A DNA stretch of 54,377 nucleotides from an uncultured Methanosarcinales archaeon. GTDB lineage: Archaea > Nanobdellota > Nanobdellia > Woesearchaeales > UBA10216. A program made the translations under genes and the position numbers. The stretch covers positions 1-54,377 of the forward strand of contig CAZDCW010000005.1 in assembly GCA_964504135.1 (NCBI GenBank). The letters are read 5' to 3'. The notes under the pieces were generated by a model. That model searched no databases. It worked only from the letters and a program-made list of their open reading frames with translations, and was not told where the DNA came from. Below, piece by piece: positions 1 to 54,377 of the stretch (its first letter is position 1; every line of letters begins with the position of its first letter).

Positions 1-34
1 TTCTCAAATCAATATCGTTTACTTTAATAACCAT
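1..34 (-). CDS. 5' end of a gene running off the window, possibly an HTH (Lrp/MarR-like) regulator
   Basis: ATG at 34-32 reads MVIKVNDIDLR. A TTTATATA box lies about 25 nt upstream on the minus strand. Only 11 codons are visible. Confidence 0.4.
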   Translation of the reverse strand, partial: MVIKVNDIDLR

Positions 35-134
35 ATGAGTATAAAAGTAAACAGTCGTATATAAATGTTTTGGTTTTTTCTGCTCGATACGCTAAAAAAG
101 TAATATTTATACAGGCGCTTTCGAGCCCAGCCTA

Positions 135-881
135 TCAGTCGTTATCCACCCTCGGCGCGAGAATGAAGCTGAGCATAACCCTGTCAATGGTGTTGTAGGC
201 CAGCCTCAGCGGGTAATCGTGGTTGAAGTTTATTACAACCCTGTCAGAGAGCTTTGAGCCCTGCATCATCTTTTTCAGGTACTCGATGGAATACTTTGAG
301 CGGACCTTGTCCTTTGAGTCGGTCCTGATATTAGTCTCGTCACCTGCCTTTATCTCAATGTTGGCAGTGCTCAGGTCGCCATCGGCACGCACTGTGAACT
401 TGCCTGGGTCGGCAACAAAGCTAACAGACTCGGCAACAATGTCAGCATCATCAACAGCCTCGTTAAGAAAGGCAGAGTTTGTTTCAATAGTGACCGGAAA
501 TGAAAGCTCGGGAATCTTCTGCTCCTTATGCTCCAGGTCAATTATCGGAATGCTGAAGGTCCTCACAGACTCAGAGCGCAGCTGAATCCTCAGCCTGCCG
601 TCCTCAAGCTCAAGCACAACCATGTCATTCGGCTTGGCTCTCCTAAGTATCTGCTTCAGATTGTTCAGGTTGATAGCCAGGTTAACGTCACTGTCAAGCG
701 CGTATTCAGCAAAGGCGCTTGGCAGGAGCCTGAAGATAACCATAGCAACGTTTGCAGGGTCCATGGCAACGAGCTCAATGCCATCCCTGCCAACCTTAAT
801 CCTGGCCTCATTCACAAGGTCTGAAATTATGGAAACGCTCTCCTTCAAGTACTTCGGCTCTGCAAGACTAAGCTTCATCAT
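135..881 (-). CDS. pcn: PCNA sliding clamp
   Basis: 248 aa with AMDPANVAMV, YSIEYLKKM and C-terminal FILAPRV motifs typical of archaeal PCNA. Confidence 0.97.
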   Translation of the reverse strand: MMKLSLAEPKYLKESVSIISDLVNEARIKVGRDGIELVAMDPANVAMVIFRLLPSAFAEYALDSDVNLAINLNNLKQILRRAKPNDMVVLELEDGRLRIQLRSESVRTFSIPIIDLEHKEQKIPELSFPVTIETNSAFLNEAVDDADIVAESVSFVADPGKFTVRADGDLSTANIEIKAGDETNIRTDSKDKVRSKYSIEYLKKMMQGSKLSDRVVINFNHDYPLRLAYNTIDRVMLSFILAPRVDND

Positions 882-1007
882 TCACCCCCAAAGAATACTA
901 AACAGCTACTGGCGAGTATTTATATTTTTTGTGCTGTGGATTAAGTCAACTAAACGTCATCTTTAAATAGGACTAATGTTTATATATTTCTAAAAAGAGG
1001 TGATATT

Positions 1008-1495
1008 ATGATGGCGTGTGAGAATTGTGGATCAGAAAGTGTGGTAAAGAAAGGATTTAGGCATAACGCGTCTGGTTCAAAACAAAAATTTTTCTGCCCT
1101 GATTGTGAGAAGTGGTTTGTGCATGATGATGGTTTTAAACGTATGAGAATAAAGCCGGCTCATATCGTTCGTGCTTTGCATGAATATGGCGATGGAGCCT
1201 CGCTCAGAAAAGTAAGGGAACATCTTAGGCAGCATGATGATGTTAAAGTTTCTCGATGGGCAATCCGAAAGTGGGTGGTTAAGTATTCCCACCTCTTAAA
1301 AAAAACGACCATGGATTCGGTACTCCAAAGATTAAGGGGCGTATCCATTTCGATGAGAAATATACGCGAGTAAAAAAACCGTTGGGAATACCGCTTGACC
1401 GCGATTGACAGCAAAACAAAGTTCGTTTTTGCTGAAATTGTCGTCGTGGAAAGGTCATTAAAAGCTTGCGTGGGATTTCTCAAACAAATCAAACC
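1008..1495 (+). mobile_element. Truncated, frameshifted IS1/IS6-like transposase remnant
   Basis: N-terminal Zn ribbon (CENC..CPDC) and HTH. After the A8 run at 1298-1305 the -1 frame reads KGRIHFDEKYTRVK (first DDE motif). After the A7 run at 1372-1378 it continues RWEYRLTAIDSKTKF. The rest of the DDE domain is missing. Confidence 0.75.
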
Positions 1496-1525
1496 CTCCA
1501 TTTTTCCACTGGAAATGAAGGGGGC
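1494..1525. promoter_or_regulatory. Palindromic ORB (Orc1/Cdc6 origin recognition box)
   Basis: TTCCACTGGAAATGAAGGGGG on + and TTCCAGTGGAAAAATGGAGGG on -; both match the archaeal ORB consensus TTCCAGTGGAAA..GGGG. Confidence 0.7.
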
Positions 1526-1627
1526 TTATCTTCTTGAAAATAGCATTCGGATTACAAAAGTATTTATAAATGAGCTCCTTCTTTTCATTTAAATAGCCCT
1601 TTTAAAGGGCTTTTGGGGGGGTTTTGC

Positions 1628-2176
1628 ATGAGCAAGAGGGAAATTAAGGTTGTTAACATTGTGGTTAGCACTTCTCTGAACCATGACATTCCTTTGGAGA
1701 AGATGGCTTCTACGCTTCCCAACACTGAGTATAACCCTGAGCAGTTCCCAGGGCTGGTTATCAGGATTAAGGAGCCGAAGACTTCTGCCCTTATTTTTAG
1801 CAGCGGCAAGGTCGTGTGCACAGGCGCAAGGTCCATGGACAAGGTTGAGGAGTCCATCAGGAAGATTATCAAGAGCCTTGAGAAGATAGGGATTAGGATA
1901 AGCATCAAGCCTGAGATTAACATTCAGAATATAGTTGCGTCAGGCACTGTCGGAATGGACCTTAACCTGAACGTGCTGGCCATGAAGCTCAGGAACACAG
2001 AGTATGAGCCTGAGCAGTTCCCTGGCCTGGTGTACAAGCTTATTGACCCTGACATCAAGGCAACCTTCCTCCTTTTCAGCAATGGGAAGATAGTCTGCAC
2101 TGGCACTAAGTCTGAGTCCGAGGTGAACAAGGCTTTGGACAAGCTTGTTGACAACCTTAAAAAGGTGAAAAGGTGA
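1628..2176 (+). CDS. tbp: TATA-box binding protein
   Basis: Two repeats of YxPEQFPGL...FSxGKxVCTG. The ATG at 1628 follows a G-rich SD. Confidence 0.98.
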   Translation: MSKREIKVVNIVVSTSLNHDIPLEKMASTLPNTEYNPEQFPGLVIRIKEPKTSALIFSSGKVVCTGARSMDKVEESIRKIIKSLEKIGIRISIKPEINIQNIVASGTVGMDLNLNVLAMKLRNTEYEPEQFPGLVYKLIDPDIKATFLLFSNGKIVCTGTKSESEVNKALDKLVDNLKKVKR

Positions 2177-5100
2177 ATGTTGAGGAGTCTGTAAGGAAGT
2201 ATCAGGAGTTCATTGAGGACAATTACAAGGCAGCCCTTCTGGAGTCAGTAAGCACCGGGAAGAATTTCCTGGTGATTGATTTTGCAGAGCTGTCAAAGTT
2301 TGACCCGGCTATGGCTGAGGAGCTTCTTAACAGCCCTGAGGATTCCCTGAAGTCTGCCGAGCTTGCGTGCAGCCAGATTGACCTGCCTGTCCAGGGCAGC
2401 GTCAGGGTCAGGGTTTCCAATCTGCCTGAAGACAGGAAGCTCGCCATCAGGACTGTCAGGAGCGAGCATCTGGGCAGGCTTCTTTACATTGAGGGCGTTG
2501 TGAAGAAGAAGGGCGATGTCAGGCCCCAGGTTGTTTCTTCGAGGTTTGAATGCCCTGCCTGCGGCCAGGTGATGGCTGTGCTCCAGCTTGACCAGAGCTT
2601 TCGCGAGCCTGCCAAGTGCAGCTGCGGGAGGAAGGGGAAGTTTACCTTGCTGAGCAAGGAGATGGTGGATGCGCAGAGCATGGTTCTTGAGGAGCCTGCT
2701 GAAAACCTTGAGGGCAGCGAGCAGCCCAAGAGGCTTAACCTCTTTCTGAAGGAGGACCTCGTCAGCCCGCTTACAGAGAAGAAGGTAAATCCTGGCAGCA
2801 GGGTTGCGGTTGTTGGTATTCTTAAGGAGGTTCCGATAATACTGAGGTCTGGCGGGAAGTCCACTGTGTTTGATTTTCTGCTTGAGGTAAACAGCATTTC
2901 CTCAAGCCAGGAGGATTTTTACGACGTTAAGATAAGCAGGGAGGAGCAAAAGAGGATTCTTGAGCTTGCCTCTGACCCCAAGGTGTACCAGAAGTTGACT
3001 GATGCTGTCGCGCCTTCAATTTTTGGCTACGACAAGGTGAAGGAGGCGCTTGTCCTTCAGCTTATGGGCGGGGTGAGGAAGCAGCGGCCTGACGGGATGA
3101 CGACGAGGGGTGATGTCCACGTGATGCTGGTTGGCGACCCTGGCTGCATCGCAGGAGATTCTCAGGTGGCTCTGCTGTACAGGGGCATGCAGCCAATCAG
3201 CAGCTTGGGCGAGGGACATTTGCAAAGAATAAACCTTGTTATTTCCAAAATAAGGCGGAATGAAAGCGATTTGCCTTATGATTTTGCAACGGTCTTCCAG
3301 CATTACAGATCCCAGCCGGTGCTTCGGCTGGTTACAGAGACAGGGAAGGAAGTTACGTGCACATACAATCAGCCATTCCTGACAAAGGAAGGCTGGAAAA
3401 GGGCTGATGAGCTTTTGTTGGACGAGCCAATAAGAGTGGCGCCAGTCATTCCCAACATTGTAAAAAAGCTGGCCCCGACAAACTTTGAAAGGGTGGAAAG
3501 CCATAGTGGTCCGCTGAAGGAAGTTTCAATCCCTGAATTCTTTACTCCGGGCCTTGCTTCCCTCTGCGGCTATATAATTGGCGACGGGAATATTCATCCG
3601 AATGGCTATAGGCTTGCTTGCTACGTTAACTCAGAGGAAACTGATTTGATTGCGATTATCCAGGGATTGTTCAGGCAGGAGTTTAATCTGGAGCCTTCGG
3701 TCTTTGCCAGGAAAGCTGGCGGGATTAAGACGATAGTTGATGGGCACCAAGGTTTGAGGCAGTTTGTATCCAGGCAGCAGATGCATTTAGTGGAAGTTAA
3801 CAGCAGGCAGGTTGCCCATTCATTGTCATTTCTGAAGGAAAAGCGGGTTCCGCAGGCTATTTTCCAAAGTCCAAAGATTGTTGTTTCAAGGTTCATTAGC
3901 TGGCTGTTTGAAGCAGATGGCTGCGCTTTTGCAAAGGGAAGGGGACGGATATCTGTGCAATTGAAGTCACGTTCAGCCGGCCTTCTTAAAGACGTGCAGC
4001 TTTTGCTGTTGTATTTCGGCATCCAGTCAAGAATCATCCAGGATAACCTATGCATAAGGAGATCCAGGGATATTGGATTGTTCGCCAGGCACATCGGATT
4101 TAACTCTGCGAAAAAAATATCCGCGTTGGAAAAATGTCTGGTTGCTGTAAGGAATAGGAGCAGCACTCAGAAAAGAAAAGGCCCTCAGAAATGGGAGCGT
4201 GTAGTCAGGGTGATGCCCGCAGGCATAACTGACGTGTATGATTTCGAGGTTCCTGTAACTAAGATGTTTATTGCAAACGGTATTGTGTGCCACAATTCCG
4301 GCAAGAGCCAGCTCCTCAAGCGCATCAGCAGAATAGCGCCTAAAGGCCGCTATATCAGCGGCAAGAGCGTTACAGGCGCTGGCATGACTGCTGCCGTAGT
4401 GCGCGACGAATTCCTCGGCGGATGGAGCCTTGAGGCTGGAGCGCTTGTGCTGGCAAATAACGGGATTTGCTGTACAACCGGAGATGCAGAGTTTGTGACT
4501 GAGGATTACAAGAAAATTAAATTTGAGGATTTGTTCAAGGATGGCGAACAAGTTCTTTTTCCAAAATTCAAGATTCTTGGTTTGAATTTGAAGACTAATC
4601 GCATCGAGGCATTTCCAATTAAAAAAGCCTTCAGGATTAAAAATAGTAAGAAACTTGTTCAGGTAACTACAAGAACTGGAAGAAAGCTGAAGCTGACTGA
4701 GGACAATGGACTGCTGTTGGCCAAAGACTCTCTTTTCAAATGGGTTGCGGCAGCCGGGATTTCAGAGGGCGATTTTGTTGCTGTCCCAAGGAATTATGGC
4801 ATCGACGGTAGTGACTGCTACGACACGGATTTCGCCTATATTTGCGGGCTTGTTGCCACTGACGGTCACATCGCCATAGACAAAAGGCATGCCCAGACCT
4901 CCATTTATAACAGCAATGCGGAAATCATAAACAATGCGGTCGAAACGCTGCGGAGGATGAAAGTAAAGTTCAGCGTGTTTTCCAGAAAGCCGGGGGGGCG
5001 TAGCGTTATCAGAGGGAAAGAAGTCATAACCAGGAAGGAGGTTCGTCAGATAATTAATTTTCAAAAGGCATTTGCCGAAAGAATTATCGACTTTGGAGTG

Positions 5101-8100
5101 CCTTCAGGCAATAAGTCATCTTTGCACTGTCTTGACAAAAAAATCCTGGGATATTCAAGAGCTACATTAGCCGCATTTATGGCTGGCGTTTTTGATGGCG
5201 ATGGAAGCATCAGGGAGAATCCTACGGAGGCAACTATAACGACAGGCATAAGGGAAAATGCTCAATTATTCCAGGAAATATTGCTAAGGTTCGGGATTAT
5301 TTCAAGTGTGGAAAAATCAACTCACAGCTGGCATTGCTCGATAAGGGGATTTGAGGAGGTAAGCAGTTTCTTTAAGCATGTGACCTTCCTTCACCCTGAA
5401 AAAATTGCCAAGAGCAATCTTTTGGCTGCCGTGGAGATTAAGGGAAGGATCGATGTCTTGCCCAACCATCAGGATTTCTTTAGAAGGCTTTTGAAAAGTA
5501 ATTCCGGCAGGCTTGGGAAGAATGTGTTCAGGTATTTTTGGAATTATTGTAAGACGAATGATGATTTGGGAAGGAAGCTTTCGGGCGATGTTCTCTGGGA
5601 TAAGGTGGTTTCAATTGAAGAGTTGCAAGAGGAATACGTTTATGATTTCACAATGGAGGGTACAAATAACTTTGTTGCAAATAACATAATAATGCATAAT
5701 TGTATCGATGAGCTGGACAAAATGAGCGAGGAGGACAGCGGAGCATTGCACGAGGCCATGGAGCAGCAGAGCTACCATCCTGATTTTGAGATTATGCTTG
5801 GCGACGGCTCAACTCACAGAATAGGGAAGCTGGTTGACAGCTTTTTAGATGCCAACAAGGATGGGATAATCCGGGGAATCAACTGCGAAATTCTGCCGGT
5901 TGAAAATATTGAACTGCTTACGACGGACTTTAGGAAGGTTTTCACGATTAAGGCTAAAAGGGTCTCCAGGCATTCTGCTCCTGACCACTTCATAGAGATA
6001 TCATTTAGCAACGGAAGAAGGATAACTGTAACTCCTGAGCACCCTGTTTACCTGTTCAGGGATGGAATCGCTGAAATCCCGGCAGAGCAGGTTCAGGTTA
6101 ATGACTTGTCCTTCGCTCCAAGGGTATTGCCTGTTCGGGAGGGATGTGGGGTTTCAAGGGAGCTTAGCAGGCTTCTGGGCTATTTGGTTACAGAAGGCCA
6201 CACTTACTTTAATGGGAAGCACAGGTATGCCGAAATAGGCATAAGCAATACGGACAGGAGGATAATAGATGAGTGTGGCCTTCTTTTTGAAAGGATTTTC
6301 GGCTGTAAGCCTAACATTAACCTTCAGAAAAAAGAGCGCAGGAAATGGGCTAAGCAGGACTTGTTTACAGTTAGGATTTCGTCATTGGATGCATATTCCC
6401 GTGTCAGGGATGATTTCCCTGAGCTTATGGTCAAAGCTCCCTTCAAGAGGGTTCCTAACAGGCTTAAGGTTTCTTCTTCTGAAGCTAAGAGGGAATTTTT
6501 GGCGGCCGCCTTTAAGGGTGATGGGTTTGTTGACTCCGAACGGTTCGGCTATATTACTTCATCTTACGGTTTGGCCAAGGACTTCCAGGACTTGCTTTTG
6601 GAATTCGGTGTTAACAGCTACATAGCGACTGAATCAAGGGCTGGCAGGAAATACTTCAAAGTAGTGGTTTCCTCCACTAAAAGCATGAATGCCTTTAAGG
6701 ATAAAATTGCTGAGCAGGATGACAAAAGGCTTGCAAGAATAGGGTTTTTGTGCGCCCGCAGCTCCAGGAAGTCAAACTATCGGGACCCTGTTCCGACGAT
6801 AATTTTGAAGCGGGTTAATGCATTGCTGAAGAAGCTGAGGCTTAGCAACGGATATTTCAACAGGATAATTTCTATGAACCAGAACTCCAATAGGGATATA
6901 GTGCTCAGGCAATTGGGAAGGGTGAGGCTGAAGCTGCATGAATGCGCCGCAGCTCTTTGTTCTGAATCAATCCGGGATGTCAGAAGGGGCAGCCTTACCC
7001 CACTGGCTGATGTGTTGAATGAAGTCGGGATTTCCTCGTCAATGGTTTATTATGTTGAAAAGCGGCCGCATTCGCAGATGCATTCTGAATTGCTGCAGAA
7101 AACCAGGAGCGTTGCTGGGAAGAGGCTTTCAGCAGTTGAAAATGAGCTTGGGCAGCTTTTGTCTATTGTAAAAAGCGATTTGAGGTTTGTCACTGTAAAA
7201 AGTGTCAGAAGAATTGAGAATGAGGATATAAGATGGGTTTACGATGTCACTGTTGAGCCTACAAAGACGTTTGTCAGTGAGGGATTGGTGCTTCATAACA
7301 CCCTTTCAGTTTCCAAGGCGAGCATCCAGTCCACCCTCCTTACCAGAACGACTGTCCTTGTCGCCGCCAATCCCAAGCTTGGCAGGTTTGACCCTTTCTC
7401 TGTGCTCGCGAGCCAGATTGACATGCCTCCGACTTTGATTAACAGGTTTGACCTGATTTTTCCGATTACTGATATCCCGAACAAGGCCAAGGATGAGAAG
7501 ATGGCGCAGCACATACTTTTTCTTCACCAGACGCCTGAGCAGATTGAGGCTGAGATTGGCACTGATTTCCTCAAGAAGTACGTGGCTTACGCAAGGCAGA
7601 ATATTAGTCCGGTCCTTACTGATTCAGCTCTTAACGAGATTAAGGACTTTTATGTGCAGATGCGGAGCCTGGGCATAAGGGAAGAGATTACATTCGGAAT
7701 CGGCGAGGGGCATGAGGTTCGCGCAATCCCGATTTCAGCCAGGCAGCTTGAGGCCCTGATAAGGCTCTCTGAGGCTTCTGCAAGGACCCGGCTCTCCCAG
7801 AAGGTCACTAGGGAGGATGCGCAGAGGGCTATTGAGCTTGTAAGGTACTGCCTGATGCAGGTTGGCTTTGACAGGAAGACAGGCCAGATTGACATTGACC
7901 GCATTTCAACAGGCATTCCTGCTTCTGAAAGGAGCAGGATTTATGCTGTCAGGGATATTATCAAGGAGCTGGAGTCCAAGATTGGAAACCTGATTCCTGT
8001 TGAGGATATCCTGAAGATTGCCCTGGACAAGGGCATTGCAGAGACTGACGTTGAGCAGCTTATTGAGAAGCTCAAGCGGGACGGTGACATTTATGAGCCA

Positions 8101-8127
8101 AAGCCGGGCTTTGTCAGGAGGGCTTAG
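2173..8127 (+). CDS. mcm: MCM replicative helicase precursor with three inteins (about 680 aa after splicing)
   Basis: Zn finger CPAC..CSC, Walker A GDPG/SGKSQ, Walker B C/CIDELDKM, AANP, NRFD and ARQLEALIRL motifs. Confidence 0.97.
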   Translation: MNVEESVRKYQEFIEDNYKAALLESVSTGKNFLVIDFAELSKFDPAMAEELLNSPEDSLKSAELACSQIDLPVQGSVRVRVSNLPEDRKLAIRTVRSEHLGRLLYIEGVVKKKGDVRPQVVSSRFECPACGQVMAVLQLDQSFREPAKCSCGRKGKFTLLSKEMVDAQSMVLEEPAENLEGSEQPKRLNLFLKEDLVSPLTEKKVNPGSRVAVVGILKEVPIILRSGGKSTVFDFLLEVNSISSSQEDFYDVKISREEQKRILELASDPKVYQKLTDAVAPSIFGYDKVKEALVLQLMGGVRKQRPDGMTTRGDVHVMLVGDPGCIAGDSQVALLYRGMQPISSLGEGHLQRINLVISKIRRNESDLPYDFATVFQHYRSQPVLRLVTETGKEVTCTYNQPFLTKEGWKRADELLLDEPIRVAPVIPNIVKKLAPTNFERVESHSGPLKEVSIPEFFTPGLASLCGYIIGDGNIHPNGYRLACYVNSEETDLIAIIQGLFRQEFNLEPSVFARKAGGIKTIVDGHQGLRQFVSRQQMHLVEVNSRQVAHSLSFLKEKRVPQAIFQSPKIVVSRFISWLFEADGCAFAKGRGRISVQLKSRSAGLLKDVQLLLLYFGIQSRIIQDNLCIRRSRDIGLFARHIGFNSAKKISALEKCLVAVRNRSSTQKRKGPQKWERVVRVMPAGITDVYDFEVPVTKMFIANGIVCHNSGKSQLLKRISRIAPKGRYISGKSVTGAGMTAAVVRDEFLGGWSLEAGALVLANNGICCTTGDAEFVTEDYKKIKFEDLFKDGEQVLFPKFKILGLNLKTNRIEAFPIKKAFRIKNSKKLVQVTTRTGRKLKLTEDNGLLLAKDSLFKWVAAAGISEGDFVAVPRNYGIDGSDCYDTDFAYICGLVATDGHIAIDKRHAQTSIYNSNAEIINNAVETLRRMKVKFSVFSRKPGGRSVIRGKEVITRKEVRQIINFQKAFAERIIDFGVPSGNKSSLHCLDKKILGYSRATLAAFMAGVFDGDGSIRENPTEATITTGIRENAQLFQEILLRFGIISSVEKSTHSWHCSIRGFEEVSSFFKHVTFLHPEKIAKSNLLAAVEIKGRIDVLPNHQDFFRRLLKSNSGRLGKNVFRYFWNYCKTNDDLGRKLSGDVLWDKVVSIEELQEEYVYDFTMEGTNNFVANNIIMHNCIDELDKMSEEDSGALHEAMEQQSYHPDFEIMLGDGSTHRIGKLVDSFLDANKDGIIRGINCEILPVENIELLTTDFRKVFTIKAKRVSRHSAPDHFIEISFSNGRRITVTPEHPVYLFRDGIAEIPAEQVQVNDLSFAPRVLPVREGCGVSRELSRLLGYLVTEGHTYFNGKHRYAEIGISNTDRRIIDECGLLFERIFGCKPNINLQKKERRKWAKQDLFTVRISSLDAYSRVRDDFPELMVKAPFKRVPNRLKVSSSEAKREFLAAAFKGDGFVDSERFGYITSSYGLAKDFQDLLLEFGVNSYIATESRAGRKYFKVVVSSTKSMNAFKDKIAEQDDKRLARIGFLCARSSRKSNYRDPVPTIILKRVNALLKKLRLSNGYFNRIISMNQNSNRDIVLRQLGRVRLKLHECAAALCSESIRDVRRGSLTPLADVLNEVGISSSMVYYVEKRPHSQMHSELLQKTRSVAGKRLSAVENELGQLLSIVKSDLRFVTVKSVRRIENEDIRWVYDVTVEPTKTFVSEGLVLHNTLSVSKASIQSTLLTRTTVLVAANPKLGRFDPFSVLASQIDMPPTLINRFDLIFPITDIPNKAKDEKMAQHILFLHQTPEQIEAEIGTDFLKKYVAYARQNISPVLTDSALNEIKDFYVQMRSLGIREEITFGIGEGHEVRAIPISARQLEALIRLSEASARTRLSQKVTREDAQRAIELVRYCLMQVGFDRKTGQIDIDRISTGIPASERSRIYAVRDIIKELESKIGNLIPVEDILKIALDKGIAETDVEQLIEKLKRDGDIYEPKPGFVRRA
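3145..4296 (+). mobile_element. Intein 1 in MCM Walker A, with LAGLIDADG endonuclease (384 aa)
   Basis: Starts CIAGDS and ends VYDFEV..FIANGIVCHN before Ser. Contains LCGYIIGDG and WLFEADG. Confidence 0.93.
4471..5700 (+). mobile_element. Intein 2 just before MCM Walker B, with LAGLIDADG endonuclease (410 aa)
   Basis: Starts CTTGDA and ends VYDFTM..FVANNIIMHN before Cys. Contains GLVATDG and AGVFDGDG. Confidence 0.93.
5770..7299 (+). mobile_element. Intein 3 after AMEQQ in MCM, Ser-initiated, with LAGLIDADG endonuclease (510 aa)
   Basis: Starts SYHPDF, has a TPEHP block B and ends VYDVTV..FVSEGLVLHN before Thr. Contains GYLVTEG and AAFKGDG. Confidence 0.92.
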
Positions 8128-8129
8128 GT

Positions 8130-8729
8130 ATGGCTCCTGCCGTTAAGGCTAATGTTAAGGAGCTTTCTGCCCTTACCCAGTCTGATGAGCCGTCAGTCAG
8201 GGGAAGGAGCGCTGCCAAGGTTAATGTCATTGGAGTCCTCGTTTCAAAAACCCCTGGTGTTTTCATTGTTGATGATGGCACTGGCTCAATTGCAGTCAGG
8301 AGCTTTGGCTCTGAGGTTAAGCCTTTGGACTCATTTGAGGTGGGTGAAATAATAAATGTGATCGGCAGGCTCGGTTTTTTTGGAGCCGAGCCGTACATTT
8401 CCCCTGAGATTGCGGCAAGGTCCTCTCAGAAGATGCTTGCGCTCAGGCAGCTTGAGCTTGAGAGGGATTTGCTGCTTTCAGGCCCTTCAGGCGCTGAATC
8501 AGTCATCATCGAAGAGGTTGCAGGGGCTCCTGCAGCTGACCTTTCAGACGCAGCGGTGATAAGGGAGCTGATTAGGGAAATAGACCTTGGGAATGAGGGG
8601 AAGGGCGCTGACATTGAGGAAATCAACAGGAGGAGCAATATGGGAAATGCCGAGGCCCTTATAAGAAGCCTGATAGAGCTTGGCGAGGTTTTTGAGGTCC
8701 GCCCCGGCAGGCTCAAGGTCTTGGAATGA
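8130..8729 (+). CDS. OB-fold plus winged-helix protein (RPA32-like ssDNA-binding subunit)
   Basis: VNVIGV..VDDGTGSI OB motif and C-terminal LIELGEVFEVRPG wHTH; directly downstream of mcm. Confidence 0.8.
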   Translation: MAPAVKANVKELSALTQSDEPSVRGRSAAKVNVIGVLVSKTPGVFIVDDGTGSIAVRSFGSEVKPLDSFEVGEIINVIGRLGFFGAEPYISPEIAARSSQKMLALRQLELERDLLLSGPSGAESVIIEEVAGAPAADLSDAAVIRELIREIDLGNEGKGADIEEINRRSNMGNAEALIRSLIELGEVFEVRPGRLKVLE

Positions 8730-8765
8730 TTTTCTTGGGTTATTGCACAAAAAGCTATTAACAAG

Positions 8766-8854
8766 TATAATAGCGAACATTAATTCTTAATAGAAATTTT
8801 CGCTATTATATTCCAGAAAACCTAACAAATAGTATTAAAAATTTAGGTTTTCTG
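8766..8854. repeat. Two consecutive perfect 12-bp inverted repeats
   Basis: TATAATAGCGAA (8766-8777) / TTCGCTATTATA (8799-8810) and CAGAAAACCTAA (8814-8825) / TTAGGTTTTCTG (8843-8854). Confidence 0.85.
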
Positions 8855-8857
8855 TTA

Positions 8858-9025
8858 TAGCAGCCTGTGGCTCCCTGATTCAGCCACCCCTGCGGGATTA
8901 TGTAACGTGTACTGATTGGCATCGTTCACGGTTTGCAATGTCCACTTGCCTTGTCAATACGTATAGCCCTTGTACAGTTAACCGCCATATACGAAGAGGA
9001 CAGTACACGAAGAGTCAGCCTGCTA
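8858..9025 (+). ncRNA. Putative structured ncRNA or MITE-like element, copy A
   Basis: Homologous to 26519-26691(-) and 32866-32950. The ends pair (TAGCAGCCTG/CAGCCTGCTA), there are several internal stems, and a TATA-like TATTAAAA lies at 8833. Confidence 0.6.
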
Positions 9026-9084
9026 TTAGTCATTATAATCAAAATTCAGCACAATTTAAAAAGCAGCGGCTTTTCCCTCAGGAG

Positions 9085-9495
9085 ATGTTGGACTATAAGC
9101 AGCTTTTGGAGCGTGGAAGGGAGAAATTGCCTGAGAAGGTTTTGGAGACTTCCAGGTTTGAGGTTCCGAAGGTTCGGGGCCACATCCAGGGTAACCGCAC
9201 AATCATAAGCAACTTCCCCCAGATTGCTGACCTTCTGCATAGGCCGCCGGCGCACCTTCTCAAGTATATCCTGAAGGAGCTCGCAACCCCTGGTGAGGTG
9301 AGCAAGGGCCTTTTTATCATCGGGACCAAGATTTCTGCTTCAAGGATTAATGAGAAGATTGAGCAGTACGTTAAGGAGTTTGTTCTCTGCCCTGAGTGCA
9401 GGAAGCCTGACACAAAGCTGGTGAGGGATGACAAGTTCCTCTTCATCAAGTGCTCTGCCTGCGGCGCAAGGCAGCCGGTTAAGGTTAGGGTGTAA
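9085..9495 (+). CDS. eif2b: Translation initiation factor aIF-2 beta
   Basis: RFEVP..GNRTIISNF, LKELATPG and C-terminal CPECRKPDT..CSACGA. SD GGAG precedes ATG 9085. Confidence 0.95.
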   Translation: MLDYKQLLERGREKLPEKVLETSRFEVPKVRGHIQGNRTIISNFPQIADLLHRPPAHLLKYILKELATPGEVSKGLFIIGTKISASRINEKIEQYVKEFVLCPECRKPDTKLVRDDKFLFIKCSACGARQPVKVRV

Positions 9496-9528
9496 AAGTT
9501 TAAATACTGTTTTTGCGGTTTTCAGCCT

Positions 9529-10236
9529 GTGAAAAAGGGCCAGGTTACGGTTTTTTTGATAGCTGCTGTGATAATCCTCCTTATAGGAGTCGCCTTTCTG
9601 CTTTATCTCAACAAGCCTTTCAGGTTTGCTGGGTCCGCCAGCGCCCAGGATGCGATTAACCGGTTTGTGTTGCAGTGCATTGAGAATACGGCGGCCAAGG
9701 GTGTTAGGGAGCTTGGCCTTCAGGGCGGCTATTATAGGCTTCCATCAGGGCATTTTGAAAAAGGCGATTATGGCATTCCGTACTATTTTGACAGGGGCGC
9801 TGATTTTTCCCCTTCAATAGGCACTTTGGAAAGCGAATTTTCAGACTATATGGACGACAGGCTGCCTGGCTGCGCTGATTTCAGCGAATTCGGGAAGCAG
9901 GGCGTTCTTGTTTCAGCCGGAAACCCCTCAACGTCAACAGGCATTCAGGCGAACAGGATTGTATTGAGCATCGCCTACCCTTTAACCGCGAGGGTGGGTG
10001 ACGAAACCGTTTCCTTGGAAAGCTTCAGCTATGAGCTTGACTCCAACTATGGCTTAAGTCATCAGGTCAGCAAAAAGCTTGCGGAAAAGCTGGTTAATGA
10101 CCCTGAGTACAGGGACTATACCTTCATCAACAGCCAGCCTCAGATTGTAAGCATCCTGCCGCAGCAGTCTTACACAGACATCTACATTGTTGTGGACAGG
10201 CAGTACAATTTCCTTTTCGCAGCGAGGTTCAGATGA
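9529..10236 (+). CDS. Membrane-anchored protein with class III (pilin-like) signal peptide
   Basis: MKKGQ followed by a hydrophobic stretch. Its extracellular module resembles the N-termini of the 28860 and 33033 proteins. ATGA-coupled to the giant ORF. Confidence 0.8.
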   Translation: MKKGQVTVFLIAAVIILLIGVAFLLYLNKPFRFAGSASAQDAINRFVLQCIENTAAKGVRELGLQGGYYRLPSGHFEKGDYGIPYYFDRGADFSPSIGTLESEFSDYMDDRLPGCADFSEFGKQGVLVSAGNPSTSTGIQANRIVLSIAYPLTARVGDETVSLESFSYELDSNYGLSHQVSKKLAEKLVNDPEYRDYTFINSQPQIVSILPQQSYTDIYIVVDRQYNFLFAARFR

Positions 10237-13200
10237 GACAGTTAGTGTGGCTGTTGTTTGTTCTTCTGCTTTCAGGCTTTGCCTCCGGAGCCGCCACTGT
10301 AATTCTGCCTCCTTCTGGCCCTGACGCTCCTGACGTGAAGCCGCCAGGTGGCTGCTCAGACTGCGTTGCAGGGACAATCTGTACGTCAGCCGGGCCTCCG
10401 GCCTCATGTCAGGCTGCTGAAACTGCTGACCTTGCCACAGTCCCTCCTGCCTTAATCAATTCCCAGATTTCTGCAATTCCTCCAAAGAAGCTTGAGGACA
10501 GCCTTGGGGACATTCAGGACCTTTCGCAGCTTAGCTCCCCTGAGGCGCAGGAGGCTTTGCGTCAGGCATTCCAAAAAAGGTATGGCATTCCTGTAACCAT
10601 TGACGCTTCAGCAGGCAGGGTTAGGGTTGTGAATGACCGGCTTTTCCGGCAGGGTTCTAGCATTGACTTGCCTTCGCTGAAGGATAACAGGGAAATCCGG
10701 AGTTTGGAGCTTACAACCGTCCAGGATGGCGCAGGCAGCCAGCTGGTCGCAAGGTACAGCTTGAAAACAGGCTATTATTTTGACGTTGTAGGCCAATTTA
10801 ATCTGGTTGCGGCAGATAATTATGGCCTGGTAATTGATGGCATTAATGCAAGATTCGCTGCAGCGAACGGTTACTACGGAGTTATTGATAATTACGTGAC
10901 CTCCAGAAACGTTCTCCTTAGTTTGGCTGGCAGTGAGGAAATCAGCGGCGACGCAAATTTCTTCAGGAATCCTGACAGCTCTCTTGACAGGTCAAGGCCT
11001 GTTAAGCTCTCAGGAACAAACAGCTGGGTGTGCGTTGATGACAAGGCCAAGTGCATGAGGAATCATCCGCTTAACGACTGGACATCCACTGAATCAGGGC
11101 CAGGCTCTGCTGACTGGATGGTGACTGAGGCCTGCTTCCGCTGCTCTGAGGACGAGGTATCCGGGCTTTCTGAGAGGCTGCTGGAAGGCCTGATTTATGG
11201 TTATACGTCCTGGACAAGGCAGCCGAATGCCCAGGGCATAGTGTCAGACTCATTGAACATGAGGGGATATGGAATATCGAAGTTCGGCGACGCGATTATC
11301 GAGGGCTCACATCTCAATGTTGATTTCACCGTTAATGATGACTCCGATACCAGTGGCGTGATGTTCAGGTTCCTTGATTCTAAGCTTGGGAGGGATGATA
11401 AGGCTGTGGGAAGGGTGGTCTCCTATGGAAGGAGCCTTGACCTGCAGTTTGAGTCTGACGGCAATGTTCATGCAAAGGAGAGGAACTTCCAGACCGAAAC
11501 AGCAGTTCCGCTGACCTCGCAGGGGTTCGTTAATAGCCTGCTGTTCGGTTCAGGGGATATTCTGCCTGCTGCTGTCACGCATTTCGGGGATTCTTCTGCC
11601 ATAAAAAAACTTGAGGCTGAAATAAGGACAACTCCCTTGGAGGCCCGTTCTGCTGACGTTAAGGCATACATCAGCCAGTCAAGGCCTGACCTGTTAGGCC
11701 AGCCTTTGACTGCAGCGCAGTCTGCCGAGCTTGACAGGGAGTTTCTGAAGGCTTACCTGGGCTACGAGTATGCGGCAGATTTTCTCAAAAGGCAGCCTAC
11801 GCTTGAGGAGGCATACCATTATGGCGAGTCAGTTCTCTCAGGGCTTTCCGGCAGCCAGAAAGCTGATGATTCCAAAAAACCGGTTGTCTTCAACCACCAG
11901 ACCTCAAAAGTCCTGCCGTCAGGAACAATGGTAAAGTTTGAGAACTTTTATTTCATGACTCCTGATTCTGTGGTGACAGGCCAGGGTGACATTGATTTTA
12001 ACTCGGCCCTCAGGCAGAAGTATGAGCGGGAAGTTATGCAAAGGGCGCTTAAGGATTCCTCTTTCCTTGCCTTGGCTCCTGAGGAGAGGGATTCCTACAT
12101 TCAGTCCGCTGTATCGCAGTATGAGCCCCTCATTTCCTTGGCGTCAAGGATGAATGAGCAGAGGCTTGTTGTGGAATACGTGGAAAACTCAGGAAACGTG
12201 GTGGGCGTTCAGGAGCTGAAGACTTCTGTTAAGGATGTTGGTGATAAGAGGCAGCTTGCCTACGCCCAGCTTGAGCATCTCCAGACAGTGCAGGAGGGTA
12301 TGGAGGAGGTGCTGCTGCAGTTGCAGCAGGGGAAGTCGCTGGTGGATATCCGGGAGAAGGCATCTGGAAAGGTTGAAGCGGCTTTCGGCGACCCTGCTTT
12401 GAATTATCAGTACAACCAGGAGCTTGCATCCAGGATAATTTCTGCAGGCAGGAGCTCAATTGAGTTGAACGGCCATACTTTCGACATCACCACTAAGGAG
12501 GGTCTTGCATCTTTCCTTGTTTACAACAATCTGGATGCAGCGAGGCTTTTTTATGGAAGGGGCAACTTTGAGGACGCTAGTTCGCACTCGCTGAATGCCC
12601 TGCAGTTCAGCATGAGCCCTGAGGACTTTGCAGAGTTCCTGAAAGTCCTTAGGCAAAACCCTGGAGTTTTCGGAAAGGTGGCCTCCTCCCCCGACGGCCA
12701 GTCAGGGTTCACCGCGTTCAGCAGGGACGGCTACGACTACCTTGTCCCTGACCGAATCAGGCTTATGGTCCAGCAGGGAAGGCTGAACCAGGACATTTTG
12801 AAGCAGTACATGGACAACAAGGCGGCGGTTGAAAGCAAGAACCTTCTGGTAAGCAATCCTGAAAAGGCCCTTGACTTCATACTGCCAAACGAATATTGGG
12901 AGGTAGCTGCAAATCTTGCCTTTGCCTCAAAGCCCACTGCTGTCGTTGTGTCTGCAGGAGGCAAGGTCATGCTGAGGAAGACTGTGCTTAAGCTCTCTGA
13001 GGAGGTGGGGAGGCTTGGCTTCAGCGGAGTGATTGGGTTTGACCTGCCGAGGGGCGCGCTTTCCGGAAATGCGTTGAGGGCTGCGGTTAAAGCATCTGAT
13101 GAGGATGCCCCCAGGCTTTCAAGAGGTTCATTTCCAGTACTTGACCCTGCTGCCGCTACAGGCTGTATTACATGCCGCCCCGACCAGGTGCTTGACTCTT

Positions 13201-16200
13201 CAAATCCTGCATTTGCCTTGCAGACAGAGCCGCGTGATAAGGGCCTTTTTGAAAGGCTGCTTGACCTTGTAAGGGGAAGGAAAAGCCCTGTTGCACCACC
13301 AGAGGCCCCTGGCGCTCCTGATGATTTGACCCTTTTCAAATTTTTGGATGAAGAACAGGTTGTTCCTCATCCAATTGACCCTCCTGCAAGGCCTGGCTCT
13401 ATTGATGAAGTTGTGCAAGCCTCCCAGAGGCGTGTGCCAGAAGCTCAGGATCCTGCTTACGTCGCTTCAGTAAGGTCAATGTTGGGCAGGAGTGAGGAAG
13501 ACATTTCCTTCATGCTGGATAAGTATATAGGCACTAACATAAAGCCACAGGTTGCTGCTGTAGTTAGGGACGAGCGCATGTGGCAGCAGGTGCTTGAACA
13601 CCTGAAGATACCCCCTACAGATGTTCAGAAGGTTGGGTTTGAGGAGCTGAATCCAGGCACATTCTCGCGGCCAATAAAGGTGACGGTTTCCGGGCAGGGT
13701 TTTTCTAAGGATTTTGTATTCAAGCTTCCTAGAGACAGTTATGTAGATCCTGAAGTCACTGAAAGGCAATTCAGGTATATGGCTGGAATGGCCAGGGCAA
13801 CGGATGAAAGGGGAGAACGGGCCGTAATGCAGCGAGTCTTGGCAGATCCTTTGTATTATGATTTGGGGTATCGTGGGCCTTCGGCGATTGTACCTGAGGA
13901 GTTCGTCCCGGGAAAGTTGGCTGGTTGGGCTGAAAGATATTATGAGCCTGCTGCCCTTGTGCACTCGCTGGGCAGCTTGGACGGCAGGCTGTGGGCTGCT
14001 TCCAGGCAGCTTGAGAATGGCGTGGAGACTGGCTTTGTTACCGTTGACAATTCTGCGGCTAACATAATTGTGGCTGAGTCTGAAAACGGCGAGGTTGTTG
14101 CGAAATACATTGACTCGGACATCAACCGCAACCACGTCATAATGGGCAATCTGGAGGACCTTGTGATTTACTCCATTCACACTAAATCCCAGAGGAATTG
14201 GCAGCGAAGGATCCAGCCTGATGATTTGGACGATTTTCTCTCAGGGATGCTGGAGCACCTTGGTGATAGGGATTCTGCCTTGCGGTCTTTTGCAAAGGCT
14301 GCTGACACTCTTGAGCAGGAAGCGCTGAAGGTTGAAAGCGAGCAGTGGCGCAGTGAAATGAGGGAGGCTGCAGGGAGGATAAGGGCTTTTGTAAAGAGGG
14401 AAGCTGCATCTGTCCGAGGCGTTTCCGGCCTTGGAGGTGGTGCGCCTGCCAAAGCGGGAAGGCCATTAACCAACAGGGAAGTGGCTGACATTGTTAAATT
14501 AGAAATACCGCAGGCCGCAGAACATCCGCATCTGGTACGCCTTGTCGCCAATGCGCAGACTGAAATAGACGCTTTTTACCAAGAACTGGCCGCGAAAATG
14601 GGCGGCGAATATTTCCCTGCAGAATCCTCTGATATCAGGCAACAGATTTTGGAGGTCAAGCCTCAGTTTGAATTTGCTTTCAGGGCTGGAACACCTGACA
14701 AAATGTCTGCGACAGTAACTTATGTTAATGCCGAATTACCTGGAATGTTAGTGGTAGGAACTAGCTCAGGAAGATCCTCTGGTAGAATTTTAGGAGAGAA
14801 TCAAGGATTTATTGTTAAGGGGCCAAACGGTAAATCGGAGGATACTGTTAGGCTTTACAGGGGGGTCATTGAATATGCTGCAGAACAACAATTACCCGTA
14901 ATAATTAGGAAACGGTATGCGACTGCTGAGGATATTGAAGGGTTTGTTAGGGGCTGGATTGACATCGGGACACTCTTAAGAAACCATCCCGACCGGGTTA
15001 GCCTTGTTTCAAAATATGAAAAAATAGCCCGGGAAAATCCTGAATGGTCCAAATTGGAAGTTGCCTTCAAAGCATTTCATTCATATTGCAGGGAGAATTT
15101 CGTGGGGTCGCTTGATTGCTCCGGGTCAATATTTGTTTCGGGTTCTGAGAAGAGTTCTGTAGCTGAAATGTATTCGTTATCTTCCCGAACTGGAATTATT
15201 TATGGAACTGAAGGAAGCAGAGGTATTAGGGGTGTGCTTATTCTTGATGTTCCCAAATCAAGGACGTTTGAACCATCAAGTGCTATTGTTAATTATAACA
15301 GTGATACTCGTAGTGAAACAGCCATAATCGGGGCTGTTGATCATGCATGGGTGCGAGGATTTGTGCCTAGCGAAGGGTTGGAGAGTAATGCTGCTGGTTT
15401 TCAACAGCGAATCACCATTGCAGAAAAGATTATCGATGAATTGGACTCCGCCAGCGACCCTCTGGGTGCCGCTATATCGGTTATGCTGGCAAACAGCGGC
15501 CTTTCAAGAGCGCTGGAGAGGAATATCGGGACAAACATCAGGTCTCAGGTGGAGTCTGTGCTGTCTGACAGCGGCGCCTGGAGTCAGGTGCTGTGGCATC
15601 TCGCCGTTGAGCCTGGTGATGTGGCGAGGATTGACGTTCAGGAGCTAACGTCTGGCTTTTACAAGAATCCCTTTAAGGTGGAACTGTTCCTTCGCAACGG
15701 GGAGAGCAGGAGTTTTGTCTTCAAGCTTCCAAGAGACAGTTATGTAGATCCTGAACTCACTGAGAGGCAATTCAGGCATATGAAGGATTTGGATGGCTCT
15801 GGAGTTATGCAGAAAGTCATCGGCGGCCAGCCGGTGTATGTAGATCTTGGCGGTGATTTGGGAAGGCGGCCCATTATTTTTGAGGAGTATGTTCCGGGGT
15901 ACACGGCAGAGAAGGCATTGACTGTTTATGGCAAACGGCCTGTTATGGTGTCATTGGGCGACCTTGATGGAAGGTTCTGGGCTGCTTCCAGAAGCGTTGA
16001 GGATGGCATGGTAACAGGCCTTGTCAACAAGAACAATGGATTAGATGATATCATTGCAGAAGAAAAGTCTGGCGCTTTGGTTTCAAGGTATGTTGACTCA
16101 GACGTTGATTTCGTTTCACAGGGCGGGATAGATGAATTGGTGATTAAAGGCTTATTTCACAAGAATTTCGAGTGGCCAAGGATAATGCCTGATTACATCG

Positions 16201-19200
16201 ATGCCTATCTTTCCGCAATGCTCCCACACCTTGGCAACCGGGAATCTGCCCTTCGCGCATTCATATCCACTGCTGACAGGATTGATTCAGAGGCGTTGAG
16301 GCCTGTTAACAAGGATTGGAAGGCTGGCATGCAGGATGCCGCGGGCAGGATTAGGAAGTTTGCCACTGACAGGCTGGAAATTAAGGAATTCGTGGCTGCG
16401 GAAAGAAGGGCCGCAAAAGTTGTATTGTTGCCTGGCACGCCAGTGAACTTGCCAGCCAAACCTGCAGAGGTCAGGGATGATGCCTACGCGCTGCTCGGCC
16501 ACCTTTCAAGAGACTCGGATGCGTGGAAGCCAGTCCTTGCAAAGCTCGGTGTTAAGCCTGAAGATGTTTTGAAAGTGGATGTAAGAACTATGGCTGAGGG
16601 TGGAACAAAAATAGCCTACATCGTTAGTCTTGATTTGAAGTCGGGTGAAAGGAAAAGCTTCGTGTTCAAGACTTCTAATGGAAAAAATAGGATTCTGGAA
16701 GGTGAATACTCTGCCTTGAAAAAGGCTGAAGGGTTCAATGTCGGCCCAAGACAGCTTACAGATTCCCCCATCGTGGCTGAAATAGCAGGGGGTAAGTCGG
16801 TTCTGCTGCTTGAGGAACTCGTAACTGGCTACTCGCTTGATGAGGCAAAGCTGACTGTCCCGCCTGATGAATTATATCGGGCAATGGGCGAGCTTGATGC
16901 CCGCCTGTTTGAGGCCGGAAAGACGTCAGAGTACGGAAGAATCAGGGGCTTCACCTATAATGACTACAGGTCGGCCAATGTCCGGTTTTATGATGATGCT
17001 GGAGAGGGGCTTGTTGGAAAATTTGTTGAGTTGGATGTAAGCACATCATCGATTGATGATTTTTTTGGCGCAAATTACTTGTTTAGTGTACCTCCTGAAA
17101 ATTTGAACGCATACCTGAAAGGCTCATTTTCTGTTCTGAAGGATAAGCGCAAAGCCCTATCCAGCCTGGCTGGCCTGGCCGACTATTTTAGCTGGAAATC
17201 ATCTTATATGGCCGAAAACGTTGCGCAAATAAAAAAATTCGTTTCAGAGTATGCTGCCTCAGAGGGGATAACATTGCCTCCAAGAAGGCAATCCATCCCT
17301 TCAAAAGCTGAGCTTCGGGAAGCTGTTATGGGCAACACTGCAGACCCGTTGGCGGCAGACATTGTGGCCCGGGCCTACACTGACATGTACTCTGCTCGCG
17401 TGAAATTGGCCAGCAGTTTTAATGGACGCTACGTTCTTCTTGACGGAAACATCATTGTTGACGATGCAGTCGAAACCGGTGGCAGGCTGTCTGATGCCCT
17501 GAAAAGGGCGGATGTCAAGGCAAAGGAATATGCTGAAACGGATAAGGATGCTGTTGTTAAGGTGGTTCCCAGTGTATCCTATGGCGAGCAAAATAGTCCG
17601 GAAAAGATAACCGTCCTTTTGACTTTTGCTGAAAAGGCCACTGGTAAAAGATACGATGATGCCTTTTTCGGGGAGGTTGTCCTTAACAATATGGCTGGTT
17701 ATGGGGCTGTGGAATCAGCCGGTGCAAAAAGGGGGGAAGTCAGGCTGTTTATGGGAATAGGCGGCGATCCATCTCAGGTGCAGAAAGCCGGAATCGTGGC
17801 CGCGGGTTATGCGACGACAGATGACATCCGCAGGTTTATGGATGGGAAAGCAGGCATAGAAGAACTGCTGGGGAAGCATCCTGAAAAGGAAAGCTTGGTG
17901 AAACGGTTTCACAAGGTTAAGGAAGAGAACCCCGGCTTATCTGACAGCGAAGCCGCTTACATGGCATTTACAAGGAATTGTGCTTGGGCGGGGGGTTGCC
18001 ATGCGAGCATTTTTGCATCTGCTTCCTCTGACCCACAAATGAGTGCTTTTTATGAACAGTTTGGAGGGCAAAAGGCCAGTTGGATTTTGGTCATGGACAT
18101 ACCTAAAAGAGAGGTTCTTAATGCAAAAGAAATAGGGAATTTTGGAGAATCAGAAATGGCTGTTGCTGGCGAGATTTCTCCTCAGTGGATCAAGGGATTC
18201 GTGCCCCGTAATGTAAGGTACGCTGATATGGATACAATGCTTCACGCCTTCGATGCGCAGGTCACGTCAGGGACGACTGTGGTTGTGGCTTCAGAAGGCG
18301 TGGTAAGGGAAGTCCCCTTTGACGCAGAGAAGCTGACTTCCAAAGCCCAGTTTATGGTTTACGGCGAAAATCACAAGGCGAATATAGTTGGCCCGCCTGG
18401 GACTGTTTACGACATTGGCGACGGAGTTTTGTTAAGGCCGGGCGAAGTGTTTGAGCTTTCCGAGGAACAATATGCATCCCTCAGGAAGGCCGCTCCTTAT
18501 GACCTTGAGGTTAGGGGGTTTGGTGTGAGTATGCCCATCACTGAGGCAGAGTATCGGGCCATTATCGCTTCTGGAAAGTTTGAGACTTTAGTTGACAGTG
18601 GCGATTATGTGGTATATGTAACTGAGGGGTTGGAGCTTCCTGGGGGCAGAAGGCTGTCGGCTGGGTCTGGTGACAGGATTTGGGTGGGTTTGGGCGAATA
18701 CATCTCTGTGATGACCAAGGGGATTCGGCCAAATCTCGAATCTGTGTCGAATGGAGTGACCATGGCCCTGAACAGCCATGAATACGCTTTGTTAAAGGTT
18801 CGCAATTACTTCCATGAGGGGGCGTGGATTAACAGCCCGAAATTCAGCGATTATAAGGAGGGCTGGAAGATTCATGTAACCGCTGCTCAGGATGATATCG
18901 CCATGCTTGAGGATGCCCTTCTTCCATACCTGAGGCAGAAAAGGATTACGCATAAGGTCATGATAGCTTCCCAGGTTCCGAAATACAGGGGGACGACTCA
19001 GGAGGGAAAGGTTGTCGCAGTGTTTCTTGGAAGCGGGCCTGATGCTGAAAGGATAGTCGAGGAGATGGATTCCCTTATTGCTGCAGAGCTGAAGAATTCC
19101 GGTAAGCTTGCTAGGGAGGAGCTCCCGTATGGCGGAAAGTCAGGAATGATTTCGTACAGGTATGCGAATCATAAAGGCTATTCAATTGTTAACCCTGATA

Positions 19201-19313
19201 ACCCTGATGAGAAGGTGTTTGATGATGTTATCAGGGAGACCGGCTGCATTCCGCCTTGGATTAAGTTTGACCTCAAGGGAAAGGCCAATACAAATCCCTG
19301 TCCGGTGGCTTAA
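10233..19313 (+). CDS. Giant secreted multidomain protein (3 kinase-like, 2 ADP-ribosyltransferase-like and 1 phospho-Ser/Thr lyase-like domains); candidate toxin/effector
   Basis: Uninterrupted 3026-aa ORF with an N-terminal signal peptide (MRQLVWLLFVLLLSGFASGA); domain motifs are detailed in the findings. The CDS is solid, the function is inferred. Confidence 0.8.
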   Translation: MRQLVWLLFVLLLSGFASGAATVILPPSGPDAPDVKPPGGCSDCVAGTICTSAGPPASCQAAETADLATVPPALINSQISAIPPKKLEDSLGDIQDLSQLSSPEAQEALRQAFQKRYGIPVTIDASAGRVRVVNDRLFRQGSSIDLPSLKDNREIRSLELTTVQDGAGSQLVARYSLKTGYYFDVVGQFNLVAADNYGLVIDGINARFAAANGYYGVIDNYVTSRNVLLSLAGSEEISGDANFFRNPDSSLDRSRPVKLSGTNSWVCVDDKAKCMRNHPLNDWTSTESGPGSADWMVTEACFRCSEDEVSGLSERLLEGLIYGYTSWTRQPNAQGIVSDSLNMRGYGISKFGDAIIEGSHLNVDFTVNDDSDTSGVMFRFLDSKLGRDDKAVGRVVSYGRSLDLQFESDGNVHAKERNFQTETAVPLTSQGFVNSLLFGSGDILPAAVTHFGDSSAIKKLEAEIRTTPLEARSADVKAYISQSRPDLLGQPLTAAQSAELDREFLKAYLGYEYAADFLKRQPTLEEAYHYGESVLSGLSGSQKADDSKKPVVFNHQTSKVLPSGTMVKFENFYFMTPDSVVTGQGDIDFNSALRQKYEREVMQRALKDSSFLALAPEERDSYIQSAVSQYEPLISLASRMNEQRLVVEYVENSGNVVGVQELKTSVKDVGDKRQLAYAQLEHLQTVQEGMEEVLLQLQQGKSLVDIREKASGKVEAAFGDPALNYQYNQELASRIISAGRSSIELNGHTFDITTKEGLASFLVYNNLDAARLFYGRGNFEDASSHSLNALQFSMSPEDFAEFLKVLRQNPGVFGKVASSPDGQSGFTAFSRDGYDYLVPDRIRLMVQQGRLNQDILKQYMDNKAAVESKNLLVSNPEKALDFILPNEYWEVAANLAFASKPTAVVVSAGGKVMLRKTVLKLSEEVGRLGFSGVIGFDLPRGALSGNALRAAVKASDEDAPRLSRGSFPVLDPAAATGCITCRPDQVLDSSNPAFALQTEPRDKGLFERLLDLVRGRKSPVAPPEAPGAPDDLTLFKFLDEEQVVPHPIDPPARPGSIDEVVQASQRRVPEAQDPAYVASVRSMLGRSEEDISFMLDKYIGTNIKPQVAAVVRDERMWQQVLEHLKIPPTDVQKVGFEELNPGTFSRPIKVTVSGQGFSKDFVFKLPRDSYVDPEVTERQFRYMAGMARATDERGERAVMQRVLADPLYYDLGYRGPSAIVPEEFVPGKLAGWAERYYEPAALVHSLGSLDGRLWAASRQLENGVETGFVTVDNSAANIIVAESENGEVVAKYIDSDINRNHVIMGNLEDLVIYSIHTKSQRNWQRRIQPDDLDDFLSGMLEHLGDRDSALRSFAKAADTLEQEALKVESEQWRSEMREAAGRIRAFVKREAASVRGVSGLGGGAPAKAGRPLTNREVADIVKLEIPQAAEHPHLVRLVANAQTEIDAFYQELAAKMGGEYFPAESSDIRQQILEVKPQFEFAFRAGTPDKMSATVTYVNAELPGMLVVGTSSGRSSGRILGENQGFIVKGPNGKSEDTVRLYRGVIEYAAEQQLPVIIRKRYATAEDIEGFVRGWIDIGTLLRNHPDRVSLVSKYEKIARENPEWSKLEVAFKAFHSYCRENFVGSLDCSGSIFVSGSEKSSVAEMYSLSSRTGIIYGTEGSRGIRGVLILDVPKSRTFEPSSAIVNYNSDTRSETAIIGAVDHAWVRGFVPSEGLESNAAGFQQRITIAEKIIDELDSASDPLGAAISVMLANSGLSRALERNIGTNIRSQVESVLSDSGAWSQVLWHLAVEPGDVARIDVQELTSGFYKNPFKVELFLRNGESRSFVFKLPRDSYVDPELTERQFRHMKDLDGSGVMQKVIGGQPVYVDLGGDLGRRPIIFEEYVPGYTAEKALTVYGKRPVMVSLGDLDGRFWAASRSVEDGMVTGLVNKNNGLDDIIAEEKSGALVSRYVDSDVDFVSQGGIDELVIKGLFHKNFEWPRIMPDYIDAYLSAMLPHLGNRESALRAFISTADRIDSEALRPVNKDWKAGMQDAAGRIRKFATDRLEIKEFVAAERRAAKVVLLPGTPVNLPAKPAEVRDDAYALLGHLSRDSDAWKPVLAKLGVKPEDVLKVDVRTMAEGGTKIAYIVSLDLKSGERKSFVFKTSNGKNRILEGEYSALKKAEGFNVGPRQLTDSPIVAEIAGGKSVLLLEELVTGYSLDEAKLTVPPDELYRAMGELDARLFEAGKTSEYGRIRGFTYNDYRSANVRFYDDAGEGLVGKFVELDVSTSSIDDFFGANYLFSVPPENLNAYLKGSFSVLKDKRKALSSLAGLADYFSWKSSYMAENVAQIKKFVSEYAASEGITLPPRRQSIPSKAELREAVMGNTADPLAADIVARAYTDMYSARVKLASSFNGRYVLLDGNIIVDDAVETGGRLSDALKRADVKAKEYAETDKDAVVKVVPSVSYGEQNSPEKITVLLTFAEKATGKRYDDAFFGEVVLNNMAGYGAVESAGAKRGEVRLFMGIGGDPSQVQKAGIVAAGYATTDDIRRFMDGKAGIEELLGKHPEKESLVKRFHKVKEENPGLSDSEAAYMAFTRNCAWAGGCHASIFASASSDPQMSAFYEQFGGQKASWILVMDIPKREVLNAKEIGNFGESEMAVAGEISPQWIKGFVPRNVRYADMDTMLHAFDAQVTSGTTVVVASEGVVREVPFDAEKLTSKAQFMVYGENHKANIVGPPGTVYDIGDGVLLRPGEVFELSEEQYASLRKAAPYDLEVRGFGVSMPITEAEYRAIIASGKFETLVDSGDYVVYVTEGLELPGGRRLSAGSGDRIWVGLGEYISVMTKGIRPNLESVSNGVTMALNSHEYALLKVRNYFHEGAWINSPKFSDYKEGWKIHVTAAQDDIAMLEDALLPYLRQKRITHKVMIASQVPKYRGTTQEGKVVAVFLGSGPDAERIVEEMDSLIAAELKNSGKLAREELPYGGKSGMISYRYANHKGYSIVNPDNPDEKVFDDVIRETGCIPPWIKFDLKGKANTNPCPVA

Positions 19314-22300
19314 CCAAACCACCTTCCAAGCCCTTCCTGCTTCTCCTTGTCCCTGCCGAATACTTCCTCTACCCTTTTCTTGGTGAGCATCAGCGTCTGC
19401 TGGAGGTAGGCTGATACTGCATATTTCTCGGCAAGGCTTATCGCAGGGCCGAGGTATTTTGTTATTGAGCCTTCGGATACTGTGAATAGCAGCTTGCCTT
19501 TGCATTCGCACATTCCGGAGAGTGGCGGCCTGCGGTATTTCTTGTTGCATTTGACGCATCTGAACTGCTGTGTTGAGAATTTCCTCAGGTTGCCTTTTAT
19601 GTCGCGGAGCAGGTGCTTTTCTATTACCATTTTTGCGACCCCCTGCGCGTCTACAGCCCTTATCTGCTCTGCCAGCAGCATTTGCCCTTTGAGCTTTTCT
19701 TCCATTGACGGCAGCAGCTTGTAGGCTGAGTATGTGTTGCCTGAGTTTATGTCGTGGATCTCATGCGTGTACCCGAGTCCTTCATACTGCTGGTCTGTGC
19801 CAAGCCTGGACTGGAGTATTTCAACTCCGCTTGGCATTTTCTGCTGGAGTGTTGCCTCGTAGAAGCTTAGCGGGTATCTCCAGGCCACGTCTATCCTGTG
19901 CGCCATGTCGTCCACTTCTGCGGGTATCAGTTTTGAGGTAAGGACTAGTGGCGAGTCCATTGTTTTTGCTCCTCGCTTGTCAGGGAGGAACTGCCTGGAA
20001 AAATTAAGCAGCGCGTCCATCAGGAGAATGACGCATGCCTCGTCTCCGTCAGTGTCCCTTCTCATGGCTGCGTGGTAGAGTGGGTGTGCGAGCATTGTCT
20101 GCGTCTTTGAGAAGCCGATTATCCTTCCTACCATTCCTGCGCTGATGTGCGGCGCAAGGCCTATTACAAGGTGTCCGGCCAGTTCCTCTTTTTTTTTCAG
20201 TTTGTAGAATGGCTCCTGGCCGTACAGGAGCCTTAGCTCATCATCCACGAAGCCTGCAATTCTGAATAGTACAGAGTCTGCGCTTTCGTCCCCGAATCCT
20301 GTTGGGAGGATTAGGTCCTGTGGCTTCAGCTCGAGTATTTGGTCGTATTCCCTTAATGGGATTCCATTAATGTCCTTTTCATAGCCGAGCTCCAGCAGCC
20401 TGGTGACTGGGGTCATGACTTCAAATGGCTTGAAGTGGGTTATCGGCAGCTCTGTCATGTCGTATCTTGTTGTTCCGTCTTTGTTGACTGCCAGGTCGTG
20501 CATGGCTCTGAGCACGCCTTTGGCGAGGTTTTCGGGCGTGTGGTCTTTGTTTGAAAGCCCCTTTACCCCTTTTATCAGCTCTGGGTAGCTTTTTGCCTTG
20601 AGTTTTTTAAGGCTGGCCTGGAGGTATTTGTCTGGGCTTATGGTCATTCTTCTGAATCCTGGGGGATTGTGCGTGCAATTTTGGGCTCGGCAAATCAGGC
20701 AGTTGTACGTTATGGTTGTTGCCTTTCCGCATTCCTCGCATACGCCGTAGATTGTTTCTGAGTTGCAGTTGCTGCAGGTTCTTGTTGGGAATTCTGCTGT
20801 CACTTTTCCTGCCTGTATGGCGCTCTGGAGGCGTCTGAGCCTTCCGCCTTCGGCGCCAACCGGGAATAGTACGTGCGGCGAGCCTGTCAGTTCGCGCATT
20901 TTTGCCTTTTCAGGCCTGCCCATCCTGGCTCCAACATATGTTCCGCCCTTGTCTCTTATCTTGACCTTGCTTATGGTGTTTATCATCTCAACTGGTGTCT
21001 TGTCAGGGCTTTCCAGGAGTTTTGCTGTTTGTGTGTCAAGGCTGAATGTTGCGATGAGCGCCTCTGCCTCCTGCCCCTGTATCACGACGTATTCGTTCCC
21101 TGCCACTGTATGTGGCACTCCTGCGACTTCAAGGTGCCTTTTTGCCTTGTTTATTTGCAGGATTATCCTTGTTTTTTCCTCTTGTCTTATGCTTCCGCTT
21201 GCAAGCCAGTCTGCCAGCTCAGTCAGGTCGTGGCTGCTCAGGCTGTTCCAGTAATACGTATAGTATGGGTGGAGTGGGACGCCTGTTTTTTCAGATATCT
21301 TGAGCGCAGTGGCCATTGTTGGCTTTACGATGGAGGGGTTGTGCATTATTGCCGCGAGCTCTTCAGGCGGTACTTCAGTGTGCTCGGCGAGCTTCTCGAG
21401 GTCCAGGTTTCCGAAGAGGTCTACGGTTGCCTTTTCAATTTCCTGTACGTGCCATTCCTCGCAGTACCCTGCCGGCACAAGGGGCTGGGCCCTGTCAAGG
21501 AAGTCGCCGTAGCTTACCAGTATGTCGCCGAGGTACAGTATTTCCTGTATCTGGTCCTTTTGCTGTTTGGCGGCGTGCTCGCTTTCAAGCCTTGTTACGC
21601 TGCCGTCGTTCAGCTTGACGATTGGCCCGTCTATGCTGTCCGCAGGCGTTACAGCTGCTGCCTTTCCAGGCCTTTCTGTTTTTAGCTGAGTCCCTGTTGC
21701 TATGTATCCAAGGAGTATTGCGAGCGTGCTCGGGTTCAGGCCTATTGATGAGTATCCGCTCATTCTTGTCTTGCCGTATCTTAGCCTGAAGCCGCCTGGC
21801 CTTAGAGGGTATGACAGTACTGGCCGTCCTGCCACGAGGTCTGCTATGTAGGTATAGTCTGGAAAGAGTCCGGAAACTTTTTTCGCCTTTTCCTTTCGCA
21901 TGGCGATGTATGTTGCGAGGAAGCTCCAGTCCAGGTCGAACTCCTTTCCCCATAGCCTGAGTTCCTTCCACAGCTTTGGCGCTTTCAGGGCGAGCATTGA
22001 AATGACAAGGCATACTCCTGAGCGTATCTTGTTTGTGCTTATTCTTGGCAGGTCCTTGTGGTTGCTTACCTCCATCCTTTCAGAGGGCTCGCCATCAACC
22101 TCCACAGGCAGCTTCGAGATGAGGAACTTTATTTCTTCCTTGGCAGGCTTGTATTGGAGGTTGGTTACCCTTTCATGATAGTCGTCCAGTTCTGTCGCGA
22201 ATCTGTTCATTTCATCTTCTGTGGGGTCGTATTCTGCATAGCCCATGCATTTCCTTATGTGGTCTGTAATCACCAGGCAGACTCCTGCCGCTGTCCCTCC

Positions 22301-22759
22301 TGCGCCCCTGATTGGCCCTGCGAATGACGCCGCTATGTAGTCTTTTCCGTCTGCCCTCTTTTTGATGCGCAGCTCTACAAATCCTTCAAGGGGCGCGGCA
22401 ACGACGCCGACTGTGTGGTATGCAAATCCTGTTCTTATGCCTACCTCCATGGCTTCTTTCTGGCTTTTGAACTGGCAGAATTTCTCCCTGGCCACTTCTT
22501 CTGCTATTATCAGGGATACCTGCCAGGCCAGGGCGCCGTATTTCTTTTCAAGCTGCTCTATCCTTTTCGGGATTCCTTTGCCGGATATTTCAGGGGCGAT
22601 TGCTGATATGAGCCCCTCTACCCTCTCTGCCATGTTTTTTGCGAGGGGTATGTCCACTTTTGTTTCAGGGTCGTATCCCTTCTTTCTGGCCTTTTCAGCT
22701 GCCGAGTAAGCGCTTTTGAGTGAGCGGCTGATTGACTCAAAGTATTCGTTCATGCTCAT
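19310..22759 (-). CDS. polC: DNA polymerase D large subunit DP2
   Basis: FAGPIRGAGGT, GGFRLRYG, GARMGRPEK, catalytic RRDTDGDE and C-terminal QQFRCVKC. Confidence 0.97.
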   Translation of the reverse strand: MSMNEYFESISRSLKSAYSAAEKARKKGYDPETKVDIPLAKNMAERVEGLISAIAPEISGKGIPKRIEQLEKKYGALAWQVSLIIAEEVAREKFCQFKSQKEAMEVGIRTGFAYHTVGVVAAPLEGFVELRIKKRADGKDYIAASFAGPIRGAGGTAAGVCLVITDHIRKCMGYAEYDPTEDEMNRFATELDDYHERVTNLQYKPAKEEIKFLISKLPVEVDGEPSERMEVSNHKDLPRISTNKIRSGVCLVISMLALKAPKLWKELRLWGKEFDLDWSFLATYIAMRKEKAKKVSGLFPDYTYIADLVAGRPVLSYPLRPGGFRLRYGKTRMSGYSSIGLNPSTLAILLGYIATGTQLKTERPGKAAAVTPADSIDGPIVKLNDGSVTRLESEHAAKQQKDQIQEILYLGDILVSYGDFLDRAQPLVPAGYCEEWHVQEIEKATVDLFGNLDLEKLAEHTEVPPEELAAIMHNPSIVKPTMATALKISEKTGVPLHPYYTYYWNSLSSHDLTELADWLASGSIRQEEKTRIILQINKAKRHLEVAGVPHTVAGNEYVVIQGQEAEALIATFSLDTQTAKLLESPDKTPVEMINTISKVKIRDKGGTYVGARMGRPEKAKMRELTGSPHVLFPVGAEGGRLRRLQSAIQAGKVTAEFPTRTCSNCNSETIYGVCEECGKATTITYNCLICRAQNCTHNPPGFRRMTISPDKYLQASLKKLKAKSYPELIKGVKGLSNKDHTPENLAKGVLRAMHDLAVNKDGTTRYDMTELPITHFKPFEVMTPVTRLLELGYEKDINGIPLREYDQILELKPQDLILPTGFGDESADSVLFRIAGFVDDELRLLYGQEPFYKLKKKEELAGHLVIGLAPHISAGMVGRIIGFSKTQTMLAHPLYHAAMRRDTDGDEACVILLMDALLNFSRQFLPDKRGAKTMDSPLVLTSKLIPAEVDDMAHRIDVAWRYPLSFYEATLQQKMPSGVEILQSRLGTDQQYEGLGYTHEIHDINSGNTYSAYKLLPSMEEKLKGQMLLAEQIRAVDAQGVAKMVIEKHLLRDIKGNLRKFSTQQFRCVKCNKKYRRPPLSGMCECKGKLLFTVSEGSITKYLGPAISLAEKYAVSAYLQQTLMLTKKRVEEVFGRDKEKQEGLGRWFG

Positions 22760-24138
22760 TCTTCAGCCCCGAATTTCAGGATTTTCACTTCCCTGGTCTG
22801 GAGGTTTACGATTGGGACCCGGGCTGGTTGGGGGACATGCCCCATTCTTTCCTGGAAGCTTGTCTTGCCCTGCCAGCATGAGCTGCTGATGAGTGTTACG
22901 TGCTTGTATTGGGAGGCGTATGACCTGTGGATGTGGCCTGTTGCGAATATGTCCGGCACTTTTCTTATTACAAGGTTGTCTGTTGCAGAGGGGATGTATA
23001 ATGTTGCCGAGTGTGTGGGGCTCAGGTGCCTTCTCTGGAGAAGGAACTTCATTATGAGGTCTGCCCTGTCGTACCCTCCCTTTGTGCGTATGCTTTCCAC
23101 GTTTGCGACATAGTAGTCAAAGCTGTAGCCGTGGTATACCAGCACTGTCAGGCCAGGGAAATCAGGTGTCTTGTCCAGCGTAACGTAGGCCGGGTTTGAG
23201 ACAGGGTACACGTTCGGGAGGTTTAGCAATGGAACGAACATTTCGCCTATGAATGGCGGCTGCGGCTCTGATATCCTCATCGAGTCGTGGTTGCCTGGGG
23301 AGATTATTATTTTCTTGTCCTTTGGTATCCTGCTAAGGAGCTCAGCGCATTTTTTGTACTGGCCGAAGATGTCCTTTTCCTCAAGCTCCTCATCCTGGTC
23401 AGGGTATATCCCCACGCCGTCCACTATGTCGCCTATTATGAATACATATTTTACCTTGCGTGCCAGTTCCTTTTGCTGCTCGCTTCCCAGCTCGCTGTTT
23501 ATCCAGCTGAGGAACTTGCTGAATTCCTCTCCGAGGAATTTCTTGGAGCCCACGTGTATGTCTGACAGGAAGACCGCGTATCCTTCATAGGGGCTTTTTT
23601 TTGCATCCTCTGCAGGCACGTCCGGGTGGATTATGCTTCCTGCAAAAAGCAGCTCTCCGTTGTACGCCCCTGTTATTCCGATGATTTCGTCCATTACGCA
23701 GTCCTTTGCCGTGTTGTAAAGCTCCTGCTTGGCCTTGCTGACCAGTACCTTTGCGCTTCCTGTCTGGTCTTCGACCGTTAGCATGATGTGCTCGTTTTTT
23801 GTTGTCTGCTTGTCGGCTATCATGCCAATTATTGTTGCCTTTTCCTGCCTGCCGAATTTCAGCCTGCTTATGCTTGTCGCCCCGCTCATCTCAGGCCTTG
23901 CCGCCAGCATCCTTTCGATTGCCCTGAATCGGTCGTTGTAGTATTCTACAAAGTCAGAGCATTCTCTCTTTCTTGGAGGTTCGTAGTATGACTGCAGGAT
24001 TTCGACCGAGCTTAGTTCGTTGCCTGTTTTCTTGATTTCCTCAATTCCGAGCTTGTCTATGTTTTCCAGCAGCTCAGGACTTACCAGTACGTTCCTTTTC
24101 AGAAGAACCTCTAGTGCCTTTCTCTTTTGCTCGTCCAT
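22756..24138 (-). CDS. polB: DNA polymerase D small subunit DP1 (proofreading exonuclease)
   Basis: SDIHVGS, GDIVDGVGIYP, PGNHD, YHG and GHIH phosphoesterase motifs plus an OB fold. Confidence 0.96.
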   Translation of the reverse strand: MDEQKRKALEVLLKRNVLVSPELLENIDKLGIEEIKKTGNELSSVEILQSYYEPPRKRECSDFVEYYNDRFRAIERMLAARPEMSGATSISRLKFGRQEKATIIGMIADKQTTKNEHIMLTVEDQTGSAKVLVSKAKQELYNTAKDCVMDEIIGITGAYNGELLFAGSIIHPDVPAEDAKKSPYEGYAVFLSDIHVGSKKFLGEEFSKFLSWINSELGSEQQKELARKVKYVFIIGDIVDGVGIYPDQDEELEEKDIFGQYKKCAELLSRIPKDKKIIISPGNHDSMRISEPQPPFIGEMFVPLLNLPNVYPVSNPAYVTLDKTPDFPGLTVLVYHGYSFDYYVANVESIRTKGGYDRADLIMKFLLQRRHLSPTHSATLYIPSATDNLVIRKVPDIFATGHIHRSYASQYKHVTLISSSCWQGKTSFQERMGHVPQPARVPIVNLQTREVKILKFGAEE

Positions 24139-24139
24139 T

Positions 24140-25348
24140 TCACAAGTTCAGCGACTCTTCAAGTATTTTCTTCATTCGGGGGGTTGTTGTGCTTGGGACT
24201 GAGAGGGCTATTTCCCTGGTCCTCCCGTACCGGCCCTTTGATATTACCTTGACGTTGACTATTCCCAGCATGTCCAGCTCGGCTATTATGTCTGATACCC
24301 TTCGCTGGGTCAGGGGCCTTAGCCCTATCCTGCTGCATACTGTCTTGTAAAGCTCGTATACGTCTCCTGTGAATATGCTGCCCTTGCTGCTGATTCCTAT
24401 GGATACTATTGCATATAGGGTTGCCTGGCTCTGCTTTGGCTGTGTTGTGAGTATTATCATAAGCCTGTCGCGCTCTATTTTTTCGTCTGCCGCGTCTAGG
24501 TGGCTTATGCTTATGGTGCTGCTGCTGTTCCTTTCAGCTATTTCGCCTGCCACCCTGAGGAGCTCAAGACACCTTCTTGCGTCACCGTGCTCCCTTGCAG
24601 CGTAGGCTGCGCACTTCTCAAGCACTCCCTGCTCCAAAGCATCCTCGGCGAACGCCTCCCTCGCTCTTTCGCTAAGTATGTCCTGCAGTTGTAGGGCGTT
24701 GTATGGCGCGAAGATTATCTCCTCTTCTGAGAGGGATGATTTGACTCTTGGGTCAAGCGCGTCAAGGAATACCATGTCGTTTGATATCCCTGCTATTGAT
24801 ATCTTTGCATTTTTCAACTCGTCATTTATCCTGGTGAGGTTGTACAGTATTTCATCCCCTGCTTTCTTTACGAGCTGGTCTATCTCGTCCAGGATTATTA
24901 TGTTCACGCAGCTGTTGCTGTCTATGGCCTGGTGGAATATTTTGTAGACTTCGTCGGTTGGCAGGCCTGTTGGCGGTATTGATTTCCCGTAATCCCTTGC
25001 AAGTTGGGCTATGAGCCTGTATTCTGTGTCAGCTATCCTCTTTAGCTTGCAGTTCAGGTATACTATTTTGAGGGGTATGTTGTTTGCTGCGGCATGCATT
25101 TCGAGTTCTGCCGCGACGTGTCGCATGCTGAGGGTCTTTCCGCTGCCAGCCTTCCCGTATATGAATAGGTTGGATGGCTTCTCTTTTTTCAGGCTTGGCG
25201 CCAATATTCCGGCTATTGCGCCAATCTCCTTCTCCCTGTGGAGCACTGCCTGTGGAATGTGTGCTGACTGGAGAACTGCCTTGCTCTTGAATATGGATTT
25301 GGCCTCAAGATACCTGTCAAAGAACCCTGTCAGCCCGCTCTGCCCCAA
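24140..25348 (-). CDS. cdc6: Orc1/Cdc6 replication initiator
   Basis: YGKAGSGKT, ILDEID, HGDAR and C-terminal wHTH ELDMLG..SKGRYGRTR; TTG start. Confidence 0.96.
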   Translation of the reverse strand: MGQSGLTGFFDRYLEAKSIFKSKAVLQSAHIPQAVLHREKEIGAIAGILAPSLKKEKPSNLFIYGKAGSGKTLSMRHVAAELEMHAAANNIPLKIVYLNCKLKRIADTEYRLIAQLARDYGKSIPPTGLPTDEVYKIFHQAIDSNSCVNIIILDEIDQLVKKAGDEILYNLTRINDELKNAKISIAGISNDMVFLDALDPRVKSSLSEEEIIFAPYNALQLQDILSERAREAFAEDALEQGVLEKCAAYAAREHGDARRCLELLRVAGEIAERNSSSTISISHLDAADEKIERDRLMIILTTQPKQSQATLYAIVSIGISSKGSIFTGDVYELYKTVCSRIGLRPLTQRRVSDIIAELDMLGIVNVKVISKGRYGRTREIALSVPSTTTPRMKKILEESLNL

Positions 25349-25394
25349 GCACCCTCACCCGCACCATCTTTAAAAGTCTTAATTCCCTTCTAAA

Positions 25395-25591
25395 CCCCCA
25401 CACCCCGGTTTCCTGTGGAAGTGTTTATTGTTATGTTATAAAAAATTATTCAATATTATTTACAATATGGAAAAGAACTGTTGGTTGAAAACAGAGAAGT
25501 GTTTCCTATAGACTTTCTATCAATTGAACACATAAACACAAGATTAAACACATAAACAAGGCCCTCCATGAGAAGCCAAGGGGTCAGAGGG
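25395..25591. promoter_or_regulatory. oriC-like region upstream of cdc6: inverted ORBs flanking an AT-rich stretch
   Basis: Minus-strand TTCCACAGGAAACCGGGGTGTGGGG at 25395-25420, AT-rich 25424-25475, and a degenerate plus-strand CTCCATGAGAAGCCAAGGGG at 25564-25583. Confidence 0.7.
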
Positions 25592-25683
25592 CTGTTTGGC
25601 GGTACACAGTCAACTATCTATATACTATCGTTGAGTGGTAAAATAAGCAAAACCTTTTTATAATGCCCTTTTATCCCACATCC

Positions 25684-26481
25684 ATGCTTGTTCAGAAGGA
25701 GATTTTGGAGCAGGTAAGGCACTTTGGGCTTAACAGCTATGAGTCTAGGCTTTGGACTGCGCTGCTGGCCAAGGGCGCTGCAACTGCAGGTGAGCTTTCT
25801 GACATGGCTAATGTACCCAGGTCAAGGGCGTATGATGTTCTTGAAAGCCTTGAGCGCAAGGGATTCATCATGCTGAAGGTTGGCAAGCCCATTAAGTACA
25901 TTGCTGTTTCCCCTGATGCTGTCCTTGACAGGGTTAAGAAGCGCATTGCTGAGGAGGCTGATGAGAAGAGGGGCTCTCTTGACAAGCTTAGGAAGACTGA
26001 CCTGCTTGCTGAGCTTAATATGCTTTACAAGAATGGCATAGATGTTGTTGAGCCTTTTGAGCTTGCGGCCAGCATTAAGGGCAGGAAGGCGATTTACAAC
26101 CACCTTGAAGGGCTGATAAGGAATTCAGGCAAGTCAATTAACATTATGACCAGCCAGGCAGGCATTGTCAGGAAAAAGGACTCGTTCATGAAGCTTCTGA
26201 AGAAGGCCAAGGACAGGGGTGTTAAGGTAAGGATTGCAGCTCCAATAGCTGGCCAGGAGTCTGCCAGGGCAGCTTCTGAGCTGAAGTCTGTTGCAGAGGT
26301 TTATGACTGTCAGGGCGCTGCCAGGTTCTGCACTGTAGATTCATCTGATACTGTTTTCATGATTTTTGATGATACAGAGGTGAACCCGTTGTACGATTCG
26401 GCAATCAGCGTAACCTCACCATTCCTTGCGTCATCTTTTGAGAAGATGTTTGCCTCTTACACAAGGAAGAATGGAAAGTAG
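25684..26481 (+). CDS. TrmB-family transcriptional regulator
   Basis: FGLNSYE..VPRSRAYDVLESLERKG HTH followed by a PLD-like effector domain. Confidence 0.92.
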   Translation: MLVQKEILEQVRHFGLNSYESRLWTALLAKGAATAGELSDMANVPRSRAYDVLESLERKGFIMLKVGKPIKYIAVSPDAVLDRVKKRIAEEADEKRGSLDKLRKTDLLAELNMLYKNGIDVVEPFELAASIKGRKAIYNHLEGLIRNSGKSINIMTSQAGIVRKKDSFMKLLKKAKDRGVKVRIAAPIAGQESARAASELKSVAEVYDCQGAARFCTVDSSDTVFMIFDDTEVNPLYDSAISVTSPFLASSFEKMFASYTRKNGK

Positions 26482-26518
26482 ATTAGTCTTTTTCTTTAAC
26501 TATTCCTTTAATTATAAG

Positions 26519-26691
26519 TAGCGGGCTGACTCTTCGTGTACGGTACAAGGTGACCTGCACAATGGAAACCGAAGCAGGGACAATGAACATTGCAAACCAG
26601 TGAACGCCAAGGAGTACACGAAGCCAGACTGTACACGTCTCGAGTTCCCTGAAAGGGGCTGCTGAATCTGCGGTAGCGACAGCCAGTCATA
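26519..26691 (-). ncRNA. Putative structured ncRNA or MITE-like element, copy B
   Basis: Reverse complement aligns end to end with copy A (GATTCAGC, ACGTGTAC, CGTTCAC(T)GGTTTGCAATGT, CCTTGTAC; terminal 23-mer 22/23 identical). A TTTTTATAG box lies upstream. Confidence 0.6.
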
Positions 26692-26742
26692 TAACTTTAA
26701 TTTAAACAAACCTATAAAAACAATTCTTGACACCCATATGCG

Positions 26743-27633
26743 ATGCAGTGCAGGAGGTGCAGCAGAAAAGCAGCGGTGGAGACAGAGAATCCTTCTTGCA
26801 TGAGCCATTTTCTTGAGTTGTTTGAAGGTAAAGTCGCCAAGGCAATAAGGCAGTTCCAGCTTCTTGGCCGAAAAGACAGGATAGCTGTGGCTGCAAGCGG
26901 TGGCAAGGACAGCACATCGCTTCTTTACATCCTTCAAAAGCTGGGCTATGATGTGGAGGCCCTAGCCATAGATGAGGGAATCCACGGCTATAGGGAAGGA
27001 ACGCTGGCAGGCCTCAGGGAATTCTGCACGAGCCACGGCATAAAGCTTAAGATTACCTCTTACCAGGAACAGTTTGGATTCACCCTGGACGAGCTGATGA
27101 GCAGAAGCAGCTATAGGAGTCCTTGCATGCCATGCGGCATATTAAGAAGGTACCTTCTCAACAAGGCAGCCAGGGGCTATGATAAGCTGGCCACAGGCCA
27201 TAATCTGGATGATGAGGCCCAGTCTGTAATGATGAATATGATGAAGAGCAACATTCACCTTATGGCGAGGCTGGGCCCGAAAACAGGGGTTATTGCAGAC
27301 AGCAAACTCACTCAGAGGGTAAAGCCCCTGTATTTCTGCACTGAAAAGGAAGTCGCTACATATTCTTTCCTGCAGGGCTTTAGCATTAAGTATTCAGAGT
27401 GCCCGAACGCCCCCAAGTCGTTCAGGGCGATGGTCAGGGACTTCCTGAATGATGCCGAGTCAAAGTCGCCGGGCACCAAGGCTTCAATAGTCCACTCTTT
27501 CCTCAAGCTTTCGCCTCTTCTCAAGCAGATGCCTGTGGAAAGCCCGCTTCTCTACTGCGCTGAGTGCGGCGAGCCAAGCAGCAGGGAAACGTGTAATGCG
27601 TGTAATATTGCAAGAATAGTAATATTTAAATAG
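26743..27633 (+). CDS. tRNA 2-thiolation protein (TtuA/NcsA/Ctu1 family)
   Basis: PP-loop SGGKDS, CMPCGILRR, ATGHNLDDEAQ and terminal Zn fingers. Confidence 0.93.
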   Translation: MQCRRCSRKAAVETENPSCMSHFLELFEGKVAKAIRQFQLLGRKDRIAVAASGGKDSTSLLYILQKLGYDVEALAIDEGIHGYREGTLAGLREFCTSHGIKLKITSYQEQFGFTLDELMSRSSYRSPCMPCGILRRYLLNKAARGYDKLATGHNLDDEAQSVMMNMMKSNIHLMARLGPKTGVIADSKLTQRVKPLYFCTEKEVATYSFLQGFSIKYSECPNAPKSFRAMVRDFLNDAESKSPGTKASIVHSFLKLSPLLKQMPVESPLLYCAECGEPSSRETCNACNIARIVIFK

Positions 27634-27655
27634 TAATACGTAATACTTGTATAGT

Positions 27656-27859
27656 ATGACTAGCTTGACGAGCAAAGGCCAGGTTACAATTCCGAAGCGC
27701 ATTAGGGGCGTACTCGGATTAAGGGCTGGGGACGAAATTGACTTTGAAATAGGGGATGGAAATGCGGTTATCCGGAAAAAACCCAGGCTGGAGATTGAAA
27801 AATGGGCGGGCTACCTTGGCAAACACAGGACAGAGGCTATGATGAAGGAGCTTAGATGA
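27656..27859 (+). CDS. AbrB/MazE-type antitoxin (VapB)
   Basis: LTSKGQVTIPKRIR..LGLRAGD; ATGA-coupled to a PIN gene. Tandem GTAATA(C) boxes at 27619-27646 are a likely operator. Confidence 0.9.
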   Translation: MTSLTSKGQVTIPKRIRGVLGLRAGDEIDFEIGDGNAVIRKKPRLEIEKWAGYLGKHRTEAMMKELR

Positions 27860-28335
27860 TAACAGCGATTGATACAAACATACTCCTAGACATACTTTTT
27901 AGGGATGAGGAATTCTTTCAGAAAAGCAGCCAGCTGCTGGAGAGGCAAAGCGCCCTTGGCGCGCTTATAATTTCCCCATTGGTTTACACTGAGCTGTTGT
28001 CCGCCTTTTTCAGACTTAGCTCTAAAAAACCCGCAGAAGACCTTGATGCGTTTTTGGAAGGCATGGGCGTTCAGGTTTCAGACCTGGGAAAAAACGACCT
28101 GGTACTTTCAGCTGACAGGTGGAGCAGTTTCAGCACTCATAGGAAAATGGCTTGTCCAAAATGTGGGGCGGCAACCTTGTTAAAATGCGGTGCTTGCGGC
28201 CAGGAAATGCATTGGAGAAATCACATAATAACCGACTTTCTGATTGGTGCCCATGCACAAAACAATGCAAACGCTTTGATAACCAGGGACAGGGGGTATT
28301 ACCGCAGATATTTCAAAATTAAAATATTTTCATGA
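27856..28335 (+). CDS. PIN-domain toxin (VapC) with inserted Zn ribbon
   Basis: AIDTNILL, VYTEL, DFLIGAHA and LITRD, with a CPKC..CGAC insert. Confidence 0.9.
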   Translation: MITAIDTNILLDILFRDEEFFQKSSQLLERQSALGALIISPLVYTELLSAFFRLSSKKPAEDLDAFLEGMGVQVSDLGKNDLVLSADRWSSFSTHRKMACPKCGAATLLKCGACGQEMHWRNHIITDFLIGAHAQNNANALITRDRGYYRRYFKIKIFS

Positions 28336-28342
28336 GTTACAG

Positions 28343-28849
28343 ATGTTTATGGACATAGTCAGGCCAAATGGAAACGAGGCAGAGCTGATTAAAATGGCTG
28401 AAAGGCTCGGTATGAAGAGCCTCGCCCTGTATTACCCTGATAAGAAGGGCGCGGAACTCCAGGCAAGGATTTTCGAGCACCAGAAGGATACAGGCGTAAA
28501 GCTGATTAGTGCGGGCAGCAGGGATGGCCACAAGGTAATAAACGACTATAAGCGCAGGAACAAAAAGACGAATATCGTAATAGGCATCTCCCAGCCCCTC
28601 AAGCACGCTGAATACAAGGAGCTTGCAGCAGCTGGCGTAGCGGTATGCTTCCCCTTCTCAGAAATCCTGCAGTCAGGCGCAGGCAGGACAGCCCTGCTGG
28701 AAAGCATAATGCGCAGCATCAGGCTGTGCAGGAAGCACAAGGTTAAGGTTGCAATAGCAACTTTCGCTGAGGACCCTTACGAACTCAGGGATGAGAAGGA
28801 TTTGAGGGCGTTCTATAAGGGGCTGGGTATCGTGGAAAATAATCCCTAG
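28343..28849 (+). CDS. RNase P protein Rpp30-like
   Basis: LIKMAERLG and C-terminal IRLCRKHKV..ATFAEDPYELR pattern of archaeal Rpp30; shortened. Confidence 0.72.
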   Translation: MFMDIVRPNGNEAELIKMAERLGMKSLALYYPDKKGAELQARIFEHQKDTGVKLISAGSRDGHKVINDYKRRNKKTNIVIGISQPLKHAEYKELAAAGVAVCFPFSEILQSGAGRTALLESIMRSIRLCRKHKVKVAIATFAEDPYELRDEKDLRAFYKGLGIVENNP

Positions 28850-28859
28850 ATGAGTAATT

Positions 28860-31800
28860 TTACCGGGCAATACATTTTCCGTTAGCAACTCCCCCCCAGC
28901 CATCACATGCCAACCCATCAAGACATTTTGGCATATTAACCCCCAAGAAGAACTTGCATGGCTCATTGAGCCCTGGCCTTTTTTGGCAGGTTCCGTAGCG
29001 GCCTGCAATGGCATCTTGCACACATTCAAACAATTCAGGGTCTGAACAGTCTGGCAGGGTATATCCGCATTTCTTGCCTTCCCTGCTGCGCATCTTCTGC
29101 TTGTATTCTTCACCATCAGGAGCGCATGTGCCTGTGTTTGACCTGTCCAAGTCCACATGACAGGAAGTCCCGGGATTGTCAGGGTCTGCTGATAGACTGC
29201 AGCATCGTACGCCTTGTCCAAGAGTACATGGTTCGCCTATGAGGAAGCATTGGCGTACTGCATTGTTGGTGCATTCCTTGTTTGTGGCAGCCTTATCAGG
29301 GCATAAGCATTGCTGCACGCCTGCTTTTGTACTTACACAGGCATTTCCATATTGGTCGCAATATACTGAAGTTCCAGCTTCCCCTGCTGGCTCGCAGCTT
29401 ACATAACCCTTTATCCAGTTTCCTGTCACTGGGTCTTTTTTGCATAGGGAATCCTTTGCGGGATCTGGTTCATACATCACTTTAGGTGTCTGTGGGCATT
29501 TCGGCACAGGTTCTTCACAAACGCCAAATTTATTGCATAAGCCCAGCTTGCTGCAGTCCTTTTTATACCAGTTGTATCCCTTTTGGGTGGTTTTGCACAG
29601 GAGGGACATGCCTTGCAAATCGTTTCTCTTAACCATTGGAATATCTGTTGCAGGCGTATTTGTCCCTGGTATGTTATCTTTAGATCCGCCGCATACATAC
29701 AAAGTGCTTAGGGGGCAAGGTATTTTGGCGGCATCAGCGATTTCAACGTACCCGTAAGGGATTCCTGCTAATTTCGGCGGCTTTACAGGGTCAGCCTTGC
29801 ATTGTCCATTATCGCAGCCGTTCGGGCATGGAGAGGCGTCCCTCGTGCCAGCCGCTTGTCCGGTGCAGTGTATGACATACCCGTTATTATTTCCCTGGCC
29901 GCAGACCTTGTCGTTGGCAGACTTGCCGTTGCACTCTGTAAGGGCGGCAGGGGGCGGCACTGCTCCAGGCGGTTGCGTTCCCGGTGGGGCTGCTCCGGGT
30001 CCAGGGAGAGTGGGCTGGCTTGGCGATGCTGCGCATTGGGCATTCTCGGCGCCTTGGGTTGGTTTCACCATTACACATCCATGCTCGCAGGGCTTTTTCT
30101 GTCTTATACCCGGGTTTTGTAAGCAGGGGATTCTTTTGGGGTCTGAGCATGGAGGGCCGCATTCAATTATAAAGTCGTGGTTGCATCCTGAGCCGCAGTA
30201 GTTTTCAATAAGACCGCTGTTCCTGTAGTTGTCCTTGCATTCGTTAAAGTCTTTTTCTCCAGAGGGGGGCGATGGGCATACGGCAGAATCGCATTTTCCG
30301 TTGTTGCAGATGCTGTCAGGCGGGCATTTCTCTGCAACGCCCAAATCGCCTGCGCCAGAGCATGTGATTATGCTTTCAAAATTGCCGCTGCAAGCCTTGT
30401 CTGACTTCTTCTTATTGGAGCACTGCTTATCGTAGCCTATCAGCGGCCCGCTTGCCTTGCAGTCGTTCACCGGCTTTTCGCATCTTGCACCTTTTGCAAG
30501 GGCGTTGAAGAAGTGCCGCTTAATTATAGTATTTCCTGCGTTGTCTTTCTGTGTTGCGCAGCCTTTTGAGAAGGGGTCTGTTTCTTCGCTCCACTTTAAT
30601 TGGTCGGATTCGTATGTTCCTGTAAACTTCCAGCTAGAGGGGCATAATGCTTCGCATAGAGTGATTACTCCCTTATTGTCCGTTCTGGCAACGCAGGCTT
30701 CGTTTTCATTGCAGGCTCCCTTGGCGGTTTCCTTTGCTCCCTGGCAGCGATAATATGCCTGTGTTTGGCCTATACTGTCGCAGTACAATCCATCATTCTT
30801 CCCCTCGCACCTGTTTATGCATTTCCCGTCCTTGCAGCTTCCTGGGCAGTGCTCCGTAAAGTAGCCTTCATTTCCATCGCCCGTGCATTCAAACGTCCAT
30901 GTTTTTTTGTCTTGTTTAATTTCATCAACGCATACCATGAGTCCTGGCTCTGCTGAATTGCATTCATTGATGCCATGCACGTTACGACTTCCCGGCACAC
31001 CGATACACCTGCCAAGCAATTTGACGTTGACCAGTAAGTCATTCACGTCATCCTTGCATGCTACCGAGCATTTCCTCTGGGAAACCATGCCCTGCTTTCC
31101 ATTGCCCAGGCATCTTATTACGTATCCGGCATTCTGATTCTGGCCGCATATCTGCACAGTAGAAGTTGCTTTTTCATGAGGCGCGCATTCAGTTAGCTCT
31201 TCCGCAGCTTTATAGCCCTTTACAGTGCCTGGTGGAGCCGCAGGTGGCTGTGTTCCTGGTGGCGTTGGCTGGCCAGGCTGTGCTGGAGTGGCCGGTTCAA
31301 CACCGCAGCCTGCGAGCAGCGCTGCCTTTCCTTCAGGATTGACCGCCTTGCCTTGCAGGGCCTTGCATTTTGAGTCCGGGTTGTCGGCTGCTATGAAGTC
31401 ATTCCCCTTCTTCTCGCGGCCAGTGTACACGCCTATGTAGTTGTAGTTGTTGACGCAGCTTATTGTCTCGCAAAGCGCTCCATCCTGTTTTACAACATCA
31501 GGATAAACCCTTCTGGGCCATCTGTAATCCCTAATCTCGTAGCATTTATCAATTGGACAGCATGCAGCAACTTGCTGGTCATTGGACACGTCATTCCCGG
31601 CTGAGTCTTTAGTCTTCTCCTGGCCTGCATACGCCTTTCCGAAGGGGCCAATCAACCCTTTTCTCTCATGTGACTTTGCGCATTCCTCAGGCACAGGTTT
31701 TGCTTTGCATAATGGCTGGCCATTGATTTCCTCACATTCTCCTGAGCAGCTAAGAGCGGCTCCGTTTATGTCCTTGGAAAGGTCCTTCTGGCACATTATT

Positions 31801-32738
31801 ATCTGTGTCTTGTCGCTGCTGCACATAAGGTAAGCTGAATCCTGGTTCTTGGAGCATTCGGAGTATTTTCCAAGTTTGGCTTCCTTAGACATGGTGCTCA
31901 TCTCTGTAAGATGCCCAACCTCTGCAATTAGCATATGCCTTGCATCGTCGTAGCGTGTCTCCCACGCAACCCACGCTCCCAGCTTCTTGTCAAAGTACCC
32001 TATTTTGAAGTCCTTGGCCTGGTCTGGGGAGTATTGGCCAGGCACAGCTATTGACAGCAGGAGGGGCGGGTTGAAGTTGGTGCCGTCTGGCCCAAGGTCA
32101 TATACAGTGCTTGTCAGCAGTATGTAGTTCTCTACCTTTGCAAGGTCGGCGTCAATTATCTGAAGGGATAGTTGTGTTACAGGATTTCCATTTTGGTCAG
32201 TGGCCTTTGTGCTGTCCTGGACAGTTAGCTCTGCCTTGCCGTCGTTGAGTGAGTATGTGCCTGGATTTAGGTTTATTGCGTCTTTTCTCTTGATGTAGGA
32301 GTTGAAGGTGCTGAAGGATATCTCTGACAGCCCTGCGTGGATTGTCAGCGGGTAATTCACGTTGGCCGCGATTACATCAGGCGTTTCTGACAATTTTACA
32401 GTTGGCTTGCCCTTGTCTATGCTTATCCCCCTTGCCTGCTGTGATGAGAAGTCTGAGCAGCTTTCAAGCCCTTGGGCTATTGCCGCCTCCTGCGCAGCTA
32501 TGTCGCGAGGCTGCGTCCCGGCATCTTGAGCTTTCAGCAGGGACTCCTTGAGGCACGAGTCTAAATAGGCCTGCAGCGAAAGAGCCTCCTGCTCAAGCTG
32601 TATCTGGGGGGTTTGTATTTGCCCAGGCTGGCTTGGAATCTTTGATAGTTCTGTACGGCTGATTGAGAAGAGGCCGACTACCACAAGGATTAGTATTCCT
32701 GCTATTATGAAGGCCGATACCTGTCCTCTTTTAGGCAT
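28860..32738 (-). CDS. Large Cys-rich surface protein with class III signal peptide and ZU5-like domain
   Basis: MPKRGQ plus a hydrophobic helix, YDLGPDGTNFNPP..W..HLT, many Cys-rich modules and Pro-rich linkers. Confidence 0.85.
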   Translation of the reverse strand: MPKRGQVSAFIIAGILILVVVGLFSISRTELSKIPSQPGQIQTPQIQLEQEALSLQAYLDSCLKESLLKAQDAGTQPRDIAAQEAAIAQGLESCSDFSSQQARGISIDKGKPTVKLSETPDVIAANVNYPLTIHAGLSEISFSTFNSYIKRKDAINLNPGTYSLNDGKAELTVQDSTKATDQNGNPVTQLSLQIIDADLAKVENYILLTSTVYDLGPDGTNFNPPLLLSIAVPGQYSPDQAKDFKIGYFDKKLGAWVAWETRYDDARHMLIAEVGHLTEMSTMSKEAKLGKYSECSKNQDSAYLMCSSDKTQIIMCQKDLSKDINGAALSCSGECEEINGQPLCKAKPVPEECAKSHERKGLIGPFGKAYAGQEKTKDSAGNDVSNDQQVAACCPIDKCYEIRDYRWPRRVYPDVVKQDGALCETISCVNNYNYIGVYTGREKKGNDFIAADNPDSKCKALQGKAVNPEGKAALLAGCGVEPATPAQPGQPTPPGTQPPAAPPGTVKGYKAAEELTECAPHEKATSTVQICGQNQNAGYVIRCLGNGKQGMVSQRKCSVACKDDVNDLLVNVKLLGRCIGVPGSRNVHGINECNSAEPGLMVCVDEIKQDKKTWTFECTGDGNEGYFTEHCPGSCKDGKCINRCEGKNDGLYCDSIGQTQAYYRCQGAKETAKGACNENEACVARTDNKGVITLCEALCPSSWKFTGTYESDQLKWSEETDPFSKGCATQKDNAGNTIIKRHFFNALAKGARCEKPVNDCKASGPLIGYDKQCSNKKKSDKACSGNFESIITCSGAGDLGVAEKCPPDSICNNGKCDSAVCPSPPSGEKDFNECKDNYRNSGLIENYCGSGCNHDFIIECGPPCSDPKRIPCLQNPGIRQKKPCEHGCVMVKPTQGAENAQCAASPSQPTLPGPGAAPPGTQPPGAVPPPAALTECNGKSANDKVCGQGNNNGYVIHCTGQAAGTRDASPCPNGCDNGQCKADPVKPPKLAGIPYGYVEIADAAKIPCPLSTLYVCGGSKDNIPGTNTPATDIPMVKRNDLQGMSLLCKTTQKGYNWYKKDCSKLGLCNKFGVCEEPVPKCPQTPKVMYEPDPAKDSLCKKDPVTGNWIKGYVSCEPAGEAGTSVYCDQYGNACVSTKAGVQQCLCPDKAATNKECTNNAVRQCFLIGEPCTLGQGVRCCSLSADPDNPGTSCHVDLDRSNTGTCAPDGEEYKQKMRSREGKKCGYTLPDCSDPELFECVQDAIAGRYGTCQKRPGLNEPCKFFLGVNMPKCLDGLACDGWGGVANGKCIAR

Positions 32739-32865
32739 GTTCGCTCTTTTTTTGTGGGAAAGGGATATTTAAATGTTTACACAAAAAATTTGCCAATCAA
32801 CTTGACTTCAAAGGCATGGCGGTATTGAAAACCCTCCATCCATTGTTGAAGTTAAACTAATTCCT

Positions 32866-32950
32866 TGCAGGCTGACTCTGCGTTTTTCGTCCCCTTCGTT
32901 TGCCCTTGTTAACATGCCCTTGCGTTAGTACACGAAGAGTAAGCCCACTA
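32866..32950 (+). ncRNA. Short copy C of the dispersed structured element
   Basis: GGCTGACTCTGCGT...ACGAAGAGTAAGCC inverted repeat (12/14). The terminal 23-mer is 21/23 identical to copy B. Confidence 0.5.
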
Positions 32951-33032
32951 TTATTGATTTAAGGCAAAACGAGCTTTTCAATGAGGCCAAAGGCAGGTAA
33001 GTTTTAAATACCAAGCCAATTAAATGTTCAGG

Positions 33033-36000
33033 ATGCTTAAAAGAGGGCAGATAGGCGTTGTTATAATAGTTGGCCTCCTCCTGCTTCTGGTTTTAGGGCT
33101 TTTTGCCATAAGGGCTGGCAGGCCGAATCCTGAGCACGTCCAGTTGCAGCTTAAGGAGGGGTCTGCCCAGGCAAGGGCGTTGCTTGAGGGGTGTGCGAGG
33201 CAGGGGCTGCTGGATGGGATGTCAAAGTATGAGCCCAAGCCCGGGAATGAGCAGGCTTATGCAGGCGCTGTTGAGGAGGCAGTGCAGAAGTGTGACGCCA
33301 CTGAAGTTTCTTTGAGAGGGTTCAGCCTTGCTGCGACAACCCTTCCGCAGGCGTCAGTGAGCATATTTCCGGACAAATTAACCGCTGTGGTGGACTACCC
33401 TGCTGAAGTTGTCACAGGTGATTCAAAAATATTGCTTTCCTCTTTCTCATCAGAAATCCCGAGGACAGCTGCGCTGCAGGTAATCGGCCCAAGCGCTGGC
33501 GAAACGCTTCAATCCCCTGATGGCAGGTTCCAGCTGAACCTTCAGCCAGGCACGAGGATAACTCTGAATGGCCAGCCGGTTGCACAGCTTGGCGTAACGA
33601 TAATAGAAAAGTCCGTTAATAACAGGGGAAACACAATTCTCATAGGCCAGACTGCTTATGAAATATGGCCTGATGGAGTCAGATTTGAGCCTGCGGCTGA
33701 ATTGGTCGTGAAATATGGCAATCTTCCGCCAGGTGTAAGCCCTTCACAGGTTACAATAGCCAGCTATGATGAAAAGAACAGGAGATGGGTTGGCAAGGCT
33801 GCCACCCTTGACGCCAGCCTTGGTGTTGTAAAAGCCAGGGTAGACCATGCTTCGCCGTGGTCTGTCACCATTAACTGCAATGCCCTCACAGAGCCGCAGG
33901 TAATAAATCTTGGTTGGGTTTACAGGGAGCCCTGCTATTCTGGCAAAAGGTCTGGTAAGAGCTGCTCCCCAAGGTGGCTAAGGGGGAGCGACGGCTCATT
34001 ATATGCCCCGCCCGGAGTTGACATTAAGGTTGACCAGAGGATGAACTTTAAGGAGGGTGCTGCAAGGTGCTACAAGAAGGATTGGGGTACAGGCGATGAA
34101 AGGTATGGGTACGATAGCCTGGATGCTGTCGGCGGGAAAGGCACGGTGTCGTTCAAGTTTGTGCAGGACGGCGACAACACCTGCCTGGCAGAGGAGCAGG
34201 CTGCCAAGCTTTTCCTGTCTTGTGACGATAAATGCAAGTCAGTGCGTATAAACGGCGTGGAGGTAAGCGGCACTTTAACAGCAAATGAGCCAAAGGGCAT
34301 GAGGAAAAATGAGTTCTCGGTGATTTACGAATACGTCTTTCCTGCATCTGCGCTGAAGCCCACAGGGCAGGAGAATGTTCTGGAGGTGGAGGCTGAGAAC
34401 AATGCAGAGCACTGCTCAGGCGCCTGGGCGATGCTGCAGCTGTCAGGCATTGGCCTGCTGCCAGAGTGTGGTGAAAAAATCTTCAGGAACTGCCGTTGTG
34501 GCGACGCCCAGACAGTCAATGTGGAATATGACTATGAATTTATGAATGACCTGATTGAGGACGCGCAGAAAAGCTATATTGAGCTGTCTGACGAGGAGCT
34601 TGCTCCATTGTTGAACGGCAAGCCGAAGTACTGCTGCAATGGCGAGGTTAAGGATGCGTGTGAAAAGAAAAAGGAGGAGGCAAAGCCAGTGCCTCAGGTA
34701 CAGCAGCCTCCAGCGCAGCAGCCAGGCCAGCCAGTTCAGGAGCAGCCTCCTGCACAGGTTCAGGACTGCACTGCCCAGGACAGGATTAACTACCTGTGCA
34801 GGTATGGGCCTGATAATGACAAGAATTACAATCCTCTTTATCCGTCGTGCAGCGGTAATGCCAACGGTAAGCCAATCGGTTTCTCTGACAGCGCGATTTC
34901 AGGGGAGCTTGGTTACCTGGTCAGGAACAGGCAGAGCAGGCTGGCTGAATTATCTGATTATATCACTGGAAAATATGCAGGCATTTGCGGTGCCCAGGCT
35001 CAGGCAGTGCCTTCAGTACAGCCGCCTGTTCAGCAGCCTCCGGCCAAGGAGTCAGACCAGTGCAATGGAAAGCCTGATGGAGAATATTGTGTTGAGGCTG
35101 GCAAGTCTGGCGAAATGTTTTACTGCAATGCGGGCAGGCTGGAAAGCAGGGAGTCCCTTGAAGGCAGGAGTATCTTCTACGAGGCTTGCCAGCCAGGTTT
35201 GGTATGCTTTGAGGAAAACAGCAGGTTTAAGGAGTGCAAGGCCAGGCCGGAGGAGCAGCCCGCAGCGCCAGTAAAAGAAGAGCCTGCTCCTGAAACTCCA
35301 AAAGAGGAAATGCCAGCAGAAACACCGCAGCCTGTGGCGCCCGAGCCAAAATTCACAGACGTTGATTTAATAGGGGACATAAGATTTTTTAGCGAGGATG
35401 GGGCCCTGCTGGACCCGTCAAGGATTGTCGCAGGAAAAAAGACAACAGTCAGATTTACACTTGCCAATAAGGGGGAGGTGGCCGCAAAGGGCTTCAAAGT
35501 CGCAATTGTGGCTGGTGACCGTCACATCCAGGAAATTGACGAGTTATCCCCAGGGGCTGAAATGCATATTTCACTTGAATGGATGCCAGAGGAAACACAG
35601 AAGACAGTAGCCGTGGCGATTGACCCTGACAAGTCCTTACCTCAGCGGACTGTGTATTTTCTCGTGTTTGTCTTTATCAAAGTTATCCCCGAGCCAAGCC
35701 CGGAGTGCCAGAGGCCGGGCTTCTTCTGCGTCAACAGCTGGCCAGCCAGGGACTGGTTTAGGTGCAGCGACAGCCTGCAGAAAACAGAGGGCGCATGTGC
35801 AAAAAACGAGCAATGCCGGATGCTGTCGAACGATCTGGCAATGTGCAGGAAAATATGCCCTGACGACATGACCTTTGAAGGCACCTATGGTGAGCCGGTG
35901 AAGCTGCCAGGTGACTCGAAAAACGTGTTCTGTGACAGGGACAAGTTCTTCTTTTACAATGGCGAGGCCCTGAGTGCAGAGCCTGGCAGTAGAAAGGGTG

Positions 36001-37721
36001 CCCGCTGCGCCAAGGTCGTTGATGATTGCCAGTCCCTGCTTCCTCCTTCTGAGCCTCAGAATGGCGAAATTAAGTCAGAAGCGTTCCAGGAGCAGATTTA
36101 TATGGGCGGCGGCAACTGGTTGGAGTGCAATGACAAGAGTTCCGGGAACATAATAAACCCTGGCGGCGGTTTTGACCTTCTCTGCGTGAAAAACAGTGAC
36201 TGGCACAGGTTTGCCGAGTGCGACACCGACGGCAAGCCAGAAAGGATTAACAAGGATAGCGGAAAGACTTATCCTGCCGGAACAATTTTGGACATTAAGG
36301 GGAATGATTATGTGTGCGCAAAGTATGGCGAATTCCAGAGTTGGGCGAAGTGCGGAGGGGAAAGGCTTCCTACAACCGACGGCGTATATGTGCAGAGCGG
36401 TGGAAAGATAAAGGTCGGGGACGCAGACTATTACTGCTGCGGGGACAGGTTCTACACGCAGCCATGCGAGAAGCTGCAGACTGGGCAGGAGCTGCTTTGC
36501 CTGCATACAGAGTTCAGCAGCCCGTCTGATGAGGACAGGCAGATTCAGCTTGCCAGGGATATAGGCGCAAGCTACGTAAAGCAGACTTTCACATGGAGGC
36601 AGGCGCAGCCTTCAAAGCCAGTGCCTGGGCAGGAGCCGCAGTATTCCTGGCGGCTTTACGACAGCTGGTTTGCGAAGATACGGGCAAAGAACCTTAAAGT
36701 CATAGCCCGGATTTCAACAGCGCCTGACTGGGCTAGGACAGAAAAGGGAGTGAACACAGGCTACACTGCGGGAAGGTGCAAACCGCACTGCGGAGAGGAT
36801 GCCAGGCCTGACATGGACAGGCTTGATGATTTTGAGAAATTTGTTTACGAGTTCGTTAAGAGGTACAAGCCAGAGTATGTGCAGATCTGGAATGAGCCTA
36901 ACCTGGCTGATGAGTGGTCGGCCAAGGGCCCGAATCCTGCTGAATATGGGGAACTGCTCAGGAGAGGCTTTTTGTCTGCCAGGCTTGCCAACAGGGACAC
37001 CAAGGTAATACTCGGCGGGCTTGCGCCAACCGGAACTTACCCATTCAGCAGGAAATGCAATGAGATTAAGGAGTGGGAGGAGGACTGCAGGAAATTCACG
37101 CCCGAGCAGATGAGCTATCTGGTATCAATGAATGATTTTGACTTCATGGATGAGCTGTACAAGGCAGACCCGCTGATTGGCCAGTACTATGCCGTGCTTG
37201 GCCTTAACTCACATCCGATTCAGGAGACAGACCCTGCTGCCAAATGCGATGGAAGGGACGTTGTCCAGCCATTTACCAATAAGAAATACAACTGGATGCT
37301 TAAGCCCAAGGGCGACTGCTGGGGCTTTGGAAGGGTTGAGGAAATGAGGAACCATATGAAGGAGCAGCATAACAGCGAGAAGCCTGTTTCCCTTATGGAG
37401 ATGAGCTATTACACGAATTCATACTATTTGTTCAGAAGGGACGAGAAGGACCTGTCAGTGATGCGTGATGAGGAAATCCGGCAGGCTGCCAAGCTTAGGG
37501 ACGCGTACGGCGTGATTTTAGGCCAGTGGAAGGACTGGGCAGGGCCTGCATGCTGGTTCATAGCATCAGAGCCGACAAAATGGCAGTACAATGGGAACAT
37601 AATCAGGACCGACTATACGCTCAGGCCCACTGGATGCGCGTATAGCAGGGATGCGGCTTCAAGGCCTTATACAGAAACCCTTCGGGAGGCGTGCAGTTCC
37701 TACAAAATCACACTTACCTGA
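33033..37721 (+). CDS. Large surface protein: class III signal, ZU5-like, Cys-rich, CARDB-like and C-terminal GH-A clan glycoside hydrolase (GH5/GH39-like)
   Basis: MLKRGQ plus TM, YEIWPDGVRFEP, FTLANKG..IDPD (CARDB-like), QIWNEPN acid/base and LMEMSY nucleophile motifs. Alternative start at 33024. Confidence 0.85.
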   Translation: MLKRGQIGVVIIVGLLLLLVLGLFAIRAGRPNPEHVQLQLKEGSAQARALLEGCARQGLLDGMSKYEPKPGNEQAYAGAVEEAVQKCDATEVSLRGFSLAATTLPQASVSIFPDKLTAVVDYPAEVVTGDSKILLSSFSSEIPRTAALQVIGPSAGETLQSPDGRFQLNLQPGTRITLNGQPVAQLGVTIIEKSVNNRGNTILIGQTAYEIWPDGVRFEPAAELVVKYGNLPPGVSPSQVTIASYDEKNRRWVGKAATLDASLGVVKARVDHASPWSVTINCNALTEPQVINLGWVYREPCYSGKRSGKSCSPRWLRGSDGSLYAPPGVDIKVDQRMNFKEGAARCYKKDWGTGDERYGYDSLDAVGGKGTVSFKFVQDGDNTCLAEEQAAKLFLSCDDKCKSVRINGVEVSGTLTANEPKGMRKNEFSVIYEYVFPASALKPTGQENVLEVEAENNAEHCSGAWAMLQLSGIGLLPECGEKIFRNCRCGDAQTVNVEYDYEFMNDLIEDAQKSYIELSDEELAPLLNGKPKYCCNGEVKDACEKKKEEAKPVPQVQQPPAQQPGQPVQEQPPAQVQDCTAQDRINYLCRYGPDNDKNYNPLYPSCSGNANGKPIGFSDSAISGELGYLVRNRQSRLAELSDYITGKYAGICGAQAQAVPSVQPPVQQPPAKESDQCNGKPDGEYCVEAGKSGEMFYCNAGRLESRESLEGRSIFYEACQPGLVCFEENSRFKECKARPEEQPAAPVKEEPAPETPKEEMPAETPQPVAPEPKFTDVDLIGDIRFFSEDGALLDPSRIVAGKKTTVRFTLANKGEVAAKGFKVAIVAGDRHIQEIDELSPGAEMHISLEWMPEETQKTVAVAIDPDKSLPQRTVYFLVFVFIKVIPEPSPECQRPGFFCVNSWPARDWFRCSDSLQKTEGACAKNEQCRMLSNDLAMCRKICPDDMTFEGTYGEPVKLPGDSKNVFCDRDKFFFYNGEALSAEPGSRKGARCAKVVDDCQSLLPPSEPQNGEIKSEAFQEQIYMGGGNWLECNDKSSGNIINPGGGFDLLCVKNSDWHRFAECDTDGKPERINKDSGKTYPAGTILDIKGNDYVCAKYGEFQSWAKCGGERLPTTDGVYVQSGGKIKVGDADYYCCGDRFYTQPCEKLQTGQELLCLHTEFSSPSDEDRQIQLARDIGASYVKQTFTWRQAQPSKPVPGQEPQYSWRLYDSWFAKIRAKNLKVIARISTAPDWARTEKGVNTGYTAGRCKPHCGEDARPDMDRLDDFEKFVYEFVKRYKPEYVQIWNEPNLADEWSAKGPNPAEYGELLRRGFLSARLANRDTKVILGGLAPTGTYPFSRKCNEIKEWEEDCRKFTPEQMSYLVSMNDFDFMDELYKADPLIGQYYAVLGLNSHPIQETDPAAKCDGRDVVQPFTNKKYNWMLKPKGDCWGFGRVEEMRNHMKEQHNSEKPVSLMEMSYYTNSYYLFRRDEKDLSVMRDEEIRQAAKLRDAYGVILGQWKDWAGPACWFIASEPTKWQYNGNIIRTDYTLRPTGCAYSRDAASRPYTETLREACSSYKITLT

Positions 37722-39090
37722 TGATTCTCGAAATAATCAGCTCCCTCACCTTCCTCGCATCCGCCCTTCCTTTGGTCTTTGCCATCACCTGTCCTAAAAG
37801 GAAGTTGAGTGCCTTTTCCTCGCCTTTCAGGTAATCCTGCACAGCTTTCTCGTTGGCGGCTAGCACTTCGCTGCATATTTTCTCAAGGTCAGCAGAGCCA
37901 GTAATTATAGCCAGTCCTTCCTTTTTGACGTATTCCTCAACTTCAAACGGCTTTTCAGCAAGCTGCTCCAGCAGCCTCCTTCCGACCTCTTCGGAAATCT
38001 TCCTTGATTCGACCAGCCTGAGAAGCGCTATGATGTGCCTTGCCTCCAGTTCCAGCTCGAAAAGCTCCTTTTTGTTGTAGTGCAGTACCCGCAGCAGCTC
38101 CCGCCTGAGCCATCTTGCCGCAAGGACAGGCGCTATTTTCGCAGCCACCTTTTCAAATAGTTCCGCAAGGAGAAACTCTGAGGACAGCACGTCTGCGTCA
38201 GTCGCGTCAACTCCCAGCTTCTTTACATACCTTTCTTTTTTCTCATGCGGCCGCTCTGGAAGCGTTTTGGCTATCGATTTCCTGTAATCCTCCGAAACAT
38301 CTATGACCGGAAGGTCTGGCTCAGGTATGTACATGTAGTCCATTGCCTGCTCTTTTCTCCGCATGAAGACGGTTTCCTGGAGCTGCTCATTCCACGCCCT
38401 GGTCTCATGCCCGACAGCCTTGCCCTGCTTAACAATCCTTTCCTGCCTTGCCGCCTCGTGCTCAATGGCTGCGGCAATGCTTTTTATCGAATTCACGTTC
38501 TTGACCTCAACCCTCAGGAATGCTGGCGGGATTGATATGTTAACGTCGCATTTTATTCCCATCCCAGGGTCAACTGCTTTGATGTATGATAGCGTGGTGA
38601 CTAGCCTTTTCACCCATTCCCTTACCTGCTCGGAAGATGTAAAGTCAGGCTTGGTTACTATCTCTGCAAGCGGGTATCCTGACCTGTTGTAGTCCACGAA
38701 TCCTGTTTCAGGCTCCCACCTTGCAGGGTCTTCCTCAAGATGAACGTCGGCGATGCCTATTCCAAGGAATGAGCCTTCAACTCCGACAGGAAATGAATAG
38801 CTCCCGGAAATAGTCCTTTGGTAGCCCGCTGGAAGGTCAGGCCAGGAGTAATGCTTCCTCTGGAATAGGAGCCTGGAATTTATCCTGCAGTCAAGCATCA
38901 GCCCGATTGCTATTATCCTGTCCAGGGCTTCCTTGCTTGGAAGCATTGGCTTGCTTCCCGGCTGCGCTGTGCAGACAGGGCATATGTTTGTGTTGGGCTC
39001 GGCATCCTTTTCAATCTTGCACAGGCAGAAAAGCTTCCTTCTGGCATTAAGGTAGCCGTGCACCTCCAGGCCAACCTTTACCTCAGCCAT
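37714..39090 (-). CDS. gatB: Asp/Glu-tRNA amidotransferase subunit B
   Basis: VGLEVH, KLFC, RKHYSWPDLP, HLEED, DYNRSGYPLAEIVT, RVEVKN, PEPDL and a Yqey tail. Confidence 0.95.
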   Translation of the reverse strand: MAEVKVGLEVHGYLNARRKLFCLCKIEKDAEPNTNICPVCTAQPGSKPMLPSKEALDRIIAIGLMLDCRINSRLLFQRKHYSWPDLPAGYQRTISGSYSFPVGVEGSFLGIGIADVHLEEDPARWEPETGFVDYNRSGYPLAEIVTKPDFTSSEQVREWVKRLVTTLSYIKAVDPGMGIKCDVNISIPPAFLRVEVKNVNSIKSIAAAIEHEAARQERIVKQGKAVGHETRAWNEQLQETVFMRRKEQAMDYMYIPEPDLPVIDVSEDYRKSIAKTLPERPHEKKERYVKKLGVDATDADVLSSEFLLAELFEKVAAKIAPVLAARWLRRELLRVLHYNKKELFELELEARHIIALLRLVESRKISEEVGRRLLEQLAEKPFEVEEYVKKEGLAIITGSADLEKICSEVLAANEKAVQDYLKGEEKALNFLLGQVMAKTKGRADARKVRELIISRIIR

Positions 39091-39156
39091 GTGGGAAGGC
39101 CGTATTAAACAGTTATATATAGTTTTTTATAAGCGAGTGACCGCCTCAATTATTCA

Positions 39157-39663
39157 GTGACCGAAAAAATAGTGGTTGTTGATGAAAACGACAGGGAACT
39201 TCGCCTTGAGGATAAGGAGAAGTGCCATGAGGGGATGGGAATCCTGCACAGGGCATTCCTGCTGGTGGTTGTCAGGAGTGATGGAAAAATAGTTCTTGCC
39301 AGGAGAAGCAGGGGCAAGAGGCTGTGGCCCGGCTACTGGGATGCGACTATTGCATCGCATCCGTTTGCCGGCGAGTCTGTTGAGGAGGCTGCTGCCAGAA
39401 GGCTGGGGGAGGAGTTGGGAGTTGAGGCAAGAGAGATAACTTATCATTTCAAATTCCACTATAACATCCCCTACCTCGGCTTGGGCGCTGAGAATGAGCT
39501 CTGCTCTGTGTTGTCCTGCAGGTATGGTGGAACTCTCAGGCCAAATCCCGCAGAGGTGTCGGAAGTTAGGGCAGTAAGCATTCAGGACATCGGCGAAAGT
39601 CAGGATTACAGCCCTTGGATGAAAATAGCGTTCAGGAGAATTCTTGCTGATAAAATCATATAG
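39157..39663 (+). CDS. idi: Type 1 isopentenyl-diphosphate delta-isomerase (Nudix fold)
   Basis: VVDEND, LHRAF, K.LWPG.W....SHP, RRLGEELG, ENELC, PNPAEV and SPW. Confidence 0.9.
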   Translation: MTEKIVVVDENDRELRLEDKEKCHEGMGILHRAFLLVVVRSDGKIVLARRSRGKRLWPGYWDATIASHPFAGESVEEAAARRLGEELGVEAREITYHFKFHYNIPYLGLGAENELCSVLSCRYGGTLRPNPAEVSEVRAVSIQDIGESQDYSPWMKIAFRRILADKII

Positions 39664-39778
39664 AGAACTGCGCAGGATATGTGACTTATGTGTGCAGTTC
39701 TAATCTGGTAAATTGCGGGTCAAAGCGTGACATAAGCCACGCAGTTTACCATAATATGAAAATCCGGCCCGGAAACCA

Positions 39779-39875
39779 TCCGGAGTCCAGAGGGAACAGG
39801 CAACAGGGTTCCGGAATAATCGGAATAAATCCGGAAAAAGCCCGGAAAATCGGAAATCCTGTTGCCAACTCCGGA
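39779..39875. repeat. Inverted repeat enclosing ~10-nt-periodic CGGAA repeats
   Basis: TCCGGAGT..GGCAACAGGGTTCCG pairs with CGGAAATCCTGTTGCC.ACTCCGGA. CGGAA units start at 39812, 39821, 39832, 39843 and 39851. Confidence 0.75.
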
Positions 39876-39951
39876 GAGTTTTCGAATCTTTCACGATTTT
39901 TTTGCTTTTCGCAGGCATAAGGATATTTTTAGGCAAAATACCTGTTTCTTG

Positions 39952-41106
39952 ATGTTTGACGGAAAAAGGAGCAATACCCTGCATCTCGCAAGGCAGCATT
40001 TCCTTGAGGAGGAACTCGGCAGGAGAAGGAGCCTGGAGGTGTTGCTTGAGGTTTGCGACAAGGATGCAGCCGAGGATGCTCTGAGGGATTTGGGCATGGT
40101 GACGCGTGTCTTCGAATACATCCCGTACGTTTCAGCTGTTCTTCCCCAGCAGGACATCCGGAGGATGCTGGGCAGGCATAATGGCGAGTTCAGGAGGATA
40201 ATAAGGGACATCCAGGCATCTGCGACTGTAACCCTTCCGAGGGCGACGCGGGCCAAAACCGGTTCTCTTTGGAACCTGGAAAACATAGGGGCATATGACG
40301 CCTGGGAATATTCGACAGGCGAGGGGGTGAAGGTTGCGATAATAGACACAGGTGCAGAATACACGCATCCGGAAATTGAAGGCCGCTTTGAGTCCAATAA
40401 AGGGTATGACTTCGTGGCTGACAGCCGCGATCCGGTTGACAGGCATGGTCACGGCACCCATGTTTCAGGCATCTGCGCAGGAAAGGAGTATGGCGTAGCT
40501 CCTGGCTGCACTCTTTATGCGGTGAGGGTCCTGGACGAGAACGGCTCTGGCTCGGAAAGCAACGTCATTGCTGGAATTGAATGGGCGATAAAAAACAGCA
40601 TGGATGTGGCAAATCTTAGCCTTGGGAGCCCTGTTGCTTCCTCTGCCTTTGAGGAAATCTGCTGGTATGCTGCGGAAAAGGGGCTTATCCTTGTAGCTGC
40701 GGCCGGGAATGACGGGGGCGTTCACGCAAGTTATCCTGCCGCCTTTGGAGAGCCTGTAATCGCTGTTGCAGCTTCTGACAGGGATAATGGGCACGCCGAG
40801 TTCAGCAACATTTTCAGGACAAACGACGTGACTGGGCCAGGGGTTGCAATACCTTCGTCTTATCTGAACAGGGGCTATGCGACTTTCAGCGGCACGTCAA
40901 TGGCCGCCCCCCATGTTTCAGGAAGCATTGCCCTGGCCTTGCCGGTTATTGGCCAGGGTGATGTGTATGGTCTGGTTGAAAGCACTGCGGAAAGGATTGG
41001 TGATGGCGACAGGGATGTGTACGGCGCAGGGCTTGTGAGAGCGGATGCAATGGTAAGGGGAGGAAAGCCGGGTTGGCTTGATTTGATAAAAGGAATTGTG
41101 TGGTGA
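39952..41106 (+). CDS. Subtilisin-like serine protease (S8), no evident signal peptide
   Basis: Catalytic triad IIDTG / HGTH / GTSMAAPHV and AAAGN oxyanion motif. ATG 39952 chosen as start. Confidence 0.95.
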   Translation: MFDGKRSNTLHLARQHFLEEELGRRRSLEVLLEVCDKDAAEDALRDLGMVTRVFEYIPYVSAVLPQQDIRRMLGRHNGEFRRIIRDIQASATVTLPRATRAKTGSLWNLENIGAYDAWEYSTGEGVKVAIIDTGAEYTHPEIEGRFESNKGYDFVADSRDPVDRHGHGTHVSGICAGKEYGVAPGCTLYAVRVLDENGSGSESNVIAGIEWAIKNSMDVANLSLGSPVASSAFEEICWYAAEKGLILVAAAGNDGGVHASYPAAFGEPVIAVAASDRDNGHAEFSNIFRTNDVTGPGVAIPSSYLNRGYATFSGTSMAAPHVSGSIALALPVIGQGDVYGLVESTAERIGDGDRDVYGAGLVRADAMVRGGKPGWLDLIKGIVW

Positions 41107-41417
41107 GAAAAATGCAAGGATATTTTGTCAGATTGAATGAAGAGCAGGAAATGGATGCGATAGAGGGCATTATTGGTGATAAGGACGCAGCCGTTATCAG
41201 AAAATACGAGAGCATTAGGACTGTTTACGCCCACCTAAGCGATGAGGCTGCGGAAGAGCTGCGGAGGATGGGCTACAGGGTGGAAGTGGAAAGCACTTTC
41301 ACAATTTCAGGCCTGACAGCAGCCTGTCAAAGTCAGCCATCAGCCTCGATTCAAAGTCAGCCTGGCGCTCGCCCTCTTCCTTCTCTGCAGACAGCGCAGA
41401 GAGGAGGGACTTCGTGA
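41100..41417 (+). CDS. Stand-alone peptidase inhibitor I9 / subtilisin propeptide-like protein
   Basis: YFVRL..VIRKYESIRTVYAHLSDEAAEELRR..VEVE matches the propeptide pattern. The 3' tail overlaps mre11. Confidence 0.65.
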   Translation: MVRKMQGYFVRLNEEQEMDAIEGIIGDKDAAVIRKYESIRTVYAHLSDEAAEELRRMGYRVEVESTFTISGLTAACQSQPSASIQSQPGARPLPSLQTAQRGGTS

Positions 41418-42513
41418 ATTCGGCGTCAGTTGATGAAAGCTTTCCTGCGTGCTCGTTAATCAGGCCTGATTCAATGTCCTCTACAGAGCCTGACTGGGAC
41501 TTGACCTCCTGGAAAAACTCGCTGGAGAGCGAATGTGTGTTTTTCAGGATGCAGTAGGCCCCTGCAGAATAGAATGATTCAAATATTTCCCTGAACCTTA
41601 TCTCTGAGGTCCTGCCTCCCTTGATGGTCCCGGACAGCCTGAGGCCGACCACAGCGCCTTCAAAGTCATTTGTCGCTGCCCGCTTAAGCAGGGCAGCTTC
41701 AACTTCCCTGGGAGTCATTCCGCTGCAGTCAAGCTTGAAGGAGGCAAAATCATGCACACTTAATGGGACATGCTCAAGCTTTATCTCGTCCGCGGCCTCA
41801 ACAATGTAGAAGCCTCCGTGGCCAAGCCTTTCAAGCTCGTCAAAGCTGTTTGGAAAGCCAGGCCCTGGAAAGGCTATGAGTCCGTAATCCTTTATCCTGG
41901 CTGAGAACTGGTGGTGTATGTGGCCTGCCGCATAATAGTTAAAGCCCTTCGGAAAGAAAGCCAGGGGGATGGCTTCCATCTGCTCAAGGTGGGGCGGCTT
42001 GAATTCCTCGATTCCGCTGTGCAGCATGAAAATCTTGAAGCCTTCAGCAGCCTCAAGCTGCTCCCTGAAAAGGTCCAGGTAGTATGACCGCTCGAGTCCT
42101 CCCTTCAGGCCAGGCAATCCTGCAATCTTTGCTCCTGTTTTTGCATCTTCTGTGAATTCAACAGTAAGCTTTCCACCCTCCTCCCTTTTTTTGGCCACAT
42201 TGACAAAAAGCCCTGCTCCCTCAAGCACGTCAAGCATGGTTCTTCCTGAGTGGCTGTAGTCATGGCTGCCTGGAATCACGTATACGGGTATTCCTGAGTC
42301 CTTGACCTGCTTTAGCTTGAGCACTGCTTCCTTCAGCGAATCAACATTCGGGACAGCAGTGTCAAAAAGGTCGCCTGATATCAGTATGAAGTCAACATTC
42401 CTCTGGATGCAGAGTTCCATGGCCTGCTTAAACGCAGCAGTGCTTGCCCCTGAAAGCTTTGGATGCCTCTGCCATGAGCCTATGTGGCAGTCAGAAAGGT
42501 GGGCGAATAGCAT
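41299..42513 (-). CDS. mre11: Mre11/SbcD-like DNA repair nuclease
   Basis: HLSDCHIG, SGDLFD, PGSHD, MLH and YAAGHIH. Confidence 0.9.
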   Translation of the reverse strand: MLFAHLSDCHIGSWQRHPKLSGASTAAFKQAMELCIQRNVDFILISGDLFDTAVPNVDSLKEAVLKLKQVKDSGIPVYVIPGSHDYSHSGRTMLDVLEGAGLFVNVAKKREEGGKLTVEFTEDAKTGAKIAGLPGLKGGLERSYYLDLFREQLEAAEGFKIFMLHSGIEEFKPPHLEQMEAIPLAFFPKGFNYYAAGHIHHQFSARIKDYGLIAFPGPGFPNSFDELERLGHGGFYIVEAADEIKLEHVPLSVHDFASFKLDCSGMTPREVEAALLKRAATNDFEGAVVGLRLSGTIKGGRTSEIRFREIFESFYSAGAYCILKNTHSLSSEFFQEVKSQSGSVEDIESGLINEHAGKLSSTDAEFTKSLLSALSAEKEEGERQADFESRLMADFDRLLSGLKL

Positions 42514-42534
42514 GGGCAGCAGAGGTCGGCGTGA

Positions 42535-43125
42535 TTATAAAAAATTGCCGCTACCAGAATCCCTGGACTGAACTAACTGCTGAGCGCAGCCCGAAATGCC
42601 TGCTATTATAATCAGCAGTATTATCAAGCTCAAAACCAAAATTACTTTCTTGCTTGGCCTCTTGGATAACACTATTAAAATAAGTGGCGCAATCATTGGC
42701 CAAAACAGATAAGTGAAAATGCCGATGGTTGGCTCTACGCCCCGGATTAAACCAACTTTGTATAACCAATACGAAAGCCCGTAACCTGCATAAAAAAGGA
42801 CAATTAGAATTAGCCCGGCAATTGTTCCAATATTCAAGTCATTTGTTGTTGCCCCGACATAAATTGCTGCTGAAAGGGCCAAAAATAAGACGCACAAAAC
42901 CCAAAACTTCCAGGTTGTGAAAGGGAAGAACTCAGTTTTGCCTCGCCTCAGGAAAATTATCAATCCAATCCATAAAAATGATGTTAAAGCCAGCAGGAAT
43001 AGTTGTTGACTGTAATCCCAATCATGACGGGCAACTACTGCGAAGATGGCAACAAAAGTGAGCAATCCTGCAATTAACCCTTTTTTGGTTCCTGAGAGTG
43101 CAGGCTGACCCTTAACCATGCACAT
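42535..43125 (-). CDS. Hypothetical multi-pass membrane protein
   Basis: About six hydrophobic segments; appears more AT-rich than its neighbours. Confidence 0.75.
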   Translation of the reverse strand: MCMVKGQPALSGTKKGLIAGLLTFVAIFAVVARHDWDYSQQLFLLALTSFLWIGLIIFLRRGKTEFFPFTTWKFWVLCVLFLALSAAIYVGATTNDLNIGTIAGLILIVLFYAGYGLSYWLYKVGLIRGVEPTIGIFTYLFWPMIAPLILIVLSKRPSKKVILVLSLIILLIIIAGISGCAQQLVQSRDSGSGNFL

Positions 43126-43175
43126 TTCTAAGGATCATCAGATAAAAGACTTTCTGTTTTCGGCTTCAGTTTCCA

Positions 43176-43643
43176 TCACTTCGATGGGGAAGGCGTTGCA
43201 AGCGGTTCAGGCTTCTTTGCCGGAAACCCATCGTACAGGCCTAGGTTGGGGTTTTGGTAAAAAGTGATTCTATAGGAAGCCCCCTCCTCAAGCATGACTT
43301 CATCCAGTCTTCCCACAAAATAAATTCGCTTTTCAACCCCGTCAGGAGCGCACATTACAGTTGAAACGCTGCCTCTCCTGCTGCCAAGGATGCTTAAAGC
43401 CGCAAACCCGACATTCCTCTCAATGAGCTCATGTGTCCGCTCAACCCTGCAGTCCAGGTCCACTGTTGGAGGCGGGGTTGGTGTGGGCGTTGCCGTTGGT
43501 GTGGGAGTTACGGTTGGTGTGGGAATCGCGGTTGCAGTTGATAAAGGCCCTGGCGTGGGAGCTGGCTGGCCTTGGCCGCTGCAGGCTGCAACTGCCAAAG
43601 CCAGACATCCTGCTGCGAGTAAATTGCGAAAATAAGCAGACAT
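43176..43643 (-). CDS. Putative lipoprotein with Pro/Thr linker
   Basis: Signal ending in lipobox VAAC, then a (PT)n linker and a small domain. Confidence 0.7.
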   Translation of the reverse strand: MSAYFRNLLAAGCLALAVAACSGQGQPAPTPGPLSTATAIPTPTVTPTPTATPTPTPPPTVDLDCRVERTHELIERNVGFAALSILGSRRGSVSTVMCAPDGVEKRIYFVGRLDEVMLEEGASYRITFYQNPNLGLYDGFPAKKPEPLATPSPSK

Positions 43644-43674
43644 AGCGCTGGGAATTCTCGGCAATATAAAAAGA

Positions 43675-44115
43675 TTATCGCCTGGTTGATGCAGCTTCAG
43701 GCAGCTTATGCCTTTCCTGGACCTCCTGGCATGACTGTAGCATTGTCATTAGCAGGGCAAGCGGCCTAAGCCTCCTCTCATGGCCCCTGGTGAATGGCCT
43801 TGGACCTTGGACAGTGGCGAAGTACTCGCGAATCGCTCCTTCAAGGTCGCGTCCGCTGATGTCCTCTGCGCTTCTGACTATCCGCCTCATCCTCGCCAGC
43901 GGCATGGTTGCTGAATCAGGCCCTTCAGGAAGTTCAGCCAGCCTGCTGAAGTATTCGCCTGAGCTTTCCAGGTAATTTCTGAATAAGGCGGCGTGGCTAT
44001 GCTGCGAGCCCTTCACGCATGATTTGTACCGTTCCGTTAACTCCTTCAGAAGCCCTGCCGCAGTTGCTGCAATTTCTTCCGGTGGACTTCCATATGCCAT
44101 GAACGCAGAAAACAT
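43675..44115 (-). CDS. Hypothetical helical protein
   Basis: Fills the gap between neighbouring genes; no family recognised; start uncertain. Confidence 0.55.
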   Translation of the reverse strand: MFSAFMAYGSPPEEIAATAAGLLKELTERYKSCVKGSQHSHAALFRNYLESSGEYFSRLAELPEGPDSATMPLARMRRIVRSAEDISGRDLEGAIREYFATVQGPRPFTRGHERRLRPLALLMTMLQSCQEVQERHKLPEAASTRR

Positions 44116-44162
44116 TATGCATATTTATAGGTGAAAGTTGAACCCGCTTGACGAAAGCAACC

Positions 44163-44269
44163 TTTAAATACCACTGCATAATCCCCCCTCGGATAAGCCC
44201 GAGTGAGCCGGAGACGGCAAGCGACTGAGGGCCAGGCAGCTGGACTCTATTCTCGGGACTGTTTGTAAA
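44163..44269 (+). promoter_or_regulatory. Promoter and structured 5' leader of the rps13 operon
   Basis: TTTAAATA at 44163, stems CCCGAG/CTCGGG, GCCG-GAGA-CGGC and CCAG-GCAG-CTGG. Confidence 0.55.

Positions 44270-54377: not shown

Follow-up and report, generated by a model that had tools for sequence, protein, structure and literature searches.

The intergenic elements A and B probably belong to an old family of non-autonomous, MITE-like repeats, which occupies the intergenic DNA of a single archaeal genus. Both lie in the window, i.e., the whole stretch of 54,377 nucleotides that was analyzed, which belongs to a 1.37-Mb genome that is 92% complete (G000); the single congener (G001) is 95% complete, and the two genomes are 91–97% identical across the window. 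The high copy number, the inverted-repeat ends, the limitation to one genus and the lack of orientation bias all favor this reading, as do the truncation, nesting, inversion and loss of copies at orthologous sites and their faster divergence. The family looks like old miniature-transposon DNA, which is commonplace, rather than like a conserved structured RNA gene.

An earlier reading of the letters alone (hereafter the sequence-only reading) had described three look-alike intergenic stretches, A, B and C, which end in the same 23-mer, and had offered two interpretations, a multi-copy family of structured ncRNAs and an old family of MITEs; the observation is partly confirmed and the interpretation partly supported. 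The 23-mer was indeed found three times in the window, while 0.00 occurrences were expected from 100 shuffles: it is exact in A (9003–9025, plus strand), has one mismatch in B (26519–26541, minus strand) and has three mismatches in C (32928–32950, plus strand). Alignment of A (8858–9025) with B (26519–26691, minus strand) is collinear, and the blocks named in that reading are common to both. All three stretches are intergenic, with long ORFs on both sides of each.

A search with a six-copy seed gave 79 nhmmer matches. In G000, 78 profile matches cover 9,445 bp, which is 0.69% of the genome at a density of 57 per Mb, and 71 profile matches were obtained in G001. The covariance model (CM R1), which was built and searched across genomes, retrieved 70 matches from G000 and 67 from G001, and detected the family in none of 29 other relatives. 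Within the taxonomic family the repeat is carried by 2 of the 26 genomes, which represent 1 of the 12 genera; no copies were found in the 24 other genomes of that family, nor in 12 genomes of the same order. The genome collection yielded, beyond the congener's own record, one true match, on a stray contig whose identity to G000 is 99%. This contig is binned under another organism and bridges two G000 contig ends via a family copy. There were no exact matches in viral contigs and none in phage records, and a metagenome scan with a degenerate end pattern produced at least 117 single matches, with no true member recognized by the covariance model among the 80 loci listed.

Copies are 115–206 nt long, and their median pairwise identity is 0.66. 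A terminal 10-bp inverted repeat (TAGCAGGCTG...CAGCCTGCTA) is carried by 31 near-full copies, and its core is 92% paired among 22 copies. The inverted repeat reaches about 7 nt into the flanks: across 48 copies, the flank positions -7, -5, -2, -1 and +1, +3, +5, +7 show conservation and complement each other. Beyond its core the repeat continues weakly, as TTAAYAAG on the outside and as CTTC/GAAG on the inside. Copies have a modular layout, in which a constant, conserved 5' module about 95 nt long contains a small hairpin (CCCC...GGG) and three of the GTKYAC boxes. It is followed by a variable middle or C/A-rich tract and by a repeated 3' GAGTCAGCCTGCTA, and the conserved 3' 23-mer carries a fourth GTKYAC box. 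In three copies there is a 48-nt insertion of two perfect tetraloop hairpins. Despite the median pairwise identity of 0.66, GTGTAC and a 3' 14-mer are nearly invariant. The copies are mainly intergenic (the midpoint falls inside a crude ORF call for 9 of 58 in G000 and 5 of 53 in G001, and several of these ORFs are over-extended). All four orientation classes with respect to neighboring genes are filled (21/9/9/17 in G000 and 14/14/11/14 in G001), and no orientation bias was detected in either genome.

Copy A is a full-length member of 168 nt on the plus strand (8858–9025; nhmmer E = 2.8e-34, CM R1 E = 5.7e-27), with TAGCAGCCTG at its 5' end, GTACACGAAGAGTCAGCCTGCTA at its 3' end and an internal duplication of the block ACGAAGAG. 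It is kept in the congener, where the ortholog is identical at 166 of 168 positions. The native 5' flank of A, ATTAACAAG (8757–8765, plus strand), fits the flank consensus of 48 full-length copies, and the consensus that it matches is the outward continuation of the inverted repeat. This flank is now parted from A by a later 92-bp insertion (8766–8857, plus strand), which is unrelated to the family and contains two hairpins, with TA at each junction. The insertion is skipped by contigs of runs X2, X3 and X5 and by a minor contig of run X1, in which 8765 is joined to 8858 with 2 shared letters. It is likewise missing from the orthologous site in G001, where ATTAACAAG is directly followed by TAGCAGCC, and a 100% identical copy of it is found in G000 at C9:22698-22789. 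The TATA box and the left-hand TTA that had been attributed to A both fall within this later insertion and are missing from the congener.

Copy B, a full-length member of 173 nt on the minus strand (26519–26691; nhmmer E = 1.1e-38), has a degenerate 5' end, TGACTGGCTG, and ATTAAA at both sides, outside a 6-nt extension. B is missing at the orthologous site of the congener, and in contigs of runs X2 and X3, which also lack it, window positions 26492–26741 are replaced by 55 other letters. The TATA box that had been assigned to B exists in the congener without B, and is located about 25–30 nt before the start of a plus-strand gene at 26743.

C is no 85-nt member of the family. As originally drawn (32866–32950, plus strand), C is an 85-nt core with the family-like ends TTGCAGGCTGACTCTGCG ... 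CGAAGAGTAAGCCCACTA and with inverted matches at 32865–32887 (minus strand) and 32928–32950 (plus strand), and it is rather the core of a 173-bp unit (32818–32989, plus strand) that has its own outer inverted repeat (GGCGGTATTGAAAA.../...TTTTCAATGAGGCC) and AAGGCA on both sides. This unit is 96% identical to C8:27907-28079 of G000; more copies were detected on the G000 contigs C41, C2, C17 and C50 and also in G001, and five copies show direct repeats of 6–8 bp at their edges. C is probably a short family-like core that has been carried along within another, younger MITE of 173 bp, one in which target-site duplications are still visible.

Comparison of orthologous sites revealed how A/B-type copies differ between the two genomes. 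Among 77 sites in G000, 38 are shared with G001, 25 are absent from it and 14 are without ortholog; among 70 sites in G001, 43 are shared, 14 are absent from G000, 12 are without ortholog and 1 is rearranged. Where the flanks are orthologous, the element is missing from the other genome at 25 of 63 sites in G000 and 14 of 57 sites in G001. Of the 38 shared copies, four are inverted and only 13 reach an identity of 95% or more. Identity between orthologous elements is 86% when aligned columns alone are compared (73% with gaps), while the values are 91% (76% with gaps) for other intergenic DNA and 94.5% (93%) for coding DNA. The family as a whole shows no purifying selection and diverges faster than other intergenic DNA. 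The edges of the presence/absence differences are mostly ragged, with flanking DNA lost too, or show microhomology; most of these differences look like deletions, and for this reason no fresh transposition of the A/B type is seen. One copy (C2:44149-44405) has another repeat nested within it, and another (C9:22786-22828) is truncated.

The sequence-only reading had named as refuting the case in which the 23-mer is the end of an autonomous IS, and no such IS was found in G000 or G001. Neither genome contains long multi-copy repeats; duplicates of 1.4 kb and 3.2 kb in G001 are ordinary gene pairs. PF01609 (DDE_Tnp_1), rve and IS1595 were found in neither of the two genomes. PF07282 (tnpB) gave no match in G000 and no copy is accompanied by an ORF, so a remnant of a TnpB guide RNA (omega RNA) was rejected. 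One IS630-like gene is present in G001, with an inverted repeat (TAGTAAGCGACAAAAG) unlike the family ends, and was discarded as a partner for this reason; G000 has no DDE_3 gene. In G000 there are three IS200-like (Y1) genes, each with its own unrelated GC-rich hairpin ends. Accessory ORFs of 200–800 aa in G001 numbered 166, and a further 5 spanned locus borders. Once the 16 shortest and another 10 had been set aside, the remaining 140 were scanned; they included two tyrosine recombinases and three LAGLIDADG endonucleases and no transposase. Integron attC sites were dismissed by reasoning, as the copies lie between housekeeping genes in both orientations and their flanks are unlike the core-site consensus. 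Target-site duplications of the A/B type were not enriched among 35 copies (perfect symmetric-offset 6-mers in 3 of 35, compared with 1.1 expected and at most 4.0 in re-paired controls). Because G000 is 92% and G001 95% complete, the partner may simply be unassembled. As no matching IS was found, the MITE label rests on anatomy and population behavior and not on a known partner.

With respect to the transposition mechanism and its enzyme, we infer that a DNA transposase supplied in trans would have recognized the repeated boxes along with the ends and placed copies of the element in AT-rich sites between genes. The bulk of this activity would be older than the split of the two sequenced species, and the copies have probably since decayed, mostly through inversions, through other small elements that inserted into them and through deletions, whether internal or of the whole copy.

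Three other functions were weighed for the copies, and one of them, RNA, is very improbable. Under it the copies are structured ncRNA genes, each with a promoter, in which a constant scaffold holds variable guide, decoy or antitoxin arms; neither a match in Rfam, nor excess fold stability, nor clear covariation, nor a promoter at fixed distance was found for such a family. Rfam searches matched the element neither at the gathering score across the window (where the sole match is SRP RNA at 54004–54273) nor, with more permissive limits, around A (E <= 10) or in 20 copies (E <= 1), and ARAGORN detected no tRNA or tmRNA in the window. Compared with dinucleotide shuffles, A and B fold with z-scores of -0.03 and +0.71, respectively, on the proposed strand and of -0.81 and -1.16 on the opposite strand. 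The consensus does contain complementary segments, with 84.5–87.6% of cells paired in the proposed helices in the 22- and 72-copy alignments. The conserved multi-way junction that had been proposed is not supported: RNAalifold retains an 8-pair terminal stem alone (22 copies, -0.71 kcal/mol), and the 87.6% pairing of the proposed structure in the MAFFT alignment of 22 copies is equalled by 337 of 500 column shuffles. In the same 22 copies the covariation score is 0.095 (0.097 in shuffles), 295 of 500 shuffles do as well by a second measure, and a double change occurs in 1 of 20 pairs; in the supposed CGTGTAC/GTACACG helix, the pair T60-A166 is broken in 10 of 21 copies. When 72 distinct copies were fitted to the proposed structure, a weak covariation excess appeared (0.122 vs. 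0.109, reached by 5 of 500 shuffles), two of five measures showed a slight excess (5–6 of 500), and values of <=5/500 arise in 5–25% of unconstrained alignments in the test's own trials. Even in this fitted alignment, no rise is seen in those measures that relatedness inflates least (178 of 500 and 114 of 500), and key pairings are disrupted in 29 of 70 copies and in 31 of 62. G-U pairs exceed A-C pairs by 93 to 69 (P = 0.07, with copies that are non-independent), and the tetraloop-hairpin insertion in three copies and the 13 of 38 orthologous copies that are at least 95% identical could also be expected of an RNA. Against these stand the flank consensus of 48 full-length copies, which has no TATA-like element at a fixed distance (the boxes cited for A and B belong to the later insertion and to the neighboring gene), the occurrence of copies in either orientation to genes, the restriction to one genus and the divergence in excess of other intergenic DNA.

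The same well-conserved orthologs, together with the modular build and the intergenic location, would also suit a repeat of the REP/BIME, BOX or Correia type that spread as a mobile element and has been adopted by the host, being retained via a host protein on the GTKYAC boxes or because a long hairpin ends or stabilizes transcripts. The four spaced GTKYAC boxes and the ends, which stay nearly invariant while the rest drifts, also speak for this account. The near-invariance of blocks such as GTGTAC and the 3' 14-mer counts against the reading as an old MITE-like family and calls for either cis requirements in master copies or some selection in place. The host-adopted account is nevertheless improbable, as the copies overall are less conserved than neighboring intergenic DNA, the 25 G000 sites noted above are empty in G001 between orthologous flanks, single-strand fold stability is that of chance, and no protein partner was identified, with the Y1 genes (IS200/RAYT type) flanked by unrelated hairpins. 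Somewhat less probable still is a domesticated element whose four boxes and terminal stem are bound, in the DNA itself or in read-through transcripts, by a host or symbiosis-related protein or by RNA machinery of this Woesearchaeota genus; if true, the copies would be a genus-specific intergenic punctuation that marks transcript ends or stability or organizes the nucleoid, with a middle that is deliberately variable. That the copies encode small cysteine-rich peptides ending in ...YTKSQPA is hardly credible. B does have a 60-codon ATG ORF (26508–26690, minus strand) that spans the whole element, and in many copies one frame of the conserved 3' end translates as S-Q-P-A, but even the best frame stays open in just 8 of 31 full copies, which refutes the idea for the family as a whole; moreover, a 1-nt indel within a conserved block distinguishes A from B, B's ORF has no Pfam match, and indels of many lengths separate the copies.

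The old MITE-like family can be compared with several known systems. Prokaryotic MITEs, as surveyed in NAR 2024 (PMC11602168), are non-coding, mainly intergenic elements of 50–800 bp that have inverted repeats of 10 bp or more at their ends; most are reported to be taxon-specific, and DPANN genomes to be their densest archaeal carriers. The present family is alike in size, lack of coding capacity, inverted repeats, tens of mostly intergenic copies, limitation to one genus and high density in DPANN archaea. It differs in that no target-site duplication of the A/B type is detectable, no related autonomous IS was found in G000 or G001, and the copies are old, as seen in their median pairwise identity. 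Pneumococcal BOX, Neisseria Correia/NEMIS and E. coli BIMEs are modular mosaic repeats, and the family is similar to them in constant end modules, a variable middle, intergenic sites, the potential for a long imperfect hairpin and frequent gain and loss between close relatives; it differs from them in its archaeal host and its unrelated sequence. REPs are palindromes of 20–40 nt that flank their own RAYT gene. A REP/REPIN-RAYT system shares with the family the high-copy intergenic palindromic repeat, the lack of a detectable target duplication and the presence of Y1 genes in the genome, but the unit here is 115–206 nt long and the three G000 Y1 genes carry their own GC-rich hairpins, like ordinary IS200 copies, so this candidate was rejected. 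Similarly, the family ends (TA-GCAGGCTG...CAGCCTGC-TA) resemble those of IS630/Tc1-mariner MITEs, which duplicate TA, and G001 has its one IS630-like gene; however, the inverted repeat of this gene is unlike the family, G000 is without DDE_3, and a TA duplication is not shown, since 9 of 31 near-full-length G000 copies end in G and not in A.

On this reading of A and B, what had looked like a new RNA class is explained as repeat DNA and struck off as a candidate, and annotators gain a profile with which about 0.5–0.7% of these small groundwater archaeal genomes can be masked. In this genus, at least four families of small mobile elements or repeats make the intergenic DNA a mosaic and turn over between species about 5% apart. 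This turnover gives strain markers and a natural system for asking what mobilizes MITEs where the searched transposase families gave no match. The repeats of the family also break assemblies, as illustrated by the stray contig that joins two G000 contig ends through a copy.

The 23-mer shared by the ends of the three intergenic stretches A, B and C was found in the window at 9003-9025 (+), 26519-26541 (-) and 32928-32950 (+), with 0, 1 and 3 mismatches, as the sequence-only reading had noted; no match was obtained in 100 shuffles and none is expected by chance. All three stretches are flanked by long ORFs and are intergenic as described: copy A (8858-9025) lies between genes for an OB-fold protein and aIF-2 beta (9085-9495; PF01873, E = 1.8e-35), copy B (26519-26691, minus strand) between genes for a TrmB-type regulator and a PP-loop ATPase, and C between two very large ORFs. 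A and B can be aligned end to end, and the blocks listed for them are common to both. The window contains four very large ORFs (2173-8127, 10233-19313, 28860-32738 and 33024-37721, with 1984, 3026, 1292 and 1565 aa), and an archaeal SRP RNA at 54004-54273 (-) (RF01857, 112.3 bits vs a gathering score of 96.5).

The window is C5, one of the 50 contigs of its genome, G000 (1.37 Mb, 92% complete), in which there are 80 occurrences of the 3' 19-mer with at most 4 mismatches. A six-copy profile obtained 79 matches, including 31 near full-length ones (115-206 nt), and a 31-copy profile obtained 78, together 9,445 bp long, or 0.69% of G000, at a density of 57 per Mb. Full copies have the ends TAGCAGGCTG ... 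CAGCCTGCTA and a conserved 5' module (GATTCAGCAGCCCCTTTCGGGA, ACGTGTACGG, TTCGTGCACTG and TTGCAATGTTCACTGCC); their middle varies in sequence and length, and the 3' 23-mer is common to all. Variant copies carry a C/A-rich tract in place of the 3' half, a 48-nt insert made of two perfect hairpins, or lack large internal parts, and one copy (G000 C2:44149-44405) is split by a different repeat. The A/B-type copies are old: pairs of copies have a median identity of 0.66, with just 2/496 above 0.9. Since 48 full copies keep conserved, mutually complementary bases directly beyond TAGCAGG and CCTGCTA (left T.AAYAAG, right CTWRTAA), the inverted repeat extends to about 17-18 bp, and the boundaries drawn earlier cut it short; the native left flank of A, taken from the genome of the sole congener (G001), is ATTAACAAG. 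Direct repeats at symmetric offsets are not enriched around A/B-type copies (6-mers 3/35, with 1.1 expected).

C/A-rich, G-poor intergenic tracts built of CCAACCACTAAC-like units (e.g. G000 C9:8036-8095 and C6:13888-13928, and G001 C1:393034-393100 with a period of ~14) often lie between the 3' end of a family copy and a second solo GAGTCAGCCTGCTA. A loose composition filter gave 76 C/A-rich tracts in G000, many within ORFs or of other kinds, and 17 of them near family matches. A short palindromic motif, GGTG(A/T)CAAATG(T/C)CAC, followed by (T/C)AGCCTG, recurs in the flanks directly downstream of several family copies (G000 C6:~13950, C12:~15900, C1:~106690 and C7:~11990).

Orthologous sites were compared using the whole of G001 (1.43 Mb, 6 contigs, 95% complete), with which the window is syntenic at 91-97% identity. 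Copy A is kept at the same site (166/168 identical). B is missing from G001, where its flanks directly adjoin, and from contigs of the sequencing runs X2 and X3, which have 55 other letters in place of 26492-26741. The 77 family sites in G000 comprise 38 shared, 25 absent in G001, 14 without ortholog and 0 rearranged; for the 70 sites in G001 the numbers are 43 shared, 14 absent in G000, 12 without ortholog and 1 rearranged. Identity reaches 95% or more at 13 of the 38 G000 sites that are shared; at 4 the element is inverted, and the remainder have internal deletions or swapped modules. Summed over shared sites, identity is 86% over aligned columns (73% counting gaps) for family elements, 91% (76%) for other intergenic DNA and 94.5% (93%) for coding DNA. 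The edges of presence/absence differences are mostly ragged, with adjoining sequence lost along or with microhomology, which argues for reading these differences as losses more than fresh insertions. The family today is probably mostly decaying.

C had been counted as a third member, and it does carry the 23-mer; however, it is not a standalone copy. The repeat unit around it measures 173 bp (32818-32989), is 96% identical to G000 C8:27907-28079 and has additional copies in both genomes. Because this unit has an outer inverted repeat of its own and, in five copies, direct repeats of 6-8 bp at the edges (AAGGCA, TTGTTT, GCATCAG, GCTTGCTT and AAAATGC), C is a family-like 85-nt core carried within a bona fide MITE of younger age. 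In two of the copies of this MITE (G000 C41:7376-7665 and C2:35575-35827, the latter with a run of N inside), another element of ~112 nt (AGCAAGGGACATTAATATTCG...) is nested. The region 30279-37735 of the window is mostly without G001 counterpart longer than 300 bp, and relative to the window arrangement near it, the C-type unit in G001 lies on the opposite side of a ~4.9 kb segment.

A 92-bp element (window 8766-8857) is inserted at TA on the extreme 5' edge of A. It forms two hairpins, with stems AATAGCGAA/TTCGCTATT and AGAAAACCTAA/TTAGGTTTTCT, is missing from G001 and from contigs of X2, X3 and a further run, X5, and is polymorphic in run X1; its sole other copy (G000 C9:22698-22789, 100% identical) adjoins a truncated family member. 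A further short repeat with ATTGGGCCCAAT and AATTGCATGCGAATTTTGCACTAATTACCGCAATTTA is nested in, or lies beside, family copies (G000 C2:44149-44405, C4:46274-46452, C1:~82900 and C13:~13550). In G000, several small mobile families form a mosaic in the intergenic DNA.

A covariance model of the family matched G000 70 times and G001, the sole other genome of the genus, 67 times; it matched none of 17 additional genomes from the taxonomic family and none of 12 from the order. Over all genomes searched in the taxonomic family, carriers are 2/26 genomes and 1/12 genera. When 185,579 species genomes were scanned for an exact pattern, 21 loci came up, 16 of which belong to one record, titled Candidatus Woesearchaeota. 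A further four are lone matches, in keeping with the ~17 chance matches estimated by hand for the pattern, and the covariance model found no full-length member in them. The remaining locus, L115, is a 3.85-kb (3,850-bp) contig assigned to a different bin. It matches G000 C36:11066-14258 and C3:81733-82405 at 99.3-99.9% identity, with a family copy bridging the two; mis-binning is probable, and the contig demonstrates assembly breakage by family repeats. No member was found in the viral contigs and phage records searched, and a metagenome scan gave only chance single matches among the matches listed.

The sequence-only reading had proposed either a multi-copy structured ncRNA family, with a conserved multi-way junction and TATA boxes, or an old MITE family. 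The Rfam search that it suggested found no match to a known family at the elements, A and B fold no more stably than dinucleotide shuffles on either strand, and the RNAalifold consensus retains the terminal stem alone. On 22 copies the proposed structure equals shuffles by every measure; on 72 distinct copies fitted to it, two measures show a slight excess (5-6 of 500) and the two more robust ones do not (178 and 114 of 500). At the junction of the second helix, pairing fails in 29/70 and 31/62 copies, and G-U vs A-C pairs are 93 vs 69 (p = 0.07, with non-independent copies). The TATA box assigned to A falls within the 92-bp insertion that G001 lacks, and that of B also occurs in G001, which lacks the B element, with the spacing of a promoter relative to the gene at 26743. 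No AT-rich box at a fixed upstream distance was found, and the orientation of copies relative to neighbouring genes shows no preference. The best-supported reading, which we consider likely, is that A and B belong to an old, genus-specific, MITE-like repeat family. A host-adopted or RNA role keeps a small probability, because the GTKYAC boxes and the ends are near-invariant and neither target duplication nor partner was found. The MITE-like family agrees with the census picture of prokaryotic MITEs in general and DPANN archaea in particular, as outlined in PMC11602168.

No long multi-copy repeats were found in G000 and G001. Pfam-guided searches detected no DDE_Tnp_1, rve or IS1595 in either genome and no TnpB-type domain (PF07282) in G000, and there was no transposase in the 140 scanned of 166 accessory ORFs (200-800 aa) of G001. 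Three IS200-like (Y1) genes are present in G000 (C16:3211-3561, C17:948-1262 and C4:16659-17012) with GC-rich hairpin ends of their own, and a single IS630-like (DDE_3) gene occurs in G001 only, its ends unrelated to the family. The transposase partner of the family may be lost, unassembled, or on an unsampled virus or plasmid.

Two of the three Y1 genes share 83% DNA identity, with AATTCC and CCGCCGGTCTCTGACCGGCGG-type hairpins at both ends, and the C17 copy, which covers positions 4-107 of the 121 in the profile, is without the C-terminal tyrosine region. The IS630-like element (G001 C1:605561-606515; 1432-2386 of locus L249, minus strand), missing from G000, consists of two ORFs of 143 and 185 aa that overlap as though a frameshift joined them, and has the ends TAGTAAGCGACA.../...TGTCGCTAACTA. 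G001 also has a two-gene cassette (206 and 229 aa) in duplicate, at C1:303295-304576 and C2:158554-159832, with 82% identity between the two and a family fragment adjoining one of them.
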